DNA of 64,000 nucleotides from positions 192,001-256,000 of the forward strand of contig CBDCVK010000002.1 in NCBI GenBank assembly GCA_965223005.1, written 5' to 3'. Positions 1 through 64,000 of the stretch are shown here, in pieces; position 1 is the stretch's first letter; each line of letters begins with the position of its first letter. The notes under the pieces were generated by a model. The model saw nothing but the letters and a program-made list of their open reading frames with translations, did no database searches and was not told where the DNA came from. This DNA comes from Terriglobia bacterium. Its GTDB lineage: Bacteria; Acidobacteriota; Terriglobia; JAJPHL01; JAPKYU01. Made by a program: the position numbers and the translations under genes.

Positions 1-1807
1 CCGATACAGTGTAACGCCCTCCCTCTTCGACCCGCACCAGGGCGTTCTTGAATCGCTCCTTTCCCTCCCGGTTCTGCACTGCAATTTCGACCTTTTCGAA
101 GATGCCCAGGTCATAGAGCCGGCGCTGGGTCTCCAGGATGTCTGATTGGCTGAGCGGCTCACCCTCTTTTAGCAAAAGCTGCTGGTCCACAATGTAGCTG
201 CGCGTGGTGTCGAGTCCGCTGATCAACACCTGTTCGATGTACTGCCGTGGCCCCTCGGAAATCTTGTAAATCAGGTCAACCTGTTCCTGTCCGCCCTCGA
301 CCGGTTGGACTTCCCAGTTGAAGGTGGCCTCGGGGAAGCCACGGTTGAAGTACTGGCTCAGCACGTTGGCTCGGTCCAGCCGGACATTGAAGTCGCTAAA
401 CGGCTGACCGTCGGCGCAGGCCACCAAGCCTCGCAACTCCTCGGCGGGGATTTCCAGGGCGCCCTTGATGGTTAGCTTCCGCACCAGCGTCTGCGGACCT
501 TCATCCACACGAAGGCGGACAGCCATGTGCCCCTGCTTGTCCTGATAGTCGTCCTGTACACCGGAAGTGACCCGCACGTTGCGGAACCCGTTGGCCACAT
601 ACAGGTTCCGGATTGCCATCACATCCTTTTTCAGCAGATCGCCGCTAAAGCGGCCGTCACTCATCAGCCCCTTCTCCGTCACAAACATACGTTCCCGGAG
701 CGTCGGCGTGTCGAAGTAACGATTTCCGGTGATCTCCAGCAGCTCCACCTGATGGTCGGGGCCGGGCTCGACGTGATATTCCACCACCATCTTTTCCCCG
801 CCGGCTTCCGGGCTGCCGGCTTCCGAGTGGGTATGTGCCTCCACGCTGACGTCGAAGTGGCCCTGGCGCTGGTAGAAGTCCAGCAAGTTGTCTTTACCTT
901 CACGCACCAGATCGGCGTCTACGACGCCCTCGGTGTAGATGGGAAGCAGCTCGCGGCGCTTGTTGTCAGATAGCTTGGCGCCGACGACATTGACCTCGAC
1001 CTGGGGCCCGCCGTTGACTTCCAGCACCAGCAGCACCCCGTTTTCCTGGGGAAGGTAGCGCCGCTCGACGATGGCAATTTCCGCTTCCAGGTATTTTCTC
1101 TTCCTGTAGTGCTTTCGCAGGCGGCGGAGCGCTTTTTGGAGTCGCTGCTGGGTCACTTCTTGACCCGGCTTGAGCTTGGCAGCGTGCAGGACCTTTTCCG
1201 GTGGGAAGCGGGGCGTGCCCGTGACCTGCACTTGGGAGATGCGCGCTTGCTCGCCCGCTTGGACTTGAAAATGGAGATCCACCTGCTGGATTTCAGGATG
1301 CAATTGCACCCGAGGCTCGATGCCTGCCTGGTAAAAGCCATGCTCTTGGAGCAACCGGCGCAGGCCTTGGATGGCCCGCGCGTGATTTCCCTCTGTCCAC
1401 AGCTCACCGAACTGCAACCTGGTGCTGTTGACCAGTTGCCCGCGGTTCGGGGGCTCTTGGACGCCTTCGACGAAGACACCCCCCACGAAGTAGTTTTCCC
1501 TGGTGATGAAGGTCAGGGTGAGGCCATCCGCCTGCCGTTGGGCGTCCACCTGGATATCGAGAAAACGCCCGGTCGCGTAAAGCCGCTGGATGCTCTGGCG
1601 GACCTTGCCCACGCTGTACACATCGTCGCGTTGGATGGCCAGCAATTCCTGTAGGCGCTGCTTGTCCAGAGCCGCCTGGGTCTCGATGCGGATTTCGCGG
1701 ACGGGCAGTTCTTGCAGTTCATCCGCGAAAACCGAGCCGGCTAGCAAAAGGGGCCCGGCTAGGAAAAGGGGAACGAAGAGCAACCTTGATATCCAACGGA
1801 GCACCAT
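1..1807 (-). CDS. BamA/TamA (Omp85) family outer-membrane protein, POTRA-domain N-terminal part (runs off window)
   Basis: Manual translation from ATG 1807: MVLRWISRLLFVPLFLAGPLLLAGSVFADELQELPVREIRIE...KVRQSIQRLYATGRFLDIQVDA. Signal peptide plus POTRA-like repeats; near base 100 it reads QRRLYDLGIFEKV. Absent from the ORF track because the stop lies outside the window. Confidence 0.8.
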   Translation of the reverse strand, partial: MVLRWISRLLFVPLFLAGPLLLAGSVFADELQELPVREIRIETQAALDKQRLQELLAIQRDDVYSVGKVRQSIQRLYATGRFLDIQVDAQRQADGLTLTFITRENYFVGGVFVEGVQEPPNRGQLVNSTRLQFGELWTEGNHARAIQGLRRLLQEHGFYQAGIEPRVQLHPEIQQVDLHFQVQAGEQARISQVQVTGTPRFPPEKVLHAAKLKPGQEVTQQRLQKALRRLRKHYRKRKYLEAEIAIVERRYLPQENGVLLVLEVNGGPQVEVNVVGAKLSDNKRRELLPIYTEGVVDADLVREGKDNLLDFYQRQGHFDVSVEAHTHSEAGSPEAGGEKMVVEYHVEPGPDHQVELLEITGNRYFDTPTLRERMFVTEKGLMSDGRFSGDLLKKDVMAIRNLYVANGFRNVRVTSGVQDDYQDKQGHMAVRLRVDEGPQTLVRKLTIKGALEIPAEELRGLVACADGQPFSDFNVRLDRANVLSQYFNRGFPEATFNWEVQPVEGGQEQVDLIYKISEGPRQYIEQVLISGLDTTRSYIVDQQLLLKEGEPLSQSDILETQRRLYDLGIFEKVEIAVQNREGKERFKNALVRVEEGGRYTVS

Positions 1808-1892
1808 TCTTGGTTGGGCCGGAGAAACTTGCACCACGATGCGGCCAGCCGCGTTGCCAACGCCGGGACGGCCGCGCAGTCTCTTCAAGAAG

Positions 1893-1898
1893 TATAAT
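1893..1898 (+). promoter_or_regulatory. Putative -10 box (TATAAT) 6 nt before the ThiF GTG; possible leaderless transcript
   Basis: Perfect TATAAT in GC-rich DNA and no Shine-Dalgarno before GTG 1905. Confidence 0.4.
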
Positions 1899-1904
1899 AG
1901 TCTC

Positions 1905-2927
1905 GTGCCAGACGTCGCGGAAGAGAAATACTCGCGCCAGGTGTTGTTTGCAGGCTTGGGACTCGAAGGACAGCGGCGCTTGCGTGAGTCGCGCGCGCTG
2001 GTTGTCGGCTGCGGCGCGCTGGGCAGCTTCAGCGCCAATGCACTGGTCCGTGCTGGCGTGGGCCGCCTCACCGTGGTGGACCGCGATTTCGTGGAACCCA
2101 GCAATTTGCAGCGCCAGATGTTGTTCGACGAGGCCGATGCCCTCGAGTCGCTGCCCAAGGCGACCGCAGCCCAACGGCACCTGCGCCGGATCAATTCCGA
2201 CGTCGTCGTGGAAGGTCGCGTGGCTGACGTCACGCCCGACAACGTCGAGGAACTGGTCTCAGGAGCGGACGTCGTCCTGGATGGCACCGACAATTTTGAG
2301 ACCCGTTACTTAATCAATGACGCCTGCGTCAAGCTGGGGGTTCCCTGGATCTACGCGGCGGCAGTGGGCAGCTACGGCGCGACGATGCCGGTACTGCCGG
2401 GACGCACCGCCTGCCTGGCCTGCCTGTTCCCAGAGCCTCCCGCGGGCGCCGGTGAAACTTGCGAGACGGTAGGCATCCTCAGCAGCGCAGCGGCTGCTGT
2501 GGCCTCCCTCCAGGTAGCCGACGCCCTTAAGGTGCTGGGCGGAGCGCTGGAGCGGGTGGAAGCGCGCTTGTTCACCGTGGACGTATGGGAAAACCGGGTG
2601 CGCACACTGCGCGTGGGCTCGCCGGTAGCCGGCTGCCAGGTTTGTGGGAGCCGCCAGTTCCGGCACCTGGCCGGCGAGCGCCGAGCCCACATTACCCTGT
2701 GTGGACGCAATTCGGTGCAGATCCACGAGCGCGCGCGCCCCCTGGATTTTGGCCTGTTAAGCTCACGCCTGAAGCCGCTGGGTCAAGTACGTTACAACGA
2801 GTTTGTGCTGAGGTTCTTTGTCGCGCCTTACGAGATGACGCTGTTTCCCGACGGGCGTGCGATCATCAAAGGGACCACCGATCCCGGTGTGGCACGGAGC
2901 CTCTACGCGCGCTACATCGGCAATTAG
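1905..2927 (+). CDS. ThiF/MoeB family adenylyltransferase
   Basis: YSRQ, VVGCGALG, DRDFVEPSNLQRQ, DGTDNFETRYLIND, CLACL and CxxC motifs. Start inferred at GTG 1905. Confidence 0.92.
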   Translation: MPDVAEEKYSRQVLFAGLGLEGQRRLRESRALVVGCGALGSFSANALVRAGVGRLTVVDRDFVEPSNLQRQMLFDEADALESLPKATAAQRHLRRINSDVVVEGRVADVTPDNVEELVSGADVVLDGTDNFETRYLINDACVKLGVPWIYAAAVGSYGATMPVLPGRTACLACLFPEPPAGAGETCETVGILSSAAAAVASLQVADALKVLGGALERVEARLFTVDVWENRVRTLRVGSPVAGCQVCGSRQFRHLAGERRAHITLCGRNSVQIHERARPLDFGLLSSRLKPLGQVRYNEFVLRFFVAPYEMTLFPDGRAIIKGTTDPGVARSLYARYIGN

Positions 2928-3040
2928 CGGCCCGCGAGGTAGCCCGTGAGGTAGGATGATAGCAATGGGATCGCTCCGTCGGCTAATTCCATTAGGCGGG
3001 CGGATTGTCGGTGTCACTCTGGCGAGGCATTGTGGGTGGA

Positions 3041-3928
3041 ATGAAGCCGAGACGCAAACCGAGTCCAGAAGCTGAACGCAAGCTGAGCGAGCATCTCGCG
3101 GGAGTCCTGTACGTCGTGGGCACCCCCATCGGCAACCTGGAGGACATCACGCTGCGGGCTCTGAAAACGCTCAAGGAAGTGGACTTGGTGGCGTGTGAGG
3201 ACACCCGCCGGACGCAGCAACTGCTTCGACACTACCACTTGAGCACACCCACCACCAGCTACCACGAGCACAATGAGCTGACCAGGGCAGCGGAACTGAT
3301 CCTGGAGCTGGAGCAGGGGGCCCGGATTGCCCTGGTGAGCGACGCCGGCATGCCCGGCCTCTCCGACCCCGGCTACCGGCTCATCGCACTGTGTATCCGC
3401 CACCATATCCCGGTGATTCCCATTCCGGGGGCCTCCGCCGTCGTGGCTGCCCTGGTGGTCTCCGGCTTGCCGACCGATGCCTTTCGCTTCGGCGGCTTCC
3501 TACCGGCCAAAAGCCTCCAGCGCCGCAAAATGCTCCAGGAGTATGGCGAGGAGCGCAAGACGCTCATCTTTTACGAGGCTCCGCATCGCATCCTGGAGAC
3601 GCTCCAGGACGTCGATCAGGTGCTGGGAAACCGGCAGGTCGTGGTGGCCCGCGAGTTAACCAAGGTGCACGAGGAATTCCTGCGAGGGCACTGCCTGGAA
3701 GTGCTGGAGCAGTTCCGCCAACGGGGTCAGGCGCAGGGTGAAATCACCTTGCTGATCCGCGGCGCAGAGAAGCAGCCCCGGCTCGTGGCTCGGATGCCGT
3801 TGCGTCAGCGCGTCGAGCAAATCATGCGAGAGGAAAGGCTGGACCGGATGGCCGCGCTCAAGAGGGTGGCCCGGGAACAAGGCATTTCCAAGCGTCAGGC
3901 TTACCAGAAGTACGAGAGGGGAGAATAA
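3041..3928 (+). CDS. rsmI: 16S rRNA (cytidine-1402-2'-O)-methyltransferase
   Basis: LYVVGTPIGNLEDITLRAL, ACEDTR, VSDAGMPGLSDPG, FYEAPHR, ARELTKVHEE. Confidence 0.95.
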   Translation: MKPRRKPSPEAERKLSEHLAGVLYVVGTPIGNLEDITLRALKTLKEVDLVACEDTRRTQQLLRHYHLSTPTTSYHEHNELTRAAELILELEQGARIALVSDAGMPGLSDPGYRLIALCIRHHIPVIPIPGASAVVAALVVSGLPTDAFRFGGFLPAKSLQRRKMLQEYGEERKTLIFYEAPHRILETLQDVDQVLGNRQVVVARELTKVHEEFLRGHCLEVLEQFRQRGQAQGEITLLIRGAEKQPRLVARMPLRQRVEQIMREERLDRMAALKRVAREQGISKRQAYQKYERGE

Positions 3929-4059
3929 CCGCGCTGTTCCTGTTTCGCCCGAAGTAGCAGGCGCCCTTCTTCGTCCCAGCGGTCCTGTCTTACAGGTGCG
4001 TGATCCAAGGTTTTTCAGAAACGGGGTTTTCAGAGACAGCGCTTTTCGGGGACGGGCGA

Positions 4060-4386
4060 CTACGTTTCTTTTACAAACGTGCGGAACTGAGGTCCGGTGA
4101 ACTCGACGGCGATGCGAAATTCATCGCCTTCCGGAAAAATCCGGATGATCTTGCCGGTGGTGAAGAAGGGGGCCTGCTCGCGCGTGCCGATGGGCGGCCG
4201 GGGAATCACGATGTCGAGTTCGGCGCCCGGCTCCAATTCGCGCTTGGTGAGAAATGCCAGTCCGCCTCGGCTGATGTTCTCCGAGCTGGCGGCTTCATCG
4301 AAAGGGCTCCCTAAGCGGTCTGTGCCCTTGATCAGCGCCTGCATGCTGACGCTCAGGCGGGATTGCTTGCGATGTTCGACGCCCAT
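4060..4386 (-). CDS. PilZ domain protein
   Basis: EHRKQSR (RxxxR) and NISRGG (D/NxSxxG) motifs, 108 aa. Confidence 0.85.
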   Translation of the reverse strand: MGVEHRKQSRLSVSMQALIKGTDRLGSPFDEAASSENISRGGLAFLTKRELEPGAELDIVIPRPPIGTREQAPFFTTGKIIRIFPEGDEFRIAVEFTGPQFRTFVKET

Positions 4387-4559
4387 AGGCTAGCTCGAAG
4401 CTAGGCTAGCACAGATCCGCTGCGCATTTCCATACGCGCCTTGCTTTCAAGGAGTTGCAGGTCAGCGCTGCGGCTTCTTTTTGCGGAGCCGGCGACTCTC
4501 TTTCGACGAGCCTGCTTTGAGCCGCGGGATTCGCCCGGGTGCACGACGGACTCGAGTTC

Positions 4560-6746
4560 TTATGTTTCCCGAGGGTTGCCGGCCCATAATCCAGGTGACA
4601 CAGGGCGGAGGGCTCCGGGAGGGTTGCCCAGCAACTCAGACAGCGCGGCAGGCTCGTCCACCGGATGTTCGCAGGCGTAGTGTCGGCAGACGTAGGCGGT
4701 GGACCGACTATTGCGTGGAGTCATGGCAGCCAGAAAAGGGAGAGTGGGGCTCAGTTCAGCACGCGCCATCGCGTCCGCCAACAGCAGCACCTTGTTCGGG
4801 AGAAACCGCTCGTGCACCACACGCAGCAAGGCCTGCGTGTGCGGATCATCGCGCTCGCCGGCAATAACGATCTGCGTGGGCTCATCCTGTTGAAAGGCGA
4901 AGGCGACCAGCATCTGAGGCAGCGCCTGGGGTGCTTCAGTCAGTCGCACGGAAAAAGCCTGAAGGGTTAGCTCCGCCTTCTGGCGCCACTCCGTACGGTC
5001 CAACATCACGGCCAGACGCAGCAGGTTCAGCGCTGCGATTGAGTTGCCCGAGGGCTCTGCTCCATCGTAGTCATCCTTCAAACGAAGCAGAACCGAAGGG
5101 TCGCGGCCTGAAGTCGCGAAGAAACCGCCGCCTTCGGCGTCCCAGAACAACTCCGTCATTCGTTCGGTAAGCCGGGTTGCCAACCGCAGCCACTCCAGTT
5201 CAAAGCAGGCTTCGTAGAGGTCCAGCAGCGCCTGAATCAGGAACGCGTAGTCTTCCAGGTATCCTTGGAAAGCCACCTGGCCGTCGCGATAGCGCCGGTA
5301 CAAAGTCGCCTCCCGCTCGTTCCAAAGGGTGGAGGTGAGAAAGCGTGCTGCCCGGCGCGCCGCATCCAGGTAACGTGAGGCGTTGGGCTCGTGCCCCAGC
5401 ACCTGGTATGCCCGCGCCAGCGTGGAAATCATTAGACCATTCCAGGCGCAGAGGACCTTGTCGTCCAGGTGGGGGCGCGGGCGGCGGTCGCGACCCGCCC
5501 GCAGCTTCTGGCGGGCTCCCTCGAGTGCCTCCTCGACCTCCTCCGCCGTCCTTCCAGACGCCGCCATTTCTTCCAACGAGCGCATCACGTGCAGCACATT
5601 CTTGCCCGCCAGCTCGCCATGCGGATCTTCGGCGTTTCCCTTGGCCTTGACCCCATAGCGAGAATTGAACAATTCGGCGTCCGGGCCCAGAAGGTGCTCG
5701 ATTTCCGGCTCCGTCCAAACGTAGAAAGCGCCCTCGGCGCGTTCGGGGCGCCCGGCTTCCAGCAGGCTGTCGGCATCTTCGGCCGAGTAGAAAGCGCCCG
5801 AGGCGGGATCAGTCAGGTCGTGCAGCACATATTCGATGGTCTCCCGCGCGATCCGGGCGAAGAATTCGTCGCGGCTGATCTGGTAGCCTTCCAGGTAGCT
5901 GACAGCCAGCTGTGCCTGGTCGTAAAGCATCTTCTCGAAGTGCGGTACGTGCCAAAAGCCGTCCACCGAATAGCGATGAAAGCCGCCGCCCAGGTGGTCG
6001 TACATGCCACCGTTCGCCATGGCCGACAGAGTAGCCAGCACCATGTGCGCCGCCTCCTCGTCGCCGGTGCGCGCAAAGTAGCGAAGCAGAAAATCATGGG
6101 TCACCGGGCGAGGGAACTTGGGCGCCGCCCCAAAGCCGCCGTGCCTGCGGTCGTAGGCCTGCTGGAAAATCTTGAAGGTGCGGTAGAGCACACTGCTGTC
6201 CACGAGTTGCCGCCCAAAGACGGCTGCCGCCCCGCGCAGCTGCGCGATCATGTTTTCACTGGAGCGCACCACCACATCGCGTTGTTGCTGCCAGACTTCG
6301 GCGATTTTCTCCAGCACGGTGCGGAATCCGGGCCGTCCAAAGCGGTCCTCGGGCGGGAAATACGTGCCGCCGTAGAAGGGGTTCAAGTCCGGCGTCAGCC
6401 AGACCGACATCGGCCAGCCCCCGCTGCCGGTGCTCGCCTGCACGTAGGTCATGTACACTCGGTCCACATCGGGGCGCTCCTCACGATCCACTTTGATGTT
6501 GACGAACCACCGGTTCATCAGCTCAGCTGTCGCCGCATCCTCGAACGACTCCCGCTCCATGACGTGGCACCAGTGGCAGGTGGAGTAGCCGACGGAGAGA
6601 AAGATGGGACGGTCCTGCTCACGGGCCTGGCGGAATGCCTCTTCACCCCAGGAGTGCCAATCCACCGGGTTGTGAGCATGCTGGAGCAGGTAGGGGCTTT
6701 TCTCCTCGATGAGTCGATTCGGTTGACGGTTCGGCTGTTTGGACAA
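4560..6746 (-). CDS. Thioredoxin-domain protein, YyaL/SPATA20 (DUF255) family
   Basis: [50 protein letters not shown]. Confidence 0.93.
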
Positions 6747-7033
6747 TATCGTTTCCTTTCTTCACGAGGAGGACTGCCCGGGAACCGATGCCGCTGCTCA
6801 GGCTACAGCAAGTCTGAAGGAACCGCAATGCGGCTGCCGGGGGAAGGGAATCACGGAAAATCCCCACTGCTGCCTTATCATGTGGTGCGCGGGATTATGT
6901 GGCGCGCCGGCCACCCGACCCGGCGGCTTCCAAGGACACCTCGGGACGAGACAAGCATGAGGCATGTGTTGGGAAAGTTGGCAATCAGCTAGGGTTACAT
7001 TGAGAAGGTTGCTCTCTAAGGAGGGAGTGCGAA

Positions 7034-8104
7034 ATGGAACAGTTCCTGATTGGTGCGGCTGGTTGGGTAGTGTGGGTGTACTCAGGAGCCATCCTGGTGG
7101 TGGCGGTTCTTGTAGCCCTGCTCGGGCACTATCTCGTCTTTTCTGCGGCGAAGCGGGTTGCTGGGCGAACCGAAAGCCAAGTCGACGACTTGCTGATCCA
7201 GCACGGACGAAAACCGGCCCGGCTGATCTTCCCGCTTCTGGGGGTCTTTCTGATTCTGGTGGCTTTGCCGCTCCCACCGGGTCCGGTTGGAGCAATCCGG
7301 CACGGCCTAGGCCTGGCTTTGATTGCCTCGGTCGCATGGCTGATTGTGCGGCTCTTTCAGGTCTTTGACGACCTCATTGCCATCAAATACAGGGTTGACG
7401 TCGAAGACAATCTGGCAGCGCGTCGGATCCAAACGCAGGTCCGAGTCCTTCGGCGCATTGGCGTGGTCATCGTTGGCGTCGTGACTCTCGGTCTGATGTT
7501 GATGACCTTCCCGAGTGTCTGGAATCTCGGCGCTGGGCTGTTCGCTTCGGCAGGGGCCGTCGGCCTGATCATGGGCATGGCCGCACGGCCAGCGCTTTCG
7601 AACCTGCTGGCGGGTATCCAGATTGCCATGACCCAACCCATCCGCCTCGATGACGTTGTGATTGTGGAGGGCGAATGGGGCTGGATCGAAGAGATTGGTG
7701 CCACCTATGTCGTTGTGCGCATTTGGGACCTTCGCCGGCTGGTGTTACCGCTCACGTATTTTATGGAACGGCCCTTCCAAAATTGGACCCGCAGCTCGGC
7801 CGACATTCTGGGCACCGTTTCTGTCTACGCCGATTACAGCGTGCCGGTCCAGGAGGTGCGCGAGGAGCTACACCGTATCCTGCAAGCTTCGGATCTGTGG
7901 GACGGCAAGGTCTGGAATCTGCAGGTCACCAACGCCACCGAGCACACCATGGAGCTGCGGGCGCTAATGAGCTCTGTGGACTCGGGAGCATCCTGGAACC
8001 TGCGCTGCCATGTCCGCGAGAAGTTGATTGCATTCCTGAAGGAGCGTTGCCCGGAGAGCCTGCCTCGCACGCGGGCGGAAGTTCGAACCGCTGCCCTGGC
8101 CTGA
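7034..8104 (+). CDS. Small-conductance mechanosensitive channel (MscS family)
   Basis: Several TM helices; NLLAGIQIAMTQPIRLDDVVIVEGEWGWIEEI, PFQNWTR. Confidence 0.92.
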   Translation: MEQFLIGAAGWVVWVYSGAILVVAVLVALLGHYLVFSAAKRVAGRTESQVDDLLIQHGRKPARLIFPLLGVFLILVALPLPPGPVGAIRHGLGLALIASVAWLIVRLFQVFDDLIAIKYRVDVEDNLAARRIQTQVRVLRRIGVVIVGVVTLGLMLMTFPSVWNLGAGLFASAGAVGLIMGMAARPALSNLLAGIQIAMTQPIRLDDVVIVEGEWGWIEEIGATYVVVRIWDLRRLVLPLTYFMERPFQNWTRSSADILGTVSVYADYSVPVQEVREELHRILQASDLWDGKVWNLQVTNATEHTMELRALMSSVDSGASWNLRCHVREKLIAFLKERCPESLPRTRAEVRTAALA

Positions 8105-8249
8105 GGAGTGACCAGTCTGCGATCGTATCCCGGGGTGCAAGAGCGCAGGCGCGATTGCGCCCTTGCCACGCGGAAACTCACGCCGGGCGAGATGGACATA
8201 CGACCCCATCGGGTGTAGCCTTGGTCATTCTCTTCCGAAGCAGACAGCT

Positions 8250-11200
8250 ATGCCTACGTCCTTGATTCGTAGCGTGGGACCGGGAATGGCGCTGCTAGCG
8301 CTTGGGCTGCTAGCCAGCGGCTTGATGAAGCTGGATTCGGGCCCACTCCTTGCTAATAAGCCATCCTCCGCAGCGAAAACTCCGACGGTCAACAAGCCGC
8401 AGGTGGTGGAGAACTACGGCAAGCTACCCCTGAGCTTTGAAGCCAATCAGGGGCAGAGCGACAGCCAGGTGGACTTCCTGTCGCGGGGCAGCGGCTACAC
8501 GCTGTTCTTGACCCCAACTGAGGCCGTGTTGGCCTTGCGCAAGCCCGTCGCGTCCAACAAACCGCGCGGAGACAATGCGTTGCCACCCAATGCAGAAGCA
8601 GAGCAGGCTCCTGCTATCCCGCCCGCAGTGGTGCGCATGAAGTTGGTCGGCGCCAACCCGTCGCCGCGGGTGTCGGGACTGGACGAGCTGCCTGGCAAGA
8701 GCAACTACTTCCTCGGCAACGATCCCGACAAATGGCGCACCGATGTGCCTCACTACGCCAAGGTGTCCTACAAGGATGTTTATCCCGGCGTGGACTTGGT
8801 TTACTACGGCAATCAGCGCCAACTGGAGTATGACCTGGTGGTCGGGCCGGGGGCCGATCCGGCCGCCATCGCGCTCAGCTTTGACGGTGTCGAGAGGCTC
8901 CGGATTGATGCCCAGGGCGACCTTGTGCTAGACACCGCTGACGGAGAGATCCGCCAGCACAAGCCTCTGGTGTATCAGGAGGTGGACGACGTCCGGCGGG
9001 AAATCCCTGGGGCCTACGTGCTCAGCGGCGAGCGGCAGGTGGGCTTCGAGGTGGCCGCCTATGATTCCAGCCAGCCTCTGATCATTGATCCGGTGCTGGC
9101 ATATTCCACCTACCTCGGGGGCAGCGACGGCGACCGGGGCGAAGACATTGCCGTAGATTCCTCCGGCAACGCCTACGTCACGGGCAGGACGTTTTCGACC
9201 GACTTCCCTACTGTGAATCCCTTCCAGGCCGCCCTCGGGGGCACTAGTGGTGATGTTGACGTATTTGTGACGAAACTGAATGCCGCCGGCAACACTGTGG
9301 TTTACTCCACCTACCTCGGGGGTAGTGACGAAGATTTCGGCCCCGACATCGCCGTCGACAGCTCGGGCAATGCCTACGTGACAAGCAGAACGAAGTCGAC
9401 CGACTTCCCCACGGCCAATCCATTCCAGGCTACCCACGGCGGCGGTGGCCTCGACGGCTTTGTGGCAAAATTGAATCCCTCCGGCAGCGCTTGGGTTTAT
9501 GCCACCTACCTGGGCGGCATTAGCAGCGATGAACCCACAGACATTGCGGCAGATGCGTCAGGTAACGCCTACGTGACAGGGGAGACCGCGTCGACGAACT
9601 TCCCCACGGCTAATCCAATACAGGGCACTAAGGCCCTCGGTGACGACGTCTTTGTGACCAAGTTTAATCCCGCCGGTAGTGCCCTGGTGTACTCCACCTA
9701 CCTGGGCGGTAATGGCACCCCCGACACTGGCTTTGCCATTGCCGTAGACGCCTCGGGCAACGCCTACGTGACCGGGGAGACGAATTCGACCGACTTCCCT
9801 ACTGTGAATCCCTTTCAGTCAACTCTCCTTGGAGGCCGCGACGCTTTCATTGCTAAAATCCGTCCAGATATATCGGTCCCGACTTGCACCTACTCGATTT
9901 CCCCGACCAGTGAATCGTTCCCAGCGAGTGGGGGAACCGGCAGCGTGCTGGTGTCAACGCGCTGTGGCTGGAACGCCAAGAGCGACGTGAGCTGGATCAC
10001 CATCACCTCGGCCGCTAGCGGCGGCGGCACTGGCCGGGTGGAGTACTCGGTGGAGGCCAATCCCGACACCGGTTCGCGCATGGGGACGCTGACCATCACC
10101 GGCGGGCAGATCCTCACGGTGACCCAGGCAGGAATGGTCGAGGTTCCTCCGGCCTTGATCGTGACTCCGACCCTGGGCTTTTTCGGAACTGTGGGAGACT
10201 CGCCTGCGCGCCAGGGCTTTCAAATCGGCAGCGACGGCGAGCCGGTGAACTGGACCGCCACGGTCAGGCTGCTGAACGGAAGCGGCTGGCTAACTGTTTC
10301 TCCCAGCTCGGGCGCGGCCAGCCTGGCGCAGCCAGCGGTTGTGATTGCAACGGTCAACTACGGCGCGCTGGGCGGCGCCGGAGTGTTCCAGGCGGTGATT
10401 ACGGTGACCGATACGGCGACCGGCTCTTCGGTCACAGTTCAGGTGACGGCGGTCTTGAGCGCTCCCGTAGCCCGACTGTCGTTGAGCCAGACGTCATTCA
10501 CGTTCCAGGGGATATCCGGCTGGCCGCCTCCTCCGCAGAGCCTTACGGTGTTCAACCAAGGAGCGGGAACGTTGAACTGGTCGCTTTCGGGACTCCCTTC
10601 GTGGCTCACAGCTTCCCCGCCGTCGGGAACGGCAGGGGCGGGCTCGTCCTCCCTGGTCACGCTGACAGCGAATCTGACGGGTCAGGCTACCGGTGTTTTC
10701 CAGGCGCTGGTGACCGCATCCGCTCCGGGAGCAAGCGGTGATCCGCAACTGGTCTCGGTGACGTTGAACGTCGTATCAACGAGCACGGCTCCTTTGGCAG
10801 ACCTAAGTCCGAATGGGATGCTATTCGTCGCCGAGGACGGCGTCACCATACAGCAGGCCGGCACTGTGCCGGGGGCGCAGGAGTTGACGGTGAACAACAC
10901 GGGGGGAGGAACCCTCACGGCAGATTTTGTGGCTGCGACCAGTTCCGGCGGGGAGTGGCTGATGGTGAGCCCGCCGAGCGGGACCGCGTCGGGGGGGGCC
11001 GTTCCCGACGCAGGTTTCGGTAAATCCTGTGGGGCTGGCGCCGGGCGTTTACCGGGGCACTGTTGACGGCAGCTTCTCCTCCAGCGGGCCACAGGAGGTG
11101 GAAGTGTTGCTAATTGTGACGCCGCCGGGCACGTCGCTGCAGACGCAGTCGGGTCTGCCGGGTGCGACCCAGTGCGCTCCATCGGGGCTGCAGTTGCTGT

Positions 11201-12195
11201 CCACGACCATCGGAAGTGGCCTGAGCCTGCCGGTTTCCTTTCCCCGTGTGCTGACCGCGTTGCTGGTGGACAACTGCGGCAGCGCGGTGGACAACGCCAC
11301 GCTGGTGGCCGGGGTGGAAGGTTTGAACATCCCGTTGCGAGGGCTGGGGACCGGCTTGTACAGCGGCACCTGGGTGCCGCAGAGCGAGGCGGCGGAGGTG
11401 ACGGTGACCTTTGCCGCACTGCATCCCGACTTTACCCAGGTGCAGCGGTCCTTCACGGTGGAGACGGCAGCGGCGGCGGGGGCGGTGAGTTTGCCGACGT
11501 TGTTCGCCGACGGGGTGGTGGAAGGGGCCGGCTTCACGAAGCGGCGGCCGCTGTCTCCCGGCGGCATCATTTCCCTGTTTGGCGAGCGCTTCGCTGGCGA
11601 GAACAATTTCGCCACTCAGCTACCGCTGGAGCGGGAGCTGGCCGGGGTGAGCGTGCGCGTCGGCGGCCAGGATGCGCCACTGTATTTCGTCGGTCCGGGG
11701 CAGATCAACGCACAGGTGCCGTTTGAGGTGAGCCATGGCGACAGCGTTCCGGTCGCGACCAGTGTGGGTGGCCTGCTGACGGCGCCGCAGAACTACTTGA
11801 TTGCACCTGCACAGCCGGGCATCTTCATTGCGGGTGACAGCGCCGCCATCCTGGACGCCTCGTTCCTGCTGGTGACGGCGCAGAACCCGGTAGGCCCTGG
11901 CGACACGATACAGATCTTCTGCACCGGTCTGGGGGCCGTGCAGGAGCAGGTGGAAACGGGAGCCCCGGCTCCCTCGTTCAGCACTGTGCAACTGCCGGTG
12001 ACGGTGACCATCGGGGAGATCGAAGCCGCGGTAGCCTTCCAGGGGCTAGCGCCGGGTTTTGTGGGACTCTACCAAGTGAACGTGGTGGTGCCGGCCGGCG
12101 TTGCGCCGGGCGGCGCCGTCCCGCTGGTCCTCACGCAGAACGGGATTGTCGCCAACCCGGATCTGCCCGTGACCATTCCCGTGCAGGCGCCCTGA
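8250..12195 (+). CDS. Secreted SBBP-repeat/BACON-like protein with TIGR03437-type C-terminal domain, frameshifted at a G8 tract (10991-10998)
   Basis: YGKLPLSFEANQGQ, repeated YSTYLGG...IAVDSSGNAYVTG, CTYSISP, and C-terminal GLAPGFVGLYQVN. ORFs 8163-11066 and 11029-12195 join in frame if G8 is G7 (SGGPFPTQVSVNPVGLAPGVY). Confidence 0.85.
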
Positions 12196-12234
12196 GGCGG
12201 CCTGTACGAGAACAACTAAAGCAAAATCTGCGGA

Positions 12235-13155
12235 CTAGTAGATGCTTTCGGCGAAGACCTGGGAGAGATACTGGCGGCTGTCGCGAGCGCTTTCCAATGG
12301 CGGCGGCGCCGCAGGATTTTTCAAGTCCACGTCCTGCTCCACGACCGCCCATCCGTCATAGCCGAGACGTTGGAGTTCGTTGCGGAGCGCAGCAAAATCC
12401 ACCGCGCCCCTGCCCAGTTCGCAGAAAACTCCTCGGCGAACGCCTTCCAGGAACCCGACTTGGTCGATGCGCGCTCGCTCGAGCACTGCGGGGCGGATGT
12501 CCTTCAAGTGCAGGTATCCCACCCGATTGCCGAAGCGGCGCAGCGCCTCCACTGGGTCACCGCCGCCGTAGACATAGTGGCCGGTATCAAGGCAAAGACC
12601 GACCTCCTTCTCGTCCACCTCGGTCAGGAGTCGCTCCAGTTCGGCTGGGGTTTCAATATACGTGCCAGCGTGATGGTGAAAGACGCAGCGCAGGCCCAGG
12701 TCGCGGCAGGCGGACGACACCTTGCGCACGCTTTCAACAAGCACCTTCCACTCGTCGGCGTCGAGCGAAGGGCCGTCGGAGGCGGCCCGGCCGGCGACCG
12801 CTTCCCGTTCCGGCCACATCGCGTCGACCAGCACGATAAAACGCGCGCCGCAAGCTGCCAGCAGGCGCCCCACGACGAGCGCCTGCTCGATCACCTGATC
12901 TGCGCCTTCCCGCTCCTTCAAAGGCAACAGTATGGCTGCCGAGGTCAGAACCAGTGAACGTCGGGCCAGTTCATCGCGAAGCCGCATGGGCTCGGTCGGG
13001 AAGTACCCATAGGGGCCCAGTTCCGTTCCCATGTAACCTGCGGAGGCAATCTCATCCAGTACCCGAGCGCAGGGGATCGGCGGGCTCCACCCTTCCACCT
13101 CCATGATCCCCCAGCTCGCTGGAGCGTTGGCCAAGCGTACCACTAGCTGGCTCAT
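12235..13155 (-). CDS. Inosose dehydratase (IolE)-like sugar phosphate isomerase/epimerase, TIM barrel
   Basis: NAPASWG, GTELGPYGY, FHHHAGTYIETP, LDTGH, HLKD, VVEQD. Confidence 0.85.
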   Translation of the reverse strand: MSQLVVRLANAPASWGIMEVEGWSPPIPCARVLDEIASAGYMGTELGPYGYFPTEPMRLRDELARRSLVLTSAAILLPLKEREGADQVIEQALVVGRLLAACGARFIVLVDAMWPEREAVAGRAASDGPSLDADEWKVLVESVRKVSSACRDLGLRCVFHHHAGTYIETPAELERLLTEVDEKEVGLCLDTGHYVYGGGDPVEALRRFGNRVGYLHLKDIRPAVLERARIDQVGFLEGVRRGVFCELGRGAVDFAALRNELQRLGYDGWAVVEQDVDLKNPAAPPPLESARDSRQYLSQVFAESIY

Positions 13156-13406
13156 CGTTGCCCTCTCACACTGTGTATCATGGACCACTGGGACACGAAG
13201 GTCTTTTGTCCTTTATTCGCCACGGCGCCAGGCGCTGTCTCCGGAGAATCCAGGCGAAGAACTCCTACATTGTAATATTGCCAGCTAAGCCAAGATGAAG
13301 AAAGCCTCGCTGACCAAGGCGCTATTCAGAACCGGGGCGGAGATTCGCCACTAGTTTTCCGTCGAAGGGAGACCCCCTTTTTGCCGGGCAATCAGAGGCC
13401 GCACAC

Positions 13407-13910
13407 TTATCGCGGCGATGCTGGCACCCGGTCAATTTGTTCTAAGGAACGGCCAGAGCTAAACTCCTGCGCACGCCACGCGTACATTTGCTTTTCCATC
13501 TGATGGAATTTATAAGCTCGCCGGATGACCAAGCGAAGTTCCACGACGTCGGGGGGAATGGCGACCGTGTCGTAGGCGCCTTTTTCCAAGACCCTGCGCG
13601 TCACTGTGAGGTTATCGCTCTCGAGCAACGCGATGACGGGCGGCGGCAGATCGACCTGGTGGATTTGCTCCATGAAGCGAGAGCAGGGAAGCAAACAGTC
13701 GGGATCACCCTCGCCGCCGCCCGCCCGGAGATCCAAGAGCACGAGGTCGCACCAATCTTGCTGCCCGCCATCAAAGTCAAAATCGGGTCGATCGCTCCTG
13801 CGGATCTCGTAGCCCGACCCCAAAGATTTTCCTATGACTTCAGCGAAACCTGCATCCGGGCCGCAGAACCAAACGCGAATGTTTTCCTCATGCATGTGGC
13901 ACACTCTCAC
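13407..13910 (-). CDS. CheY-like receiver-domain protein resembling the N-terminus of an NtrC-type regulator (possibly truncated)
   Basis: DLVLLDL, PPVIAL, KGAYD..PPDVVELRLVIRRA. No AAA+ domain follows. Confidence 0.6.
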   Translation of the reverse strand: MRVCHMHEENIRVWFCGPDAGFAEVIGKSLGSGYEIRRSDRPDFDFDGGQQDWCDLVLLDLRAGGGEGDPDCLLPCSRFMEQIHQVDLPPPVIALLESDNLTVTRRVLEKGAYDTVAIPPDVVELRLVIRRAYKFHQMEKQMYAWRAQEFSSGRSLEQIDRVPASPR

Positions 13911-14277
13911 AGGACTTATTCGAGGGGATCTGCGCGCTATCGGCCCTCCGGGCGGCCCATAGGCTGAACTTCTCGCAGCAGGCGGCAGGTGCTTCCTGCG
14001 CTAAGGTCTCAAGTGACACCTTCCTGCCGATGCTGTCACTGATTCTCTCTGACGTCATGTTGAGAGTCAATGGAACTACAGTCCTACATGGGGATAGCCA
14101 AAAGGTACTGGCCGATACAGTACTTGCTTTCAAAAACTGATTCTACTCGACCTGATCTTGGCGCGCAAGAAGCGGAAAGTCTCTAGCCAAAAAAAAGATC
14201 ACCGGGAAAGAAGTCCGAACCAAACCGCCATGTGTTTTCCTGGGGCTTACCGCGTCTCATGTCAGGTGATCTTAGTC

Positions 14278-16176
14278 CTATGTTTCGGGGACCTCTGCCG
14301 GGATCCCCACCAGGATTTCAACCTTGACCGGTTGCCCCGCCTGTGTGGCCGGCCTGAATTTCCAGCGGCGGAAGGCGGCTACTGCGGCTCGATCCGAGAT
14401 CTCCTCTAATCTTCTCAAAACACGCACGTTGCCTACCGATCCATCACTTCGGATCACTCCACGCAGCACAATCATTAGGTGGGCTTTGTCCTTAGGAACA
14501 GATGCCCGACTGAAATCAAATTGCTCCTCCGCGTAAGGCGAGCCCAAGCTTGGCGCGAGTCGAACGTTGGTAGTCCTTTTGCGACGTGCTCCACCGTTGG
14601 AACCAGCGGAAGAATTGCCGCGGCGGCAGTACTGCAGAACCCAATTCTTGCCGGGCATCGGGAGAGAGATGGTGTAGATCCGGCCTCCTCGAAGCACGCC
14701 ATACACGTTCAATCCACCGCCTCCAGTAGGACCGGCCCTAACCAGCATCTTAGGCCGGCGAGGACCAGGCGCACGTCTTACGGGATAAACCAGGCTGGCA
14801 ATAGCAGCCGAGCTAAGACCCTCTGCTCCGGAAGCAGTTCCCACTCCGGAAGCAGCACCTGCTCCGGAAACGCCCTCGATTCCGGAAACGCCTGGGGCAC
14901 CGCCGCTACCGCTGATACTGACGAAGCCGCCACCCGCAGACTGGCCACCTGCTCCGCTCCCTGCTCCGGATCCGGAACCCTTGCCCCCCGTTCCCCCGCT
15001 GCCGCTGCCTCCTAGTCCGCCCTGTGGGTCCCCTCCAGGGACCCCGCCCGGCGAGCCTGGAGAACCACCAAAGGGTGACATAGAGAAGGCACCGTACCGG
15101 TTTCCTGGGGGAAGCCCAATCTTCGGAAGCGCGCCCCCGGGTTCGACGCCCAACACAAGTAACTCGGGATGATCACCCTGTAGCGCGGATCCGCTTGTGG
15201 CGCTTTGTTTGCCCGATCCCTCTCCCAAAGGCGGCCGGGGCGCGGCCACTTCAAGAATGGGCATTGGCACTATTGCGGGCTCTTGAACAAGATGCAGATC
15301 CGCGGGCTTCGGCGCAACAAGAGGAGCCGGCGCCTTTTGCCCACGAATCTTGACCTTGGGATTCGGCAGAGGAGGTTTAGGAAGCGGCGAGGGCGCCTTG
15401 AGGACTACATTGGGGAGGCGAAGCTCTACCGGAATTATCAATTCGGGAGGGGAATCAGGTTGCAAGATCGTCTGGCGAGTATTATCGGGAGCAGGTGGAG
15501 CCGAGACGATCGTTGCTCGGGGATGGAAAACGGTACTTCCCCGAGCAGGCGGCCGATCAGGCCGAGTGCCACGCCCAGGACTCCCAGAGGGCCCGCGTGC
15601 TTGCATCGGAGGCAGATACATAGCGATGTCTACAAGTTTCACTTCCCGGGGCGGGGGAGCAGGGCGATTCTCTAGAGAAAACAGCGAGGGAAAAAGTAAC
15701 AGGAACGGCACGCGCACAACGAAGAAGGGCAGCGCGAAGTGAAGCAGAACGGAACAAAAAAGCGCACGAGACGGTCGGTAGGATTTTGATGTGAACAGAT
15801 GGAAAAACAACGGGAGCGTCGGATAGGGAATTCTTCGGGAACGACGACACAGGGCCTTCAGTCCTTCCCAAAGGGCTCGATGCCGGGCTTCTCTCTGAAG
15901 CAAGAACTGTGGGGCGCCTTCTTGATCCTCCGGCGGGATCGGGGGAGTTTCGGGGGAACGACGCACCAGAGCCTTCAGTCCTTCCCAAAGAGCTCGATGC
16001 CGTGGTTCTGTCTGAACCAAGAACTGTAGGGCGCCTTCTTGATCCTCCAACGGGACCGGGGGAGTTTCGGGGGAACGACGACACAGCTCCTGCAGTCCTT
16101 CCCAAGAGGCTCGGCGCCCATCTTCTTCAGGGAGGAGAAACCGTGGTGAGCGCTCTGGATTCTCTATTGGTTCCAT
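14278..16176 (-). CDS. TonB-like energy transducer (TM helix, Pro/Gly-rich linker, TonB C-terminal domain)
   Basis: SVLLH anchor; C-terminal GVIRSDGSVGNVRVL...AAVAAFRRWKFRPATQAGQPV. Confidence 0.8.
   Translation of the reverse strand: MEPIENPERSPRFLLPEEDGRRASWEGLQELCRRSPETPPVPLEDQEGALQFLVQTEPRHRALWEGLKALVRRSPETPPIPPEDQEGAPQFLLQREARHRALWEGLKALCRRSRRIPYPTLPLFFHLFTSKSYRPSRALFCSVLLHFALPFFVVRVPFLLLFPSLFSLENRPAPPPREVKLVDIAMYLPPMQARGPSGSPGRGTRPDRPPARGSTVFHPRATIVSAPPAPDNTRQTILQPDSPPELIIPVELRLPNVVLKAPSPLPKPPLPNPKVKIRGQKAPAPLVAPKPADLHLVQEPAIVPMPILEVAAPRPPLGEGSGKQSATSGSALQGDHPELLVLGVEPGGALPKIGLPPGNRYGAFSMSPFGGSPGSPGGVPGGDPQGGLGGSGSGGTGGKGSGSGAGSGAGGQSAGGGFVSISGSGGAPGVSGIEGVSGAGAASGVGTASGAEGLSSAAIASLVYPVRRAPGPRRPKMLVRAGPTGGGGLNVYGVLRGGRIYTISLPMPGKNWVLQYCRRGNSSAGSNGGARRKRTTNVRLAPSLGSPYAEEQFDFSRASVPKDKAHLMIVLRGVIRSDGSVGNVRVLRRLEEISDRAAVAAFRRWKFRPATQAGQPVKVEILVGIPAEVPET
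15835..16145 (-). repeat. About 2.7 copies of a 117-bp (39-aa) tandem repeat in the TonB N-terminus
   Basis: CAGTCCTTCCCA recurs at 15859, 15976 and 16093; protein unit QFL..E.RHRALWEGLKAL.RRSPETPP.P.EDQEGA. Confidence 0.9.
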
Positions 16177-16359
16177 TGTTTGAGCTTGCGGCAGCCTCTC
16201 AAGGTCTCCTCCTACAGCAGGGAGAAGGAAACGTGCCGCGGAGCTATTCTAACCCAAGCCAGCAGACCCGCGTCTCGGAATACGGTACACCGAAGGTTCG
16301 CTCAGAGCCCTAAAATTCGTCCGGAACTCGCCTCTATCCAGGCCAACGGCCATCGTATT

Positions 16360-16524
16360 TCAACTGCGTGTATTGGGTGTCGAGATCAGAACATCCGCAT
16401 CGCCTGCCTGTTCCCTCAAGTTCGCATCAAACAGACCGTTGTAGAGCGGATTCTCTACGTGGCGGAAGGTATTAGGCTCTTGCGTCGGCAGGCAACCCCG
16501 CGCTCCCCATATTTCCACGCGCAT
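16360..16524 (-). pseudogene. Internally deleted MBL-fold metallo-hydrolase remnant
   Basis: MRVEIWGARGCLPT matches the family N-terminus (MRVRFWGTRGSIPT) and is joined almost directly to AGDADVLI from the C-terminal part. Confidence 0.55.
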
Positions 16525-16548
16525 TCCGGCACCTTCCCCAACGGGGAT

Positions 16549-16565
16549 AGCACGTGTTGTGCCAA
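16549..16565 (-). promoter_or_regulatory. Putative sigma-54 promoter
   Basis: Minus strand TTGGCAC-AACAC-GTGCT fits the -24/-12 consensus TGGCAC-N5-TTGCW, about 25 nt before ATG 16524. Confidence 0.5.
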
Positions 16566-16931
16566 ATGAAAGCTTGAGAGGAAACGCGGACGCCCTCTTG
16601 TGAACCCCTCTGCAAGACGGCCACTTAACGCCCACCGCGCGGTGGGTCTCGGCGACCAAGGTTCCTTGCGGAGTATCCTTTTCAGGACACCAATGCTGCC
16701 CAAGAGGACTTATGCTCCTTGAGCCCAGCGGTCTCCAATCGGGAACACATCTTCGCGCAGGGATGTGCCGTTTTCGGGCCAGAAGTATAGGCGGCGGACG
16801 ATCTGCCAGGTGAGGGTAGAAGCAGCGGGTGGGGGTAGAAAGGACAAACTGGTTCCGGCGCCGGGCGGATGATTCTTTCTTTCCGGTTCCCGCGCTCTCC
16901 TCGATGCTATACTGTCTGACCTGCGAGCCCA

Positions 16932-18376
16932 TGCCTTTGGCCGTCCAGGAACGCGAGCAGCGCATCCGCATTGCGGTCTTTGACCTCAACCCAAACACAG
17001 GCGCGTTTCGCGAGCATACCCACACGCTGGCTGTCGGGCCTGCTTCGGCTACCATCCGCCTGCGGCACCCGGTGGTACCCGGGACCACTCTGACGATCTA
17101 CAACCTGGAGAACGGTAAGCAGGCGGATTTCGTAATGGAAAGCGCACCTGCGCCGCAGCAAGTCCGGGTGCGGCCGGCCGACCAGGCGGTGGACATCTGG
17201 GAGCCAACACAAGCAACGCCGGCGTCTGAAGAAGCCCCGGCGCCTGAAGAACCCCGTGTGACGCGGGAGGATCTCGAACAGGGAAGGCCACCCATCGCCG
17301 AGACGCAGCAAGGCATTGAAACCGGAGAGGTGCGCGTTGCTGCAGACGAGGGGACGGCCCGCGAAGCGGCCGCGCGCGTTGTGGAGGGGGAAGAGACTGT
17401 CGCTCGCGCCGTCGACTACGCACACCTGCTCGATGTCCACATCGACGTGCAGGCGCGCACGCTGGAAGTAACGCAGCGCGAGGCGATGGGCGTTTCGCTG
17501 CGCACCGTCCAGTCACTGCGCCGCGAACTGGAGGAGTTGGTCGACCGCGCGGCGATGTCGCGCGGTCGAGCCGAGAAGCTTACCCGCGAGGCCACCGACG
17601 CCTGCGCGCGCGCGGCGGCTTCCGCCAGCGACCTGCAAGCGCTACGTGCGGATAAAAAAGCGGCCGACCAGAAGCTTGCCGAAGTGCGTCACCACTTGAA
17701 AGAGGCCGAGTCTGCCTTTGCCGCCGTGCGCGCTGAAGTGGCGCGCACCGCCCCGATGGTCGCGCCTTCCCGGAGCCGTGTTCCCGCGCCGCCTCCAACA
17801 ACGGAAGGACCTCCCGAAGCAAAGGCGGCCCCCGAGCCGGTCGTGACCCCAGAGCCGGTGGCGGCCCCCGAGCCAGTGGTGACCCCCGAGCCGGCGGCGG
17901 CCCCCGAGCCGGTCGTGACCCCAGAGCCAGTGGCGGCCCCCGAGCCAGTGGTGACCGCCGAACCGGCGGTGGCCCCCGAGCCAGTGGCAGCCTCCGAGCC
18001 GATGGCGACCGCCGAGCCAGTGGCGGCCACCCGTGCGAACCGAGAGGCTTCGCTCACTACGACCCGGCAGTTCGTGGCAGGTTTCTCCGGCCCTGTTTCC
18101 TGGGATGACCGGCGCACGACGCGGCGCATCCAAGTGCGAACCCGTGCGCGTATTCGCCGCCCGGACTTGGTCGAGGTCGTGCAACCCATCAACCTCTCAC
18201 GCCGCGGCCTTTGTTTTGAAAGCCGCTACCCCTACGAACTGAACAGCGCCGTCTGGGTGGTACTGCACTACCAGGAAGACACTGCAGATCTGATCGAGAC
18301 GCCGAGCCGCATCGTCCGCATTATCCCGCGCGGTAACGGCGAGTCCCCTTACTACGGCGTCCGCTTCGAAGCCTAA
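16932..18376 (+). CDS. Protein with coiled coil, Pro-rich repeat linker and C-terminal PilZ domain
   Basis: DDRRTTRR and NLSRRG motifs near the C-terminus. Start codon uncertain. Confidence 0.75.
17824..18027 (+). repeat. 18-bp tandem repeats encoding (A/V)(A/T)PEPV, about 11 copies
   Basis: Alternating GCGGCCCCCGAGCCRGTS and GTGACCCCAGAGCCRGTG units. Confidence 0.92.
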
Positions 18377-18610
18377 AGGAATTCTCTGCGGATGGGCACG
18401 TACGAACACGGACTCCAAGAACGGGTCTACGCATTACCTAGATACTTGGCAGGGCTTCCGGGCGACCACTATGCGCGGCCAATATATTGGAATTGAGTGG
18501 CGGGCGATGGAATAGCTGGCGGGGCATTGTTCGCCGGTTGTTTGCGAAATCTGCCAGCTTGACGAAGACCTACCGGGAGCCTACACTGAAAACGAGAGTT
18601 AGCTTCATCG

Positions 18611-18687
18611 GCGCCCGTAGCTCAGCTGGATAGAGCGTTGGTCTCCGGAACCAAAGGCCGCAGGTTCGAATCCTGCCGGGCGTACCA
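18611..18687 (+). tRNA. tRNA-Arg(CCG)
   Basis: GCGCCCG/CGGGCGT acceptor stem, D arm TAGCTCAGCTGGATAGAGC, anticodon arm TTGGT-CTCCGGA-ACCAA, T arm GCAGG-TTCGAAT-CCTGC, encoded CCA. Confidence 0.97.
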
Positions 18688-18692
18688 GCTTT

Positions 18693-19865
18693 TCAACGAC
18701 TTAGGGGGGGGCATTCTCCCTGAGGCCCTATTTGTGACGTGGTTTGTGACGTAACCGCCCCCTGCACCCCACCCACACTGGCCTCCACGACGCTGCTGGG
18801 AAGACCCGGTTCGGGTAAGGCGGGAGACTCCCGGACCGCCGATAACGCTTCCACCGCAGCCCTCTTGGCAGCCAGCCGAGGATGGGAGTACCAGCGCGTC
18901 ATGGCGGGGTCCAAGTGCCCGACGATCTCTCGGATTACGCCCTCCGGGACACCGGCCTCCAGCATTTCAGTAACACATTGGTGGCGGAGGTCGTAGTAGC
19001 GGAATCCCGGTAGTCCGGCGGCTTTGCGAAGAGAGCGCCATGCCGACCTCCAGCTACTCATCGGCCTGGTGCCGTCAACCTTTGGCCAGAGGCGGTGGAA
19101 TACGAAGTTGTCAGGCTGATTTGTGCCGAGAATCTCGGCCCGCTTTCGAAGGGCACATATGGCGACCCAAGCTTCGTCGTTCAGGGGCACCACCCGAAGA
19201 CCTGCGTCGGTCTTACTGCGGTGAACCAGAACCGTCCGTTCGTTTGCATCAACGTCTCGCCAACGCGAGGACCGTAGTTCCGAGGGCCGCAGAGAGGCGT
19301 TCGCGGTGAGAAGCGCTGCGCAGTACGCAACAAACCAGTCGGGGTTGCTTGCGGCTGTCTGGTAAAGACGCAACTTCTCTTCTTCACTCAGCAGCCGGAC
19401 GCGCGGACGCGGCACAGGTAGCATCTGGACGTCCGGCACACGGACTTTTGCCAGCCTGAGAAGGCGGAGAAGCAGCTTCAGTTCGTGGTTGATGGTGCGC
19501 GGATGTCGTCCGGCAGCGCAACGATGGCGCTGGTAGTTGCGGACGTGATCCTCTGTGATTTGATTGATCCGCAAACCAATGAACAAAGCCCCGAGCGGCT
19601 TGAGCCTTGCTGCTTCCGGTTTCCATGTGGGTTCCGGGGTGAGAAGCTTCCGGTGTTCAAGGTAACGGTTGGCAGCTTCCGCGAAAGGTACTCGTGACAA
19701 CTGTCGGCTTGAGGCGGCAAGCTTGCCTTCACTCGCCTGCGAGATCAGCTGCTTATCGCGAGCTTGGGCCTCGCGCCAGTCCTTAGTGTGGAGGGACTGC
19801 CGGTACCGCTGGCCGTTGACCGAAAAGTCCGTCCACCAGGTCTTGCGTCGTTTGTAGGGTGCCAA
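18693..19865 (-). CDS. Tyrosine integrase
   Basis: LRPSEL (R), SKT (K), YDLRH (HxxR variant), VGH and RWY catalytic motifs; N-terminal arm-binding-like [21 protein letters not shown]. Confidence 0.95.
18732..18755 (+). other. Putative integrase arm-type sites (TTGTGAC x2), left end
   Basis: TTGTGACGTGGTTTGTGACGTAAC; near-identical TTGTGACGTACTTTGTGACATAAC at 45645-45668. Confidence 0.7.
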
Positions 19866-19868
19866 TGC

Positions 19869-20594
19869 TTATTCTCCTTCTTCATGCTTGAGTTTTCTTA
19901 CCGGTTCCTGTTGAGGGGCAGCAGGTTCGTGCGCTGGTTGCTGCGGCGCGGGGCGTTGCGGCGCCGGCACGTCCAACGGCTCCACAATGATGGTCTCTCG
20001 CTCTTTGCCGATTTGGAACGCCTCAGCAGGCATGGGGGCGCCCTCGAAGATGTAGATAACCCCGACACCTTTTCCGGGCAGTCTCTGAGGTTGGCAAATA
20101 TCCAAGACCTGCGTGAGAAGCGGACCCAGTGTTATGATCTGAATGCTGGCAGTCACGCCGCTCCTAAACACCCGCTTTCGGACATCCTGCGCTTGGGCTG
20201 CCTCGACCTCAATCGTGCCTTCGCTCGGCCAGAGCACCAGCTGAAGTTCCCTTAAGCTCCTTATCTGGGGCGCCAACTTCGCGCCAGCACCAGGGACAAG
20301 GTACTCATTCGCGAATCTCTTCTTTACGCCTCGTAGCGCTCCGGACTTTAGGACCTTTGCAATGACCTCAGGGCGCAACCCCGTCTGATAGAGCCGCCAC
20401 GCGATGGCAAGGGTCATCATATCGTCTACGCTATAGAGGCGTCGTTTTCCCTTGCCGCGCCCCTCGGCGACGGACGCTTTGATTCCGTAGATCGGACTTT
20501 CCAAGAACTTGACCAAGCGCCGTTTGGGCAGCCCGATCAACCGAGCGAGCAAGCCCGTCGGGAACACAGGTTCACGTAGGTTTTTCACTTTCAT
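19869..20594 (-). CDS. MerR-like HTH regulator of the element
   Basis: LARLIGLPKRRL...GRGKGKRRLYSVDD; upstream of int and divergent from xis. Confidence 0.6.
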   Translation of the reverse strand: MKVKNLREPVFPTGLLARLIGLPKRRLVKFLESPIYGIKASVAEGRGKGKRRLYSVDDMMTLAIAWRLYQTGLRPEVIAKVLKSGALRGVKKRFANEYLVPGAGAKLAPQIRSLRELQLVLWPSEGTIEVEAAQAQDVRKRVFRSGVTASIQIITLGPLLTQVLDICQPQRLPGKGVGVIYIFEGAPMPAEAFQIGKERETIIVEPLDVPAPQRPAPQQPAHEPAAPQQEPVRKLKHEEGE

Positions 20595-20686
20595 GTTGTA
20601 AAACCCCACTGGGGTTATGTATAATATCTATGGGACTACTTGAAGCCCTGTCCATGGCATACATCTTACACGAAGGAAAACAAGAA

Positions 20687-20899
20687 ATGCAAGTCCTCAC
20701 TGAGGATCGGGAAGCTGAATCCGTCGTTGACCCGCAGCCTATCGCTGTGAACGTCAACAAGGCCGCCGCACTCACGGACACCAGCCCCTACACCTGGCGA
20801 GTCTGGATTCGAGCTGGGAAGGTTCGCGCCACTCGTCTCGGCCGCCGAGTCGTCATCCCGATGGACGAGGTGCGGCGCGTGGTGCGCGATGGCATTTAA
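20687..20899 (+). CDS. Excisionase-like HTH protein
   Basis: VNKAAALTDTSPYTWRVWIRAGKVRATRLGRRVVIP. Confidence 0.85.
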   Translation: MQVLTEDREAESVVDPQPIAVNVNKAAALTDTSPYTWRVWIRAGKVRATRLGRRVVIPMDEVRRVVRDGI

Positions 20900-20984
20900 T
20901 CCCATGCTGCGCAGGCGGGAGGGAATCATGTCGAGGAGTAATTCCCAGACCGGGGTAGTCCCAGCCCAAATCAGGGGAGTTCCG

Positions 20985-21263
20985 ATGAGATTTCAGACCG
21001 AAGACCTGCCCTTCGCCAGCTACCTGCACTCCACTCGCAGGCTCCGTTTCGTTGGCTGCGAGCCTGTCAACGGTGCTGGGCGCGTAGCCTTCGTGTTCGA
21101 CGACCCGCATGGCGAAGGCGAGCAACTCAGTGTGGACTTCGAGGGCGGTGCGGAGTGCCCGGCGGCGGCCTTCTACGACGCTGTGCGCCACCTGCGGCGC
21201 GTGATGGACGGAGCAAGGAACAACCGGAACAAAGGAGCACGAGAGCATGAGCACCGCGACTAA
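20985..21263 (+). CDS. Small element protein, DUF5659-like
   Basis: FQTEDLPFASYL...GRVAFVFDD...FYDAVRHLR; RBS GGGGAG. Confidence 0.55.
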   Translation: MRFQTEDLPFASYLHSTRRLRFVGCEPVNGAGRVAFVFDDPHGEGEQLSVDFEGGAECPAAAFYDAVRHLRRVMDGARNNRNKGAREHEHRD

Positions 21264-23114
21264 CCCAAACACACCTCCCCGCGACAGCCTGGTCAGTACG
21301 ACAACCAATGGCCAAGCGCCCGTCAAGAAAAATGATGACGGGCAGGCCGTGTCGCCTGGGGCCACTTCGCTCAGCGCCGCACGTGTCTACCTGGACAGAG
21401 GCTGGGCACCTATCCCCATTCCGCATGGGGCAAAGGCACCGTGCCTACGCGAGTGGACCAGCCTCCGCGTGAGCGCAGACGACCTGCCCCACTTCTTTGC
21501 GAACGACTGTAATGTTGGGCTGCTGCTGGGCGCCGCATCAGGTGGGCTGGTGGACGTGGACTTGGATGTCCCAGAGGCGGTTGCTGCTGCTGAGTTGCTT
21601 CTCCCGAAGACGGGCATGGTTCACGGTCGTGCCGACAAACCACGCTCGCACCATTGGTACATCACCGCTTCCCCACCGGAGACGGCGAGGTGGCAGGACA
21701 TGAACGGTGATGTGCTATGCGAGCTACGCTCCACGGGCAGCCAGACCCTGGTGCCTCCCAGCCGCCATCCCGGTGGACAGGACTACAAGTGGCACGCCTT
21801 CGACGAACCCGCCCGCGTGGATGGCCCCACTCTGCGCCTTCATTGCGCGCTCATTGCCTCCTGTGCCTTTCTGGCTCGCCGCTGGCCTGCGCAGCCCAGC
21901 AATCGCCACCAACTCGCGCTGCCGCTTGCCGGGTTTCTGCTACAGGGTGGCCTGGATGAACAGCGCGCCTCGTTGATCGTACAGACCGTGGCCCGCATAG
22001 CGAGAGATGAAGAGGTCAAGGACCGCGTGGGAGCAGTCCGCGACACGGCTCGGAGGCTAGCAAGAGGTGAGCATGTAACGGGCGAGCTAGCCCTTGCCGG
22101 CTTGCTCGGCCAACCTGCAGTCCAACGACCGCGTGAAATGCTCCAGCTCCGCGACAACCGCAGCGTCTTGGACGCTCCCAGGGTCCAGTGGGAACTTCGC
22201 AGCTTTCAGGATGCGATGCAGGGCGCCAGTGACCGCCCCCCCTGGGTGATCGAGGACTTGGTGCTGGAGCAGAGCGGCACGTTGGTGTCGGCCCACCCGC
22301 ACAGCATGAAGTCCCTCGCGTGGCTCGCCGGCTGCCTTGAGGGCGTGGCGAAGAGGAAGGTGTGGGGGCACTTCGCAGCGCCGGACCTCGATAGCGCCCT
22401 TTTCGTCGAGACCGAGGACCCGCCCTGGCTAGTGGAGGGCCGAATCCGTGGCCTTGCCAAGGGCCTGGGACTGGACGAGAAGGAACCCCTGCCTGGCTTC
22501 CACTACACCTGCGTCGGGCCGTTTGACCTACTCCAGGAGGAGTCGAACATCAGGGGGTTGATTGACGATCACGGGCTGAAGCTGATCGTCGTCTCAACGT
22601 TGCAGAACCTGCTCAGCGGACGTAGTTGGAAGCAGCAGGACGACATGCAGCCCATCCTGGCCATGCTGGTGGGAATCTCGCGCCACTGCCCAACTGTCGT
22701 TCTGACCCACTCGCCATGGGATCGGAAGCAGAAGCGGCCGGCTGGCAGTGTGACGATAGCGGCGAACTTCGTCACGTCACTGCATTTCGAGAAGGTGATA
22801 AAAAAGGACCCGAACTACGTCCATGTCAGCGTGGACTCCAAGGTGGGAGCGCAGGAGACCGACTTTACCCTCCGGCTGAGCACCGATGGGGACCCACGCG
22901 ACCCGAGCAGCGTGCGGGCCTGGACTACATCGGCCCCGGATGGCCAAAAGGTGTCAAGAAGGACGCGGTGTTGGCTGCGCTGGAGGACGATCCCGACGCC
23001 CCGGCCGCGGAGATCGCGGAGCGCACTGGCGTGTCCCGCCGCTATGTGGAGAAGCTCATGAAGGAGGCGGGCAAGGGTGACAGGGGCAAGGGACGGAGGG
23101 AGGAGGAGTCGTAG
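21247..23114 (+). CDS. Bifunctional primase/polymerase fused to AAA_25-like helicase with C-terminal HTH (frameshift near 22916)
   Basis: GWAPIPIPHGAKAP, NVGLLLG..GLVDVDLD, PPSRHPGG; Walker A-like HSMKS. One added G joins the frame GLDYIGPGWPKG...AAEIAERTGVSRRYV. Confidence 0.85.
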
Positions 23115-23126
23115 CCTTGGGCGGGA

Positions 23127-23317
23127 CTTGTTCGCAAAGTTGTTCGCAGCCCTCTCGGAGCTTGTTCGCAAAGTTGTTCGCACCTTGTTCGCATGCGATT
23201 ACCATGTGCCTCGTTATCAATGAGTTACAGAATGGCGTTAGTTCGCGCACTTGTTCGCGCCCAGGTGGCGGCAAGCGAACGAACTAGGGGGCGTATGTAA
23301 TACGCCCCTAGTTCGCA
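23127..23317. repeat. Iteron cluster and palindrome: putative replication origin
   Basis: About 8 direct T(T/A)GTTCGC copies, plus inverted repeat CGAACTAGGGG(G)CGTAT...ATACGCCCCTAGTTCG (23280-23315), directly after the primase-helicase gene. Confidence 0.75.
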
Positions 23318-24133
23318 TCGCGCCTGTCCCGGACGCGAGGTCTATGGCTGACGGAAGGGCGGCCTCGGCATGGAGACCCGCCTCTGGCTAGGCGTTCTGC
23401 CCGCCAAGTTCCTGTTTGCTCTGCTTGTCCGTGAGTGCGGGCCGCGGGAGGCCACGGGAGACCATCAGCGGCCCACCACTATCGTGGTCCCGCGCTGAAG
23501 TTCGACTTCCGGTAGCGTTGCATGTACTCGCGCCTGTGTTCCCGCCACTCTGCGCTTGACCTGTAGTGCGCCTGCTGGCAAGTGGGGGCCAGTCCCAATT
23601 GACCCACGACCGGTTTTCCCCAATGTGTTCGTTGCAACCGATCCCGTCGACATTCGGTAACGACCACCCCGAAAAGCCGTGAACGGCTCTAGTGGAATCA
23701 ACGACTTAGAGGCTCCCGCCACAACACTTTACCACATAACCCATAACAGGATCGCCGCAACGCAACTTCCGCAGCCCAAAAGACTTACTTCCTAAGCAGG
23801 CACCCGCCGTGGCGTCCACCGATTAATCTCATAAGAGTCGAAGTCCGATTTCGCGATTCCCCGTCGGCTGTTACCATCACACGACCGTCCTGTGCCCTGA
23901 GACGGAAGCCTCATACACCACATCTTGCTGGTGCGACTAGACTTAGCGGCCTGGGCAGTGGTGTGCCTTGTAGCAAGGAGACGCGCTGGCAGCCTTCCGG
24001 CGTATGAAGTTCGTCTCCAAGGCGCACCTCTGTAACTCGCTGATTCTTATGGCACACAAATTATATTCATAACTGCGAAATTGGGGAAAGTTTGCTGGAT
24101 TTTCCTGTCGGTTCGGGGTGGCAAGCTGGCAAG

Positions 24134-24427
24134 CTACATATCGACACTATCAAAGTAGTGAGAAGTGGGTCCCTCAGCGAGCCATCCCACGAACTTTTCG
24201 ACGTCCCCCTTCTCCGCGCGCCAGGAAACATACTTCTCGTGCTGTTGGCGGGAGTCCCAGTTTCCAAGAACGAACAAGTGGTTGGGATCGTCCTGATCGA
24301 CGTGGACGGTAATTTCATTGCATCCGTCAAAACCGCGTGAGTGGTGGATTTCGTCTCTGAACCAGTTTCTCAGTTCTTCCGCGTTCTCAGGTTTCGCCTT
24401 GACGGACAACGATACGAGCACTGCCAT
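24134..24427 (-). CDS. Antibiotic biosynthesis monooxygenase (ABM) family protein
   Basis: 97 aa; SRGFDGC...DQDDPNHLFVLGNWDSRQQHEKYVSWR. Confidence 0.85.
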   Translation of the reverse strand: MAVLVSLSVKAKPENAEELRNWFRDEIHHSRGFDGCNEITVHVDQDDPNHLFVLGNWDSRQQHEKYVSWRAEKGDVEKFVGWLAEGPTSHYFDSVDM

Positions 24428-24980
24428 GTTTCACCTCTGCTTTCTCTCTGACCGGCGGTCTATTGCGCTCACGTTGTCAGGGAGGAGCCCTCGCCGGTTG
24501 AAGCTCAGCTCGGGAGCTAGGCGGTAAACGTGCCTTTCGGAAGAAGCGGGAGCGGGCAACAAGTAACGCTCTCCCCCCAGAGGCGACTCATTGCTCGCGC
24601 CCGTCTTACCAACGCCGAATTATAAGGTCACCCATGGCAACAGGCAAGTGCACCACCACCCAAGTCCGGTTCACCTTGGCTCACCCGAGTAGGTCGCTTG
24701 GCCTTTAGGGAAAACGGGTGAGGTCCTCTCTGGTGCGCCGATCCTGGGCGCGCCGATCCCAGCCCAGGAACCTACGCCGGTCAAGCAATTGCAATGCGAT
24801 TTGAAATCCCTCGGGTTGGTGGACTCGTCCTATGACCACGAACAGGGCGAGACCGTCCAATGGCTCACGCGGCAGGCGAAGCGGCTGCTACGCGAGGCCG
24901 GTGTCCGCACCAGGAGGGGACGGCTCGTGAGGCGGGATTTGCCAGTTTGGCACAGGTGAACCCTCTGGTTACCCGGCGGC

Positions 24981-25610
24981 TCACCTGCCGATCCTCTCAA
25001 TCTTGCCGTCCGTACGAAGTAAGAACGAGTACGGTGTGGCCCACTGCCCTTTGCGATGGACAAGTACGGTTTCTACTTGGATGCTCTTGTTCCTCCGGAG
25101 GAGTCTGAAGGGGTCCCCTCGGCAGACATCCTCGGGTAGGACACCGCCGACCCCGACGAGCTGCTCATCCTCGGGCAGCGTAGCCCGCAAACAGTGATGG
25201 TCACTGTTGACTAGGTGAGCGGCCAGGAAGAAGGATGCGTAATCGTCCAACTGATCATCGCTTAAGGCTACCCCTTCGGCCTGGGCAATCGTGTTGAAGT
25301 CTTTGAGGATCCGGGCTTCCGATATTCGTACTGCCCCGTAAGTGAGAAAATATGCCTTGCCAAGGGCATTCACCGCAACAGTAGGTCGGTGGTACCAGCG
25401 CTCGTCCCCCGCAGAACTGAGCTTCACGAGGACATAATTTGGCCAAAAGGGTTGCTCCACCACTGTCCATGATGCACCAGGGGTGGGAAATGCTTTTTGT
25501 GCAGCCTTTATGGCATCGGCCAAAGAAGGTGCTCGGACGGCTGCGTTCTGGGCGGTGGACAGTGCACTGCAAAGCAGAATCGTTAGGACAAGCCTGACCT
25601 TCTCAGTCAT
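24981..25610 (-). CDS. Hypothetical secreted protein
   Basis: Signal-peptide-like N-terminus, 209 aa; no family recognised. Confidence 0.6.
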   Translation of the reverse strand: MTEKVRLVLTILLCSALSTAQNAAVRAPSLADAIKAAQKAFPTPGASWTVVEQPFWPNYVLVKLSSAGDERWYHRPTVAVNALGKAYFLTYGAVRISEARILKDFNTIAQAEGVALSDDQLDDYASFFLAAHLVNSDHHCLRATLPEDEQLVGVGGVLPEDVCRGDPFRLLRRNKSIQVETVLVHRKGQWATPYSFLLRTDGKIERIGR

Positions 25611-25694
25611 GTTTCAACGTCTTTCTTCCGGTCCATTCCTGCTTCGCATTGATGAGGTCGGCTCTCCAAGCGCCAGTTAGGTGGCAAAGCTCCC

Positions 25695-26003
25695 TCAATC
25701 TCCAAAGACCGAGCGGCACGTGATAGTGACGAGCTTGACGGCTTCGTCTCGGATCTTTGCTACTTCTACGAATTCGGGGTCGTTCTCAAACGCCGCCTTC
25801 GCCTCAGGGCTCTTGAACCAGCTGACGACAATCTGATCCGGTCGAGCGAGCCCATCGCCATCCATGTCTTCTGTCATGAGCCACCGCTCGATGTGTACAC
25901 CGTGCTTCGCCAGAATCGGCTTGGTACGCTCTTGATACTCTGCGAAACGCTCAGGATCACGGACCCAAAGAAGCCGCACTGCATAGAATCTAGCTTCACT
26001 CAT
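25695..26003 (-). CDS. DUF1330 family protein in an integron-type cassette
   Basis: DPERFAEYQERTKPILAKHG...FKSPEAKAAFENDPEF; flanked by GTTAGGTGGCA/TGCCACCTAAC. Confidence 0.8.
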   Translation of the reverse strand: MSEARFYAVRLLWVRDPERFAEYQERTKPILAKHGVHIERWLMTEDMDGDGLARPDQIVVSWFKSPEAKAAFENDPEFVEVAKIRDEAVKLVTITCRSVFGD

Positions 26004-26163
26004 TCAGTCACTCCCCTTCTGATGCCACCTAACTTATGTTGCGGTAGCTCAATTAGACCGCTGCACAACGTACGGGTCAAGGCCGCAGCACCTCGCCCAG
26101 CCCTACGCGCCTTGGGTGCTGGGGAGATACGGCCTTGCGCGCTTCCCCGAAGGCGGTCTAAGG

Positions 26164-26190
26164 CACTTGTCCGGTTAGCGCGTTATAGTG
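26164..26190 (+). repeat. Dyad recombination-like site S1 (right half, 7-bp deletion)
   Basis: CACTTGTCCGGTTAGCGCGTTATA-GTG. Confidence 0.8.
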
Positions 26191-26270
26191 CGCTGCGTGG
26201 CAGCATCGGTAAACACTACTAGTGGGGGTAAGCGTCTTATACTCAGGGACTTGGACCGACGCGAAGCGGC

Positions 26271-26432
26271 CTATTGCACGGCGATGGTGACCGTGTTGCT
26301 CGGGACGCCGTTTTGAAGCAGCAGCAACGGCACAGCCGGCCCCGGTTCCACCTCGGCCGGGATTTCTACATTGACTTGGTACAGTCCCACAAACCCTGGC
26401 GCCAGCCCGGCAAAGTGCACCGTCGGCTGCGC
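26271..26432 (-). pseudogene. Orphan TIGR03437-type C-terminal tail
   Basis: QPTVHFAGLAPGFVGLYQVNVEIP...NGVPSNTVTIAVQ* with no credible 5' part. Confidence 0.8.
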
Positions 26433-26538
26433 TACATCAGTGAGCCAGGCTGCAGATTGTCGTACTTGAGCAGTCCTGCACCTCCTGGGCCCGGTTGGCG
26501 CGTTCCTAGAAAAGGTGCGATCTTGCTCGCGGGGACGA

Positions 26539-27084
26539 CTACGGAGACTCGGTGGGGCGGCTCCGGTGGAGCGCCTTCCGCTTCTCCCATTTGCGCTGCT
26601 CCCATGCCACGTAACAAATAGCGCCCCACAAAAACAGGACCCCAATGAACGCGAAGACGCACAGCGACCCGACGGTCCTGGATTGGAACAGAGCTGGGAG
26701 TTCCGCGCACTCAACCGCCCGGACGAGGACCGCGTAGAACAACGCCAAGTAAACACAGCTGGCTGTCGTTGTATACGCCACCAACACGGTCGGGCTCTTT
26801 GTCCACGACGGTCTCAGGATGAGCACCATCCCAAGGAAAGCCACCGCCCCCAGAAGGGTCGCAAGGATCCAGACGACGCTGAGCGCCGTATTGTCATATC
26901 GAGGCCCGGTGTAGTTGTGGGAATCCAGGATGGCCGTCCAGATTCCCACCGCGTGGAGCAAGGTCGAAAGCAGCAGCATCGCTGCGCCGAACGCCAGCTT
27001 CCGTTTCAAGCTCCAGTCGGGCGGAGGGCCTAGCGGAGGCCCGTCTCCGGCTAGGTTGCCCGCGGCCTCGGCATCCGTGATCAT
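26539..27084 (-). CDS. Hypothetical membrane protein (about 4 TM helices)
   Basis: Four hydrophobic segments in 181 aa. Confidence 0.55.
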   Translation of the reverse strand: MITDAEAAGNLAGDGPPLGPPPDWSLKRKLAFGAAMLLLSTLLHAVGIWTAILDSHNYTGPRYDNTALSVVWILATLLGAVAFLGMVLILRPSWTKSPTVLVAYTTTASCVYLALFYAVLVRAVECAELPALFQSRTVGSLCVFAFIGVLFLWGAICYVAWEQRKWEKRKALHRSRPTESP

Positions 27085-27340
27085 GGGCGGATTCCAACGC
27101 GTCGGCGGATCTGATCCCGCAGCGCCGTCAACTCAGGCTCGCGCATCCCGGCTCTCAGCTTCAGGCTGACGCCGTCGCCTGCGATCTCGGCCACCGCTTT
27201 CCCCTGGCACAGCAGAACCTCAGCCCCCGGAGTTTGTGGATGATCTGCTTTACGGAATTCTTCTTCCTGGGCACTCTGACCTCCTCCGCAACGGCCCAAC
27301 TCTAACATTCCAACTGGACCGATTTTAGGAGGTCAGATCA

Positions 27341-27817
27341 CTATCGGGCGACCACACGAAACACAACCAGGCCCGGCGCCGTGCCGTACAGGGCGTTGCC
27401 CTCACGGCTCCACTGTAAGTCTTCTCTTGAGGCTTCGAGCTGGGTGAGAAAGCCCTCTAGAGCTGGGTTCTGATCGGGACCGGGGCCGCGGGCACCCCCT
27501 GCGCCTGTCGTCCATGCCGACTCTTGGCCCGGTGGAACACGGACAAAGCCGACAACCTCCCATTCAGACGGACCAGGCACAAGTCCTCGGGAGTTATCGT
27601 GAAACCAGCCTTCGTATTCAATCTCCGAGGGTTCGGCGCGCAGAGGAATGAATCTCGAGAGTTGAACTTTTTGTTCCGTAAGGGATTTACCTTCCGAACT
27701 GAGCCTTTCAGGCGCACGTCCGGGCGGGCCGCCGCAACTCGAGAGAAACGCAATCGATGCCGTGGCAAGTGCAAGAGAAGACCAAGCTATCCGGGAGACT
27801 TCTTTGCAAGCTGTCAT
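27341..27817 (-). CDS. Hypothetical lipoprotein
   Basis: Hydrophobic leader ending FLSSC-GG (lipobox-like). Start uncertain. Confidence 0.5.
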   Translation of the reverse strand: MTACKEVSRIAWSSLALATASIAFLSSCGGPPGRAPERLSSEGKSLTEQKVQLSRFIPLRAEPSEIEYEGWFHDNSRGLVPGPSEWEVVGFVRVPPGQESAWTTGAGGARGPGPDQNPALEGFLTQLEASREDLQWSREGNALYGTAPGLVVFRVVAR

Positions 27818-28003
27818 CCTTACTCTTGCACTTCTGCGTTCTCGTTCGGCTGAGCACCCACAGCAAACCACGGTTCGGATTGGTTAGTTTGGCTCACTGC
27901 GACCCAATTGTTGTGGAACATACAATAGAACATCCCGCACGCGCGCGAAAGCCTTTGGAGACACCATCGTGTAGGCAACTACAATAGAATAGCGACCGCG
28001 CTC

Positions 28004-28865
28004 ATGAGTGATCGGAGCCTAGAGTTCAAGCAAGGCATGGGCTGTGTAGCCCTGTTGTTGCTCGGTCTTCCTTCTACCGGGATTGGCATAGGTTCTCTCT
28101 TGTCGCTCTTTTCGGCATACCAGCGCAAGCACCACGGTGATTTCGTGAGCACTGGGTTCACCATTCTGTTCGGGTTTCTCTTTCTTGCAATCGGGCTGTA
28201 CATCACTTTCCGGCGAGCTGGGGTGAGGGTCGATGGCGAACGCCGGAGTTTTGAAGACTGGGACGGCTTTCTATGGCTGCGGCGGTCAGAATGTCACCCG
28301 TTTTCGGACTTTGACGCCATGGTTGTGCGAGGCCGCAAGGGCAAAAAGACTTTTCTCGTCAAGGCCGAAGGCATCCAAAAGGATCTTCTTTTGACCACAG
28401 CCAAGGATCATGCAAAGGCTGTCGATCTCGCCGCTCGGGTCTCGCTCCTGACAGGTTTGGGGATGAAAGATGCCAGCCTCATGGAACCTTCTCTCGCGGC
28501 TGAACCCGCGCCTCCGGCGGGGGCCGAAAGAAGTGCTCGCCGGAGCGAACCAGCGGCAAGCCCGGGGGGAATACAGGATATTTCTTCGGAATCACAATTT
28601 GTACTAGTGCTGATGGAGGTGCCCGATGGAGGTGCCCCGGAACAAGATTTCCGTTATCAAGGCGGTTCGCGAGATCGCAGGCCTGGACCTCAGGGAACAA
28701 GAAGCAAGGCGGTTCGGAACTGCAGGTGGAGAGGAAGCAAAGGAACTGGTGGAGAGCCCAGTGAAGGCGGTGTCATCGCGAGAAGAGGCGGAGCGCCTGC
28801 AAAGAAAGCTCAGCGAGGCCGGTGCGAGTGTCGAACTGAAACTGCGGCGGCTCTCTTCTTCGTGA
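28004..28865 (+). pseudogene. Membrane protein fused to a ribosomal L7/L12 C-terminal-like domain, disrupted by a 13-bp duplication
   Basis: Two TM helices. Removing one GATGGAGGTGCCC copy (28612-28637) gives [29 protein letters not shown]...EAKELVES...[11 protein letters not shown]. Confidence 0.75.
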
Positions 28866-28885
28866 AGGCTTTGGGGGTGAGATGG

Positions 28886-29158
28886 TCAAAGCCCTCGAAG
28901 CACGTATTGAACATCTCGGTTCTGGCTTAGAAGGCCCATCAATAGGATCATAAACAGCCCCAGGCCGAAGATGATCAGTCCGTGTCGCCTGGAGGCCTTA
29001 TTGTACTTGCGCTGCTTTACCCCCTCGATCCGGGTCTTGCCCAGCCAAATGGACGCCCCGATCACAATCCCGAGGACGCCCCCCAGAAGGGAAAGGAAGT
29101 AACCCGCTATCAATAGTCCTTTTCCGACTGATTGGCTCTGCTGTAGTTGGGAATTCAT
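28886..29158 (-). CDS. Small two-TM membrane protein
   Basis: GYFLSLLGGVLGIVIG...KYNKASRRHG; RBS AGGAGA. Confidence 0.65.
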   Translation of the reverse strand: MNSQLQQSQSVGKGLLIAGYFLSLLGGVLGIVIGASIWLGKTRIEGVKQRKYNKASRRHGLIIFGLGLFMILLMGLLSQNRDVQYVLRGL

Positions 29159-29298
29159 TGCTCAGTCTCCTAACGAATTTCAGCAGCCGGTTGCCTTCGA
29201 CGGATCAGACTCTAACAAAAAGAGGCCTTTGTGAACAGATTTCCTGGGCGGGACTCAGCACCCCTCTGCGGTTGTGGTAGAGTCCAACGGTTCGGGGC

Positions 29299-30081
29299 AT
29301 GATGAAACTGCTCGCGGTTGTCTCGGCAACGGTCATAGCAGCGCTGGGGGCCATTGCGCTTCCACCCTCCGAGGTTCCCACGGCCAAAGTGAACTCGGAA
29401 GACGGGCTCAAATACGTCTGGATTCCGCCCGGCAAATTCATGATGGGGTGCTCGGAGGGAGATAGGGGGTGCCTTCCTGATGAAAATCCAGCTCATGAAG
29501 TAACAATCAGCAAGGGCTTCTGGATGGGACAGACCGAAGTCACTGTGGGCGCGTACAAGCGATTTGCGAATGCCACGGAAAGAACGATGCCCAACGCCAC
29601 GGGTTGGAATCCCGATTGGCGCAACGAGCAAATGCCGATGACCAAGGCCACGTGGGGGGACGCGGACGCTTACTGCCGCTGGGCCGGCGGGCGATTGCCG
29701 ACCGAAGCAGAATGGGAATACGCGGCGCGCGCCGGGAGCACCGTAGCCGTCTACGGTCCCCTGGACGAGATCGCCTGGACCTGGGCCAAAGGCCGCCGTG
29801 GTCCAAGCGAAGTAGCAATGAAGCGACCGAACGATTTTGGGTTGTTCGACACGCTGGGAAACGAGTATGAGTGGGTGAATGACTGGTATGAGGAGGATTA
29901 CTTCTCCGATAGCCCCGCAACGGACCCGAGGGGCCCGCCGAGCGGAGTAACGCGAGTCGTGCGAGGTGGGGAGTGGGCCGGCATCGGGAAGTTCGCGCGA
30001 GTTTCTGCCCGCCGCAGCTGGTTTCCAGACAGCTCCGAATTCGGCGGCGGCTTTCGGTGTGCGCTCCAACCAGGTCCCTAG
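29299..30081 (+). CDS. Formylglycine-generating enzyme (SUMF1/FGE-sulfatase) domain protein
   Basis: IPPGKFMMG, DENPAHEV, RLPTEAEWEYAARAG, PNDFGLFDTLGN, VVRGG, GFRC. Confidence 0.93.
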   Translation: MMKLLAVVSATVIAALGAIALPPSEVPTAKVNSEDGLKYVWIPPGKFMMGCSEGDRGCLPDENPAHEVTISKGFWMGQTEVTVGAYKRFANATERTMPNATGWNPDWRNEQMPMTKATWGDADAYCRWAGGRLPTEAEWEYAARAGSTVAVYGPLDEIAWTWAKGRRGPSEVAMKRPNDFGLFDTLGNEYEWVNDWYEEDYFSDSPATDPRGPPSGVTRVVRGGEWAGIGKFARVSARRSWFPDSSEFGGGFRCALQPGP

Positions 30082-30299
30082 GGCCTTAAAGTTGACTGTC
30101 GATGATCTCATTCCGGTCCGGATCGACGACGAAGATCCCATCATTGGATTTCCCAAAGATCTTGTGAAATGGCTCTTGGCTTCTGCCCGGAGCCTCTCCA
30201 GTCCGTTCGCGCTGTTTCTTTAACGATTCGAGCGCGGATACTCTCTCGCGACGCCGGATAGGTCCCCACTAACGGGCTAGCGCTTATCAATCCCGGTTT

Positions 30300-30403
30300 C
30301 ACATGGCCGTATAGTCGGCTTACCGGACAAGTGCCTACCTTGAGGCAGCGTCACTGCGCGGTACGAGGGCACTTGTCCGGTTAGCGCGTTATACGTCCAA
30401 GTG
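30300..30403 (+). repeat. Paired dyad site S2 (104-bp imperfect palindrome)
   Basis: CACATGGCCGTATAGTCGGCTTACCGGACAAGTG-36 bp-CACTTGTCCGGTTAGCGCGTTATACGTCCAAGTG. Confidence 0.9.
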
Positions 30404-30698
30404 GCGCACCGCTGAGCGGGTGGGGGTATGAGCATTTCCGAGTACGCCGGAGACGACGGGATTTCAGGACCTGGCGAGGACCGCTCGGAGCCCCCAGAGA
30501 GAAGAACTGTGCTGGAAGGACTCAGTTGGAGGCCGATGGTTGTATATTTACGAGTGCCGGAGGGCCAAAAAACTAATTCCGGTTAAAATAACCCATTGGC
30601 GAGGAGACCTCCCGAGTGGGTGATCGCACGGGACGTCACACGAGCTATCCATCCGGGGCAACCGTTGACCGTACGCTCCCCCTTAAAGACATAACTTT

Positions 30699-31907
30699 AT
30701 GATTTCAAAGGCTGAATTCAGATTATCCAAGCTCCTCCTGCTTACGGTTGGCCATTTTACGGTGGACTTCTATGGCGGGTTTATTCCCGTGCTGGTGCCG
30801 GTGTTGCAGCGGGCCTTGGGTTTTACGCTTACCGAGGCGGCCATCCTGGTTTCGGCCTTTTCGCTTTCGGTCACATTCTCCCAGGCACTTTTTGGGGTGT
30901 TGTTCGACCGCTGGCGCAGTGTGCGCCTGGTGGCCTTCGCTCCCATGCTCGCCGCAGTCACACTGAGTTGTATCGGGATCATGCCTTCCTACATCAGTCT
31001 GATTTTCCTGGTCATCGCCGGCGGTCTGAGCATTGCCGCATTTCATCCCTACGGCGCATCCCTGGCGGCGATCGAAAGCGGGCCCCGGCACAGTGTCGGA
31101 ATGTCCATCTTCGTCACCGGCGGGGTGATGGGCGTGGCCGTGGGAGCCCTGGTGGCCGCGGCGCTGGTCGACTGGGGAGGATTGTCCGCGACGGTTTATG
31201 CCGTCGTTTTCGGATGTCTGGTTGCCTTCCTGATTCGCCGCAACATCAACGGAAGGCCCGTGCCTCAGGAGGGAAAATCTCAGGGGGCGGGAACCCTGCC
31301 AACGGGCTACGGATTACTGTTTGGCCTGGGAATTCTCTCCATGCTTCGCGCATTTGTAATCCTGGGCTTTCAGACCTTTGTGCCGCTCTACTTGACCGAA
31401 CTCGGCACCCCGCTCCCTACCGTGGGCCTGACCTTCTTTGTGTTCGGGATTGCGGGAGGAATCGGCGGCTTGACGGGCGGTACCTGGGCCGAGCGCATCG
31501 GCGAAAAGGGAGTCCTGTTTGCATCCTTCCTGATTCCCATCCCGCTCTTGCTCGGATATCTCCTTTTGGGGACTTCCGTTGCGGGCATCGCGTGCTTCGG
31601 ACTGGCGGGGTATTCCCTCTTCACCGGAGTGCCCATTCTGATCGCCATCAGCCAGCGCAGCTTTCCCCGGCGAGTGGGGACGATTTCGAGCTTCGTGATG
31701 GGCGTGAGCTGGGGGATGGCGGCAATCGGCATTACCCCGGCGGGAATGTTCGCCGAAAGATTCGGGCTTTACTCGACCCTTTGGGTTCTGGGGCTGACCG
31801 GTTTCGTGGGATTCCCGGTGGCGGTCTTGCTGTTTCGCAGGCAACCCGTGCCGGCGATTCCCCCCGCCCAGAACGAGGTCAAGGAAATCGACTGGGAAGC
31901 GACCTGA
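30699..31907 (+). CDS. MFS transporter (Fsr-like)
   Basis: About 12 TM helices; HFTVDFY, AAFHP, MSIFVTGG. Confidence 0.9.
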   Translation: MISKAEFRLSKLLLLTVGHFTVDFYGGFIPVLVPVLQRALGFTLTEAAILVSAFSLSVTFSQALFGVLFDRWRSVRLVAFAPMLAAVTLSCIGIMPSYISLIFLVIAGGLSIAAFHPYGASLAAIESGPRHSVGMSIFVTGGVMGVAVGALVAAALVDWGGLSATVYAVVFGCLVAFLIRRNINGRPVPQEGKSQGAGTLPTGYGLLFGLGILSMLRAFVILGFQTFVPLYLTELGTPLPTVGLTFFVFGIAGGIGGLTGGTWAERIGEKGVLFASFLIPIPLLLGYLLLGTSVAGIACFGLAGYSLFTGVPILIAISQRSFPRRVGTISSFVMGVSWGMAAIGITPAGMFAERFGLYSTLWVLGLTGFVGFPVAVLLFRRQPVPAIPPAQNEVKEIDWEAT

Positions 31908-32214
31908 TCTTTTCCCTTATTCCGCCAGGTAAATTCTTCTTGAAAGAAAAACCCAGGGCTGCGGATTTCCGATGGAAATCCAACCTTGCCTGGGATTCCC
32001 CATTGAGGTCGACACGAGCACGGGCTGTATCGGTAACCGCGTCTACACAGACCTCGGGGAAGACGAGCTTTACGTAGCGGATCCTGGGAATGACTTGGCC
32101 AGGGTTGCCGATGAGGTCAAAAACGATCGCGGCGGCTAACGCCAAGTTGTCGGAATACCACCGCGAACGGCGGAAGGCGCAGCGCCCTGAGGCTCCTTCT
32201 CTGACGTCGGCGGT

Positions 32215-32309
32215 CACTTGGACGTATAGTCGGCTATCCGGACAAGTGACCCTCTACGCCCGCCAGGGTAGTAAGTCAGTTTCCGATAAACGCGTTATAC
32301 GTCCAAGTG
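32215..32309 (+). repeat. Paired dyad site S3
   Basis: CACTTGGACGTATAGTCGGCTATCCGGACAAGTG...CAGTTTCCGATAAACGCGTTATACGTCCAAGTG. Confidence 0.9.
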
Positions 32310-32440
32310 GGCGGCGTGGCAGCATAGGCAAACAATAACCGACCACTTGACGCTGCTACGGAGCCTGACAGATTGACGAATCAATTCGTTGCCAGGTGCG
32401 GTATCATGGTCCCCATGCAGCCATGTTCACGAGAGGATTC

Positions 32441-33406
32441 ATGAATCGCAGAACTTTTGTGGGTAGCGCGCTGGCGAGCGTCGCCGCCCTCGGGACTTCC
32501 GCTCGGGCGAGCAAGCTCAAAGCGGGCGACATTCCGACCAGGGTCTTCGGCAAAACCGGCGAAAAGCTCACCATCGTCGGCCAGGCCGGCTCCCGTTTCC
32601 CCCTGATCTCGTTCGAGGAGGCCAAGCAAGTTACTCTGCGCGCCTACGAGTTGGGCATCAACTACTTCGATACCGCGCACGGCTATTGGGACGGCCGCTC
32701 GGAAGAAGTTTATGGGGCGGTCATGCCGCCGTTCCGCAAAGAAATCTTCATCACCACGAAGTCAAAAAAGCGCACGCGCAAAGAAGCCGAGGAAGAGCTG
32801 CACCTCTCGCTCAAGCGTCTCAAGACCGACTACGTGGATCTCTGGCAGATTCACTCGGTCAATAGCGACGAAGACTTGCAGAAGATCTTCGCTCCGGGCG
32901 GCGCCATCGAGGCGTTCGAGGAGGCGAAGAAGGCCGGCAAGTGCCGCTTTATCGGATTCACCGGCCACCACGATCCCGATGCGCACCTGGAGATGCTGCG
33001 GAGTTACAAGAACTTCGACACGATCTTGATGCCGCTCCACCCGGCCGACCCCTCGTACCTCAGCTTCGAGACCAAAGTCCTGCCCGAGTCGATCAAGCAG
33101 GGTCTGGGCATCCAGGCAATGAAGTGCACGGCGAATGCCAAGCTGTTGCAGACTATGAGCCTGAACGATTGTCTGGCCTACGTGCTGAGCCTGCCGATCC
33201 ACTGTGCGACTTTGGGCGCGACAACCGTTGGTCAGATCGAAGACGACGTGCGCTTTGCTCAGCGGTTCAAGCCCATCGGCGATACCCAGATGAGCGCGCT
33301 GCGCAAGCGCGCCGAGCCGATCGCCGGCCCGCATCTGGAAACCTGGAAGCGTAATATCAAGACTGCGGACTACCGGCCGCCGCGCCCCGTCTATCAGGGC
33401 GACTAG
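32441..33406 (+). CDS. Aldo/keto reductase with Tat signal peptide
   Basis: MNRRTF twin-arginine leader; GINYFDTAHGY, SLKRLKTDYVDLWQIH, GKCRFIGFTGH. Confidence 0.92.
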   Translation: MNRRTFVGSALASVAALGTSARASKLKAGDIPTRVFGKTGEKLTIVGQAGSRFPLISFEEAKQVTLRAYELGINYFDTAHGYWDGRSEEVYGAVMPPFRKEIFITTKSKKRTRKEAEEELHLSLKRLKTDYVDLWQIHSVNSDEDLQKIFAPGGAIEAFEEAKKAGKCRFIGFTGHHDPDAHLEMLRSYKNFDTILMPLHPADPSYLSFETKVLPESIKQGLGIQAMKCTANAKLLQTMSLNDCLAYVLSLPIHCATLGATTVGQIEDDVRFAQRFKPIGDTQMSALRKRAEPIAGPHLETWKRNIKTADYRPPRPVYQGD

Positions 33407-33677
33407 CGGCAGCTGCGGACCTGCGCGGGCTTGTTTGCGTGGATCGCTTTCGAATTGAGTCAGATCATGAAGCCGCATCCCAAAAGGGTGCGGCTTTTCG
33501 CTTCTGAGGATGAACAGAGAGCAGAAAGATCCGACCAGCAGGAATCAGCCCAGCTAGACAACCTGTTTGATCAGTTGGCTGTGCACCTGAGCCACAGTCG
33601 CGGCCGCCTGGGCGGGCAATTCTGGGAAATGCCGGATAGGTCGCCACTAGCGGGCTAGCGTTTATCAATCCCGGTTT

Positions 33678-33781
33678 CACTTGGACGTATAGTCGGCAAA
33701 TCGGACAAGTGCCTACCTTGGGGCAGCGTCACTGCGTGATACGAGGGCACTTGTCCGGTTAGCGCGTTATACGTCCAAGTG
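33678..33781 (+). repeat. Paired dyad site S4; flanks 33632-33836 nearly duplicate 30254-30458
   Basis: Same architecture and linker as S2. Confidence 0.9.
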
Positions 33782-33841
33782 GCGCACCGCTGAGCGGGTG
33801 GGGGTATGATCATTTCCGAGTGCGCCGTGACACGACCGGAA

Positions 33842-34033
33842 TCATCGAAACTGGCGATGCGGCTGGTTCACCCTGCGTGCCACCCACCGGCTGATCGCTC
33901 CGCATGCGGAGAAACTTGGCTTCCGGGTGCTCTGCCAGGGAGCTGATTCGGTTAATACTGCTGCCTTCGCGTGATCGAGATCTGGGAGCCGAAGGACTTT
34001 GGTGTTTTTCCAAGAATCGTTTAGAATCGGCAC
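33842..34033 (-). pseudogene. Remnant of tyrosine recombinase N-terminus (KVLRLPDLDHAKAAVL)
   Basis: Matches KLGLPDLDQAKAAVL in the ORF at 58934; similarity is lost after about 16 aa. Confidence 0.6.
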
Positions 34034-34062
34034 AGCAAGCTAGCATTCGGGGTAGGTATGCT

Positions 34063-37000
34063 ATGTTCATTCGTCCTTCGTGTCTTGTAATTCCGATTCT
34101 CTTTCTTGCGGCAACGGCTTCTTCGCCTGTGCCGGTTTCGGAATCGTCGCGTACCATTGATTTTCAGCGGGACGTTCGTCCCGTCCTCTCCGATAATTGT
34201 TTTCAGTGCCACGGCCCGGACAAGGGCACTCGCATGGCTGAGCTTCGGCTCGATACCCAGGATGGCGCCTTCGCCAAGCGGGCGAACGGAACAACGATCG
34301 TCCCAGGGGATCCGGAGGCAAGCCTGCTTTACAAGCGCATCACTCACGAGAACGAGAGGATGCGGATGCCGCCGGCTTATTCCAAGAAGGAACTGGCGAA
34401 AGAGCAGATTGGCGTACTACGGAGGTGGATCGAGGAGGGCGCTTCGTGGGACCAGCACTGGTCCTTCAAAGCGATCAAGCGGCCCAAACCTCCCGCAGTG
34501 AAGAACGAGGCCTGGGTCCGCAGCCCGCTCGACCGGTTTGTTCTCGCCCGGCTCCAGAAGGAAGGTCTTGCGCCTGCTCCCGAAGCCGACAAACGCACCC
34601 TAGCCCGCCGTGTGGCGCTGGATTTAACGGGATTGCCTCCCGACCACGGCACCCTCGAAAGCTTCTTGAGCGACACCTCGGAACAAGCTTATGAAAAACT
34701 GGTCGACCGGCTGCTAGACTCGAAGCACTGGGGCGAACACCGCGCCCGCTATTGGCTGGACGCAGCGCGTTACGGAGACACCCACGGTATTCACGTCGAC
34801 AACTATCGCGAGATGTGGCCCTACCGCGACTGGGTGATCCGGGCTTTCAACGACAACAAACCGTTCGACGAATTTACGGTCGAACAGATCGCCGGCGACT
34901 TGCTGCCCAACCCGACGCTCGATCAACTGGTTGCCACCGGTTTTCATCGCTGCAATATCACGACGAACGAAGGCGGTGTCATCCCTGAGGAATACGAAGC
35001 TGTCTACGCCAAGGACCGAGCCGATACTACGGGCACCGTCTTTCTCGGTCTTACGGTCGGGTGCGCCACTTGCCACGATCACAAGTTCGACCCGATTCGA
35101 CAGCGCGAGTTCTATTCCCTGACGGCGTTTTTTAGGAACACGACGCAGTATGTGATGGACGGCAATATATCGGATCCGCCGCCCATCCTGGTTGTCCCCA
35201 GCGACAAAGACCGCGGCCGCTGGCATGAGCTCCGCCGGGAAGCGGCGGAAACCGAAGCGAAGATCAAAAACCGCACCGCGTCGGTCGACGAAGCGTTCGC
35301 GGAATGGCTTGCGAGCAAGGAACATCGTTCCCTGCAGACCCCGCTCGAAGAGTCCGCGGAGCTGCTGACGCTGAACCTTGACGATGAACCCGCGATCGAC
35401 ATGGGCGGAAGGCGGAAGAAAATTGCACTTCATCAGGGAGCCGTGGTCGATGAAGGGCCGAACAAAAACCAGCCGGCGCTGCGGTTCGGGAAGGAATCGT
35501 GGGCGGAGCTTCCTCCCTTGAAGCTTGACAGTGACACACCCTTTTCTATTGCGATGTGGGTTTACCAACCCAAGGTCGTAGGGGCCTTCGTGGTTGCCGG
35601 TCAGTACGATCCCGACGACGATTCCCGCGGATGGTCGATTGGCGTCGACGCTCGGCAAGTCACCTTTAGAATGACCGGCGAAAGGCCGGCGGGGCAAGAA
35701 AATCCGTCCGAAGTCACCGTTGTGCCCATCATCACGAAGCGGATGCCCGCGGGTGTGTGGACCCACATTACGGTAACCCACGACGGCTCCGGCGAGCGGG
35801 CCGGCCTGCGTATCTACACGAACGGTGATGTCGTAGAGGAGCAGGGCAGCGAGTTTTTCACGAAGGTGGAGGGGAGTATCCAGACCAACCGGCCTCTCTA
35901 TTTGGGCAGAGGAGTCACGAAGGGCAGAGGCGACCGCGACGAGCCCGAAGTCCGCTACTTCTCGGGCGGGGGCATAGCGGATCTTCGAGTCTTTAGTCGC
36001 CCGATCACGGTCCAGGAGGCCAAGGTTGTTTCGTTGTGGTCCGTGCTCCAAAGCGCGCGGGATAAGGAACCTGAAGAACTAAGCTCCGACGAGCGGGAAG
36101 CGCTGCGTCTCTACTACCTCAGCGTCAAGGACCAAGATTACCGCGAGCTCGTGGCGCGCAAGCAAGAGATCGATCGGGAGTGGCGGGAGGTCCGGCGGCG
36201 CGGGGGTGTCACACACGTGATGCGGGAGATACCGGACAAGGAGCCCGAGGCTCACGTTCTCTACCGCGGCCTGTATGACCAACCTCGGGAGCGTGTTACG
36301 GCAAACACTCCCTCGGCGTTACATCCAATGCCTGCGTCGTGGCCGCGCAACCGCATGGGGCTGGCTAAGTGGTTGGTCGACGAGGCGAACCCGCTGACAA
36401 GCCGTGTGATCGTGAACCGTTACTGGCAGGAAGTCTTCGGTGCCGGCCTGGTAAAGACCAGCGACGATTTTGGCTCGCAAGGGGAGTCGCCGTCTCACCC
36501 TGAGTTGCTCGATTGGCTGGTAGTCGAGTTCCGCGAATCGGGCTGGGACATCAAGCAGTTCTTCCGCACGCTCGTGACGTCCTCCACGTACCGCCAGTCC
36601 GCCCAAACGACGGCGGAAAAGCTCGATAAGGACCCGGAGAATCGGCTGCTCTCGCGCGGGCTCAGCTTCCGCATGGACGCTGAAATGATCCGCGATTACG
36701 CCCTGGCGGCGAGCGGCCTGCTGGTCCGCAAGATCGGCGGCCCGAGTGTGAAGCCCTATCAACCGGAAGGAGTCTGGAAAAGGGTGGCAATCACCATGAG
36801 CAACACCAGCTCCTACAAACAAGACTCCGGCGCCAAACTCTATCGGCGCAGTCTTTATACCTTCTGGAAGCGCTCCGCGCCGCCAGCCTCCATGGAGGTT
36901 TTCAATGCGCCGACACGGGAGCACACCACGGTGCGCCGCGAGCGAACCAACACGCCGCTGCAAGCGCTCGTCACGATGAACGATACACAATTCGTCGAAG

Positions 37001-37296
37001 CGTCACGCTATCTCGCACAGAAAGCCATGCGCGAGGCCGGAGATGACTTCGACCGGCGGCTGGATTACGTGACGACCCGCCTTCTTGCACGTGACTTCAG
37101 TCAAAACGAACGCGCGGTTGCGAAGCGGTCCTACAACAAATTCATCGGTTTTTACGGTTCAAACGCCGCAGAGGCAAAGAAGCTTCTTGCTGCCGGCGAG
37201 TCACCGCCCGATGAGGCGCTGTCCGTGACGGAGTCTGCAGCGTGGACCTTTCTGGCGAGCCAGATAATGAATTTGGACGAGGTGTTAAACAAGTAG
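34063..37296 (+). CDS. DUF1549/DUF1553 (PSD1) protein with planctomycete cytochrome c and LamG-like domain
   Basis: DFQRDVRPVLSDNCFQCHG, WLDAARYGDT, CATCHDHKFDP, PSHPELLDWL, TNTPLQAL. Confidence 0.92.
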   Translation: MFIRPSCLVIPILFLAATASSPVPVSESSRTIDFQRDVRPVLSDNCFQCHGPDKGTRMAELRLDTQDGAFAKRANGTTIVPGDPEASLLYKRITHENERMRMPPAYSKKELAKEQIGVLRRWIEEGASWDQHWSFKAIKRPKPPAVKNEAWVRSPLDRFVLARLQKEGLAPAPEADKRTLARRVALDLTGLPPDHGTLESFLSDTSEQAYEKLVDRLLDSKHWGEHRARYWLDAARYGDTHGIHVDNYREMWPYRDWVIRAFNDNKPFDEFTVEQIAGDLLPNPTLDQLVATGFHRCNITTNEGGVIPEEYEAVYAKDRADTTGTVFLGLTVGCATCHDHKFDPIRQREFYSLTAFFRNTTQYVMDGNISDPPPILVVPSDKDRGRWHELRREAAETEAKIKNRTASVDEAFAEWLASKEHRSLQTPLEESAELLTLNLDDEPAIDMGGRRKKIALHQGAVVDEGPNKNQPALRFGKESWAELPPLKLDSDTPFSIAMWVYQPKVVGAFVVAGQYDPDDDSRGWSIGVDARQVTFRMTGERPAGQENPSEVTVVPIITKRMPAGVWTHITVTHDGSGERAGLRIYTNGDVVEEQGSEFFTKVEGSIQTNRPLYLGRGVTKGRGDRDEPEVRYFSGGGIADLRVFSRPITVQEAKVVSLWSVLQSARDKEPEELSSDEREALRLYYLSVKDQDYRELVARKQEIDREWREVRRRGGVTHVMREIPDKEPEAHVLYRGLYDQPRERVTANTPSALHPMPASWPRNRMGLAKWLVDEANPLTSRVIVNRYWQEVFGAGLVKTSDDFGSQGESPSHPELLDWLVVEFRESGWDIKQFFRTLVTSSTYRQSAQTTAEKLDKDPENRLLSRGLSFRMDAEMIRDYALAASGLLVRKIGGPSVKPYQPEGVWKRVAITMSNTSSYKQDSGAKLYRRSLYTFWKRSAPPASMEVFNAPTREHTTVRRERTNTPLQALVTMNDTQFVEASRYLAQKAMREAGDDFDRRLDYVTTRLLARDFSQNERAVAKRSYNKFIGFYGSNAAEAKKLLAAGESPPDEALSVTESAAWTFLASQIMNLDEVLNK

Positions 37297-37390
37297 AATC
37301 AGGGCGGCTGACCCGGCGCACGCCTGTCGTGTGCCCCATCCGGCTTCCGCGCCTGACGTTCGGCTTTACTCGCTCAGGGAGATTTTGAAA

Positions 37391-38857
37391 ATGCATCCAT
37401 ACAAAGAAGCAGTCCTGGCGGAAACCAGACGGCAGTTCTTCGCCCGAGGCGCCAAGGGTATCGGCGGAATCGCCTTGGCCAGCCTTCTGGCCGAGAACAG
37501 CTTCGGTGCACCCGGAAGTGACGAATCATTTGGCGGTTTGCCGCACTTGCCTCACTTCGCCCCGAGAGCGAAACGGTGTATCTACCTCCACATGATGGGT
37601 GCGCCGCCGCAGATGGATCTGCTCGACTACAAGCCCAAGATGAAGGACTGGTACGACAAGGATCTTCCGGAATCGGTGCGCCGGGGGCAGCGTCTGACGA
37701 CCATGACATCCGGACAGGCGCGCTTCCCGATCGCACCTTCTGTCTTTCAATTCAAGCAGCACGGCCAAAGCGGCACGTGGATTTCCGAGCTTTTGCCCCA
37801 CACCGCAAAGATGGTCGACGACATGGCCGTTATCCGCTCGATGCACACCGAAGCAATCAACCACGAACCTGCGATCACCTTCATCCAAACCGGTCGGCAG
37901 GTCGTTGGGCGGCCGTGCATCGGATCCTGGATTTCCTATGGGCTCGGTAGTATGAACCGCGACTTGCCCACGTTCGTCGTGATGAACGCCGAGAAGAGCC
38001 ACCCCAAGGCAGGTGTGCAAGCGATCTCGGCAAAAATGTGGAGCTCAGGGTTCCTTTCTCCGAAGTACGCCGGCGTAGGTCTCCGCGGAGGCGCAGAGCC
38101 GGTGCTGTACATCAAGGATCCGGATGGGGTTTCCAGGGATCTCCGGCGGCAGATGCTCGACGGCCTCAGCGAGCTGAATCAGCTCCGGCACCAGAAGATC
38201 GGCAACCCCGAAACACTGGCACGAATCGAGCAGTTCGAAATGGCCTTCCGGATGCAGTCGTCGGTGCCGGAGATGGGTGACCTCTCGAGTGAGCCGGAAA
38301 GCACCTTCAAACGCTGGGGCGAAGAAGCGAGGCAGCCCGGCAAGTTTCAAAACGCGGCGCTGATGGCGCGGCGGCTCGTCGAGCGCGGTGTGCGGTTTGT
38401 CCAGATCTATCACCGCGGCTGGGACGTACACTCCTTCGCGCCCGAAGTGCTCCCTGCGCAGGCCGCAGACGTCGACCGCGCTGCCTGGGCCCTAATCCAA
38501 GATCTGAAGGAGCGCGGCCTCTTCGAAGACACGCTCGTCATTTGGGGCGGCGAGTTCGGGCGGACAATCTACTCCCAGGGCAAACTGACGCCGACCGATT
38601 ACGGCCGCGACCACCATCCGCGCTGCTACAGCCTATGGATGGCCGGCGGCGGCATCAAAGGCGGCGTCGTTCACGGCGAAACGGACGACTTCTCCTACAA
38701 CATCGCCAAAGACCCGGTCCACATCCGGGATTTCCAAGCGACGATCCTGCACCTGTTTGGCATCGACCACGACCGCTTCACCCACAAGCACCAAGGACTG
38801 GACGCCAAGCTGACAGGTGTCGAACCAGCGCACGTGGTGAAAGAAGTCCTGGCGTAA
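37391..38857 (+). CDS. DUF1501 family protein
   Basis: TRRQFF, ARRLVERGVRFVQIYHRGWD, WGGEFGRT, GRDHHP. Confidence 0.92.
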   Translation: MHPYKEAVLAETRRQFFARGAKGIGGIALASLLAENSFGAPGSDESFGGLPHLPHFAPRAKRCIYLHMMGAPPQMDLLDYKPKMKDWYDKDLPESVRRGQRLTTMTSGQARFPIAPSVFQFKQHGQSGTWISELLPHTAKMVDDMAVIRSMHTEAINHEPAITFIQTGRQVVGRPCIGSWISYGLGSMNRDLPTFVVMNAEKSHPKAGVQAISAKMWSSGFLSPKYAGVGLRGGAEPVLYIKDPDGVSRDLRRQMLDGLSELNQLRHQKIGNPETLARIEQFEMAFRMQSSVPEMGDLSSEPESTFKRWGEEARQPGKFQNAALMARRLVERGVRFVQIYHRGWDVHSFAPEVLPAQAADVDRAAWALIQDLKERGLFEDTLVIWGGEFGRTIYSQGKLTPTDYGRDHHPRCYSLWMAGGGIKGGVVHGETDDFSYNIAKDPVHIRDFQATILHLFGIDHDRFTHKHQGLDAKLTGVEPAHVVKEVLA

Positions 38858-39513
38858 AGCACTTGGTTTGAGTTGCAAATTCGCGTTCGCATACTGCGCG
38901 ATTCTGCGGAAAGGTTAAGCTGCGTTCACGCGGCTTTGTCTTCACTAGGCCAGCCGTTTTACGGCTGGTATTGTTCCGAGTTGCCGCAAGCGGCAGAAAC
39001 TAACGAAGTCTGGTAGATGTCTCGCCGGCGTGGTCACCCTCAGGCGACCACATTGCCTTCCACGAAGACGTACTTGAATGTCGTCGAGAACTGGTTCGAA
39101 AAGTTCGGGGACCAGCAGGGTGGGGCGCAATAACAGCCCACATTCCTGTTGAATCCCTCTCCCACAGCAGACCCGGTTCGAGAGCGAGCAATCCACTCAT
39201 CTACAGGTCCATACGGTCGTCGAAGTCGCAAGATCCCGGTAAGTCGGCAAAGCGGACAAGTGGTCCGTCGGGTTCAGGTCCCCCGAAACGGGCACTCCTC
39301 AACGATTGACGCGCACTCTCCAGAAAACACGCCACTCCGGTCCCTTCTGTGCTTGTCTGGGCTTGGCCCAATCGGCTGCAAGGGCCAACAATACCGGACC
39401 GGATAGATTGCCCCTAACCCCCAGTTCTTTCCGGTCCGGCTGCCAACTCCCGAATAGTCGCCAACTAAGAAACTATCGCAGCGCTTTGCCGCTCCTCGTC
39501 TGACGTCGGCGGG

Positions 39514-39569
39514 CACTTGGACGTATAGTCGGCTATCCGGACAAGTGCCAACCTGGAGGCAGCGTCACT
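39514..39569 (+). repeat. Dyad site S5 (left half plus partial linker)
   Basis: CACTTGGACGTATAGTCGGCTATCCGGACAAGTGCC...GCAGCGTCACT; a further half copy at 39242-39262. Confidence 0.85.
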
Positions 39570-39770
39570 CTAATAGCTGAGAGCAGATAGGTCCCGCCTT
39601 GTCGCCGTCCGACAAGAGACTCGCCGCTCGCCACAGCATGTGACGACCTGCACCTTTGGGTGATTTCCGATTTCTGAGTTGTAGCGGGGGCTGGTACCAT
39701 AGCAGCTAGGAACTACGGCGTATCTGGCATTGGAAAATCAATGTCTCAAACAGACAAAGGAGGTACCGGC

Positions 39771-40559
39771 ATGAGGCGTAATAAACTGAGGGACCTTCTG
39801 AACGCCGGCCAGCCCACCATCGGCACTCACCTTCACAGTTCCTGGCCATCCGTTGTGGAAGTCGTCGGACATACCGGCATGTTTGACTACGTTGAATTCG
39901 TTTCCGAATACGGGCCGTTTGACTTATATGCGCTAGACAACTTTTGCCGGGCAGTGGAGTTATTCGATTTGTCGGCGATGATCAAAGTTGATCAGGAACC
40001 GCGACGCTTCCTGGCCCAGAGAGCCATCGGCGCTGGCTTTCAGAGTGTTCTTTTTGCGGACTGCCGCACCGTCGACGACGCCCGCGAATGCGTGAGGGCT
40101 GTGCGCCCCGAGACACCGGAGTCAGGCGGTCTTCACGGCGTCGCGCTGCGCCGAAGCACCTACATGTTGCATGCTGGGATGCCCGAGTACGTCCGGGCGT
40201 TGAATGAAGTCGTCGTAGCCCTAATGATCGAAAAGAAATCGGCAGTGGAGCAACTGGAGGAAATCGTCTCGTTGGGCGAGATTGATATGGTTCAGTGGGG
40301 ACCGGCAGATTACTCAATGAGCATTGGCCAGCCCGGGGCCTGGGATTCCCCGGAAGTCAGGGCCGTTGAACGCAGGGTCATCGAGACTTGCTTGAAGAAG
40401 GGCATACCGCCACGTGCCGAGATCGACACCCTGGACAAGGCCAAGTATTACCTGGACATGGGCGTGCGCCACTTTTGCCTCGGTACAGACATCATGATTC
40501 TCCACGGGTGGCTGAAGGAAAATGGTGAAAGCTTACGGAATGCTATTTCTGACTCATAG
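39771..40559 (+). CDS. HpcH/HpaI family aldolase
   Basis: RNKLRDLL..GQPTIGT, MIEK, GPADYSMSIG; RBS AAGGAGG. Confidence 0.88.
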   Translation: MRRNKLRDLLNAGQPTIGTHLHSSWPSVVEVVGHTGMFDYVEFVSEYGPFDLYALDNFCRAVELFDLSAMIKVDQEPRRFLAQRAIGAGFQSVLFADCRTVDDARECVRAVRPETPESGGLHGVALRRSTYMLHAGMPEYVRALNEVVVALMIEKKSAVEQLEEIVSLGEIDMVQWGPADYSMSIGQPGAWDSPEVRAVERRVIETCLKKGIPPRAEIDTLDKAKYYLDMGVRHFCLGTDIMILHGWLKENGESLRNAISDS

Positions 40560-40756
40560 TCCAGCCGCCTCAGTGGGTGTGGCGGGCGCCACATAACGTC
40601 ACTATGTGTCATTCCGAATTACCGAGTGGCGGCGGGGGCTGGTACCATCACCCGCCCGCGCTCGGCCCCAGGGCAGAAGCCTCGCAAACCCACCCAAGCA
40701 GCACCATACCCCGCTCTTGCCACAATTACGTGTGTGTTGGGGTTTCTGAAGTTTCC

Positions 40757-41392
40757 CTATCGGCTCCGGCGGGAGTGCCCGCGCTGAAGGATCGTCAAAT
40801 GAACGCGAGCGACGATGTGCATGTAGCCCCCTGCCGTCGCGTACCGATCTGCGGCAGCGGCCCTGATGTGAGCGAGCGCGTCGGCTTTTCGCCCGAGCGC
40901 ATCGAAATGCAAACCGACATACAGGTGGGCGTAGAACTTCGATTGGCCGCCGGCGCCGGCCATGGCCAACACCTTGTCGGGGCTGATCGCGCCTTGGAAC
41001 ATCTGGTAGACCTCGCGCATCGGAACGCGCGCGTCGGGTCCCACTGGCAGAAGGGCCGCCCTCGCCTTCTCGACCGATTCCGCACGCGTCACGCAGAGAA
41101 AGTGCCAGGCCGCGTTTTCCACGTCGTTCGGGTTCACGGCGCGGTGGGATTCAAACTGCGCGCGACAGTCACGGTAGCGACCTGCGTAGTACAGAGCGAT
41201 GCCGCGCTGCCAGAGATAGGGCGCCTTATCAGGCACAAGCTTGGCCACATTGTCGAACTCGGCGACCGACTCCGCTACGCGGCCGCCCTGGAAATGGGCA
41301 ATGGCACGATCGAGGGCACGTTCCGCCGCCGACTGTGCGTTGGCCGCGGCGGCGAACGCGAACATCGCCGACAGGGTGAGAATTTGGCGCAT
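40757..41392 (-). CDS. Secreted TPR (NlpI-like) protein
   Basis: LWQRGIALYYAGRY, VNPNDVENAAWHFLC, FYAHLYVGL. Confidence 0.8.
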   Translation of the reverse strand: MRQILTLSAMFAFAAAANAQSAAERALDRAIAHFQGGRVAESVAEFDNVAKLVPDKAPYLWQRGIALYYAGRYRDCRAQFESHRAVNPNDVENAAWHFLCVTRAESVEKARAALLPVGPDARVPMREVYQMFQGAISPDKVLAMAGAGGQSKFYAHLYVGLHFDALGRKADALAHIRAAAADRYATAGGYMHIVARVHLTILQRGHSRRSR

Positions 41393-41441
41393 CCGGGCCG
41401 GGGTCGACGACCGGATGACGGCCGACATTTTGGCCTTCGCG

Positions 41442-42674
41442 TCAGCGGCGGAGATCGAGACACACGAGGGTGTTTTCGTTTCGCACATACAGGAATCCGT
41501 CGGCGATCGCCGGGTAGGCCCGGACGGTCGGCGGAAGGATCTGGGCGCGTACCAGCGGCCGGAAGGCATCGGGCGACGCTGTGGCCATCACCAGCTCGCC
41601 GCTTTCGCGCAGGATTAGCAATCGATTGCCGACGAGCGTGACTGTGCCGGCACGGAACCGATCCTCACTCCAGCGAACCTTGCCCGTCGCCAGCTCGACC
41701 GCGCGGAAACTCGGGCCGAACTCCTGACGTCCGTGAAACCCGTACAAATGTCCGTGTTGGTACGCACTCGTGGCGTAGTGATTCGAGAGCGCCTCGTCGG
41801 ATGCCCATAGGTCGATAAGCTTCGAACCGTCCACGCGCAGCACCGCCGCGCCCGGTCCGTACTCGGCCGACACGAAGATCAGGTCCCCGATTACCAGCGG
41901 CGTCGCGACGTTGACCGACGACGCCTGCCGCGCCCGCCACGCTCGCCGAAACTGCACCGTCCCTGTCGCCGGATCGAGGCCGACGAGACCGTTGCGCGTG
42001 AGGAAGATCGCAGATCGGCGGCCGACAATCGTCGCGCCGGTCGCCGACGAATAGCTCGCCTCATCGTCGGTGGCCGTCCAGAGCACTTTGCCGTTTTTCA
42101 CGTCGAACGCGACGATGCCGGCCCTTCGGCCGCCGATGTTGGCCAGAAGCCTTCCATCCTCGACCAGCGGCGAACCTGCGGCACCGAAATAGCCTTTCGG
42201 CACGCTAAACCGCGCCCTGGTGTCTTCGCTCCAGATCCGCTTGCCGTCCGCGAGGCCGATCGCGTGAAGCTGCCCCTCTGCTCCGAACGTGTATATGACG
42301 TCATCCACGACGACGGGCACCGCCCGCGGCCCTTCGTCGAACCCGAAATCGTCGCGATACGAGGTGGGATAAGAATACCGCCACTGGCTCGCCCCGGTGC
42401 GCGCGTCGAGGGCCTCAACCACTTCGCTGTCGGATACCCGATGAAACAGGATCACTCGGCCTTGAACGACAACCGGGCCGCTCAACCCGGCGCCGATGGA
42501 CTTGCGCCAAACCTCACGCGGGCCGCTCGCACCCCAGGTCTCCGCGAGCGCCGGGCCCCGTGAGACGCCGTTGCGCTCTGGGCCGAGGAACTGCGGCCAG
42601 TCCTCAGCAGCCGTTTGGATCGCGATAGCGAACCCGACGACGACCGATAACATCAGTTGATGTCGAATAGACAT
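41442..42674 (-). CDS. PQQ-like beta-propeller repeat protein
   Basis: EDWPQFLGPERNG and repeated LDA.TG...W motifs. Confidence 0.88.
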   Translation of the reverse strand: MSIRHQLMLSVVVGFAIAIQTAAEDWPQFLGPERNGVSRGPALAETWGASGPREVWRKSIGAGLSGPVVVQGRVILFHRVSDSEVVEALDARTGASQWRYSYPTSYRDDFGFDEGPRAVPVVVDDVIYTFGAEGQLHAIGLADGKRIWSEDTRARFSVPKGYFGAAGSPLVEDGRLLANIGGRRAGIVAFDVKNGKVLWTATDDEASYSSATGATIVGRRSAIFLTRNGLVGLDPATGTVQFRRAWRARQASSVNVATPLVIGDLIFVSAEYGPGAAVLRVDGSKLIDLWASDEALSNHYATSAYQHGHLYGFHGRQEFGPSFRAVELATGKVRWSEDRFRAGTVTLVGNRLLILRESGELVMATASPDAFRPLVRAQILPPTVRAYPAIADGFLYVRNENTLVCLDLRR

Positions 42675-42802
42675 ATTCGATTGGAGTCGAATTCGTGATC
42701 CGGAATCTTGTCGGTCCCCGCCTGAGACTGAGTATGCCGGGCAGGAATTCAGCACCCCGAGAGCCTGAACACCGTGGGATGCTCATCACGATTCCTCCCT
42801 GG

Positions 42803-45448
42803 CTACGACAGAAGGCGGATCACCCCCGAGGTCCCGTCGACTTCGACCTGCTGGCCGTCGTGAAGCTTGGTCATCAATCGGTCGATGCCCACAACGCACG
42901 GCTTTCCGTACTCGCGCGCGATCACCGCACCGTGCTGCAGAATCCCACCGATCTCGAGCACGACCGCGGCGGCATTCACGAACAGCGGCGTCCAGCCCGG
43001 ATCCGTCGTATACGCCACCAACACGTCCCCCTTCTTGACCGGCTTCTCGTGGGGGTCGCGGAGCACCTTGACCGGACCCGTCACCACTCCGGGTGACACG
43101 GCCATCCCGCTCAGCTCACCGGGCTTCTCCTCGCGGGGGGGCGGGCGAAGGATCAGGCCTCGCGAGTCGATTACTTGAGGGAACTCCGTCACCTGTGCCT
43201 CGAGTCTCTTGATGAAGCGCGTCCGCTCCTCGCGGACTTCTCGCAGGTCCAACGAAGGATCCACGCTAGCCGATTCGAGCTCGCGTAACGTCAGATCGAA
43301 GACGTCCTCGGCTGCGTCGAGACGACCCTCCCGGACCAGGCGTCGGCCCTCGATCAGGGCACGCTTGCGAAGCGCGGAGGTGAACAAGACGCAGTGGTAC
43401 TTGGGCGTGTCGCGGGTTCCGGCGAACAGGTCGATCATTCGATAGACCCGGCGCAGCAGCGACCGCCGCAACCAACCCGAGCGCCTCATCAACTTTTCGT
43501 AGGCTCGCTGCCGCTCCTCTATCTGGCGCTGGTGTGCGGCCTCCGGATCAAAGCCCTCGTCGTCGACGGACATGATGGACATCTGCCACAGGGCGAGAAG
43601 GGGGTCGTCCCCGTAACGCGGGCTCGCCAGGTCCATCTCCAGGGGGCCGCGACAGCCAAACTTCGAGATGAAGGCGTCCCACGCGCTCAGGAACTCCGCC
43701 GACACCTGTCGATTCTCGATTTGTTCGGCCAACCGGGTCAGGTCCTGGAAGTCGGATCGGTCCAACAGGCTGGCCAGGCGAAACAGCGCTATCCCCATCT
43801 CGACGACGACGTTGCCCTTGAAACCCCGCTTGAGCTTCTCAGCGAGGGCTTTCGCCTCGGCTGAGTTCCTGCGGACTACGAGATCAGCCGACACCAGCCC
43901 AGCGAGCCCGGCGAGGAGCACGGACATCGTGACGTTGAACATCGGTCCCAGAGGGGCGGTGTAAGTGCGCCGGAATTCGTCGAGAGGAAGGGTGTAGTCG
44001 ACGTTCTTGGTTAGCTCTAGCTCGAAGGCGTCGACCTTCCGCTGGTACGCTCGGCGTGCGCGCTCGGGCGACAGAATGGTCCACGCCATGTTCCAGAGGA
44101 AGCCACGCAGCTGCCACAAGACCTTAGGAATGAACCTCAGGGTCCGGAACCCCACCCAGGGCGGTCTCGTGGCCGCGCGGTACCGCTTCGCGTCGACGTT
44201 GGCCAGGATCTCGCCCATCAGTACGTCGTTGTAGGCGCTGTTCTGAGACATTTTCTTTGGGCTCGCCAGCCACATCATGTTGGAGAAATTCATGTACATG
44301 CGGCCGCCCGCGAAGAACACCGGGCCCTTCTCAGGGTTGACGTCGGTTCCGACGAGATCCTCGAGAACGGGGGATATGAGATCCTCCATCCAGTCGAGCC
44401 CCATCGGCGAGATCGGCTTGTTGATCGTCAGCCCCTTCGACAGGGCAGCGTCCGCGTACAGCCTCCTACGTTCACCGGGCTCGGTCAGCATTTCTGGCGG
44501 GAGCGGCACGTGGGTGGTAATAGGGCGCGCCTGCAGCACGTGGAGCTGACCGCCGGCGTAGGCCCACTCGATGTCTGTCGGCTTCTCGTAGAGGTCCTCG
44601 ATTCGACATATCACGCCGGTCAGCTCGCTGAGCTGGGCGTCGCTGAGGGTGAGCTCCGCCGAACGATAGCCCTTCCGCTCCATAGTGCCGCCATCTGAAC
44701 CTAGCCAGATCGAGACCTGCTTGACGCCAAGTTTCTTGTCCAAAACCTGACGACTGACCTTGTCGACTCTGAAGTTGTCGGGTGATGCGAGGCCGGCGAC
44801 GACCGACTCCCCCAGGCCCCAGTTCGCGTCGATGACGGCCTCGTCGTAATCGTTCGTGAGTGGGTTGAGCGAGAAGCCCACGCCGGCGACCTCGCTGTCG
44901 ATCTGCTGCTGCACGACCACGGCGATGCGCGGCGACAGAACGTCGAAGCCGTGCTCCTTCTTGTAGACGAGCACGCGCTCATCGAGGCTCGAGGCAAAGC
45001 AGTGTCGCACCGCGTCGTCCAGATCGGCCGGGCGCACACCCAGTCGGGTCTTGTAGCCACCGGCGAACGAGGCTGACGCCAGGTCTTCCTCGGGTGAGGA
45101 CGAGCGCACTGCGAACAGCACGTCGTCGCCTAACGCTGTGAGGTTCTTGCGAAGGTCCTCCAGGGATTGACGCTGGGCTGCCGTCAGCCTTAGGGCAAGG
45201 CAGAACCCCTTCAGCTCGTTGCAGAGGGTCGCCCACTTGTCCGCCGTCGCGTCGGCGAGCGCCGCCCACGCCGCGGACGCCTGAATCTCGTCGAACCAGG
45301 GCACGAAGAACTCCGTCGTGAGCACGGCGCCGGGGGGAACGGGCAAGCCCGCCTCGACCATCCGTATCAACGAATAGCCCTTGCCGCCGACCTCCGCGAG
45401 GGTCGTCTCCTCGTTGCCGGGAAACGAAACGATCAGGGTCACGTCCAT
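42803..45448 (-). CDS. PEP-utilising enzyme with rifampin-phosphotransferase-like domain order
   Basis: VGGKG, AVRSS..ED..ASFAG, WGLGESVV, LQARPIT; C-terminal TDPGWTPLF...HGAVIAREYGKP. Confidence 0.85.
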   Translation of the reverse strand: MDVTLIVSFPGNEETTLAEVGGKGYSLIRMVEAGLPVPPGAVLTTEFFVPWFDEIQASAAWAALADATADKWATLCNELKGFCLALRLTAAQRQSLEDLRKNLTALGDDVLFAVRSSSPEEDLASASFAGGYKTRLGVRPADLDDAVRHCFASSLDERVLVYKKEHGFDVLSPRIAVVVQQQIDSEVAGVGFSLNPLTNDYDEAVIDANWGLGESVVAGLASPDNFRVDKVSRQVLDKKLGVKQVSIWLGSDGGTMERKGYRSAELTLSDAQLSELTGVICRIEDLYEKPTDIEWAYAGGQLHVLQARPITTHVPLPPEMLTEPGERRRLYADAALSKGLTINKPISPMGLDWMEDLISPVLEDLVGTDVNPEKGPVFFAGGRMYMNFSNMMWLASPKKMSQNSAYNDVLMGEILANVDAKRYRAATRPPWVGFRTLRFIPKVLWQLRGFLWNMAWTILSPERARRAYQRKVDAFELELTKNVDYTLPLDEFRRTYTAPLGPMFNVTMSVLLAGLAGLVSADLVVRRNSAEAKALAEKLKRGFKGNVVVEMGIALFRLASLLDRSDFQDLTRLAEQIENRQVSAEFLSAWDAFISKFGCRGPLEMDLASPRYGDDPLLALWQMSIMSVDDEGFDPEAAHQRQIEERQRAYEKLMRRSGWLRRSLLRRVYRMIDLFAGTRDTPKYHCVLFTSALRKRALIEGRRLVREGRLDAAEDVFDLTLRELESASVDPSLDLREVREERTRFIKRLEAQVTEFPQVIDSRGLILRPPPREEKPGELSGMAVSPGVVTGPVKVLRDPHEKPVKKGDVLVAYTTDPGWTPLFVNAAAVVLEIGGILQHGAVIAREYGKPCVVGIDRLMTKLHDGQQVEVDGTSGVIRLLS

Positions 45449-45809
45449 ACCTTCGTGCCCGATGGCCTGGCCGGCCAGCGGGGACTTGGGAGGTGCGCTC
45501 CCACAAAGGTAGCTCCAAACAGTCATATTGACCTCATATTAGTATTCCGAATTCCAAGATTCTGGCTCGGGCTGGTACCATCAGGACCCGCGGCCGACCC
45601 GCGTGGCGGAAGCCTCGCACGTGCGGTGTGATGGCGCCCGGCGATTGTGACGTACTTTGTGACATAACCCTGCCATCCAAGCCCAACTAACCCCTTGTCA
45701 CTCGGTGTGCGTCAGTGTCACTCGTCGGAGGCACAGAATGGGGGGATGCACCGCTGCGCGTATCACTTGGGCTCACTCCCTCTCACTCCTTACTACGTCG
45801 CTTCCTGAA

Positions 45810-45854
45810 CTCCGGAACCAAAGGCCGCAGGTTCGAATCCTGCCGGGCGTACCA
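45810..45854 (+). repeat. attR: 3' half of tRNA-Arg(CCG)
   Basis: Identical to 18643-18687. Confidence 0.95.
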
Positions 45855-45956
45855 CTCTTCTTCTCGGGGAATCAACAGGTTGGCGGGAATTGGCGTTAGG
45901 CGAGATTGGGCCGTTTTGGTGCAGGTGTGCAAGAAGTGTGCAAGATGGGACATGGC

Positions 45957-46090
45957 TAGTTAATCCCGGCTACTTCCTTCTGGATCGGAATTACCTGCTG
46001 CTGTTGCTGCTGTTCGGCCTCTAGGTATTCCTCGGCTTTGAGCAGAGCTTCTTGCTGGTCCTTTTCGTCAATGATGTCATACCTGGTGCC
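45957..46090 (-). pseudogene. C-terminal remnant of a second tyrosine integrase
   Basis: Manual translation TRYDIIDEKDQQEALLKAEEYLEAEQQQQQQVIPIQKEVAGIN*; same position and orientation relative to att as the first integrase. Confidence 0.6.
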
Positions 46091-46639
46091 AAGAAGCTAG
46101 GTACGGCTGTCCGCCGCCTGAGGGTTCAAGCGGTGAGGTGCCGCCTGTTCCGAAATGTTCTGATGCGTGTAGTACGGTCTGGGTTCAATGCAACGACGAG
46201 AATCCATGGGACCCAGGGGCAGCCTGCGACTGCGCCAAGCGCCGCTGCATCGATCGCATTAGTGGAGAGATTCGGCACATTGAATGTGCGTGTAGCGGAC
46301 TCGTGATTGGAGGGCGACTGGGAGCGCCGAGGAAGTGGGGAACGACAGGTGCGCATAAAGTCTCTGGACCCGAAGATGTTTCCCAAGAGACGAGCCGCTC
46401 TCGCGAAGGTCGCGCATTGCTGGCGACGGAATCAAGAAAGCGGACTGAACAGCAGCAAAAGAAGAAGTAGCCAGTCAAGGTGCCCGCCATCGTATGGACG
46501 GTTAGGGCAGGTGTGCACTTTGGTGTGCAGGAAGTGGGGCAGAAATGCTCCCACTTAAGCGGACAACTGGGAATGCTATCCGCATTGCTTTTCTGCCCCT
46601 TGTGGTACTGATTCGGCTGGAGTAGGTTGCGGAATTCCC

Positions 46640-46684
46640 CTCATAACCCAAAGGTCGTCGGTTCAAATCCGACCCCCGCAACCA
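46640..46684 (+). repeat. 3' half of initiator tRNA-Met (att core)
   Basis: CTCATAACCCAAAGGTCGTCGGTTCAAATCCGACCCCCGCAACCA with no 5' half upstream. Confidence 0.88.
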
Positions 46685-46956
46685 AACTAGATCAGCGGGT
46701 TAGAGCCGCTCCCCCGGAAACAACCTAGGTTCGTTAGGGTGCGAATCCCTGCTTGGCCCCTTTGTTTCGTAAAACTCGGTTGCACTGCAGGCCGACCCAG
46801 AAGGGTGATCCACCGCTGATGCGAATGATCCTCTCCATGGACGACTCCCAGAATGGCGACGAGGACGTTTGCCTGCGACAAACAGGCAAGATCTTCACGG
46901 AAAATTTACTTAGCTCAGAAGCCAAAGTCGGTTAGAATCGGCGCCCATTCTCGACC

Positions 46957-48636
46957 ATGTTATTGGGGTGCGTGACCATGTCCTTCTGCTCGACTCAATC
47001 CCTGCGGCTGGCCTTCTGCATAGTCCTGGCATCGGTGTTCGCGAAGAACCTTCTGGCCGAGCGACCGAAGCCCCAACTGGTGCTTCTGATAGTGGTCGAC
47101 GAACTCCGCGGAGACATGTTGTGGCGATTCCAGGATCGATTCGGTCCCGGAGGGTTGCGCTACTTGATCGAGGAAGGTATCGCATACAAGCAGGCCTACT
47201 ATCGCCACTCGACGACCTTCACCGCGTCTGGCCACGCGACTCTGGCCACCGGCGGCCACGCGGCACTGCATGGATTTCCCGGAAACGATTGGTACGACCC
47301 GAGACTCGGCCGTCGTGTCTACTGTGTGGAAGACGATCGGTACAACGTGATCGACCAAGCCGGAGAATTGCATACTGGAACCTCGCCTCGGAACCTCACC
47401 TCAACTACCTTCGGCGACGAGCTTGTTCTGGCAACCGACGGGCGGGCCCGCGTCTTTTCCGTATCGATTAAAGATCGGGGGGCGATCATTCCCGGAGGTC
47501 ATCTCGGTAAAGCCTTCTGGTACTCGAAAAACACCGGTGGATTCATCACCAGCACCTACTACTTCCATGAGTATCCAGGATGGGTAAAGAGGTGGAATGG
47601 GGCGAAAAAGGCCGACCGCTACCAGAACCAAACCTGGGACCTGTTGCGGGATCGATCCAGCTATCTCTACGCAGCCCGCGACGACCGCTCCAGCGAGCGA
47701 TCCTATAAGCATCTAGGCAGGACTTTTCCTCACCCGCTGGGCAATCCCAATCCCCAAGACTTCTACTCCGCATTACGCTTCACGCCGATGTCCGATGAAT
47801 TGACCCTGGAGTTCGCCAAAGAGATTCTCGCCCAGGAATCACTGGGAAAAGGTGGGGCAACCGATGTCTTGGCCGTGAGCTTGTCGGCAAGTGATTACAT
47901 CGGCCATGCTTTTGGCCCCAACAGCCTTGAGACAGAGGACAATCTGCTGCGTCTCGATCGATACCTGGCGGAATTTTTCGGGTTCGTCGACGGCCATGTC
48001 GGTCTGGACCAGACGCTCATCGTGCTGTCTTCGGATCGTGGCATCGATGCGATCCCGGAATTCAAGGTCGGCCTCGGCATGGCTGCCGGTCGGCACCGTC
48101 CTGACCGCTTCCTCAGGACTATCAACGACGAACTGAAGAAACGGCTGGATACCCAGAAGGACCTGGTGAAGGTCTTCTGGAATCCGTCCCTCTATCTGAA
48201 TCTGGAAGTCGTACAGGATCTGGGTCTTCAGGTTGAAGAGGTGGAACGACTGGTGGCCGCAGAGATCCTGAAGCTTCCCGGGTTCGCGCTTGCCGTGACG
48301 AGGACCGACCTGCTGGCTGGGCACCTCAGTTCCGGTCCGATTCAGCAGAAGGTGCAACTGGCTTTTCACCCCCAGCGATCGGGCAACGTCCTGGTCGTAC
48401 AGAGTCCTTCCTGGTATCTGTATCCGGACGCAGAAAAGTATTCCGCCATGCACGGCTCTCCCTACACCTACGATACCTACGTCCCGATCTTGATCGCTGG
48501 TGCTGGAATCCGACCGCAGGTTGTCCAGCGTCAGGTCGCTCCCCAGGACATCGCTCCGACAATCACGAGTTTGTTGGGAGTGGTGCCGCCGTCGGGTTCA
48601 ACTGGGACACCGCTGGTCGAAGTTCTCGGAAACTGA
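46957..48636 (+). CDS. Alkaline phosphatase family protein (PafA/phosphodiesterase-like)
   Basis: IVVDELRGD, TFTASGHAT, SIKDRGAI, DYIGHAFGPNS, HGSPYTYDT, DIAPT. Confidence 0.9.
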   Translation: MLLGCVTMSFCSTQSLRLAFCIVLASVFAKNLLAERPKPQLVLLIVVDELRGDMLWRFQDRFGPGGLRYLIEEGIAYKQAYYRHSTTFTASGHATLATGGHAALHGFPGNDWYDPRLGRRVYCVEDDRYNVIDQAGELHTGTSPRNLTSTTFGDELVLATDGRARVFSVSIKDRGAIIPGGHLGKAFWYSKNTGGFITSTYYFHEYPGWVKRWNGAKKADRYQNQTWDLLRDRSSYLYAARDDRSSERSYKHLGRTFPHPLGNPNPQDFYSALRFTPMSDELTLEFAKEILAQESLGKGGATDVLAVSLSASDYIGHAFGPNSLETEDNLLRLDRYLAEFFGFVDGHVGLDQTLIVLSSDRGIDAIPEFKVGLGMAAGRHRPDRFLRTINDELKKRLDTQKDLVKVFWNPSLYLNLEVVQDLGLQVEEVERLVAAEILKLPGFALAVTRTDLLAGHLSSGPIQQKVQLAFHPQRSGNVLVVQSPSWYLYPDAEKYSAMHGSPYTYDTYVPILIAGAGIRPQVVQRQVAPQDIAPTITSLLGVVPPSGSTGTPLVEVLGN

Positions 48637-49182
48637 GTCGAGCGGGAACTACGTGGACTAGGAATAATCGCCAATCCCACTGCCGCGTCTAGAAAGAAAC
48701 CAGCTTTAGAAAATCGCGGCGCTCCGATGTCGAATCAGCAACTTGAATGCTGACCCTTCACAAAGGCCGCTTACGCGTACCGTGGGACCGGCTCAACTCG
48801 GCTCCGTGCGCGCGATATTCGTGGGATTTACGAGAGCGCCTCGCCCATCCCCGCGAAAACACCGAACCTGTATGCAAGCAGTTTTCTTGACGCAATCCGC
48901 AATCTGTTCCGAGATGCTGCTTTCGGGGTACACGCGAAGATTGTCGAATGACCCTAATCTCTTGGTCCGACAAAAGGGTTGAGGAGTTGGTTCCGTCTAG
49001 GTGAGTCCGCAGATCCTCGGGTAGGGATCCGAACTGGACTTGGACCGGCGGCGTTCTTGGGTTCGATTTGGGTTCAATAACTATTACCCAGCCTTCCTGA
49101 AGCTTCCTCAACATTGCTATGCGTACCGCAAAATGAATCACTTAGCCAAAAGGGGTTAAACTCATAACCAAAAGGGGTTAAA

Positions 49183-49225
49183 CTCATAACCCAGGTCGTT
49201 GGTTCAAATCCAACCCCCGCAACCA
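49183..49225 (+). repeat. Variant 3' half of initiator tRNA-Met, overlapping a 22-bp tandem duplication (49146-49189)
   Basis: CTCATAACCC-AGGTCGTTGGTTCAAATCCAACCCCCGCAACCA. Confidence 0.8.
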
Positions 49226-49285
49226 AAAAATCAAGGGGTTAGGGGACGTTACCCTAGCCCCCTACTTTTTTATCTAACAGCTATC

Positions 49286-49477
49286 TAACAACTCGCCAGG
49301 CACGGGCTCTGAAACAGAGAAGTGAGAGCCTTGACACTAAGAAGTCGGACCTCGCAAGGGTCAAAGGGTCGCGGCACAGTGTTAACAACTCGCCAGGCAC
49401 GGGCTCTGAAACAGAGAAGTGAGAGCCTTGACACTAAGAAGTCGGACCTCGCAAGGGAAGGGTCGCGGCACAGTGTT
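49286..49477 (+). repeat. About 97-bp tandem duplication
   Basis: TAACAACTCGCCAGGCACGGGCTCTGAAACAGAG...GGGTCGCGGCACAGTGTT twice. Confidence 0.92.
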
Positions 49478-49549
49478 TATGTAGCTCCGCTCCAAGAAAC
49501 TTTTGGTGAAAAATGCTTCAACTAGAACGCCCGGTCAACCTGACTCCCC

Positions 49550-49642
49550 GACTTGGCTGTATAGTCGGCTATCCGGACAAGTGATCCTCTATGCCCGCCA
49601 GGGTAGTGGTCAGTTTCCGATAAGGGCGTTATACTCGGAATT
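49550..49642 (+). repeat. Paired dyad site S6 (same linker as S3)
   Basis: GACTTGGCTGTATAGTCGGCTATCCGGACAAGTG...CAGTTTCCGATAAGGGCGTTATAC. Confidence 0.88.
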
Positions 49643-49729
49643 CTCAACCCTTCTCCACTCTCATAGTCGGCCGTCACGCGACAAGGTTTCTTGTCTTTCC
49701 TACGCTCCCATCCGGGTTCAACCTTGGGT

Positions 49730-50308
49730 TCAAGAGGCGCGGAGTGGGGCCGGTGGCACAACTTGGTTGATCGTCCCGTTGCCTACGTCGTAGACGAAGC
49801 CGGAGACGACCAGTTGATCTGGCGTTCCGGGGGTGTGGCGGAGTCGTTCGACGTCGTCTTGCACAGACGTGGTAGGGTCGCTGATTGCCATTGCCGATAC
49901 TTCGTCGACACTGAGGCCGAGCCGTTCTGCCACCTGTCCCTGGATAGCCGGGTTGGCGAGACGAGACATTCCGCAATCGGTGTGGTGGATAACGACAAGT
50001 TCCGGCTGCCTAGGGCTGGTTCCCGGCTGGCTGAAGGCGGCGGCCAGAACGCCGAGAATGCCGAGATCTCGTATCACTGCGGGGGTGATCCTGCCGCCTG
50101 CGTTACGCATGACGACCGCGTCGCCGAGTCCGAGCCCGAAAAGGTGTGCAGGATCGACGCGGGCGTCGAGGCAGGTCAAGAGGATCGTTGACATACGGGG
50201 CGAAATCTTGAGGTCTCCTGCCGCGAACTGCTCAGCAAAGCTCCGGTTGCGATCGAGTAGCGTGGTCAGGTCAGCCGTCTCTCCCCCTGTTGTCTGTTCC
50301 TTAGTCAT
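49730..50308 (-). CDS. Beta-class carbonic anhydrase
   Basis: CLDAR, RNAGG and HHTDCG zinc-ligand motifs; RBS AGGAGG. Confidence 0.9.
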   Translation of the reverse strand: MTKEQTTGGETADLTTLLDRNRSFAEQFAAGDLKISPRMSTILLTCLDARVDPAHLFGLGLGDAVVMRNAGGRITPAVIRDLGILGVLAAAFSQPGTSPRQPELVVIHHTDCGMSRLANPAIQGQVAERLGLSVDEVSAMAISDPTTSVQDDVERLRHTPGTPDQLVVSGFVYDVGNGTINQVVPPAPLRAS

Positions 50309-50530
50309 ACTGTCTTCCTCCTTTCTCAATGTATTATCCGTGCCCAAGACGACCGGCGGGCCATCGCTTGGTCCGTCGTCGACATAGTCCACCCGGCCCT
50401 CCTCTCGGCAGAAGCCTTGTCATCCATGGCGCCCCCTGGGAAGTTTGAGCCCGGAGGTCTTGCCCTAAGGGGTACAACGCCGGGGAGAGCTGAGAAGTTC
50501 CCGTCCCTTCCTCAAGCGTGATTTTCTGGA

Positions 50531-51097
50531 TCAGGCGGGATCGCGCCCGACTGGAGCTGCCGCTTCATGTTCCGCCCTCCATTCTTTGTTTTGGTAACAA
50601 AATTCAGGGTTTTTCAGTGTGGAATGTCCCTGCGCGCGGTGGTAGGTCTCTAAATCAGGAACGCGGGTCAGCATGACCTTCATTAAATTCTTGAGGGCCC
50701 TCAGTTTATTCACCACAGTTGGCTTTGCGACGGAACTATCCGCAATATAGCGTCGGGCAATCGTTTCAAAACCCTCCGGATCTCGCCCGACGATTTCCTT
50801 CACCACGCTGGTCGGCGCGCTTACTTCCATAGTTCCGTTGAACGCTTCCTCATTGTAATCCGAGACCTGGGAATACGTGTAGATTGGGAGTCCGGCCGCC
50901 TTTACCGCTTTTCGAAACATTTGTTTGGACATTTTCTGAGCCACAACCTTTCTTCCCAGGATCTTCCCGATAATGTCGGCCATTTCCTGCGTCGAGAGGA
51001 TCTTGGGCCCGGTCGGGCTATAGGTTTTTCCTGCGTGTTTTGCTGGGTCCTTAAGGATATGGGCCGCCACCGCGCCCATATCCTCATCGGACGGCAA
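50531..51097 (-). pseudogene. NmrA/SDR-like protein, C-terminal half only
   Basis: EDMGAVAAHIL.DPAKHAGKTYSPTGP; the Rossmann N-terminus is absent. Confidence 0.7.
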
Positions 51098-51195
51098 GTT
51101 CCACCGTCGAGGGATAGCCCCGGTCGCCCGTAGTCCCGTCCCCAGAGATGATCATCGCGTGGGACCCTCTCAGCAGCGTGGTCGTGAGGTGAGCT

Positions 51196-53463
<2,268 letters not shown>

Positions 53464-53979
53464 CTAAGACTGCAGTGCCAACGGCGAACGAGTCGGCAAC
53501 CATTTTGTTTACAATCGCTTGTTCTAATCTTCTGACTTCCCGCCCGGTTTTAGGCCGACCGGTTGCTCCGAATAATTCCGACGCTTTCGCCAGCGGTGGC
53601 CTTCCGCAATCCGTCCAAGGGGCTGTGGACCGCTCGACGGCACCCGGTGACAGACTGCCTCGATTAGACCGCCGATCAACCTGCCGGTCAAGGCCGTAGC
53701 ACCTTACCGCGCTTTCCGCACCTAGGGTGCTGGGCAGGCTCCACTTGGTTAACAACAACGCTGGATAGATCCTGACTAACGGGCTAGGGTTGACTGAAGG
53801 CTCTCAACTCGCGGACCGTCGCCGACACCGAAGTTACCGTCCACCCTGCTCGTAAAGATTGCCACCGGTCTGATCCAGAATTCTGACGATACATGAGCTT
53901 ACCGGACGCTTACGATGTTTAACCCTGACATCGCTCCAGTGGCTAGCCAATTGACGAAGGGCGGCGCCGGGATCTGGTG

Positions 53980-54816
53980 TCACTTCTCTTTTCGACGGGC
54001 TGAGGAACTGGCGGCTTGAGCAGCCACAGTAGGCAGAGTGGCCGTGGTAGGTTGGCCACTTACCCTTCCAGAGTTTGTGAAGTCACCAAGCCGGAAGAAG
54101 TAGTTGCCCTTGGTCAAAATAATCAGCCCTTCAGGAGCCTTGCTTCCGGTGGGGAGGAGGTCTACGCAATTTTCGTGCAGATCGCCTAGAACCTGTTCGG
54201 CATCCTCATCCGCCATAACATGCGGCACCCCTATCTCAGTTAGGATTTTGCAGTCTATTGGATAGCCGTGCGCCTTGTACCTGACCATGAAGGCTTGCTT
54301 GATTTTCTCTTTTGCGTCTGGAGTTACTCCATGCCATCCTTCCAGCGCCTGCTCTAGGTACTGCTCGCAAATTTCGATCGCGGCCGCATAGGCTCCGATC
54401 CAAAATGGATCGAGTTTATCGGCCATGGCCATTTTCACCGTTGGATCTTTGGTTGCCTCCACTCGTTGGACCGCCTCTCCAATTGAGTTAGCAGGGAAAA
54501 ACACCCCTTTCCTCTCTGGATGAAGGACCTGTGGATCAACAGGGCCAAGTTGCGCTGAGGTTGTCAATACCATCGTGTCGGCGGCGAGTGTCAGTAGCGT
54601 TGCTGCACTCTTAGCCATAAACGGCACGACTACCCTGAAGGTCCCAAACCTTGCCCGGCAGAGACTAGCGAGTGCCGAAGCGGCATCCGCACTACCGCCG
54701 CGGGAATGAAGTATTAGATCAATCCCATTCCCTTTGGGCAGTTTGCGGATGACCTTTTTGAAAGCGTAGAGCAGGTCCGTGGACAGAAGCCTGAAAGGTA
54801 GACTTGTCCATTTAGA
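53980..54816 (-). pseudogene. ClpP/crotonase-like serine protease (SDH/DUF114 family), 5'-truncated
   Basis: In-frame IDLILHSRGGSADAA...AKSAATLLTLAAD...LGPVDPQ...HGYPID; in-frame stop upstream and no proper start. Confidence 0.75.
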
Positions 54817-55109
54817 TCACCAGCCACGCGGCGAGCCTAGTAGAAGGCTTCGTAGGCGCAGTACTGCGTGTTGTCTTCGGGATTTGCGGACGACTGCCAG
54901 CAGCGCTTTAAACTCACGATACTGGTCAACCGCCTTCTTGAGTTCGAGATATTGGCGCCTAGGTGCGGCGCGCTGGGAAACTTTGGTTGGGATGGGGGAA
55001 AGGAGCGGGGGAGTTCTTGGGTTCGATAAGCATTCCCGAGCCTTCCTGAAACTTCCTCAACATTGCTATGCGTACCGCAAAATGAACAACTTAGCCCAAA
55101 GAAGTTAAA

Positions 55110-55154
55110 CTCATAACCCAAAGGTCGTCGGTTCAAATCCGACCCCCGCAACCA
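55110..55154 (+). repeat. 3' half of initiator tRNA-Met (att core)
   Basis: Identical to 46640-46684. Confidence 0.88.
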
Positions 55155-55167
55155 ACCTTTCGATTTT

Positions 55168-55441
55168 ATTCTGCACCGGGCTGGGCGCGACGAATCCGCC
55201 GGTCACCTCAGGCGAGCCAGGGCCGGGGACCGAACCACTGGCGCGGGTGGTGGTGCCGGTGGAAGCGCAGGTGGGCGGCCAGCCGGCGACGGTGCACTTC
55301 GCCGGGCTGGCACCGGGCTTTGTGGGCCTCTACCAAGTCAATGTAGAAATCCCGGCAGATGTGGCGCCGGGCTCCGAGGTTCCGTTGGTGTTCCTCCAAA
55401 ACGCTGTCCCTAGCAACACCGTCACCATCGCCGTCGAGTAG
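55168..55441 (+). pseudogene. Orphan TIGR03437-type C-terminal tail
   Basis: FCTGLGATNPP...HFAGLAPGFVGLYQVN...SNTVTIAVE*; begins about 13 bp after the att core. Confidence 0.8.
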
Positions 55442-55610
55442 CCCGTTTCGCCTCGTTTAGGTCTCTGAATCCCACCGCCAGGTGTGCACTTTGGTGTGCA
55501 GGAAGTGGGGCAGAAATGCTCCCACTTGAGCGGACAACCGGGAAGGCTATCCGCTTTGCTTTTCTGCCCCTTGTGGTACTGAGTCGGCTGGAGTAGGTTG
55601 CGGAATTCCC

Positions 55611-55655
55611 CTCCGGAACCAAAGGCCGCAGGTTCGAATCCTGCCGGGCGTACCA
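55611..55655 (+). repeat. Third copy of the tRNA-Arg(CCG) 3' half (att core)
   Basis: Identical to 18643-18687. Confidence 0.93.
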
Positions 55656-55759
55656 CTAAAATCAGTTGCTTATAGAGATTTCGCCTAGGTCCTTTTGCCT
55701 TCCATCTAACACCCGTCTAACAAACGGGCTTTCGTCGGATTCTACGCTAGGCCGTATTG

Positions 55760-56235
55760 AGCTGGAGCCGAACAGCAGGCCGCAGGTTGTGGTGAAGGGG
55801 GCGCAGACGATCACGGTGCCCGAGACCATTACGATTGCCACAGCACGACCGGGCATCTTTACCACCAACCAGCAGGGGACCGGGCAGGGAGCCATCCTGG
55901 ACGCGCAGGGGCGGCTGGTGGACAGCAATGCGGCTGTTGCTGTGGGGGACATTGTGCAGGTCCTTCGCCACGGGGTTGGGGATGACCCAGCCGGTGGTGC
56001 CTTCCGGGCAGGAGGCGCCTGGGGTGGAGCCACTGGCGCGGGTCACGGTTCCGGTAGAGCAACCGTGGACGGAAAGCCGGCTCCGGTCCATTTCGCCGGT
56101 CTGGCGCCGGGCTTTGTCGGTCTTTATCAGGTGAACGTGCAGATCCCCGAAGGTGTCACCGCCGGCACGTTTGTCCCGCTGGTCCTTTTCCAGCAAGGCG
56201 TGCCCAGCAACAGCGTCACTCTTGTCGTCAAGTAG
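55760..56235 (+). pseudogene. Orphan, frameshifted TIGR03437-type C-terminal fragment
   Basis: ELEPNSRPQVVV...PGIFTTNQQGTGQGAIL...GLAPGFVGLYQVN. Confidence 0.8.
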
Positions 56236-56252
56236 CCACTAAGAAACAGGCA

Positions 56253-56602
56253 ATGCAAGCGGAATCGCAACGTGTTTGGCGCCGCCGAGTTCTCTGCCTA
56301 CTCGCGTTCACTCTAAACTTATCGCTCATAACTCATCACTGCTTTTCTCAGGTCATCACCACGGTGGCCGGCAGCCAGTGGATCTTCCGTGGCGACGGCG
56401 GCCTGGGGCGGAATGCACCACTGGGAAAGATTTGGCAACTAGCCGTGGACGCCGGGGGCAACGTTTACGCGGCAGACATAGACAACCACATCGTAGTTCG
56501 GGTTGAGCCCAGCGGTATCCTGACTGTTGTAGCGGGAAACGGCTTTCGTGGCTTTTCGGGTGATGGAGGCGCGGCCACCAGCGCGTCCTTTAACAGGCCC
56601 AG
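56253..56602 (+). pseudogene. N-terminal fragment of an NHL-repeat secreted protein
   Basis: QVITTVAG, AVDAGGNVY, VAGNG..GFSGDGGAATSASFNRP, then it runs into the flank of site S7. Confidence 0.75.
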
Positions 56603-56665
56603 GGCGGAGGAACGGGGTTGGTTCCTCAGGAGTCGGTTAGCATTTGCCTATGCTGCCACGCAGCC

Positions 56666-56716
56666 CACTTGGATGTATAACGCGCTTATCGGAAACTGAC
56701 CTACTACCCTGGCGGG
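56666..56716 (-). repeat. Dyad site S7 (inverted; S3-type right half plus linker)
   Basis: CACTTGGATGTATAACGCGCTTATCGGAAACTGAC...CCCTGGCGGG. Confidence 0.85.
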
Positions 56717-56779
56717 AGCAGCACCACGCTTCGCCTCTAGGATTGCCGCGAATCCGATCCTGCACCGGCGGTGCAACTG

Positions 56780-57109
56780 CTATCCGTAGCCGCGAAGGAA
56801 CTTGCGACCGCGTTCTGCCAACTCTGAGGCATCTTCCACGAATTCCCGGCCCCGGTCCACCACCTCCCGGCCCCGGTCCACCACTTCCCGGCCGCGGTCG
56901 TAGAGTTCATGCCCCCGGTCGGAAACGAAGTCGCGCGCGTCCTCAGCCTTGTCGGAAGCGAAGTGTCGCGCTTTCTTGGCCTTCCTGGAAAGATAGCGGC
57001 ACGTGACGCGGCCCGAGCGGGGCGCGTACAGCATGGCCAATGGTACCCCGAAGCCGACCCCTGCCAGAAACCACCGGGCCCGGCGGCCACCTCTGTCCTT
57101 GTATTCCAC
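56780..57109 (-). CDS. YtxH domain protein with 21-bp tandem repeats (DRGREVV)
   Basis: WFLAGVGFG..LAMLYAPRSG; RBS before GTG 57109. Confidence 0.8.
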   Translation of the reverse strand: MEYKDRGGRRARWFLAGVGFGVPLAMLYAPRSGRVTCRYLSRKAKKARHFASDKAEDARDFVSDRGHELYDRGREVVDRGREVVDRGREFVEDASELAERGRKFLRGYG

Positions 57110-57676
57110 TGTCCTTTCTCCCTTCTGGTTTGTCCCGCGCGGCAAACAGCACCAACCCACGCCGCTCACTCTTATCTTGACGACGACAACCTACCAAAGC
57201 TCCAAAACACTTAAGTGGGGGTGGGCGACCTCCATCCCGCAACTGCCCTCACAGCACCCGGCTTGATGGTCCGAGCGCAGGTCCATCTCGTCGCAGCAGT
57301 GAATTTGACCCTTCTCCCTCTGGGCCTGCGCCCGGACTACCTCTGCTTGCATGTAAGCTGCCAGCTCTTTCTTTTCTGTAGACCTCGCGCCGTTTGTCCT
57401 GGCAACGGACGCAAAATCCCTTTGATTTCATAAGAATGCAATCAGCTTTCAAGAGGGAGGGAAGAGGTGAATTCTCTTACAGGCAAGGATGCAGGACGGT
57501 GGAAGAAGTGAAAAAGTTTTCCCAAGAGAGAACTTTTTCCAGACTGCGCTCGTGTGTAAGACAAGACGGCAGGCAGATCGCGCGGCATTATCTCGCTGTA
57601 GCGAAGCTGGTTTCTCCAAGACTTCTTCGATAGGTCCTCACTCGTCGGTTAGCGTTTGCCGATGCTGCCCCGCCGC

Positions 57677-57715
57677 CACTTGGACGTATAACGCGCGGCT
57701 CTTCTGGAAATGACC
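57677..57715 (-). repeat. Dyad site S8 (inverted, degenerate second arm)
   Basis: CACTTGGACGTATAACGCGC; shares the GGCAGCAT.GGCAAAC flank with S1, S3 and S7. Confidence 0.8.
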
Positions 57716-57905
57716 AGCTTCCCCGTTTCCAGCAGCGCCCCGGAACCTGGCCCTAGAACAGAGGTTTTACAGACCGCCCATGCGGCGGATCTCGTTGAAA
57801 CTCCGCTTCGGTGAGTGGCGAGACGGCAATCGGACGCATCTTCCCGCGGCGCCTTTGGGGTATTCTGAACTATGTTGTCAGCGTTGTCAGCACTGGAGAT
57901 CCCTA

Positions 57906-58820
57906 ATGTCGCTTCGGCCAATAAAGCGGCTCATCACGGCCAAGCCAACCCGCGAAGGCGCAGGTGTGAATCTGCGCCGGGCGTTCGGTTTCGGCAACAC
58001 GTCCGAGTTCGACCCGTTCCTGCTGCTCGACGACTTCCGGAATGAACGTCGGGAGGATTACCAAGCGGGATTCCCGTGGCATCCCCACCGAGGGATCGAG
58101 ACCATCACATACGTCCTCGCGGGAAGCGTCGACCACGGCGACAGCATGGGAAACCGCGGCATCATAGACGCAGGAGACGTTCAGTGGATGACCGCGGGAA
58201 GCGGCATCATTCACCAGGAGATGCCAAAGGGTGATCCAGGCGGCCGGATGCATGGTTTCCAGTTGTGGGCGAATCTTCCATCATCGCTCAAGATGACGAA
58301 ACCCCGTTATCAGGAGGTGAAGGCGACTGATATCCCCTTCATCAAGGATGATGACGGAACTGAAGTTCGTGTCATTTGCGGAAGTTTTTGGGGCGCGACC
58401 GGCCCAGTGGATGGGATCGCAGCCGACCCGATTTATCTAGATGTTTCCATTCCCCCCGGCAAGAGAAAGACATTCCCGGTCGAGACAACTCGACACGCCT
58501 TTGCCTATGTTTTTGGAGGGCTTGGTAAGTTCTGTAACGCTTCGGGTCCGCTTTCTGTGCCAACTGAAGGGGTCGGATGGGCTGATACAAAACCACCCTC
58601 GGAGGCTGCCAACCGCTCACTCGTGCTCTTTGACCGCGGTGACGAGCTTACGGTACAGGCTGGAGAAGACGGGATCCGGTTTCTCCTAGTCTCGGGAAAG
58701 CCCCTGGAGGAGCCCGTTGCATGGTACGGCCCGATCGTAATGAATACGCAGGAACAGCTTCGGCAGGCGTTCGAGGAACTCGACCGGGGGACGTTTCTGA
58801 AGGCGGAGCGACAGAGGTAG
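57906..58820 (+). CDS. Pirin family protein
   Basis: DPFLLLD, GFPWHPHRGIETITY, QWMTAGSGIIHQEMP, QLWANLP, GPIVMNT. Confidence 0.95.
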   Translation: MSLRPIKRLITAKPTREGAGVNLRRAFGFGNTSEFDPFLLLDDFRNERREDYQAGFPWHPHRGIETITYVLAGSVDHGDSMGNRGIIDAGDVQWMTAGSGIIHQEMPKGDPGGRMHGFQLWANLPSSLKMTKPRYQEVKATDIPFIKDDDGTEVRVICGSFWGATGPVDGIAADPIYLDVSIPPGKRKTFPVETTRHAFAYVFGGLGKFCNASGPLSVPTEGVGWADTKPPSEAANRSLVLFDRGDELTVQAGEDGIRFLLVSGKPLEEPVAWYGPIVMNTQEQLRQAFEELDRGTFLKAERQR

Positions 58821-58851
58821 GATAAATACCCGCCACCTCGCCCTTACCCAC

Positions 58852-58871
58852 CACTTGGCCATATAACGCCC
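58852..58871 (-). repeat. Half site S9, about 60 bp upstream of the recombinase start
   Basis: CACTTGGCCATATAACGCCC. Confidence 0.65.
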
Positions 58872-58933
58872 ATACCATCCTCGAACTCACCCGATTCCTA
58901 ATCTCAAGGCCAGCCGTCAGGAGGCGGCTGACC

Positions 58934-59881
58934 ATGAGAAGAAGATCACAAAGAGCTGGCAAGAAAGCAGCTCGACCGAAGGCGAAGCTTGGACTTCCGG
59001 ATCTGGATCAAGCCAAGGCAGCGGTGCTCTCTACACTACGCTCACCTGAGTCACAGCGCGGCTATCGGCACACCATCGACGAGTTCATTTGGTGGTACTG
59101 CTCGGAGCCCCGCCTGGTGCAGGCGCAAGGTACGGTGCAAGCCAACCCGACGGTGCCGGCCCTGTTTGCCGGCGGAGTAGTGAACGGGGCCAGCTTTGCT
59201 CCGGGCGAAGCGCTGGCGCCAGGCAGCATTGTGTCGGTGTTTGGGCTCAACTTGGCCAGCGGGTTGAATTTTGCTTCACAGGTGCCGCTAGAAACAACAC
59301 TGGGTGGTGCAACCATGAACATCGGAGGCGTGGAGGCACCCCTGTTCTTCACCAGCGACGGGCAGGTAAACGCGCAGATTCCGTTTGAGCTAGCCCCCAA
59401 CAGCCGGCCGCACGTGGTGGTACAGACGCGGCGCGATGGCAGCGGTCCGGAGGCAATCACGGTACCGGGGACCATCACGCTGGCCGGGGCGCGGCCAGGC
59501 ATCTTCACCACCAACCAGCAGGGGACCGGGCAGGGAGCAATCCTGGACGCGCAGGGGCAGCTGGTGGACGGCGCGGCGCCCGCTGCGGCGGGTGAAATTA
59601 TACAGGTGTTCTGCACCGGGCTGGGCGCCGTGAAGGAGCAGGTAGAGACGGGAGCCCCCGCGCCCTCGTTCAGCACCGTGCAACTGCCGGTGACGGTGAC
59701 CATCGGAGGGCTCGACGCCGCGATAGCCTACCAGGGGCTAGCGCCCGGCTTTGTGGGCCTCTACCAGGTGAACGCCGTCGTGCCCGCCGGCGTTGCGGCG
59801 GGCGGTGCGGTCCCGCTGGGCCTCACGCAGAACGGGATTGTGGCCAACCCGGGTCAGCCGGTCACCATCGCCGTCGAGTAG
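58934..59881 (+). CDS. Chimeric ORF: tyrosine recombinase N-terminus (about 60 aa) fused in frame to a TIGR03437-type domain
   Basis: KLGLPDLDQAKAAVLSTLRSPESQRGYRHTIDEFIWWYCSEPRL then VQAQGTV...VVNGASFA...GLAPGFVGLYQVN; RBS AGGAGG. Confidence 0.75.
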   Translation: MRRRSQRAGKKAARPKAKLGLPDLDQAKAAVLSTLRSPESQRGYRHTIDEFIWWYCSEPRLVQAQGTVQANPTVPALFAGGVVNGASFAPGEALAPGSIVSVFGLNLASGLNFASQVPLETTLGGATMNIGGVEAPLFFTSDGQVNAQIPFELAPNSRPHVVVQTRRDGSGPEAITVPGTITLAGARPGIFTTNQQGTGQGAILDAQGQLVDGAAPAAAGEIIQVFCTGLGAVKEQVETGAPAPSFSTVQLPVTVTIGGLDAAIAYQGLAPGFVGLYQVNAVVPAGVAAGGAVPLGLTQNGIVANPGQPVTIAVE

Positions 59882-60288
59882 CCTGCTTCGCCTCAAGATT
59901 CCCCGCGCGGGATAGTAGGGCGACTGGCCTACCGCACTGATCCGGTCCCAGTGGGAATTTCCGCTTGACGGAAATTGGGATTTGTCCTGCACGCTAGTTT
60001 GGATGCGGGAGCTACCCGGGGTCGTTCCTCCCTCTCCCCCCGGGTCTCCGCGCAGTCCCGCCTTCAGGGTGCCGCACCGACCTACCGATAGGTTCTTCTG
60101 AATCTCGGCGGCTACCCGGGAGCAGTCCGTCCCCCCTTCCCCTTGCCCCCTGTAGCTGTCTAGCTGAGCCTGGCCACTGAGGAGGCCGGATCGCCTCCTA
60201 GAATCGACAACACAGACGGGTGGACGGGTTTCTGAACTTTCCCTACCGGCTTCGGGTGGCAAGCACCAAGAACGAGTGATGGGGTTTG

Positions 60289-61224
60289 CTATTGGCAGAA
60301 CTTGAGCTGGACGGTCCCCATCTGGAGGATATCGTCGTTCCCCAAGACGACTGTCTCCTGATTTGCCATGCGCCGCCCGTTGATGACGGTGGCATTGGAA
60401 TCCTTGCTAGCCAGATTGACCAGCCGGAATTCACCGGCTTGCGCGGAGTAGACCAGGCGCGCCTGGCTCCGGATGACCGTGTTGGTCTTGTCCTTGATCC
60501 GGACTCCGTCGGTGACGTCCGGGCTTTCCCGACCGATTTCGACTTCGCCCATTCCGGATGGATCCGTTAAGTAGATCACCTCTGTTTCCTCTGTGCCGTT
60601 CCGCTCGTCCAGCACGATCAGCTTCGCCGGCAGAATCTTTGTGGTCCTGTACTCCGCTGGTTCCTCTGCCCGATCCTCCACCATGAGTGGCTTCGTCGGC
60701 AGAATCTTTCTGGTCTTGAATTCGGTGACATGCGAGCGGTCATCGACGCGGGGAGCATGACCGGCAAGGTGTGCAGCAGGAATAGGCGAAGGAGTTCTTA
60801 CGTAGCGGCGGTTTGGGACCGGAGAAGCTGGGGGTCTGCTTCCTCTCCATGCAATCACAAAGAGGATCAGCATCAAAGTCCCGGCAAGCGCCAGCCGTCT
60901 GCGCTTGTCCTGCTGTTTGCTGCCTGTGGATATGGGTTCGGTTTCCGCAGCCGCATGATGAATCTCACTAGATTCCGGATTCTTGATCGCCGTGCCAGTC
61001 ACGCTGATTGGTAATGGCTGGTTCGCAAAGCGGATTAGGGCGCTCCCTCCGTCTTTGAAATAGTCACGGGTCGCCTCGAAGCCGCGCTCTAACTTTTCGA
61101 TGGGGATAGCTGTCGGGGCATAGGGTCCGCTCGCTGACAGGCCTACGGCCGGTAAGCAAGCCAGTAGGGCAATAGCGCGGAGGATGCCTCTTCCACCAAC
61201 TCGTTCTTTGATCTTGTTTTCCAT
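60289..61224 (-). CDS. Membrane protein with C-terminal FHA domain
   Basis: IGRES, TVIRSQARL, NATVING...L..DDILQMG. Confidence 0.75.
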   Translation of the reverse strand: MENKIKERVGGRGILRAIALLACLPAVGLSASGPYAPTAIPIEKLERGFEATRDYFKDGGSALIRFANQPLPISVTGTAIKNPESSEIHHAAAETEPISTGSKQQDKRRRLALAGTLMLILFVIAWRGSRPPASPVPNRRYVRTPSPIPAAHLAGHAPRVDDRSHVTEFKTRKILPTKPLMVEDRAEEPAEYRTTKILPAKLIVLDERNGTEETEVIYLTDPSGMGEVEIGRESPDVTDGVRIKDKTNTVIRSQARLVYSAQAGEFRLVNLASKDSNATVINGRRMANQETVVLGNDDILQMGTVQLKFCQ

Positions 61225-61388
61225 AACAGCACCTAGTTAAGCGCAGCCGCCCCAAGCCTCCAATAGGCTAGTAGTTACATTTTGCCCGGTACTCGGTACT
61301 CTTGTACCAGCAGGGGCGCGCCCTACAGGTGGGAATCGGGGCTGCTAATACTTTCTCAAGCTGCCGTGATTCCCTGAAACGGCAAGAG

Positions 61389-62450
61389 TTAACTCGGAAT
61401 TGGCACATCGGTCCTTCCATGAAAATTCGCTCGAGCGGGGGCGCTTGCGCTTGGGGCCTCTACGGTCTCCGGCTCGGCCGGCCCGGTTGGCTTGTCGGCA
61501 AGAACCGCCTGCTCGGCACGATCCAAGAGCTGGCCGGGGGAGTCGCCAGGTTGATAGGCGGTCCACCCAGAAACAAAGCTGACTGGAATCTTCTCCGCAC
61601 GAAAGTCCACTTCCAGATCCGCCATGCGGGGAAGCGTGACCGGCACCTGCTCGGGTCTGCCTTCGGGGAACAACACCATGAACTCATCCTGGCCTGTGCG
61701 CGCGGCAAAATCCGAGTTTCGGATCGCTTTCTTGAGTTGTGCGCCAAAATGCTTCAGCACCAGATCGCCGGCCGAGCGTCCGTAGGAGTCGATGATCTGC
61801 GCGAAGTCCTTCAGATGCAGCGCCACCACGGTGAGTGAATTTTCCTCCCTCTGGGATCGGGCCAGCTCGGTAGATAGGTGCTCCTCGAGGAAGCTGCGGT
61901 TGTACAGTCCGGTGACGGGATCCAGCATCGCCAGCTGGTGAGAATCCTCGGTCCGGAATTTCAGGTTGAAGACCGAGTCAATCTGCTGGGACAGCAACAT
62001 CGAATCAACCTGCCGGGACAGCTCATGCCGGATTCGTCTGCTCACCAGCTGCTGGGCTACGGCATAGCCGCTGAAAAGCAGCACGATGGAAAACTGTGTC
62101 CAGAAGGGCGCTGAGGAGAGTGCAAGCACGGTCCCCATCAGCAGCAGCACCGCGAGGGCCGCTGACCAGACCCGCCAATCTCTCCGTTCCAGTTGCTGCA
62201 ACCTGTCTTGAATCGCCGACAGGCCAGCAATGGCATCCAGAGGAGACAAATGCTGATCCGACTCCGATGGCTCGCCTTCGGCCCCCTGGGGCCGGGGGGC
62301 AAACTGAGCGAAAGCCTCCTGTGGAAATGAGGCAGGGTTCGCAGGGGACACCACATCAGTAGTGACTAGGCTCATAGTAGCTCCTTCAACCAGACCGGCC
62401 TCGGTGGCCGGCAGGGTACTCAAGTTCGACATTGGGTTCGCATGGCTCAT
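61389..62450 (-). CDS. Membrane-anchored GGDEF-domain protein (degenerate GQDEF)
   Basis: DPVTGLYNR, YGRSAGDLVLK, RNSDFAARTGQDEF. Start inferred at ATG 62450. Confidence 0.85.
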   Translation of the reverse strand: MSHANPMSNLSTLPATEAGLVEGATMSLVTTDVVSPANPASFPQEAFAQFAPRPQGAEGEPSESDQHLSPLDAIAGLSAIQDRLQQLERRDWRVWSAALAVLLLMGTVLALSSAPFWTQFSIVLLFSGYAVAQQLVSRRIRHELSRQVDSMLLSQQIDSVFNLKFRTEDSHQLAMLDPVTGLYNRSFLEEHLSTELARSQREENSLTVVALHLKDFAQIIDSYGRSAGDLVLKHFGAQLKKAIRNSDFAARTGQDEFMVLFPEGRPEQVPVTLPRMADLEVDFRAEKIPVSFVSGWTAYQPGDSPGQLLDRAEQAVLADKPTGPAEPETVEAPSASAPARANFHGRTDVPIPS

Positions 62451-62793
62451 AACGTAAACCTCATTGGCGTAGATTTCAGTGCCATGGACTTGATCGCGCA
62501 CCTCACCGGGAGAATCCGCAGAAACTCCGGGAGGGGTCTGCGGGTCTTCTGTGCCGCAACCATCGCGCAAAACAGCGCCGCCATGGTCTGGGTCGTTTGA
62601 GTTCTTGTGCTGTCCATAACAGTGCCTAGTTAAGCGGAGCCGCAGCAAATGGCCAATAGCCCCACAGTTACATTTTGCTTGGTACTTTCGGACTAGCGGG
62701 CGCGCGCCCAGCAGGTGGGAATCGGGCCAAGCGAAGATTCCCCAAGTTATAGGCGATCACGCTCCACCACAGACGCACTTCAATTGCCCGGAT

Positions 62794-63120
62794 CTAGGGT
62801 TTCAGGAAAATGCCGAGCAGCTTGATGGCAACGCCCTTTTTGAGTGAGCCTTCGAGTTCCTGGACCCGTACGACTTCTGCATGCATGGGCCGTTCCATCG
62901 AGGGCTTTGATGGGTCGTAGGGGAATATAACCTCCATCTCCATGCCCGGCTTGTAATCGCCAAAAGCCTCAAAGAAGATTCCGTTGCGGGTCAGGTTCTT
63001 GACGGTCCCCACTTGCGAGGACTGGTAGGAACCCTTGAACTTGACCAGGATCTTGACCTCGTTGGTGACCCGATACCGTTGCCGCCGCTCGGGTCCCCCG
63101 TGTTTGGGCTTATCGGGCAT
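62794..63120 (-). CDS. PilZ domain protein
   Basis: ERRQRYR and NLTRNG motifs. Confidence 0.82.
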   Translation of the reverse strand: MPDKPKHGGPERRQRYRVTNEVKILVKFKGSYQSSQVGTVKNLTRNGIFFEAFGDYKPGMEMEVIFPYDPSKPSMERPMHAEVVRVQELEGSLKKGVAIKLLGIFLKP

Positions 63121-63341
63121 GGTCCTACACTAGCGAGGTGGGGCTATCTGCCATAATAGCAGCGCTTCACGCTTGGCGCGGCACAAAGGGGTCCGGACCT
63201 GGACATCACCACCGCGACAGGTGGAGGGGCCCAGGCGCGAGTTCGAGGGGCATCCTATGCAATCCTGGCTGGATCATAGGTAAACACTAGCCCGTTAGTG
63301 TGGACTATCGTCTTTGTGTGCTTCCCCGAAGGGAATCCAGG

Positions 63342-63375
63342 CACTTGTCCGGTATGCGCGTTATATGTCCAAGTG
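63342..63375 (+). repeat. Dyad site S10 (right half)
   Basis: CACTTGTCCGGTATGCGCGTTATATGTCCAAGTG; upstream GCTTCCCCGAAGG shared with S1. Confidence 0.85.
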
Positions 63376-63418
63376 CATTACTTCCGAGTGCGCCGTGACA
63401 CGAATCAGGGAATACGAC

Positions 63419-64000
63419 TCACGCTCCGAGCTCTGCGTCGACGACGGGGAGGCTGTCATCGACGATGTCGACCGCCAACTTCCCGCCCCGGGTGAGCGGA
63501 GCATTCGCCTCCCGCGGGATGAATCGCTCCGCCCGGCGCGAGCTCCGCGGCCCGCAGTAGTGCAGATCAATGGCGTCGTGCGCGCCAGCGTTCCGGACGA
63601 CATGGATGGTCTCTGCTTCGGAGATCTCGGTTATTGACGATGGGCCAAGCCTGCTCCGCTGGACGACACGGAGGCTTTCTTCGGCAGCGCGCTCGAACTC
63701 GGTGATCTCGATCGTGCCCTCGATGCGGCGGCACACGGCCGAGTAGTCATGGGAGTGGATGTGCGCGGTCGTGCCCGGGGTCCACAGGATGCCGACCAGC
63801 GACGAGCCCTGTTGCGCGCTCCGCCAGAAGGTGAGCCGCCGATAGTTGATGCCGCCTTGAATCGTACTTTGGCGTAGCGGCACCAGCTCGCCGATAGCCG
63901 GCTCGACCCGCGCGAGCGCGCGGCGGGCGACGCCGGCATCGAGGGCGCCGCCGCGGTCGAGCAGGTCGAAGAGCTCAACCATCTCCCGCACCGAGAGCGG
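63419..64000 (-). CDS. Cysteine dioxygenase-like cupin (5' end probably outside window)
   Basis: LWTPGTTAHIHSH, IHVVRN, DLHY. Confidence 0.7.
   Translation of the reverse strand, partial: PLSVREMVELFDLLDRGGALDAGVARRALARVEPAIGELVPLRQSTIQGGINYRRLTFWRSAQQGSSLVGILWTPGTTAHIHSHDYSAVCRRIEGTIEITEFERAAEESLRVVQRSRLGPSSITEISEAETIHVVRNAGAHDAIDLHYCGPRSSRRAERFIPREANAPLTRGGKLAVDIVDDSLPVVDAELGA

Follow-up and report, generated by a model that had tools for sequence, protein, structure and literature searches.

Paired dyad sites linked to a Xer-like recombinase family: a putative mobile-element array in tRNA-Arg islands

In attC arrays and CALINs, two inverted simple sites, each with arms around a short spacer, make up one palindromic site, and the arrays are co-oriented, contain unrelated cargo between the sites and involve a tyrosine recombinase. 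CALINs are, moreover, orphan arrays with no recombinase of their own. The pdif modules of Acinetobacter plasmids present unlike arms around a 6-bp central region and rely on a Xer-like recombinase, with gene modules being bounded by neighbouring sites of inverse orientation. In REPIN/RAYT systems and BIMEs, a gene lies between two inverted palindromic units, while inverted doublets that form hairpins of ~100 nt are dispersed and carry mosaic flanking motifs. Finally, engineered cassette exchange with heterospecific lox or FRT sites employs the same arms with incompatible spacers, placed in inverted orientation so that they bound a replaceable segment. These features recur in the site family considered here (the replaceable segment putatively so), which was examined starting from one stretch of 64,000 nucleotides (the window). 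The window contains an array of 34-bp dyads that are probably the two core sites of a mobile-element family built around a 316-aa Xer-like tyrosine recombinase, with the array itself being an orphan. In the literature searched, no published description of this site/recombinase system was found.

Dyad sites, composites and cargo

The initial annotation of the window described a 34-bp repeated dyad, gave ten start coordinates for it and placed the copies at the edges of gene blocks. The repeat is real. When up to 3 mismatches were allowed, 8 full matches were found in the window (30300+, 30370-, 32215+, 33678+, 33748-, 39514+, 49550+ and 63342-), as compared to none in 100 shuffles, and 4 partial copies are present in addition. 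Of the ten starts, six (30300, 32215, 33678, 39514, 49550 and 63342) correspond to full sites, while 26164, 56666, 57677 and 58852 are only partial or hybrid, consisting of one arm with the spacer or including a variant second arm. In each site, a 6-bp spacer separates the outer arm, CACTTGGACGTATA, from the inner arm (reverse complement CACTTGTCCGGWTA), the two arms being 14 bp long and unlike one another. As had been annotated, there are two spacer classes, A (GTCGGC) and B (ACGCGC or ACGCCC), and these always lie on opposite strands. The conserved unit extends 50-100 bp past the dyad on both sides, so that the repeat is bigger and more mosaic than the bare 34-bp site, and a UUCG-type hairpin is found after B sites. 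Our model does not need these flanks, which is a point against it, and they may contain accessory sites or serve another function.

The features of the window are as follows (coordinates, strand and description):

18611-18687, + strand: tRNA-Arg(CCG), attachment site of the array-bearing islands
18693-19865, - strand: island integrase with a Phage_integrase domain, of a family different from the 316-aa recombinase
26164-26187, - strand: partial B-type site with inner arm, spacer and 4 nt of outer arm, next to a conserved B flank
30300-30333, + strand: A-type site with spacer GTCGGC, left half of composite 30300-30403
30370-30403, - strand: B-type site with spacer ACGCGC, right half of the same composite after a 36-bp linker
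32215-32248, + strand: A-type site, left half of composite 32215-32309
32276-32309, - strand: degenerate B-type site, outer arm and spacer retained, inner arm a variant of the CAGTT/AACTG kind
33678-33711, + strand: A-type site, left half of composite 33678-33781
33748-33781, - strand: B-type site, right half of the same composite
33923-33994, - strand: 24-codon remnant with weak resemblance (E 0.13) to residues 19-42 of the recombinase N-terminus
39514-39547, + strand: solo A-type site with left flank L2 and right flank R1
45810-45854, + strand: exact 45-nt copy of the tRNA-Arg 3' end, marking an island junction
49550-49583, + strand: A-type site with 3 mismatches, then a degenerate B half that extends to ~49640
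55611-55655, + strand: another exact 45-nt copy of the tRNA-Arg 3' end, marking an island junction
56666-56699, + strand: hybrid B-type site with outer arm, ACGCGC and a variant inner arm
57677-57696, + strand: truncated B-type site with outer arm and spacer
58852-58885, + strand: B-type site with spacer ACGCCC at the left end of a dead recombinase element, with the stump ATG 82 bp downstream
58934-59119, + strand: recombinase stump, first 62 codons of a 316-aa Xer-like tyrosine recombinase
63342-63375, - strand: B-type site with 3 mismatches, adjoining a block 97% identical in genome G001

The polarity of the hybrid site at 56666 is opposite to that of the upstream sites. In the pirin block of genome G003, a full variant site is found in place of the truncated site at 57677, which indicates that ~46 bp have been deleted in the window.

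Inverted pairs forming palindromes had also been annotated. Full partners exist at 30370 and 33748, whereas the partners at ~32276-32309 and downstream of 49583 have degenerated. Three composites (30300-30403, 32215-32309 and 33678-33781) measure 95-104 bp, read A, linker and inverted B, and form long hairpins, with folding energies of -22.7 to -34.2 kcal/mol (z -5.0 to -8.8). In folds at -31 to -34 kcal/mol (z -5.8 to -8.8), a spacer region that is partly unpaired lies between two 14-bp helices, and the tip is variable. Such hairpins, as well as the co-orientation of the arrays, would suit an integron-like single-strand mechanism, in which the folded palindrome, with its spacer unpaired as in attC, would stand in for a single double-stranded core site and only composites would delimit cassettes; Stokes and colleagues are said to have described attC in 1997 as just such a pair of inverted 'simple sites'. 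We nonetheless regard this mechanism as improbable, as an IntI-type integrase is absent, the arms by inspection are unlike RYYYAAC/GTTRRRY cores, conserved flanks span the supposed crossover and many A and B halves lie kilobases apart, on contig C9 or to either side of the recombinase gene, which makes folding unlikely there. In the inspection of attC cores, only GTTATAC, in the inverted B site, came near, with the two-simple-site hairpin form being present. A search for IntI (NCBIfam TIGR02249) exceeded the 265-bit cut-off in 0 of the 4 genomes of the genus, with the linked recombinase scoring 40.4 bits.

Across the genome, 28 full sites were found in 3.24 Mb, as compared to 0 in a shuffled contig, and these are clustered in a few flexible regions or islands rather than evenly spread. 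The dyad, with the identical two spacers, is present in all 4 genomes of the genus that were surveyed, while outside the genus only 2 diverged matches were found, both in 1 of 37 other genomes searched. The sites are intergenic, with 77 of 81 (G000 and related loci) lying outside rough ORF calls. The genes around A sites are oriented ++ in 12 cases, -- in 15, -+ in 12 and +- in 12, and neither a bias towards gene 3' ends nor avoidance of divergent intergenic regions was seen at these sites.

These distributions should be considered in relation to REP/BIME-like intergenic repeats with a structural or regulatory role (terminators or nucleoid-protein sites, with no recombinase involved). Mosaic flanking modules in several combinations, the hairpin after B sites and the intergenic location all agree with such repeats, yet the explanation has next to no probability in our estimate, given the lack of a Y1 transposase, the even gene orientations, the clustering in flexible regions and the physical linkage to a recombinase gene across phyla described below. 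For REP/RAYT, no Y1_Tnp (PF01797) was found in the 96%-complete genome, with the control search being positive in 6 of 14 known genomes. The REP- or MITE-like genome-wide scatter that the initial annotation had named as grounds for rejecting its proposal is not what was found; the sites are clustered, linked to a recombinase and unaccompanied by a Y1 transposase. The data support the dyads being sites linked to a tyrosine recombinase, rather than REP elements or operators.

The annotated tRNA islands are real, with the 3' 45 nt of tRNA-Arg (18643-18687) being repeated exactly at the two junctions listed above. As for cargo, Pfam recovered MFS, aldo/keto reductase, PSCyt/PSD with DUF1501, carbonic anhydrase, KatG, YtxH and pirin, but assigned 0 families to 4 ORFs of the FGE block proposed at 26.5-30.2 kb. 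When compared to the integron cassette order (ORF plus attC, co-oriented), the sites are co-oriented, whereas the intervening genes occur on both strands, often several per interval. On contig C9, separated A and B halves alternate across 35 kb.

The linked Xer-like recombinase

The proposed link of the dyads to a tyrosine recombinase was borne out both within the window, where a gene stump and a B-type site are found together, and across phyla, where diverged A/B sites bracket a Xer-like gene. The ORF at 58934-59881 begins with 62 recombinase codons and is then fused in frame to unrelated repeated sequence. These 62 residues match 1721 proteins, the full-length forms of which are 316-aa PF00589 proteins with up to 97% identity over the stump. 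Relatives of the 316-aa recombinase were found at 547 loci in species-representative genomes, mostly of Acidobacteriota, and at 590 loci in metagenomes. The protein is 74-86% identical across phyla and often multi-copy in soil genomes, and many family members lie on contigs of 1.2-1.7 kb. It is a simple, two-domain protein that retains the catalytic R, K, HxxR, H and Y (alignment inspection). Its best NCBIfam matches are XerC/XerD, under the cut-off, and its best solved relative is XerD.

Among 80 genome loci, 25 have a B-type half-site upstream of the ATG on the gene strand (median distance 75 bp), while in 28 an A-type half-site is found on the opposite strand, ending at a median of 52 bp past the stop. 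Both were present in 18. The background for half-sites is 0.02 per interval searched. A profile search of 130 recombinase loci yielded B in 27, A in 32 and both in 18, and it should be noted that A/B sites are recognizable at only about one quarter of these loci. A generic 14-6-14 dyad test near the recombinase (at least 9/14) gave no enrichment (22/129 and 33/126, as compared to 100/512 in the control). The left end of the stump element aligns with the left ends of other loci over the outer arm, spacer and ribosome-site hairpin, while the right ends of recombinase elements have GCCGAC and the outer arm in common. One acidobacterial contig contains two intact recombinase genes, each between +A and -B, as well as three gene-less composites with cargo between them, in a layout like that of the window. 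Both the link between the sites and the recombinase family and the layout of the element are shown. The loss of the gene in the window is equally clear, only codons 1-62 being left. The B-type site before the stump ATG is present, and the right end is lost. No intact 316-aa recombinase was found in this genome (96% complete) or in 10 others of the order.

One may also ask whether the sites are dif-like mimics used by host XerC/XerD, as in pdif modules or Xer-dependent integrating elements, such that the 316-aa recombinase is dispensable. The arrangement of unlike arms around a 6-bp spacer is that of dif, the genome has two Xer-like genes (C6:110879-111394 and C2:179615-180175) and the sites persist in four species without the 316-aa recombinase. 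We give this only a very slim chance, however, as sites and the dedicated gene co-occur at fixed distances across phyla, and as conservation of the outer arm and spacer spans Planctomycete-type genomes and Acidobacteriota, groups that presumably have different dif sites.

According to the two-core-site explanation that we prefer, the autonomous form of the element has a B site on one side of the recombinase gene and an inverted A site on the other, with both outer arms pointing outward. As the gene is bracketed in this manner elsewhere, the 95-104-bp palindromes (A, linker and inverted B) can be considered gene-less versions of the element. In islands, such units or their separated halves are arranged in one polarity, with cargo genes between. 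As the recombinase is reduced to a 62-codon stump in this genome, the array is considered an orphan, being either a relic or dependent on a recombinase provided in trans. The orphan sites are highly conserved although no intact recombinase was found in the genome, which counts against this explanation.

Polarity and exchange at the core

A polarity rule is evident in the data. Adjacent non-composite pairs up to 25 kb apart share the same polarity in 54 of 58 cases in the genus, and extra sites in recombinase loci are concordant in 28 of 28. Polarity is constant over tens of kb and shows no preference relative to gene direction. In addition, the flanks on the two sides of the A core assort freely, with all four combinations of left modules L1/L2 and right modules R1/R2 being found (11, 4, 8 and 4 among 53 A sites). 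At one orthologous A site, G000 and G001 are near-identical through the flank, outer arm and spacer and unrelated past the inner arm. An A-to-B unit with 2.2 kb of cargo is common to two species at 94.7%, with unrelated surrounding flanks, and a sigma-70 block lies between two composites in G001 and between cargo-filled A...B intervals in G000.

Ends of shared blocks fall within 150 bp of a full site in 7 of 113 cases (3.8 expected, p 0.09) and within 400 bp in 21 of 113 (9.8 expected). Synteny breaks are thus enriched ~2-fold near sites, with most breaks lying elsewhere; that of the pirin block, for example, is inside the 3' end of the pirin gene. In relatives, neither the aldo/keto reductase gene nor a 1.0-kb DUF1501-gene stretch common at 97% has a site within the fetched 14-15 kb. 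No circular or recombinant junctions were seen in the public contigs, which are too short to show any. The mobile gene modules proposed in the initial annotation are partly supported, by clustering in flexible islands, single polarity and free flank assortment, while most breaks lie away from sites.

As the two spacers differ, A would be expected to recombine with A only and B with B only. If two co-oriented A sites (or two B sites) recombined, the intervening genes would be excised or inserted as a circle, whereas an A-with-A event paired with a B-with-B event between two DNA molecules would exchange the intervening segment. Either route would preserve polarity and A/B alternation and shuffle flanks at the core. 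Flank assortment, the one clean junction and the ~2-fold break enrichment lend circumstantial support to cassette movement at the spacer.

The enrichment being so modest, an IS-like selfish element with miniature derivatives (the ~100-bp palindromes), inserting whole and with the genes between merely incidental, should also be considered. The REPIN/RAYT layout of gene-less palindromes and a gene bracketed by inverted sites, the intergenic location, the cargo genes found in relatives without sites and the short contigs typical of multi-copy repeats all point in this direction. Of IS/MITE features, inverted ends are present, while the enzyme is a site-specific recombinase rather than a DDE or HUH transposase. 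Random insertion would not, however, predict the concordant polarities, the alternation of separated halves on C9 or the free assortment of flanks. Furthermore, it is established that excision by a tyrosine recombinase is not possible when the sites on either side of a segment are inverted and heterospecific. We consider such an element unlikely, albeit less so than the other alternatives above.

A bolder form of the preferred explanation is a cross-phylum gene-shuffling system with two heterospecific inverted sites, in which A-with-A and B-with-B events excise, insert and swap island blocks and the recombinase gene itself is exchangeable. We propose this only tentatively, as a possibility that is less than even. 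It would represent a natural counterpart to recombinase-mediated cassette exchange, and the integron idea would have arisen a second time, independently.

Relation to described systems

If true, such a system would provide Planctomycete-type bacteria, Acidobacteriota and other soil and sediment phyla with dedicated assembly and reshuffling of accessory genes in islands, independent of integrons, transposases and phage-type integration. It would account for the strong conservation and multi-copy state of the 316-aa 'XerD-like integrase', render cargo-module boundaries definable for annotators and offer genome engineering a compact recombinase with two naturally heterospecific sites. Even the minimal reading, a selfish element with miniatures, would be a tyrosine-recombinase counterpart of REPIN/RAYT, of which no description was found in the literature searched.

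Each described system, nonetheless, differs from the present one. Unlike in integrons, there is no IntI-type integrase, the 14-bp arms depart from the RYYYAAC/GTTRRRY cores (by inspection), the recombinase gene is itself located between the halves of one site, and these are frequently separated by kilobases, both kinds of interval containing cargo, with cargo genes on both strands. Unlike in pdif modules, the element carries its own dedicated recombinase instead of using host XerC/D, the sites lie in chromosomal islands of environmental bacteria, and there are two fixed spacer classes with fixed A/B pairing and arms of 14 bp, not 11 bp. As opposed to REPIN/RAYT, the enzyme is a tyrosine recombinase and not an HUH Y1 transposase, and the copies number tens rather than hundreds, are clustered in islands and follow a strict common polarity. 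Finally, lox/FRT cassette exchange is man-made, whereas here exchange is suggested by the layout and the shuffled flanks.

Structure and distribution of the sites

The initial annotation had placed a 34-bp dyad at ten positions of the window, as boundaries of a cassette array. Six of these are full sites, while the other four (26164, 56666, 57677 and 58852) are only partial or hybrid. With up to 3 mismatches allowed, the dyad pattern matched 8 places of the window, as compared to none in 100 shuffles. In each site, a 6-bp spacer separates an outer arm (CACTTGGACGTATA) from an inner arm that is the reverse complement of CACTTGTCCGGWTA, and the spacers are of two classes, GTCGGC (A) and ACGCGC (B). 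In three palindromic composites, an A site is joined to an inverted B site by a linker of 36-47 bp.

Composites (A site plus inverted B site) in the window
30300-30403, palindromic composite
32215-32309, palindromic composite
33678-33781, palindromic composite

The conserved repeat unit exceeds 34 bp and is mosaic. A sites are flanked by one of about three left modules and by one of two main right modules, and B sites carry flanks of their own, a UUCG-type hairpin among them. A and B sites alike are bordered on both sides by a ~32-nt motif (GATAGG...TAGCGTTTACC; e.g., window 30253-30299 and 33631-33677), which might be an accessory binding site. Some acidobacterial loci have a related stretch external to the B-type site (locus L112, ~3870-3900). 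In a variant dyad with CAGTT...AACTG arms, compensatory change on both arms preserves the symmetry. Just right of the first composite is a 133-bp repeat (window 30450-30582), with many 88-95%-identical copies in the three other genomes of the genus, G001, G002 and G003.

Variant CAGTT...AACTG dyads with a GTCGGC spacer, each after the same left module, on contig C10 of the source genome (G000)
G000:C10:249991-250080, variant dyad
G000:C10:255196-255290, variant dyad
G000:C10:600754-600840, variant dyad
G000:C10:901862-901950, variant dyad

The source genome (3.24 Mb in 10 contigs, with the window at G000:C2:192001-256000) holds 28 full sites, as compared to none in one shuffled contig. They cluster in the window and its neighbourhood, at 136-140 kb of C2, at 78-113 kb of C9 (9 sites) and at 1570-1577 kb of C10, with a few further sites standing singly; a genome-wide scatter of the REP type was not seen. 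Short repeats generally concentrate in the same regions. A REP/RAYT system was rejected, as a search for the Y1 transposase (PF01797) found none. By rough ORF calls, 77 of 81 sites are intergenic, and the sites show no preference for gene ends, position or gene direction, which argues against terminators or operators, and this reading was rejected as well. Each of the four genomes in the genus contains the site, with the two spacers unchanged (26, 20, 5 and 36 strand-matches). Outside the genus, two diverged copies were found in one genome of another family, and the site was absent from the remaining 36 genomes searched.

As the initial annotation had suggested, the array lies inside tRNA islands. 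The 3' 45 nt of tRNA-Arg(CCG) are repeated exactly in three direct copies, which thus delimit two tandem integrated islands of 27 kb and 9.8 kb. Integrase and primase-polymerase genes lie alongside, and an integrase is kept in the first island only. The proposed cargo was mostly confirmed by Pfam, with the exception of the 'FGE' block, which found no such support. An FHA-domain and GGDEF gene pair (window 60266-62723) has several paralogous copies, of 80-96% identity, in G001 and G003.

Copies of the tRNA-Arg(CCG) 3' end in the window
18643-18687, 3' 45 nt, direct order
45810-45854, 3' 45 nt, direct order
55611-55655, 3' 45 nt, direct order

Polarity of the sites and their pairing with a recombinase gene

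A sites are invariably on the strand opposite to B sites, and every composite is ordered A, linker, inverted B. For polarity, we took the strand on which A lies, or the one opposite to B. By this definition, concordance was found for 54 of 58 pairs of non-composite neighbours within 25 kb of each other, among 91 sites of G000 and 22 regions of G001-G003, noting that these genomes are related and the pairs are thus not fully independent. On C9 of G000, for example, nine sites alternate as -B and +A across 35 kb. The polarity of site clusters switches several times within 1 Mb of contig C1 of G003, such that replication is unlikely to set it.

The window ORF at 58934-59881 is chimeric, with residues 1-62 corresponding to a recombinase N-terminus with a 'PDLD' motif (the stump) and the remainder to unrelated repeated sequence. 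The 3' part (window 59536-59881) recurs about 10 times in the genome and resembles the C-terminal domain found in a family of secreted proteins. The stump is matched by 1721 database proteins, of which the full-length forms are 316-aa PF00589 recombinases with up to 97% identity over the stump; many of these relatives are carried by contigs of 1.2-1.7 kb. The family is Xer-like. Its catalytic residues are in place by inspection and its closest solved-structure relative is XerD; XerC and XerD models score ~100-110 bits, which falls well short of the cut-off of either. Species-representative genomes encode relatives at 547 places, the best 80 of which (74-84% identity) are almost all from Acidobacteriota, with single records from Acidimicrobiia, Methylomirabilota, Binatia and Eisenbacteria. 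Metagenomes add 590 places, and seven plasmids of cultured Acidobacteriota and Deinococcus also carry relatives. The best plasmid relative, on pACIX905 of Granulicella tundricola (64% identity), is annotated only as 'tyrosine-type recombinase/integrase', and A/B-type sites were not seen flanking its gene.

At 80 genome loci of the recombinase, a B-type half-site was found on the gene strand, at a median of 75 bp upstream of the ATG, in 25 cases, and an A-type half-site on the opposite strand, ending at a median of 52 bp past the stop, in 28, with both present in 18; the background was 0.02 per window. A profile search of 130 loci yielded 27 B, 32 A and 18 with both. At the remaining loci, the ends are diverged or unrecognised, and a generic 14-6-14 dyad test around recombinase genes showed no enrichment over controls. 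The link between recombinase and sites is thus firm for one subfamily. The stump in the window has a B-type site 82 bp upstream of its ATG and a left end that aligns with acidobacterial and metagenomic left ends across outer arm, spacer and ribosome-binding-site hairpin; right ends at recombinase loci and A sites of the window have GCCGAC and the outer arm in common. Across all 130 loci, each of 28 additional sites matched the polarity of the gene-flanking pair, which confirms the rule for genomes unrelated to G000. A 28-kb stretch of one acidobacterial genome contains 12 half-sites of a single polarity, two recombinase genes, each between +A and -B, and three gene-less composites, with cargo in between, and a second contig presents the mirror-image layout.

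Within the genus, tblastn searches with the stump for the 'PDLD' recombinase, the second of them very noisy, returned only the stump itself and a 24-aa fragment. Relatives of the stump were not found in G001-G003 or G008, nor was the full-length recombinase found in 11 genomes of the order, and the window array is therefore an orphan. It would be either a relic or an array acted on in trans, whether by host Xer proteins or by a recombinase copy that lies beyond these assemblies. G000 encodes twelve tyrosine recombinases, none recurrent beside sites; among protein families, only IS transposases and one family of large proteins occur repeatedly near them. An integron was rejected, the IntI-type integrase model TIGR02249 scoring below its family cut-off in all four genus genomes.

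Possible movement of cargo at the sites

Several observations speak for a transfer of cargo at the sites. Gene blocks of the window are scattered in G001-G003 at 94-99% identity, as compared to 85-97% for the upstream syntenic core, and A sites show free combination of left with right modules. Following a sigma-70 gene, an orthologous A site has matching sequence in G000 and G001 across the flank, the outer arm (a distinctive variant) and the spacer, and the two genomes are unrelated past the inner arm. G000 and G003 share, in unrelated surroundings, a unit that runs from A to B and holds 2.2 kb of cargo. A 36-bp linker of the window corresponds to 1.28 kb of A-to-B sequence in G002, and the sigma-70 block stands between two composites in G001 where G000 has filled intervals. 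However, other cases count against cargo movement: the MFS block in G001 has one side without a site, the aldo/keto reductase gene and a 1.0-kb DUF1501 gene stretch (shared at 97%) occur in relatives without sites, and the pirin block terminates within its gene. The modest enrichment of shared single-copy block ends near full sites also counts against it, being weak within 150 bp (7 of 113 ends, as compared to 3.8 expected) and about 2-fold within 400 bp (21 of 113, as compared to 9.8 expected). Parts of 29800-39700 occur in 24 public runs; the four examined are short contigs stopping at repeats, with joints inside repeats and sides of ~20 nt.

Several further features were also recorded. At G000:C9:90938-92641, the sole cargo between a B and an A site is a gene for a sigma-70 family protein of full length, with regions 1.2, 2, 3 and 4. 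Another A site (G000:C10:114346-114695) lies 106 bp from the truncation point of an island integrase, which is intact in G001 (339 aa) and reduced to a 96-aa C-terminal fragment in G000. IS elements of the rve, DDE_Tnp_1 and Mutator families are 98-99.9% identical among G000, G001 and G003. Core genes reach only 85-97%, and the clear difference suggests that these elements were exchanged recently between species.

IS elements near-identical across species
G000:C2:56003-57162, IS element
G000:C10:804871-806019, IS element, 4 copies
G000:C10:1612322-1613551, IS element
1.44-kb IS element, ~12 copies

Possible mechanism and relation to known systems

We observe sites that are paired with a tyrosine recombinase gene, obey a polarity rule and have shuffled flanks. 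As tyrosine recombinases need matching spacers, A and B should be heterospecific. A pair of A sites in the same orientation, or such a pair of B sites, would then excise or take up a circle, and paired A-with-A and B-with-B events would exchange the intervening segment. Both types of event would preserve polarity and A/B alternation, and the slot between A and inverted B could be occupied or vacated by the recombinase gene itself. The hairpin form of the composites may also permit an attC-like single-strand route; the three in the window are predicted to fold at -22.7 to -34.2 kcal/mol (z -5.0 to -8.8), unlike single sites, which fold weakly. A phage-lambda-like reading, with outer arms as the host attB and inner arms as the attP of an element, was rejected after a search of four genomes for outer-6-outer and inner-6-inner arrangements. 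The matches were ordinary outer-6-inner sites at exactly the 2-3 mismatches that separate the arms, with one odd exception (G003:C2:1087058).

A full-text literature search, covering main texts, found no description of the recombinase-site element. Many near-identical 'XerD-type phage integrase' genes are reported from Solibacter in PMC3469429, and subgroups of simple tyrosine recombinases (simple-YR) are described in PMC8138268, where 'Acidobacter' and 'Planctomyc' are absent from the main text and the present group might already be included in the supplementary subfamily tables. G003 contains, twice, three adjacent tyrosine recombinase ORFs of 334, 540 and 430 aa (G003:C2:2040471-2043144 and 2879452-2882125), which look like the 'recombinase in trio' elements covered by PMC3414803. 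We class the window system with recombinase-based mobile elements and cassette arrays, and, in a bolder reading based on exchange between sites with matching spacers, it would be a natural cassette-exchange system.

Follow-up and report, generated by a model that had tools for sequence, protein, structure and literature searches.

The Acidobacteriota are among the commonest of the soil bacteria, and the means by which they exchange genes are poorly known. In the loxP/Cre and FRT/Flp systems, a 34-bp site made of two inverted arms around an asymmetric centre is served by one tyrosine recombinase, and in the yeast 2-micron plasmid the recombinase gene itself lies between inverted sites. The attP(+) of the CTX phage contains two inverted Xer sites that pair with each other as a hairpin, giving a single duplex site whose centre stays unpaired. 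The sites known as pdif occur on plasmids of Acinetobacter. A 2017 title by Blackwell and Hall, listed among the references of PMC9771954, concerns the pdif type of module arrangement. The pdif modules are gene modules flanked by inversely oriented XerC-XerD sites (PMC9771954), and an attC model has been built specifically for Acidobacteria (PMC8352920). Of the arrangements described so far, pdif modules are the nearest to the one that we report here.

We analysed a stretch of 64,000 nt (the window) of a Terriglobia bacterium (GCA_965223005.1, contig CBDCVK010000002.1, positions 192,001-256,000, forward strand). Its genome, G000, consists of 10 contigs (3.24 Mb, 96% complete) and forms, with G001, G002 and G003, a set of four genomes of one genus. 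At 32215-32309 lies a unit in which a sequence-only reading had noted the geometry of an attC site, and the segments that it described are confirmed, every one of them being read directly from the window. The left side runs CACTTGGAC (32215-32223), GTATAGT (32224-32230), CGGCT (32231-32235) and ATCCGGAC (32236-32243); the right side runs TTCCGAT (32281-32287), AAACGC (32288-32293), GTTATAC (32294-32300) and GTCCAAGTG (32301-32309). The unit and its flanks are best divided as follows, where L-type designates the left 34-nt site and R-type the right one, which is inverted.

32180-32214, + strand: repeated flank 5' of the left site; the same type of flank precedes other L-type sites of G000, and BLAST coverage goes from 1 to 4-20 copies
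32215-32248, + strand: left 34-nt site (L-type), with outer arm 32215-32228 (CACTTGGACGTATA), centre 32229-32234 (GTCGGC) and inner arm 32235-32248
32249-32275, + strand: interior of 27 nt, termed B-type, with a small local hairpin; variable among lineages
32276-32309, + strand: right 34-nt site (R-type), inverted, with inner arm 32276-32289, centre 32290-32295 (ACGCGT) and outer arm 32296-32309
32310-32343, + strand: repeated flank 3' of the right site, a rough mirror of the flank that precedes other left sites

The other sites of the window are as follows.

30300-30403, + strand: paired site with an A-type interior, 104 nt; fold z -5.77 and -7.71
33678-33781, + strand: paired site with an A-type interior, 104 nt; fold z -8.79 and -7.86
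39514-39547, + strand: solitary L-type site, followed by a conserved extension common to other solitary copies
49550-49625, + strand: decayed paired B-type copy, the right half lacking its outer arm; fold not above shuffles (z -1.53 and 0.10)
56666-56699, - strand: solitary R-type site with a remnant of a B-type interior
57677-57710, - strand: solitary R-type site with a degenerate inner arm
58852-59116, + strand: relic of a recombinase-bearing unit, with outer arm and centre (58852-58871), conserved leader (58872-58933) and the first 61 recombinase codons (58934-59116)
63342-63375, + strand: solitary R-type site, preceded by a conserved extension of ~110 nt

Three intact paired units thus stand in a row (30300-30403, 32215-32309 and 33678-33781), the last of them within a 197-nt repeat (33631-33827) that is 93% identical to 30253-30449. 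Five halves are single (39514 +, 56666 -, 57677 -, 58852 - and 63342 +), the one at 58852 being the end of the relic, whose site is read on the - strand. The common outer arm pointed out by the sequence-only reading is present in all units of the window, and its remark that the left halves read AGT, not AAC, is borne out by GTATAGT in all five of them (30300, 32215, 33678, 39514 and 49550). Chance was controlled by searching the window and 100 shuffles of it with an 18-nt right core and a 20-nt left core, up to three mismatches being allowed: the right core had 7 matches in the window against none in 100 shuffles, and the left core 5 against none. At the same tolerance the whole of G000 holds 22 left-type and 21 right-type sites, and the right core read backwards, as a genome-wide control, has a single match. 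The recurrence of both cores is far above chance, which is excluded as its cause.

Each half is a 34-nt imperfect palindrome in which a 6-nt centre separates a 14-nt arm from a weaker, inverted one; in the left site the centre is GTCGGC and the inner arm is a weaker inverted copy of CACTTGGACGTATA. The right centre, read from the outer arm, is ACGCGT at 32215-32309; the A-type units have ACGCGC in its place, and most other lineages ACGCCC. The limits of the L-type site were obtained from a profile of 91 distinct copies of other genomes, of which positions 1-20 were set by the search pattern, so that only the limits and nt 21-34 are informative. This profile contains 0.04-0.22 bits at positions -11 to -1, 0.58 at position 0, 0.17-1.5 at nt 21-34 and at most 0.27 after nt 34; conservation spans nt 1 to nt 34, with sharp limits at both ends. 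In the same 91 copies the inner and outer arms are complementary in 76% at positions 1/34, 73% at 5/30, 81% at 9/26 and 92% at 10/25, and in 53-92% at most outer positions; the 14 + 6 + 14 layout fits that of lox- and dif-type sites. We also compared 26 distinct paired units (12 of this genus, 14 from elsewhere). Their interiors vary in both sequence and length, the whole elements measuring 68-104 nt, and head-to-head site pairs are commonly 27-36 nt apart. When the two centres of a unit are set against each other, C faces C in 26/26, G faces G in 23/26 and the wobble G.T/T.G occurs in 24-25/26; the centres are non-complementary in essentially all copies. In G000 the sites lie 0.85-24 kb apart, clustered on contigs C2 and C9 with constant polarity.

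The distribution of the site is patchy. Among 41 relatives, with at most two mismatches, the right core has 18 matches in G000, 18 in G001, 5 in G002 and 22 in G003, and at most 3 in any other genome; the left core has 26 in G001, 6 in G002 and 32 in G003. The exact left 20-mer (one position being two-way) occurs in at least 90 stretches of a collection of species-level genomes, and almost all of the matches listed have an Acidobacteriota lineage in their record titles. When 401 genomes sampled evenly across the phylum were searched, the 20-mer with up to one mismatch was found in four (17 copies in G000, 6 in G148, 2 in G360 and 1 in G111), and 2.9 million viral contigs contain no match. Such a family, at once patchy, highly conserved and locally amplified, suggests a horizontal spread. 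A full-text literature search returned no description of these sites, nor of an arrangement in which inverted sites enclose one Xer-like gene in this phylum.

The attC-like geometry of the unit is real, but its membership in the attC family fails, and we have rejected the integron reading: IntI is absent, R' and R'' depart from consensus, no extrahelical base is conserved and most halves have no nearby partner. In G000 nothing scores above 86.8 bits with the IntI model (TIGR02249), whose cut-off is 265; none of the four genus genomes has the enzyme, and 6 of 61 relatives exceed the cut-off. Of the IntI-bearing relatives covered by the search for the right core, three (G019, G027 and G035) contain none, and a fourth (G036) has one match, at the level of its control. 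The R' consensus GTTRRRY is found in none of the 26 paired units, where GTTATAC, whose fifth letter is T, is the commonest form and the variants are GTTTTTC, GTTAACC, GTTATCC, GTTACAC, GTGATAC and ATTATAC. Instead of the R'' consensus RYYYAAC there is GTATAGT, ending in AGT in 26/26, and its last two bases face T and G as a wobble or mismatch in 24-25/26. The extrahelical fourth base that had been proposed in ATC[C]GGAC is not general, being missing from both A-type copies of the window, and in B-type copies of sister genomes (L024:2200-2293 and L025:1977-2070) the left inner arm pairs without any indel. A check for conserved bulges, which had been suggested along with that base, gave a negative answer, as those of A-type, B-type and other lineages differ and some B-type copies are free of bulges.

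The same ends have a more informative context elsewhere. At locus L052 they bracket the gene of a 316-aa Xer-like tyrosine recombinase, the whole measuring ~1.1 kb and reading, on the strand of the gene, outer arm with ACGCCC, 85-nt leader, gene, ~50 nt, and GCCGAC with the inverted outer arm. This compact layout recurs in L163, L182 and L183, and a looser one in L137 and L157-159, the upstream outer arm lying 724-799 nt from the recombinase gene in L157-159. The relic of the window (58852-59116) has its end and leader as in L052, and 45 of its 61 residues are identical to the L052 recombinase; past codon 61 the reading frame enters an unrelated C-terminal domain. Apart from this fragment G000 contains no trace of the family, and G001-G003 hold nothing closer than 29% identity to the recombinase; an intact cognate enzyme is missing from the genus, which retains only the relic. 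A Xer-like protein of the host itself is encoded at G000:C6:110.7-111.7 kb. By NCBIfam the recombinase is nearest to XerC (112 bits) and XerD (105 bits), both below cut-off, its IntI score is 42 bits against a cut-off of 265, and its best solved relative is the XerC-like 4a8e.

The linkage between site and recombinase family is far above chance and positionally fixed. Among the matches listed, 6 of 90 loci that had been picked solely for the L-type 20-mer contain a member of the family, which at E 1e-40 is present in 11 of 401 whole genomes of the phylum. The closest recombinase of that sample (93% identical) belongs to G148, one of whose six copies of the 20-mer comes directly after the gene. 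Metagenomes contain the family in great number: E 1e-20 is passed by every one of the 8000 candidates that were scored, and identity is at least 78% in the best 120 of these. At 80 such loci (65-96% identity) both outer arms are recognizable in 6 and one in ~8; 66 of the 80 have no outer arm (up to three mismatches, within 900 nt) or no room for one, and inverted repeats sought de novo around the 80 genes are mostly weak, at the level of noise. At many loci of at least 75% identity the upstream centre and inner arm are kept and the outer arm is different, as judged from inspection of the flanks, since strict motifs recognized no more than 9 of 75 flanks upstream and 13 of 76 downstream. At L139 a homologue, 62% identical, has another 20-bp inverted repeat on its two sides, and the same architecture thus recurs with other arms. 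Many metagenome members come from contigs only 1.1-1.7 kb long; as most contigs of that collection are short, we have given this no weight.

Other neighbours were considered as partners and set aside. Three tyrosine recombinases of contig C10 that adjoin sites (596 aa, 334 aa and a C-terminal fragment) are mutually unrelated beyond the fold of their family. The recurrent neighbours in G000 (large secreted proteins with a common C-terminal domain, PSCyt/DUF1501 pairs, and IS256- and IS5-like transposases) and those of other genomes (kinases, TPR regulators and MacB/FtsX permeases) belong to abundant paralogue families and were for this reason not taken as partners.

We lean, if only slightly, towards the view that the 95-nt unit represents two inverted 34-bp sites of the lox/dif kind, and that these are the ends of a miniature, recombinase-less derivative of the ~1.1-kb unit. 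Because the same ends bracket a recombinase gene elsewhere and a relic of that arrangement persists in the window, the paired site is probably such a miniature, orphaned in this genome. The A-type interior is the start of a long left-end extension fused to the end of a long right-end extension, both as seen at solitary sites, and this fused structure is what an internal deletion is expected to leave; the paired unit would then be the two ends of the larger one with its middle deleted. In such a system the recombinase would bind each 34-bp site as double-stranded DNA, with strand exchange presumably occurring in the 6-bp centre, and the unlike centres would keep the two ends from recombining together. 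The ~40 sites per genome in this genus may be orphan copies that were spread earlier in trans. What counts against this view is the large share of metagenome loci of the recombinase family (66 of 80) at which an outer arm was not recognized or had no room.

Two versions of the movement can be envisaged. The sharp outer limit of the sites and the lack of empty ones favour a transposon-like movement, in which the moving DNA includes the outer arms; the variable outer arms beside the gene favour an integrating circle, in which only the DNA between the centres moves. Since the centre and inner arm are kept but the outer arm varies, a circle fits better than a transposon with fixed ends. An empty target, in which two outer arms would stand on either side of one centre, occurs neither in G000 nor at any of the loci retrieved, no filled and empty orthologues of a paired site were found on comparing G001 and G003 with G000, and no circle junction was recovered, the search pattern being so loose that all 60 of its matches were noise or ordinary sites. 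Six runs of public reads contain 73-84% of the sampled words, and runs with small shares were left aside. In contigs of four runs, across 30000-34200, summed depth is 10-50 fold higher over the repeats than over the genes, stretches without coverage being no evidence either way, and contigs end at left sites. All of the joints extend only 20-38 letters a side and correspond to further copies of the family; the pattern agrees with a multi-copy element and does not demonstrate recombination.

The sites mark mosaic, variable parts of the genome, which in the window reach from ~18.6 kb to at least 64 kb. Four genes of this part lie between sites.

30699-31907, + strand: gene of an MFS transporter, between the first and second paired sites (Pfam MFS_1, 8.1e-30)
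32396-33406, + strand: gene of an aldo/keto reductase, between the second and third paired sites (Pfam Aldo_ket_red, 1.5e-25)
33904-37296, + strand: PSCyt1/PSCyt2/PSD1 gene, between paired site 3 and the solitary L-type site
37331-38857, + strand: DUF1501 gene, between paired site 3 and the solitary L-type site

G001 and G002 have copies of the MFS gene elsewhere in their genomes, 98-99% identical, and G001 and G003 such copies of the aldo/keto reductase gene, 94-95% identical; overall, the MFS, aldo/keto reductase and PSCyt/DUF1501 genes recur at unrelated loci of the sister genomes with 94-99% identity, against 85-97% for the syntenic core. A 2.3-kb module on contig C5 is 97% identical to a module in G003, where it has no sites. 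In three of the four modules examined (MFS, aldo/keto reductase and C5) the homology ends ~35-285 nt from the sites, not in their centres, and the copies in G001 and G003 are mostly without flanking sites; given such borders and siteless copies, a role of the sites in moving these genes is no more than a possibility. At G000:C2:389.5k, the cargo between inverted L-type sites differs from G000 to G001, and G003 lacks ~1.3 kb; there is no target duplication, and one breakpoint, which bears on the position of strand exchange, falls on the border between centre and inner arm. The "empty" locus of G003 keeps a weak remnant resembling a site, and hence it may be a deletion.

The sequence-only reading had left a choice between a single-strand hairpin and two double-strand sites facing each other. 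Facing sites fit better, and the hairpin is disfavoured by the independent variation of the outer arms; we consider it unlikely that the paired unit works as a folded single strand in the manner of attC or of the CTX-phage attP(+) hairpin. Both strands of 32215-32309, folded as that reading advised, are far more stable than shuffles (z -4.96 and -4.09), and the intact copies as a group range from z -4.1 to -8.8, although good folding of both strands is expected of any inverted repeat. The centres, non-complementary in essentially all of the 26 copies, make a folded form of the CTX-phage kind conceivable, as they would constitute a constant bubble between two stems. Covariation, which was also to be examined, is lacking in the outer helix and weakly present in the inner one, where two-sided changes occur in 8 of 12 pairs, as a hairpin predicts, with a score of 0.113 against 0.085 when shuffled (2/500) and 0.093 when slid by +1. 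The row of three co-oriented gene-plus-site units resembles a cassette array, and the associated enzyme is Xer-like. The outer helix, however, varies without regard to pairing (position 8 is unpaired in 13/26 copies and position 9 in 8/26, and its entire 14 bp contain three compensatory cells), and the pairing of the outer arms is not under selection; nor is any bulge common to the lineages. Among 93 L-type sites at genome loci, a partner lies at up to 140 nt for 18 and at 141-3000 nt for 4; another 63 stand without one in the locus or in 3 kb, and around 8 there was too little room for one; partners may be 1-24 kb away. A hairpin would require neither an inverted inner arm for each half nor sharp limits at 34 nt, and the genus without IntI and the blank result on viral contigs also speak against it.

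Two further readings concern what the sites do as a family. It is improbable, in our estimation, that they are primarily inversely oriented borders of modules, as in pdif, with Xer-type enzymes, either of the host or dedicated to the sites, swapping modules between like centres and the paired unit being the junction of two neighbours, a scheme that would extend the derivation from a recombinase-bearing unit rather than replace it. The alternating orientation of sites along C2 and C9, with genes in between, agrees with this scheme, as do the high identity of the MFS, aldo/keto reductase and other modules at unrelated sister loci and the different cargo at G000:C2:389.5k; the position of the homology borders, the siteless copies in G001 and G003 and the possible deletion at the "empty" G003 locus do not. 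Less probable still is that these are ordinary dispersed palindromic repeats (REP/BIME, REPIN, a MITE of the DDE type or an RNA hairpin) beside which the recombinase is a coincidence. The elements are certainly intergenic, multi-copy and mosaic, with several flank modules, many copies lie just beyond the 3' ends of genes, and the raised depth over the repeats in four public runs would suit such an origin. The coincidence is nevertheless difficult to reconcile with a linkage so far above chance and so fixed in position. The REP/RAYT version is rejected since G000, at 96% completeness, has no Y1 transposase (PF01797, 0 matches); the DDE version has the expected inverted ends, but there is no target duplication at any inspected copy and the parent encodes a tyrosine recombinase, and where IS256- and IS5-like transposases adjoin a copy, they have inserted independently of it. 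As to an RNA, no intrinsic terminator was found at the paired units, Rfam at its gathering threshold reports only a tRNA in the whole window, and at E up to 10 across 30150-33900 it gives no match at the sites and two weak ones inside the MFS gene. A promoter-like CTGACG-18-TATAGT at 32201-32230 scores 9/12, and two such motifs were found where 1.2 were expected, which is not significant.

Compared with the known systems, the unit resembles attC in being an imperfect palindrome of the 60-140 nt class with conserved ends and a variable middle, in following co-oriented genes in a row and in having a right core that begins with GTT. The attC sites are recombined by IntI as folded bottom strands; among the differences of the present unit are its conserved arms, which are 14 bp long. 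This likeness may lead tools that look for attC to report cassette arrays without an integrase, an error that the recognition of a separate family would prevent. The attP(+) of the CTX phage offers a parallel in that two close inverted Xer-type sites could anneal into one duplex site; here, unlike there, no phage genes are nearby, no viral contig matches, halves occur without partners and the arms do not covary. With loxP and FRT the site shares 34 bp of inverted arms around a centre, but its protein is Xer-like and not Cre- or Flp-like, and the flanking sites have unlike centres, so that a simple inversion between them is not expected. If it is active, the recombinase with its 34-bp site could provide a new orthogonal pair of the lox kind.

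The relation between the short units and the longer one is reminiscent of MITEs and REPINs, which are likewise hairpin units of ~70-100 nt that have only their ends in common with a longer gene-bearing parent, outnumber it and persist in genomes without it. The parent here encodes a tyrosine recombinase, however, and not a DDE or Y1 enzyme, and its ends have unlike centres; a tyrosine-recombinase unit with miniatures would be a type of mobile element outside the usual lists of insertion sequences. The dif and pdif sites have the same two binding arms around a 6-bp centre, one arm being much better conserved, and pdif sites in inverse orientation bracket gene modules and are served by enzymes of the XerC/XerD kind, to which the present recombinase is nearest. 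In contrast to them, the site described here is 34 bp long and not 28 bp, it is chromosomal and in Acidobacteriota, two such sites enclose one dedicated recombinase gene, and head-to-head pairs are frequent; its modules do recur at other loci of the sister genomes, there without sites at their borders. It is possible, if rather doubtful, that we are dealing with an undescribed minimal mobile unit of soil Acidobacteriota, in which a Xer-like gene lies between sites with unlike centres and whose miniatures seed dozens of alternately oriented sites, the genes among them becoming exchangeable modules. Such a unit would stand beside integron arrays and pdif modules as a chromosomal counterpart free of IntI, its recombinase being supplied perhaps in trans, or by the host in the form of its own Xer enzyme.

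A 197-nt direct repeat, 93% identical between window positions 30253-30449 and 33631-33827, reaches approximately 45 nt past the paired unit of the A-type (the 104-nt form) on either side. The flank that precedes the left 34-nt sites is a rough mirror image of the flank that follows the right ones, and in the sister genomes G001 and G003 (loci L019 and L020) both flank types directly abut, with no intervening 34-nt site.

At the relic of the Xer-like tyrosine recombinase gene, a chimeric open frame occupies 58934-59881. The recombinase supplies its first 61 codons, and the remainder is a C-terminal domain that is also found in a dozen large secreted proteins of the window's own genome.

Other parts of the window carry genes of possibly mobile or foreign origin:

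18611-18684, + strand, tRNA gene, directly adjoining the phage-type integrase gene
18693-19865, - strand, phage-type integrase gene, next to the tRNA gene
21247-23061, + strand, PrimPol/AAA_25 gene, in the same region
51196-53379, catalase-peroxidase-like gene (Pfam peroxidase, two stretches)

The segment 18611-23061 looks like an island integrated at the tRNA; the synteny of G001 with the window ends at about 13.4 kb, ahead of this region. The catalase-peroxidase-like gene has a very high third-position G+C (0.90 versus 0.6-0.8 in its neighbors) and is possibly a recent import.

Further possible traces of mobile elements lie elsewhere. In G001 (locus L017, contig C4, about 10190-10700), the copy of the MFS gene, 99% identical to that of the window, is fused on its upstream side to a sequence that, judging by motif, is presumably part of the large subunit of a phage terminase. 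The window's own genome holds identical transposase gene copies, one of them truncated, at C9:82668-84026, C8:237583-238941 and C10:1102810-1103475; from their sequence we take these to be IS256-like, and the genes near them at all three places to be IS5/IS1182-like.

Among the matches listed, a few exact matches to the 20-nt left core lie on contigs labeled outside the Acidobacteriota (L058, L065, L067, L078 and L098, from genomes labeled Gemmatimonadales, Bacteroidota, Solirubrobacteraceae, Acidimicrobiia and Deltaproteobacteria). Either cross-phylum transfer or binning errors could account for them. Locus L139 encodes a homologue that shares 62% identity with the recombinase and is bracketed by a 20-bp inverted repeat of its own (1454-1473 and 2503-2522, arms 90% complementary), which suggests that there exist sister families with different site sequences.
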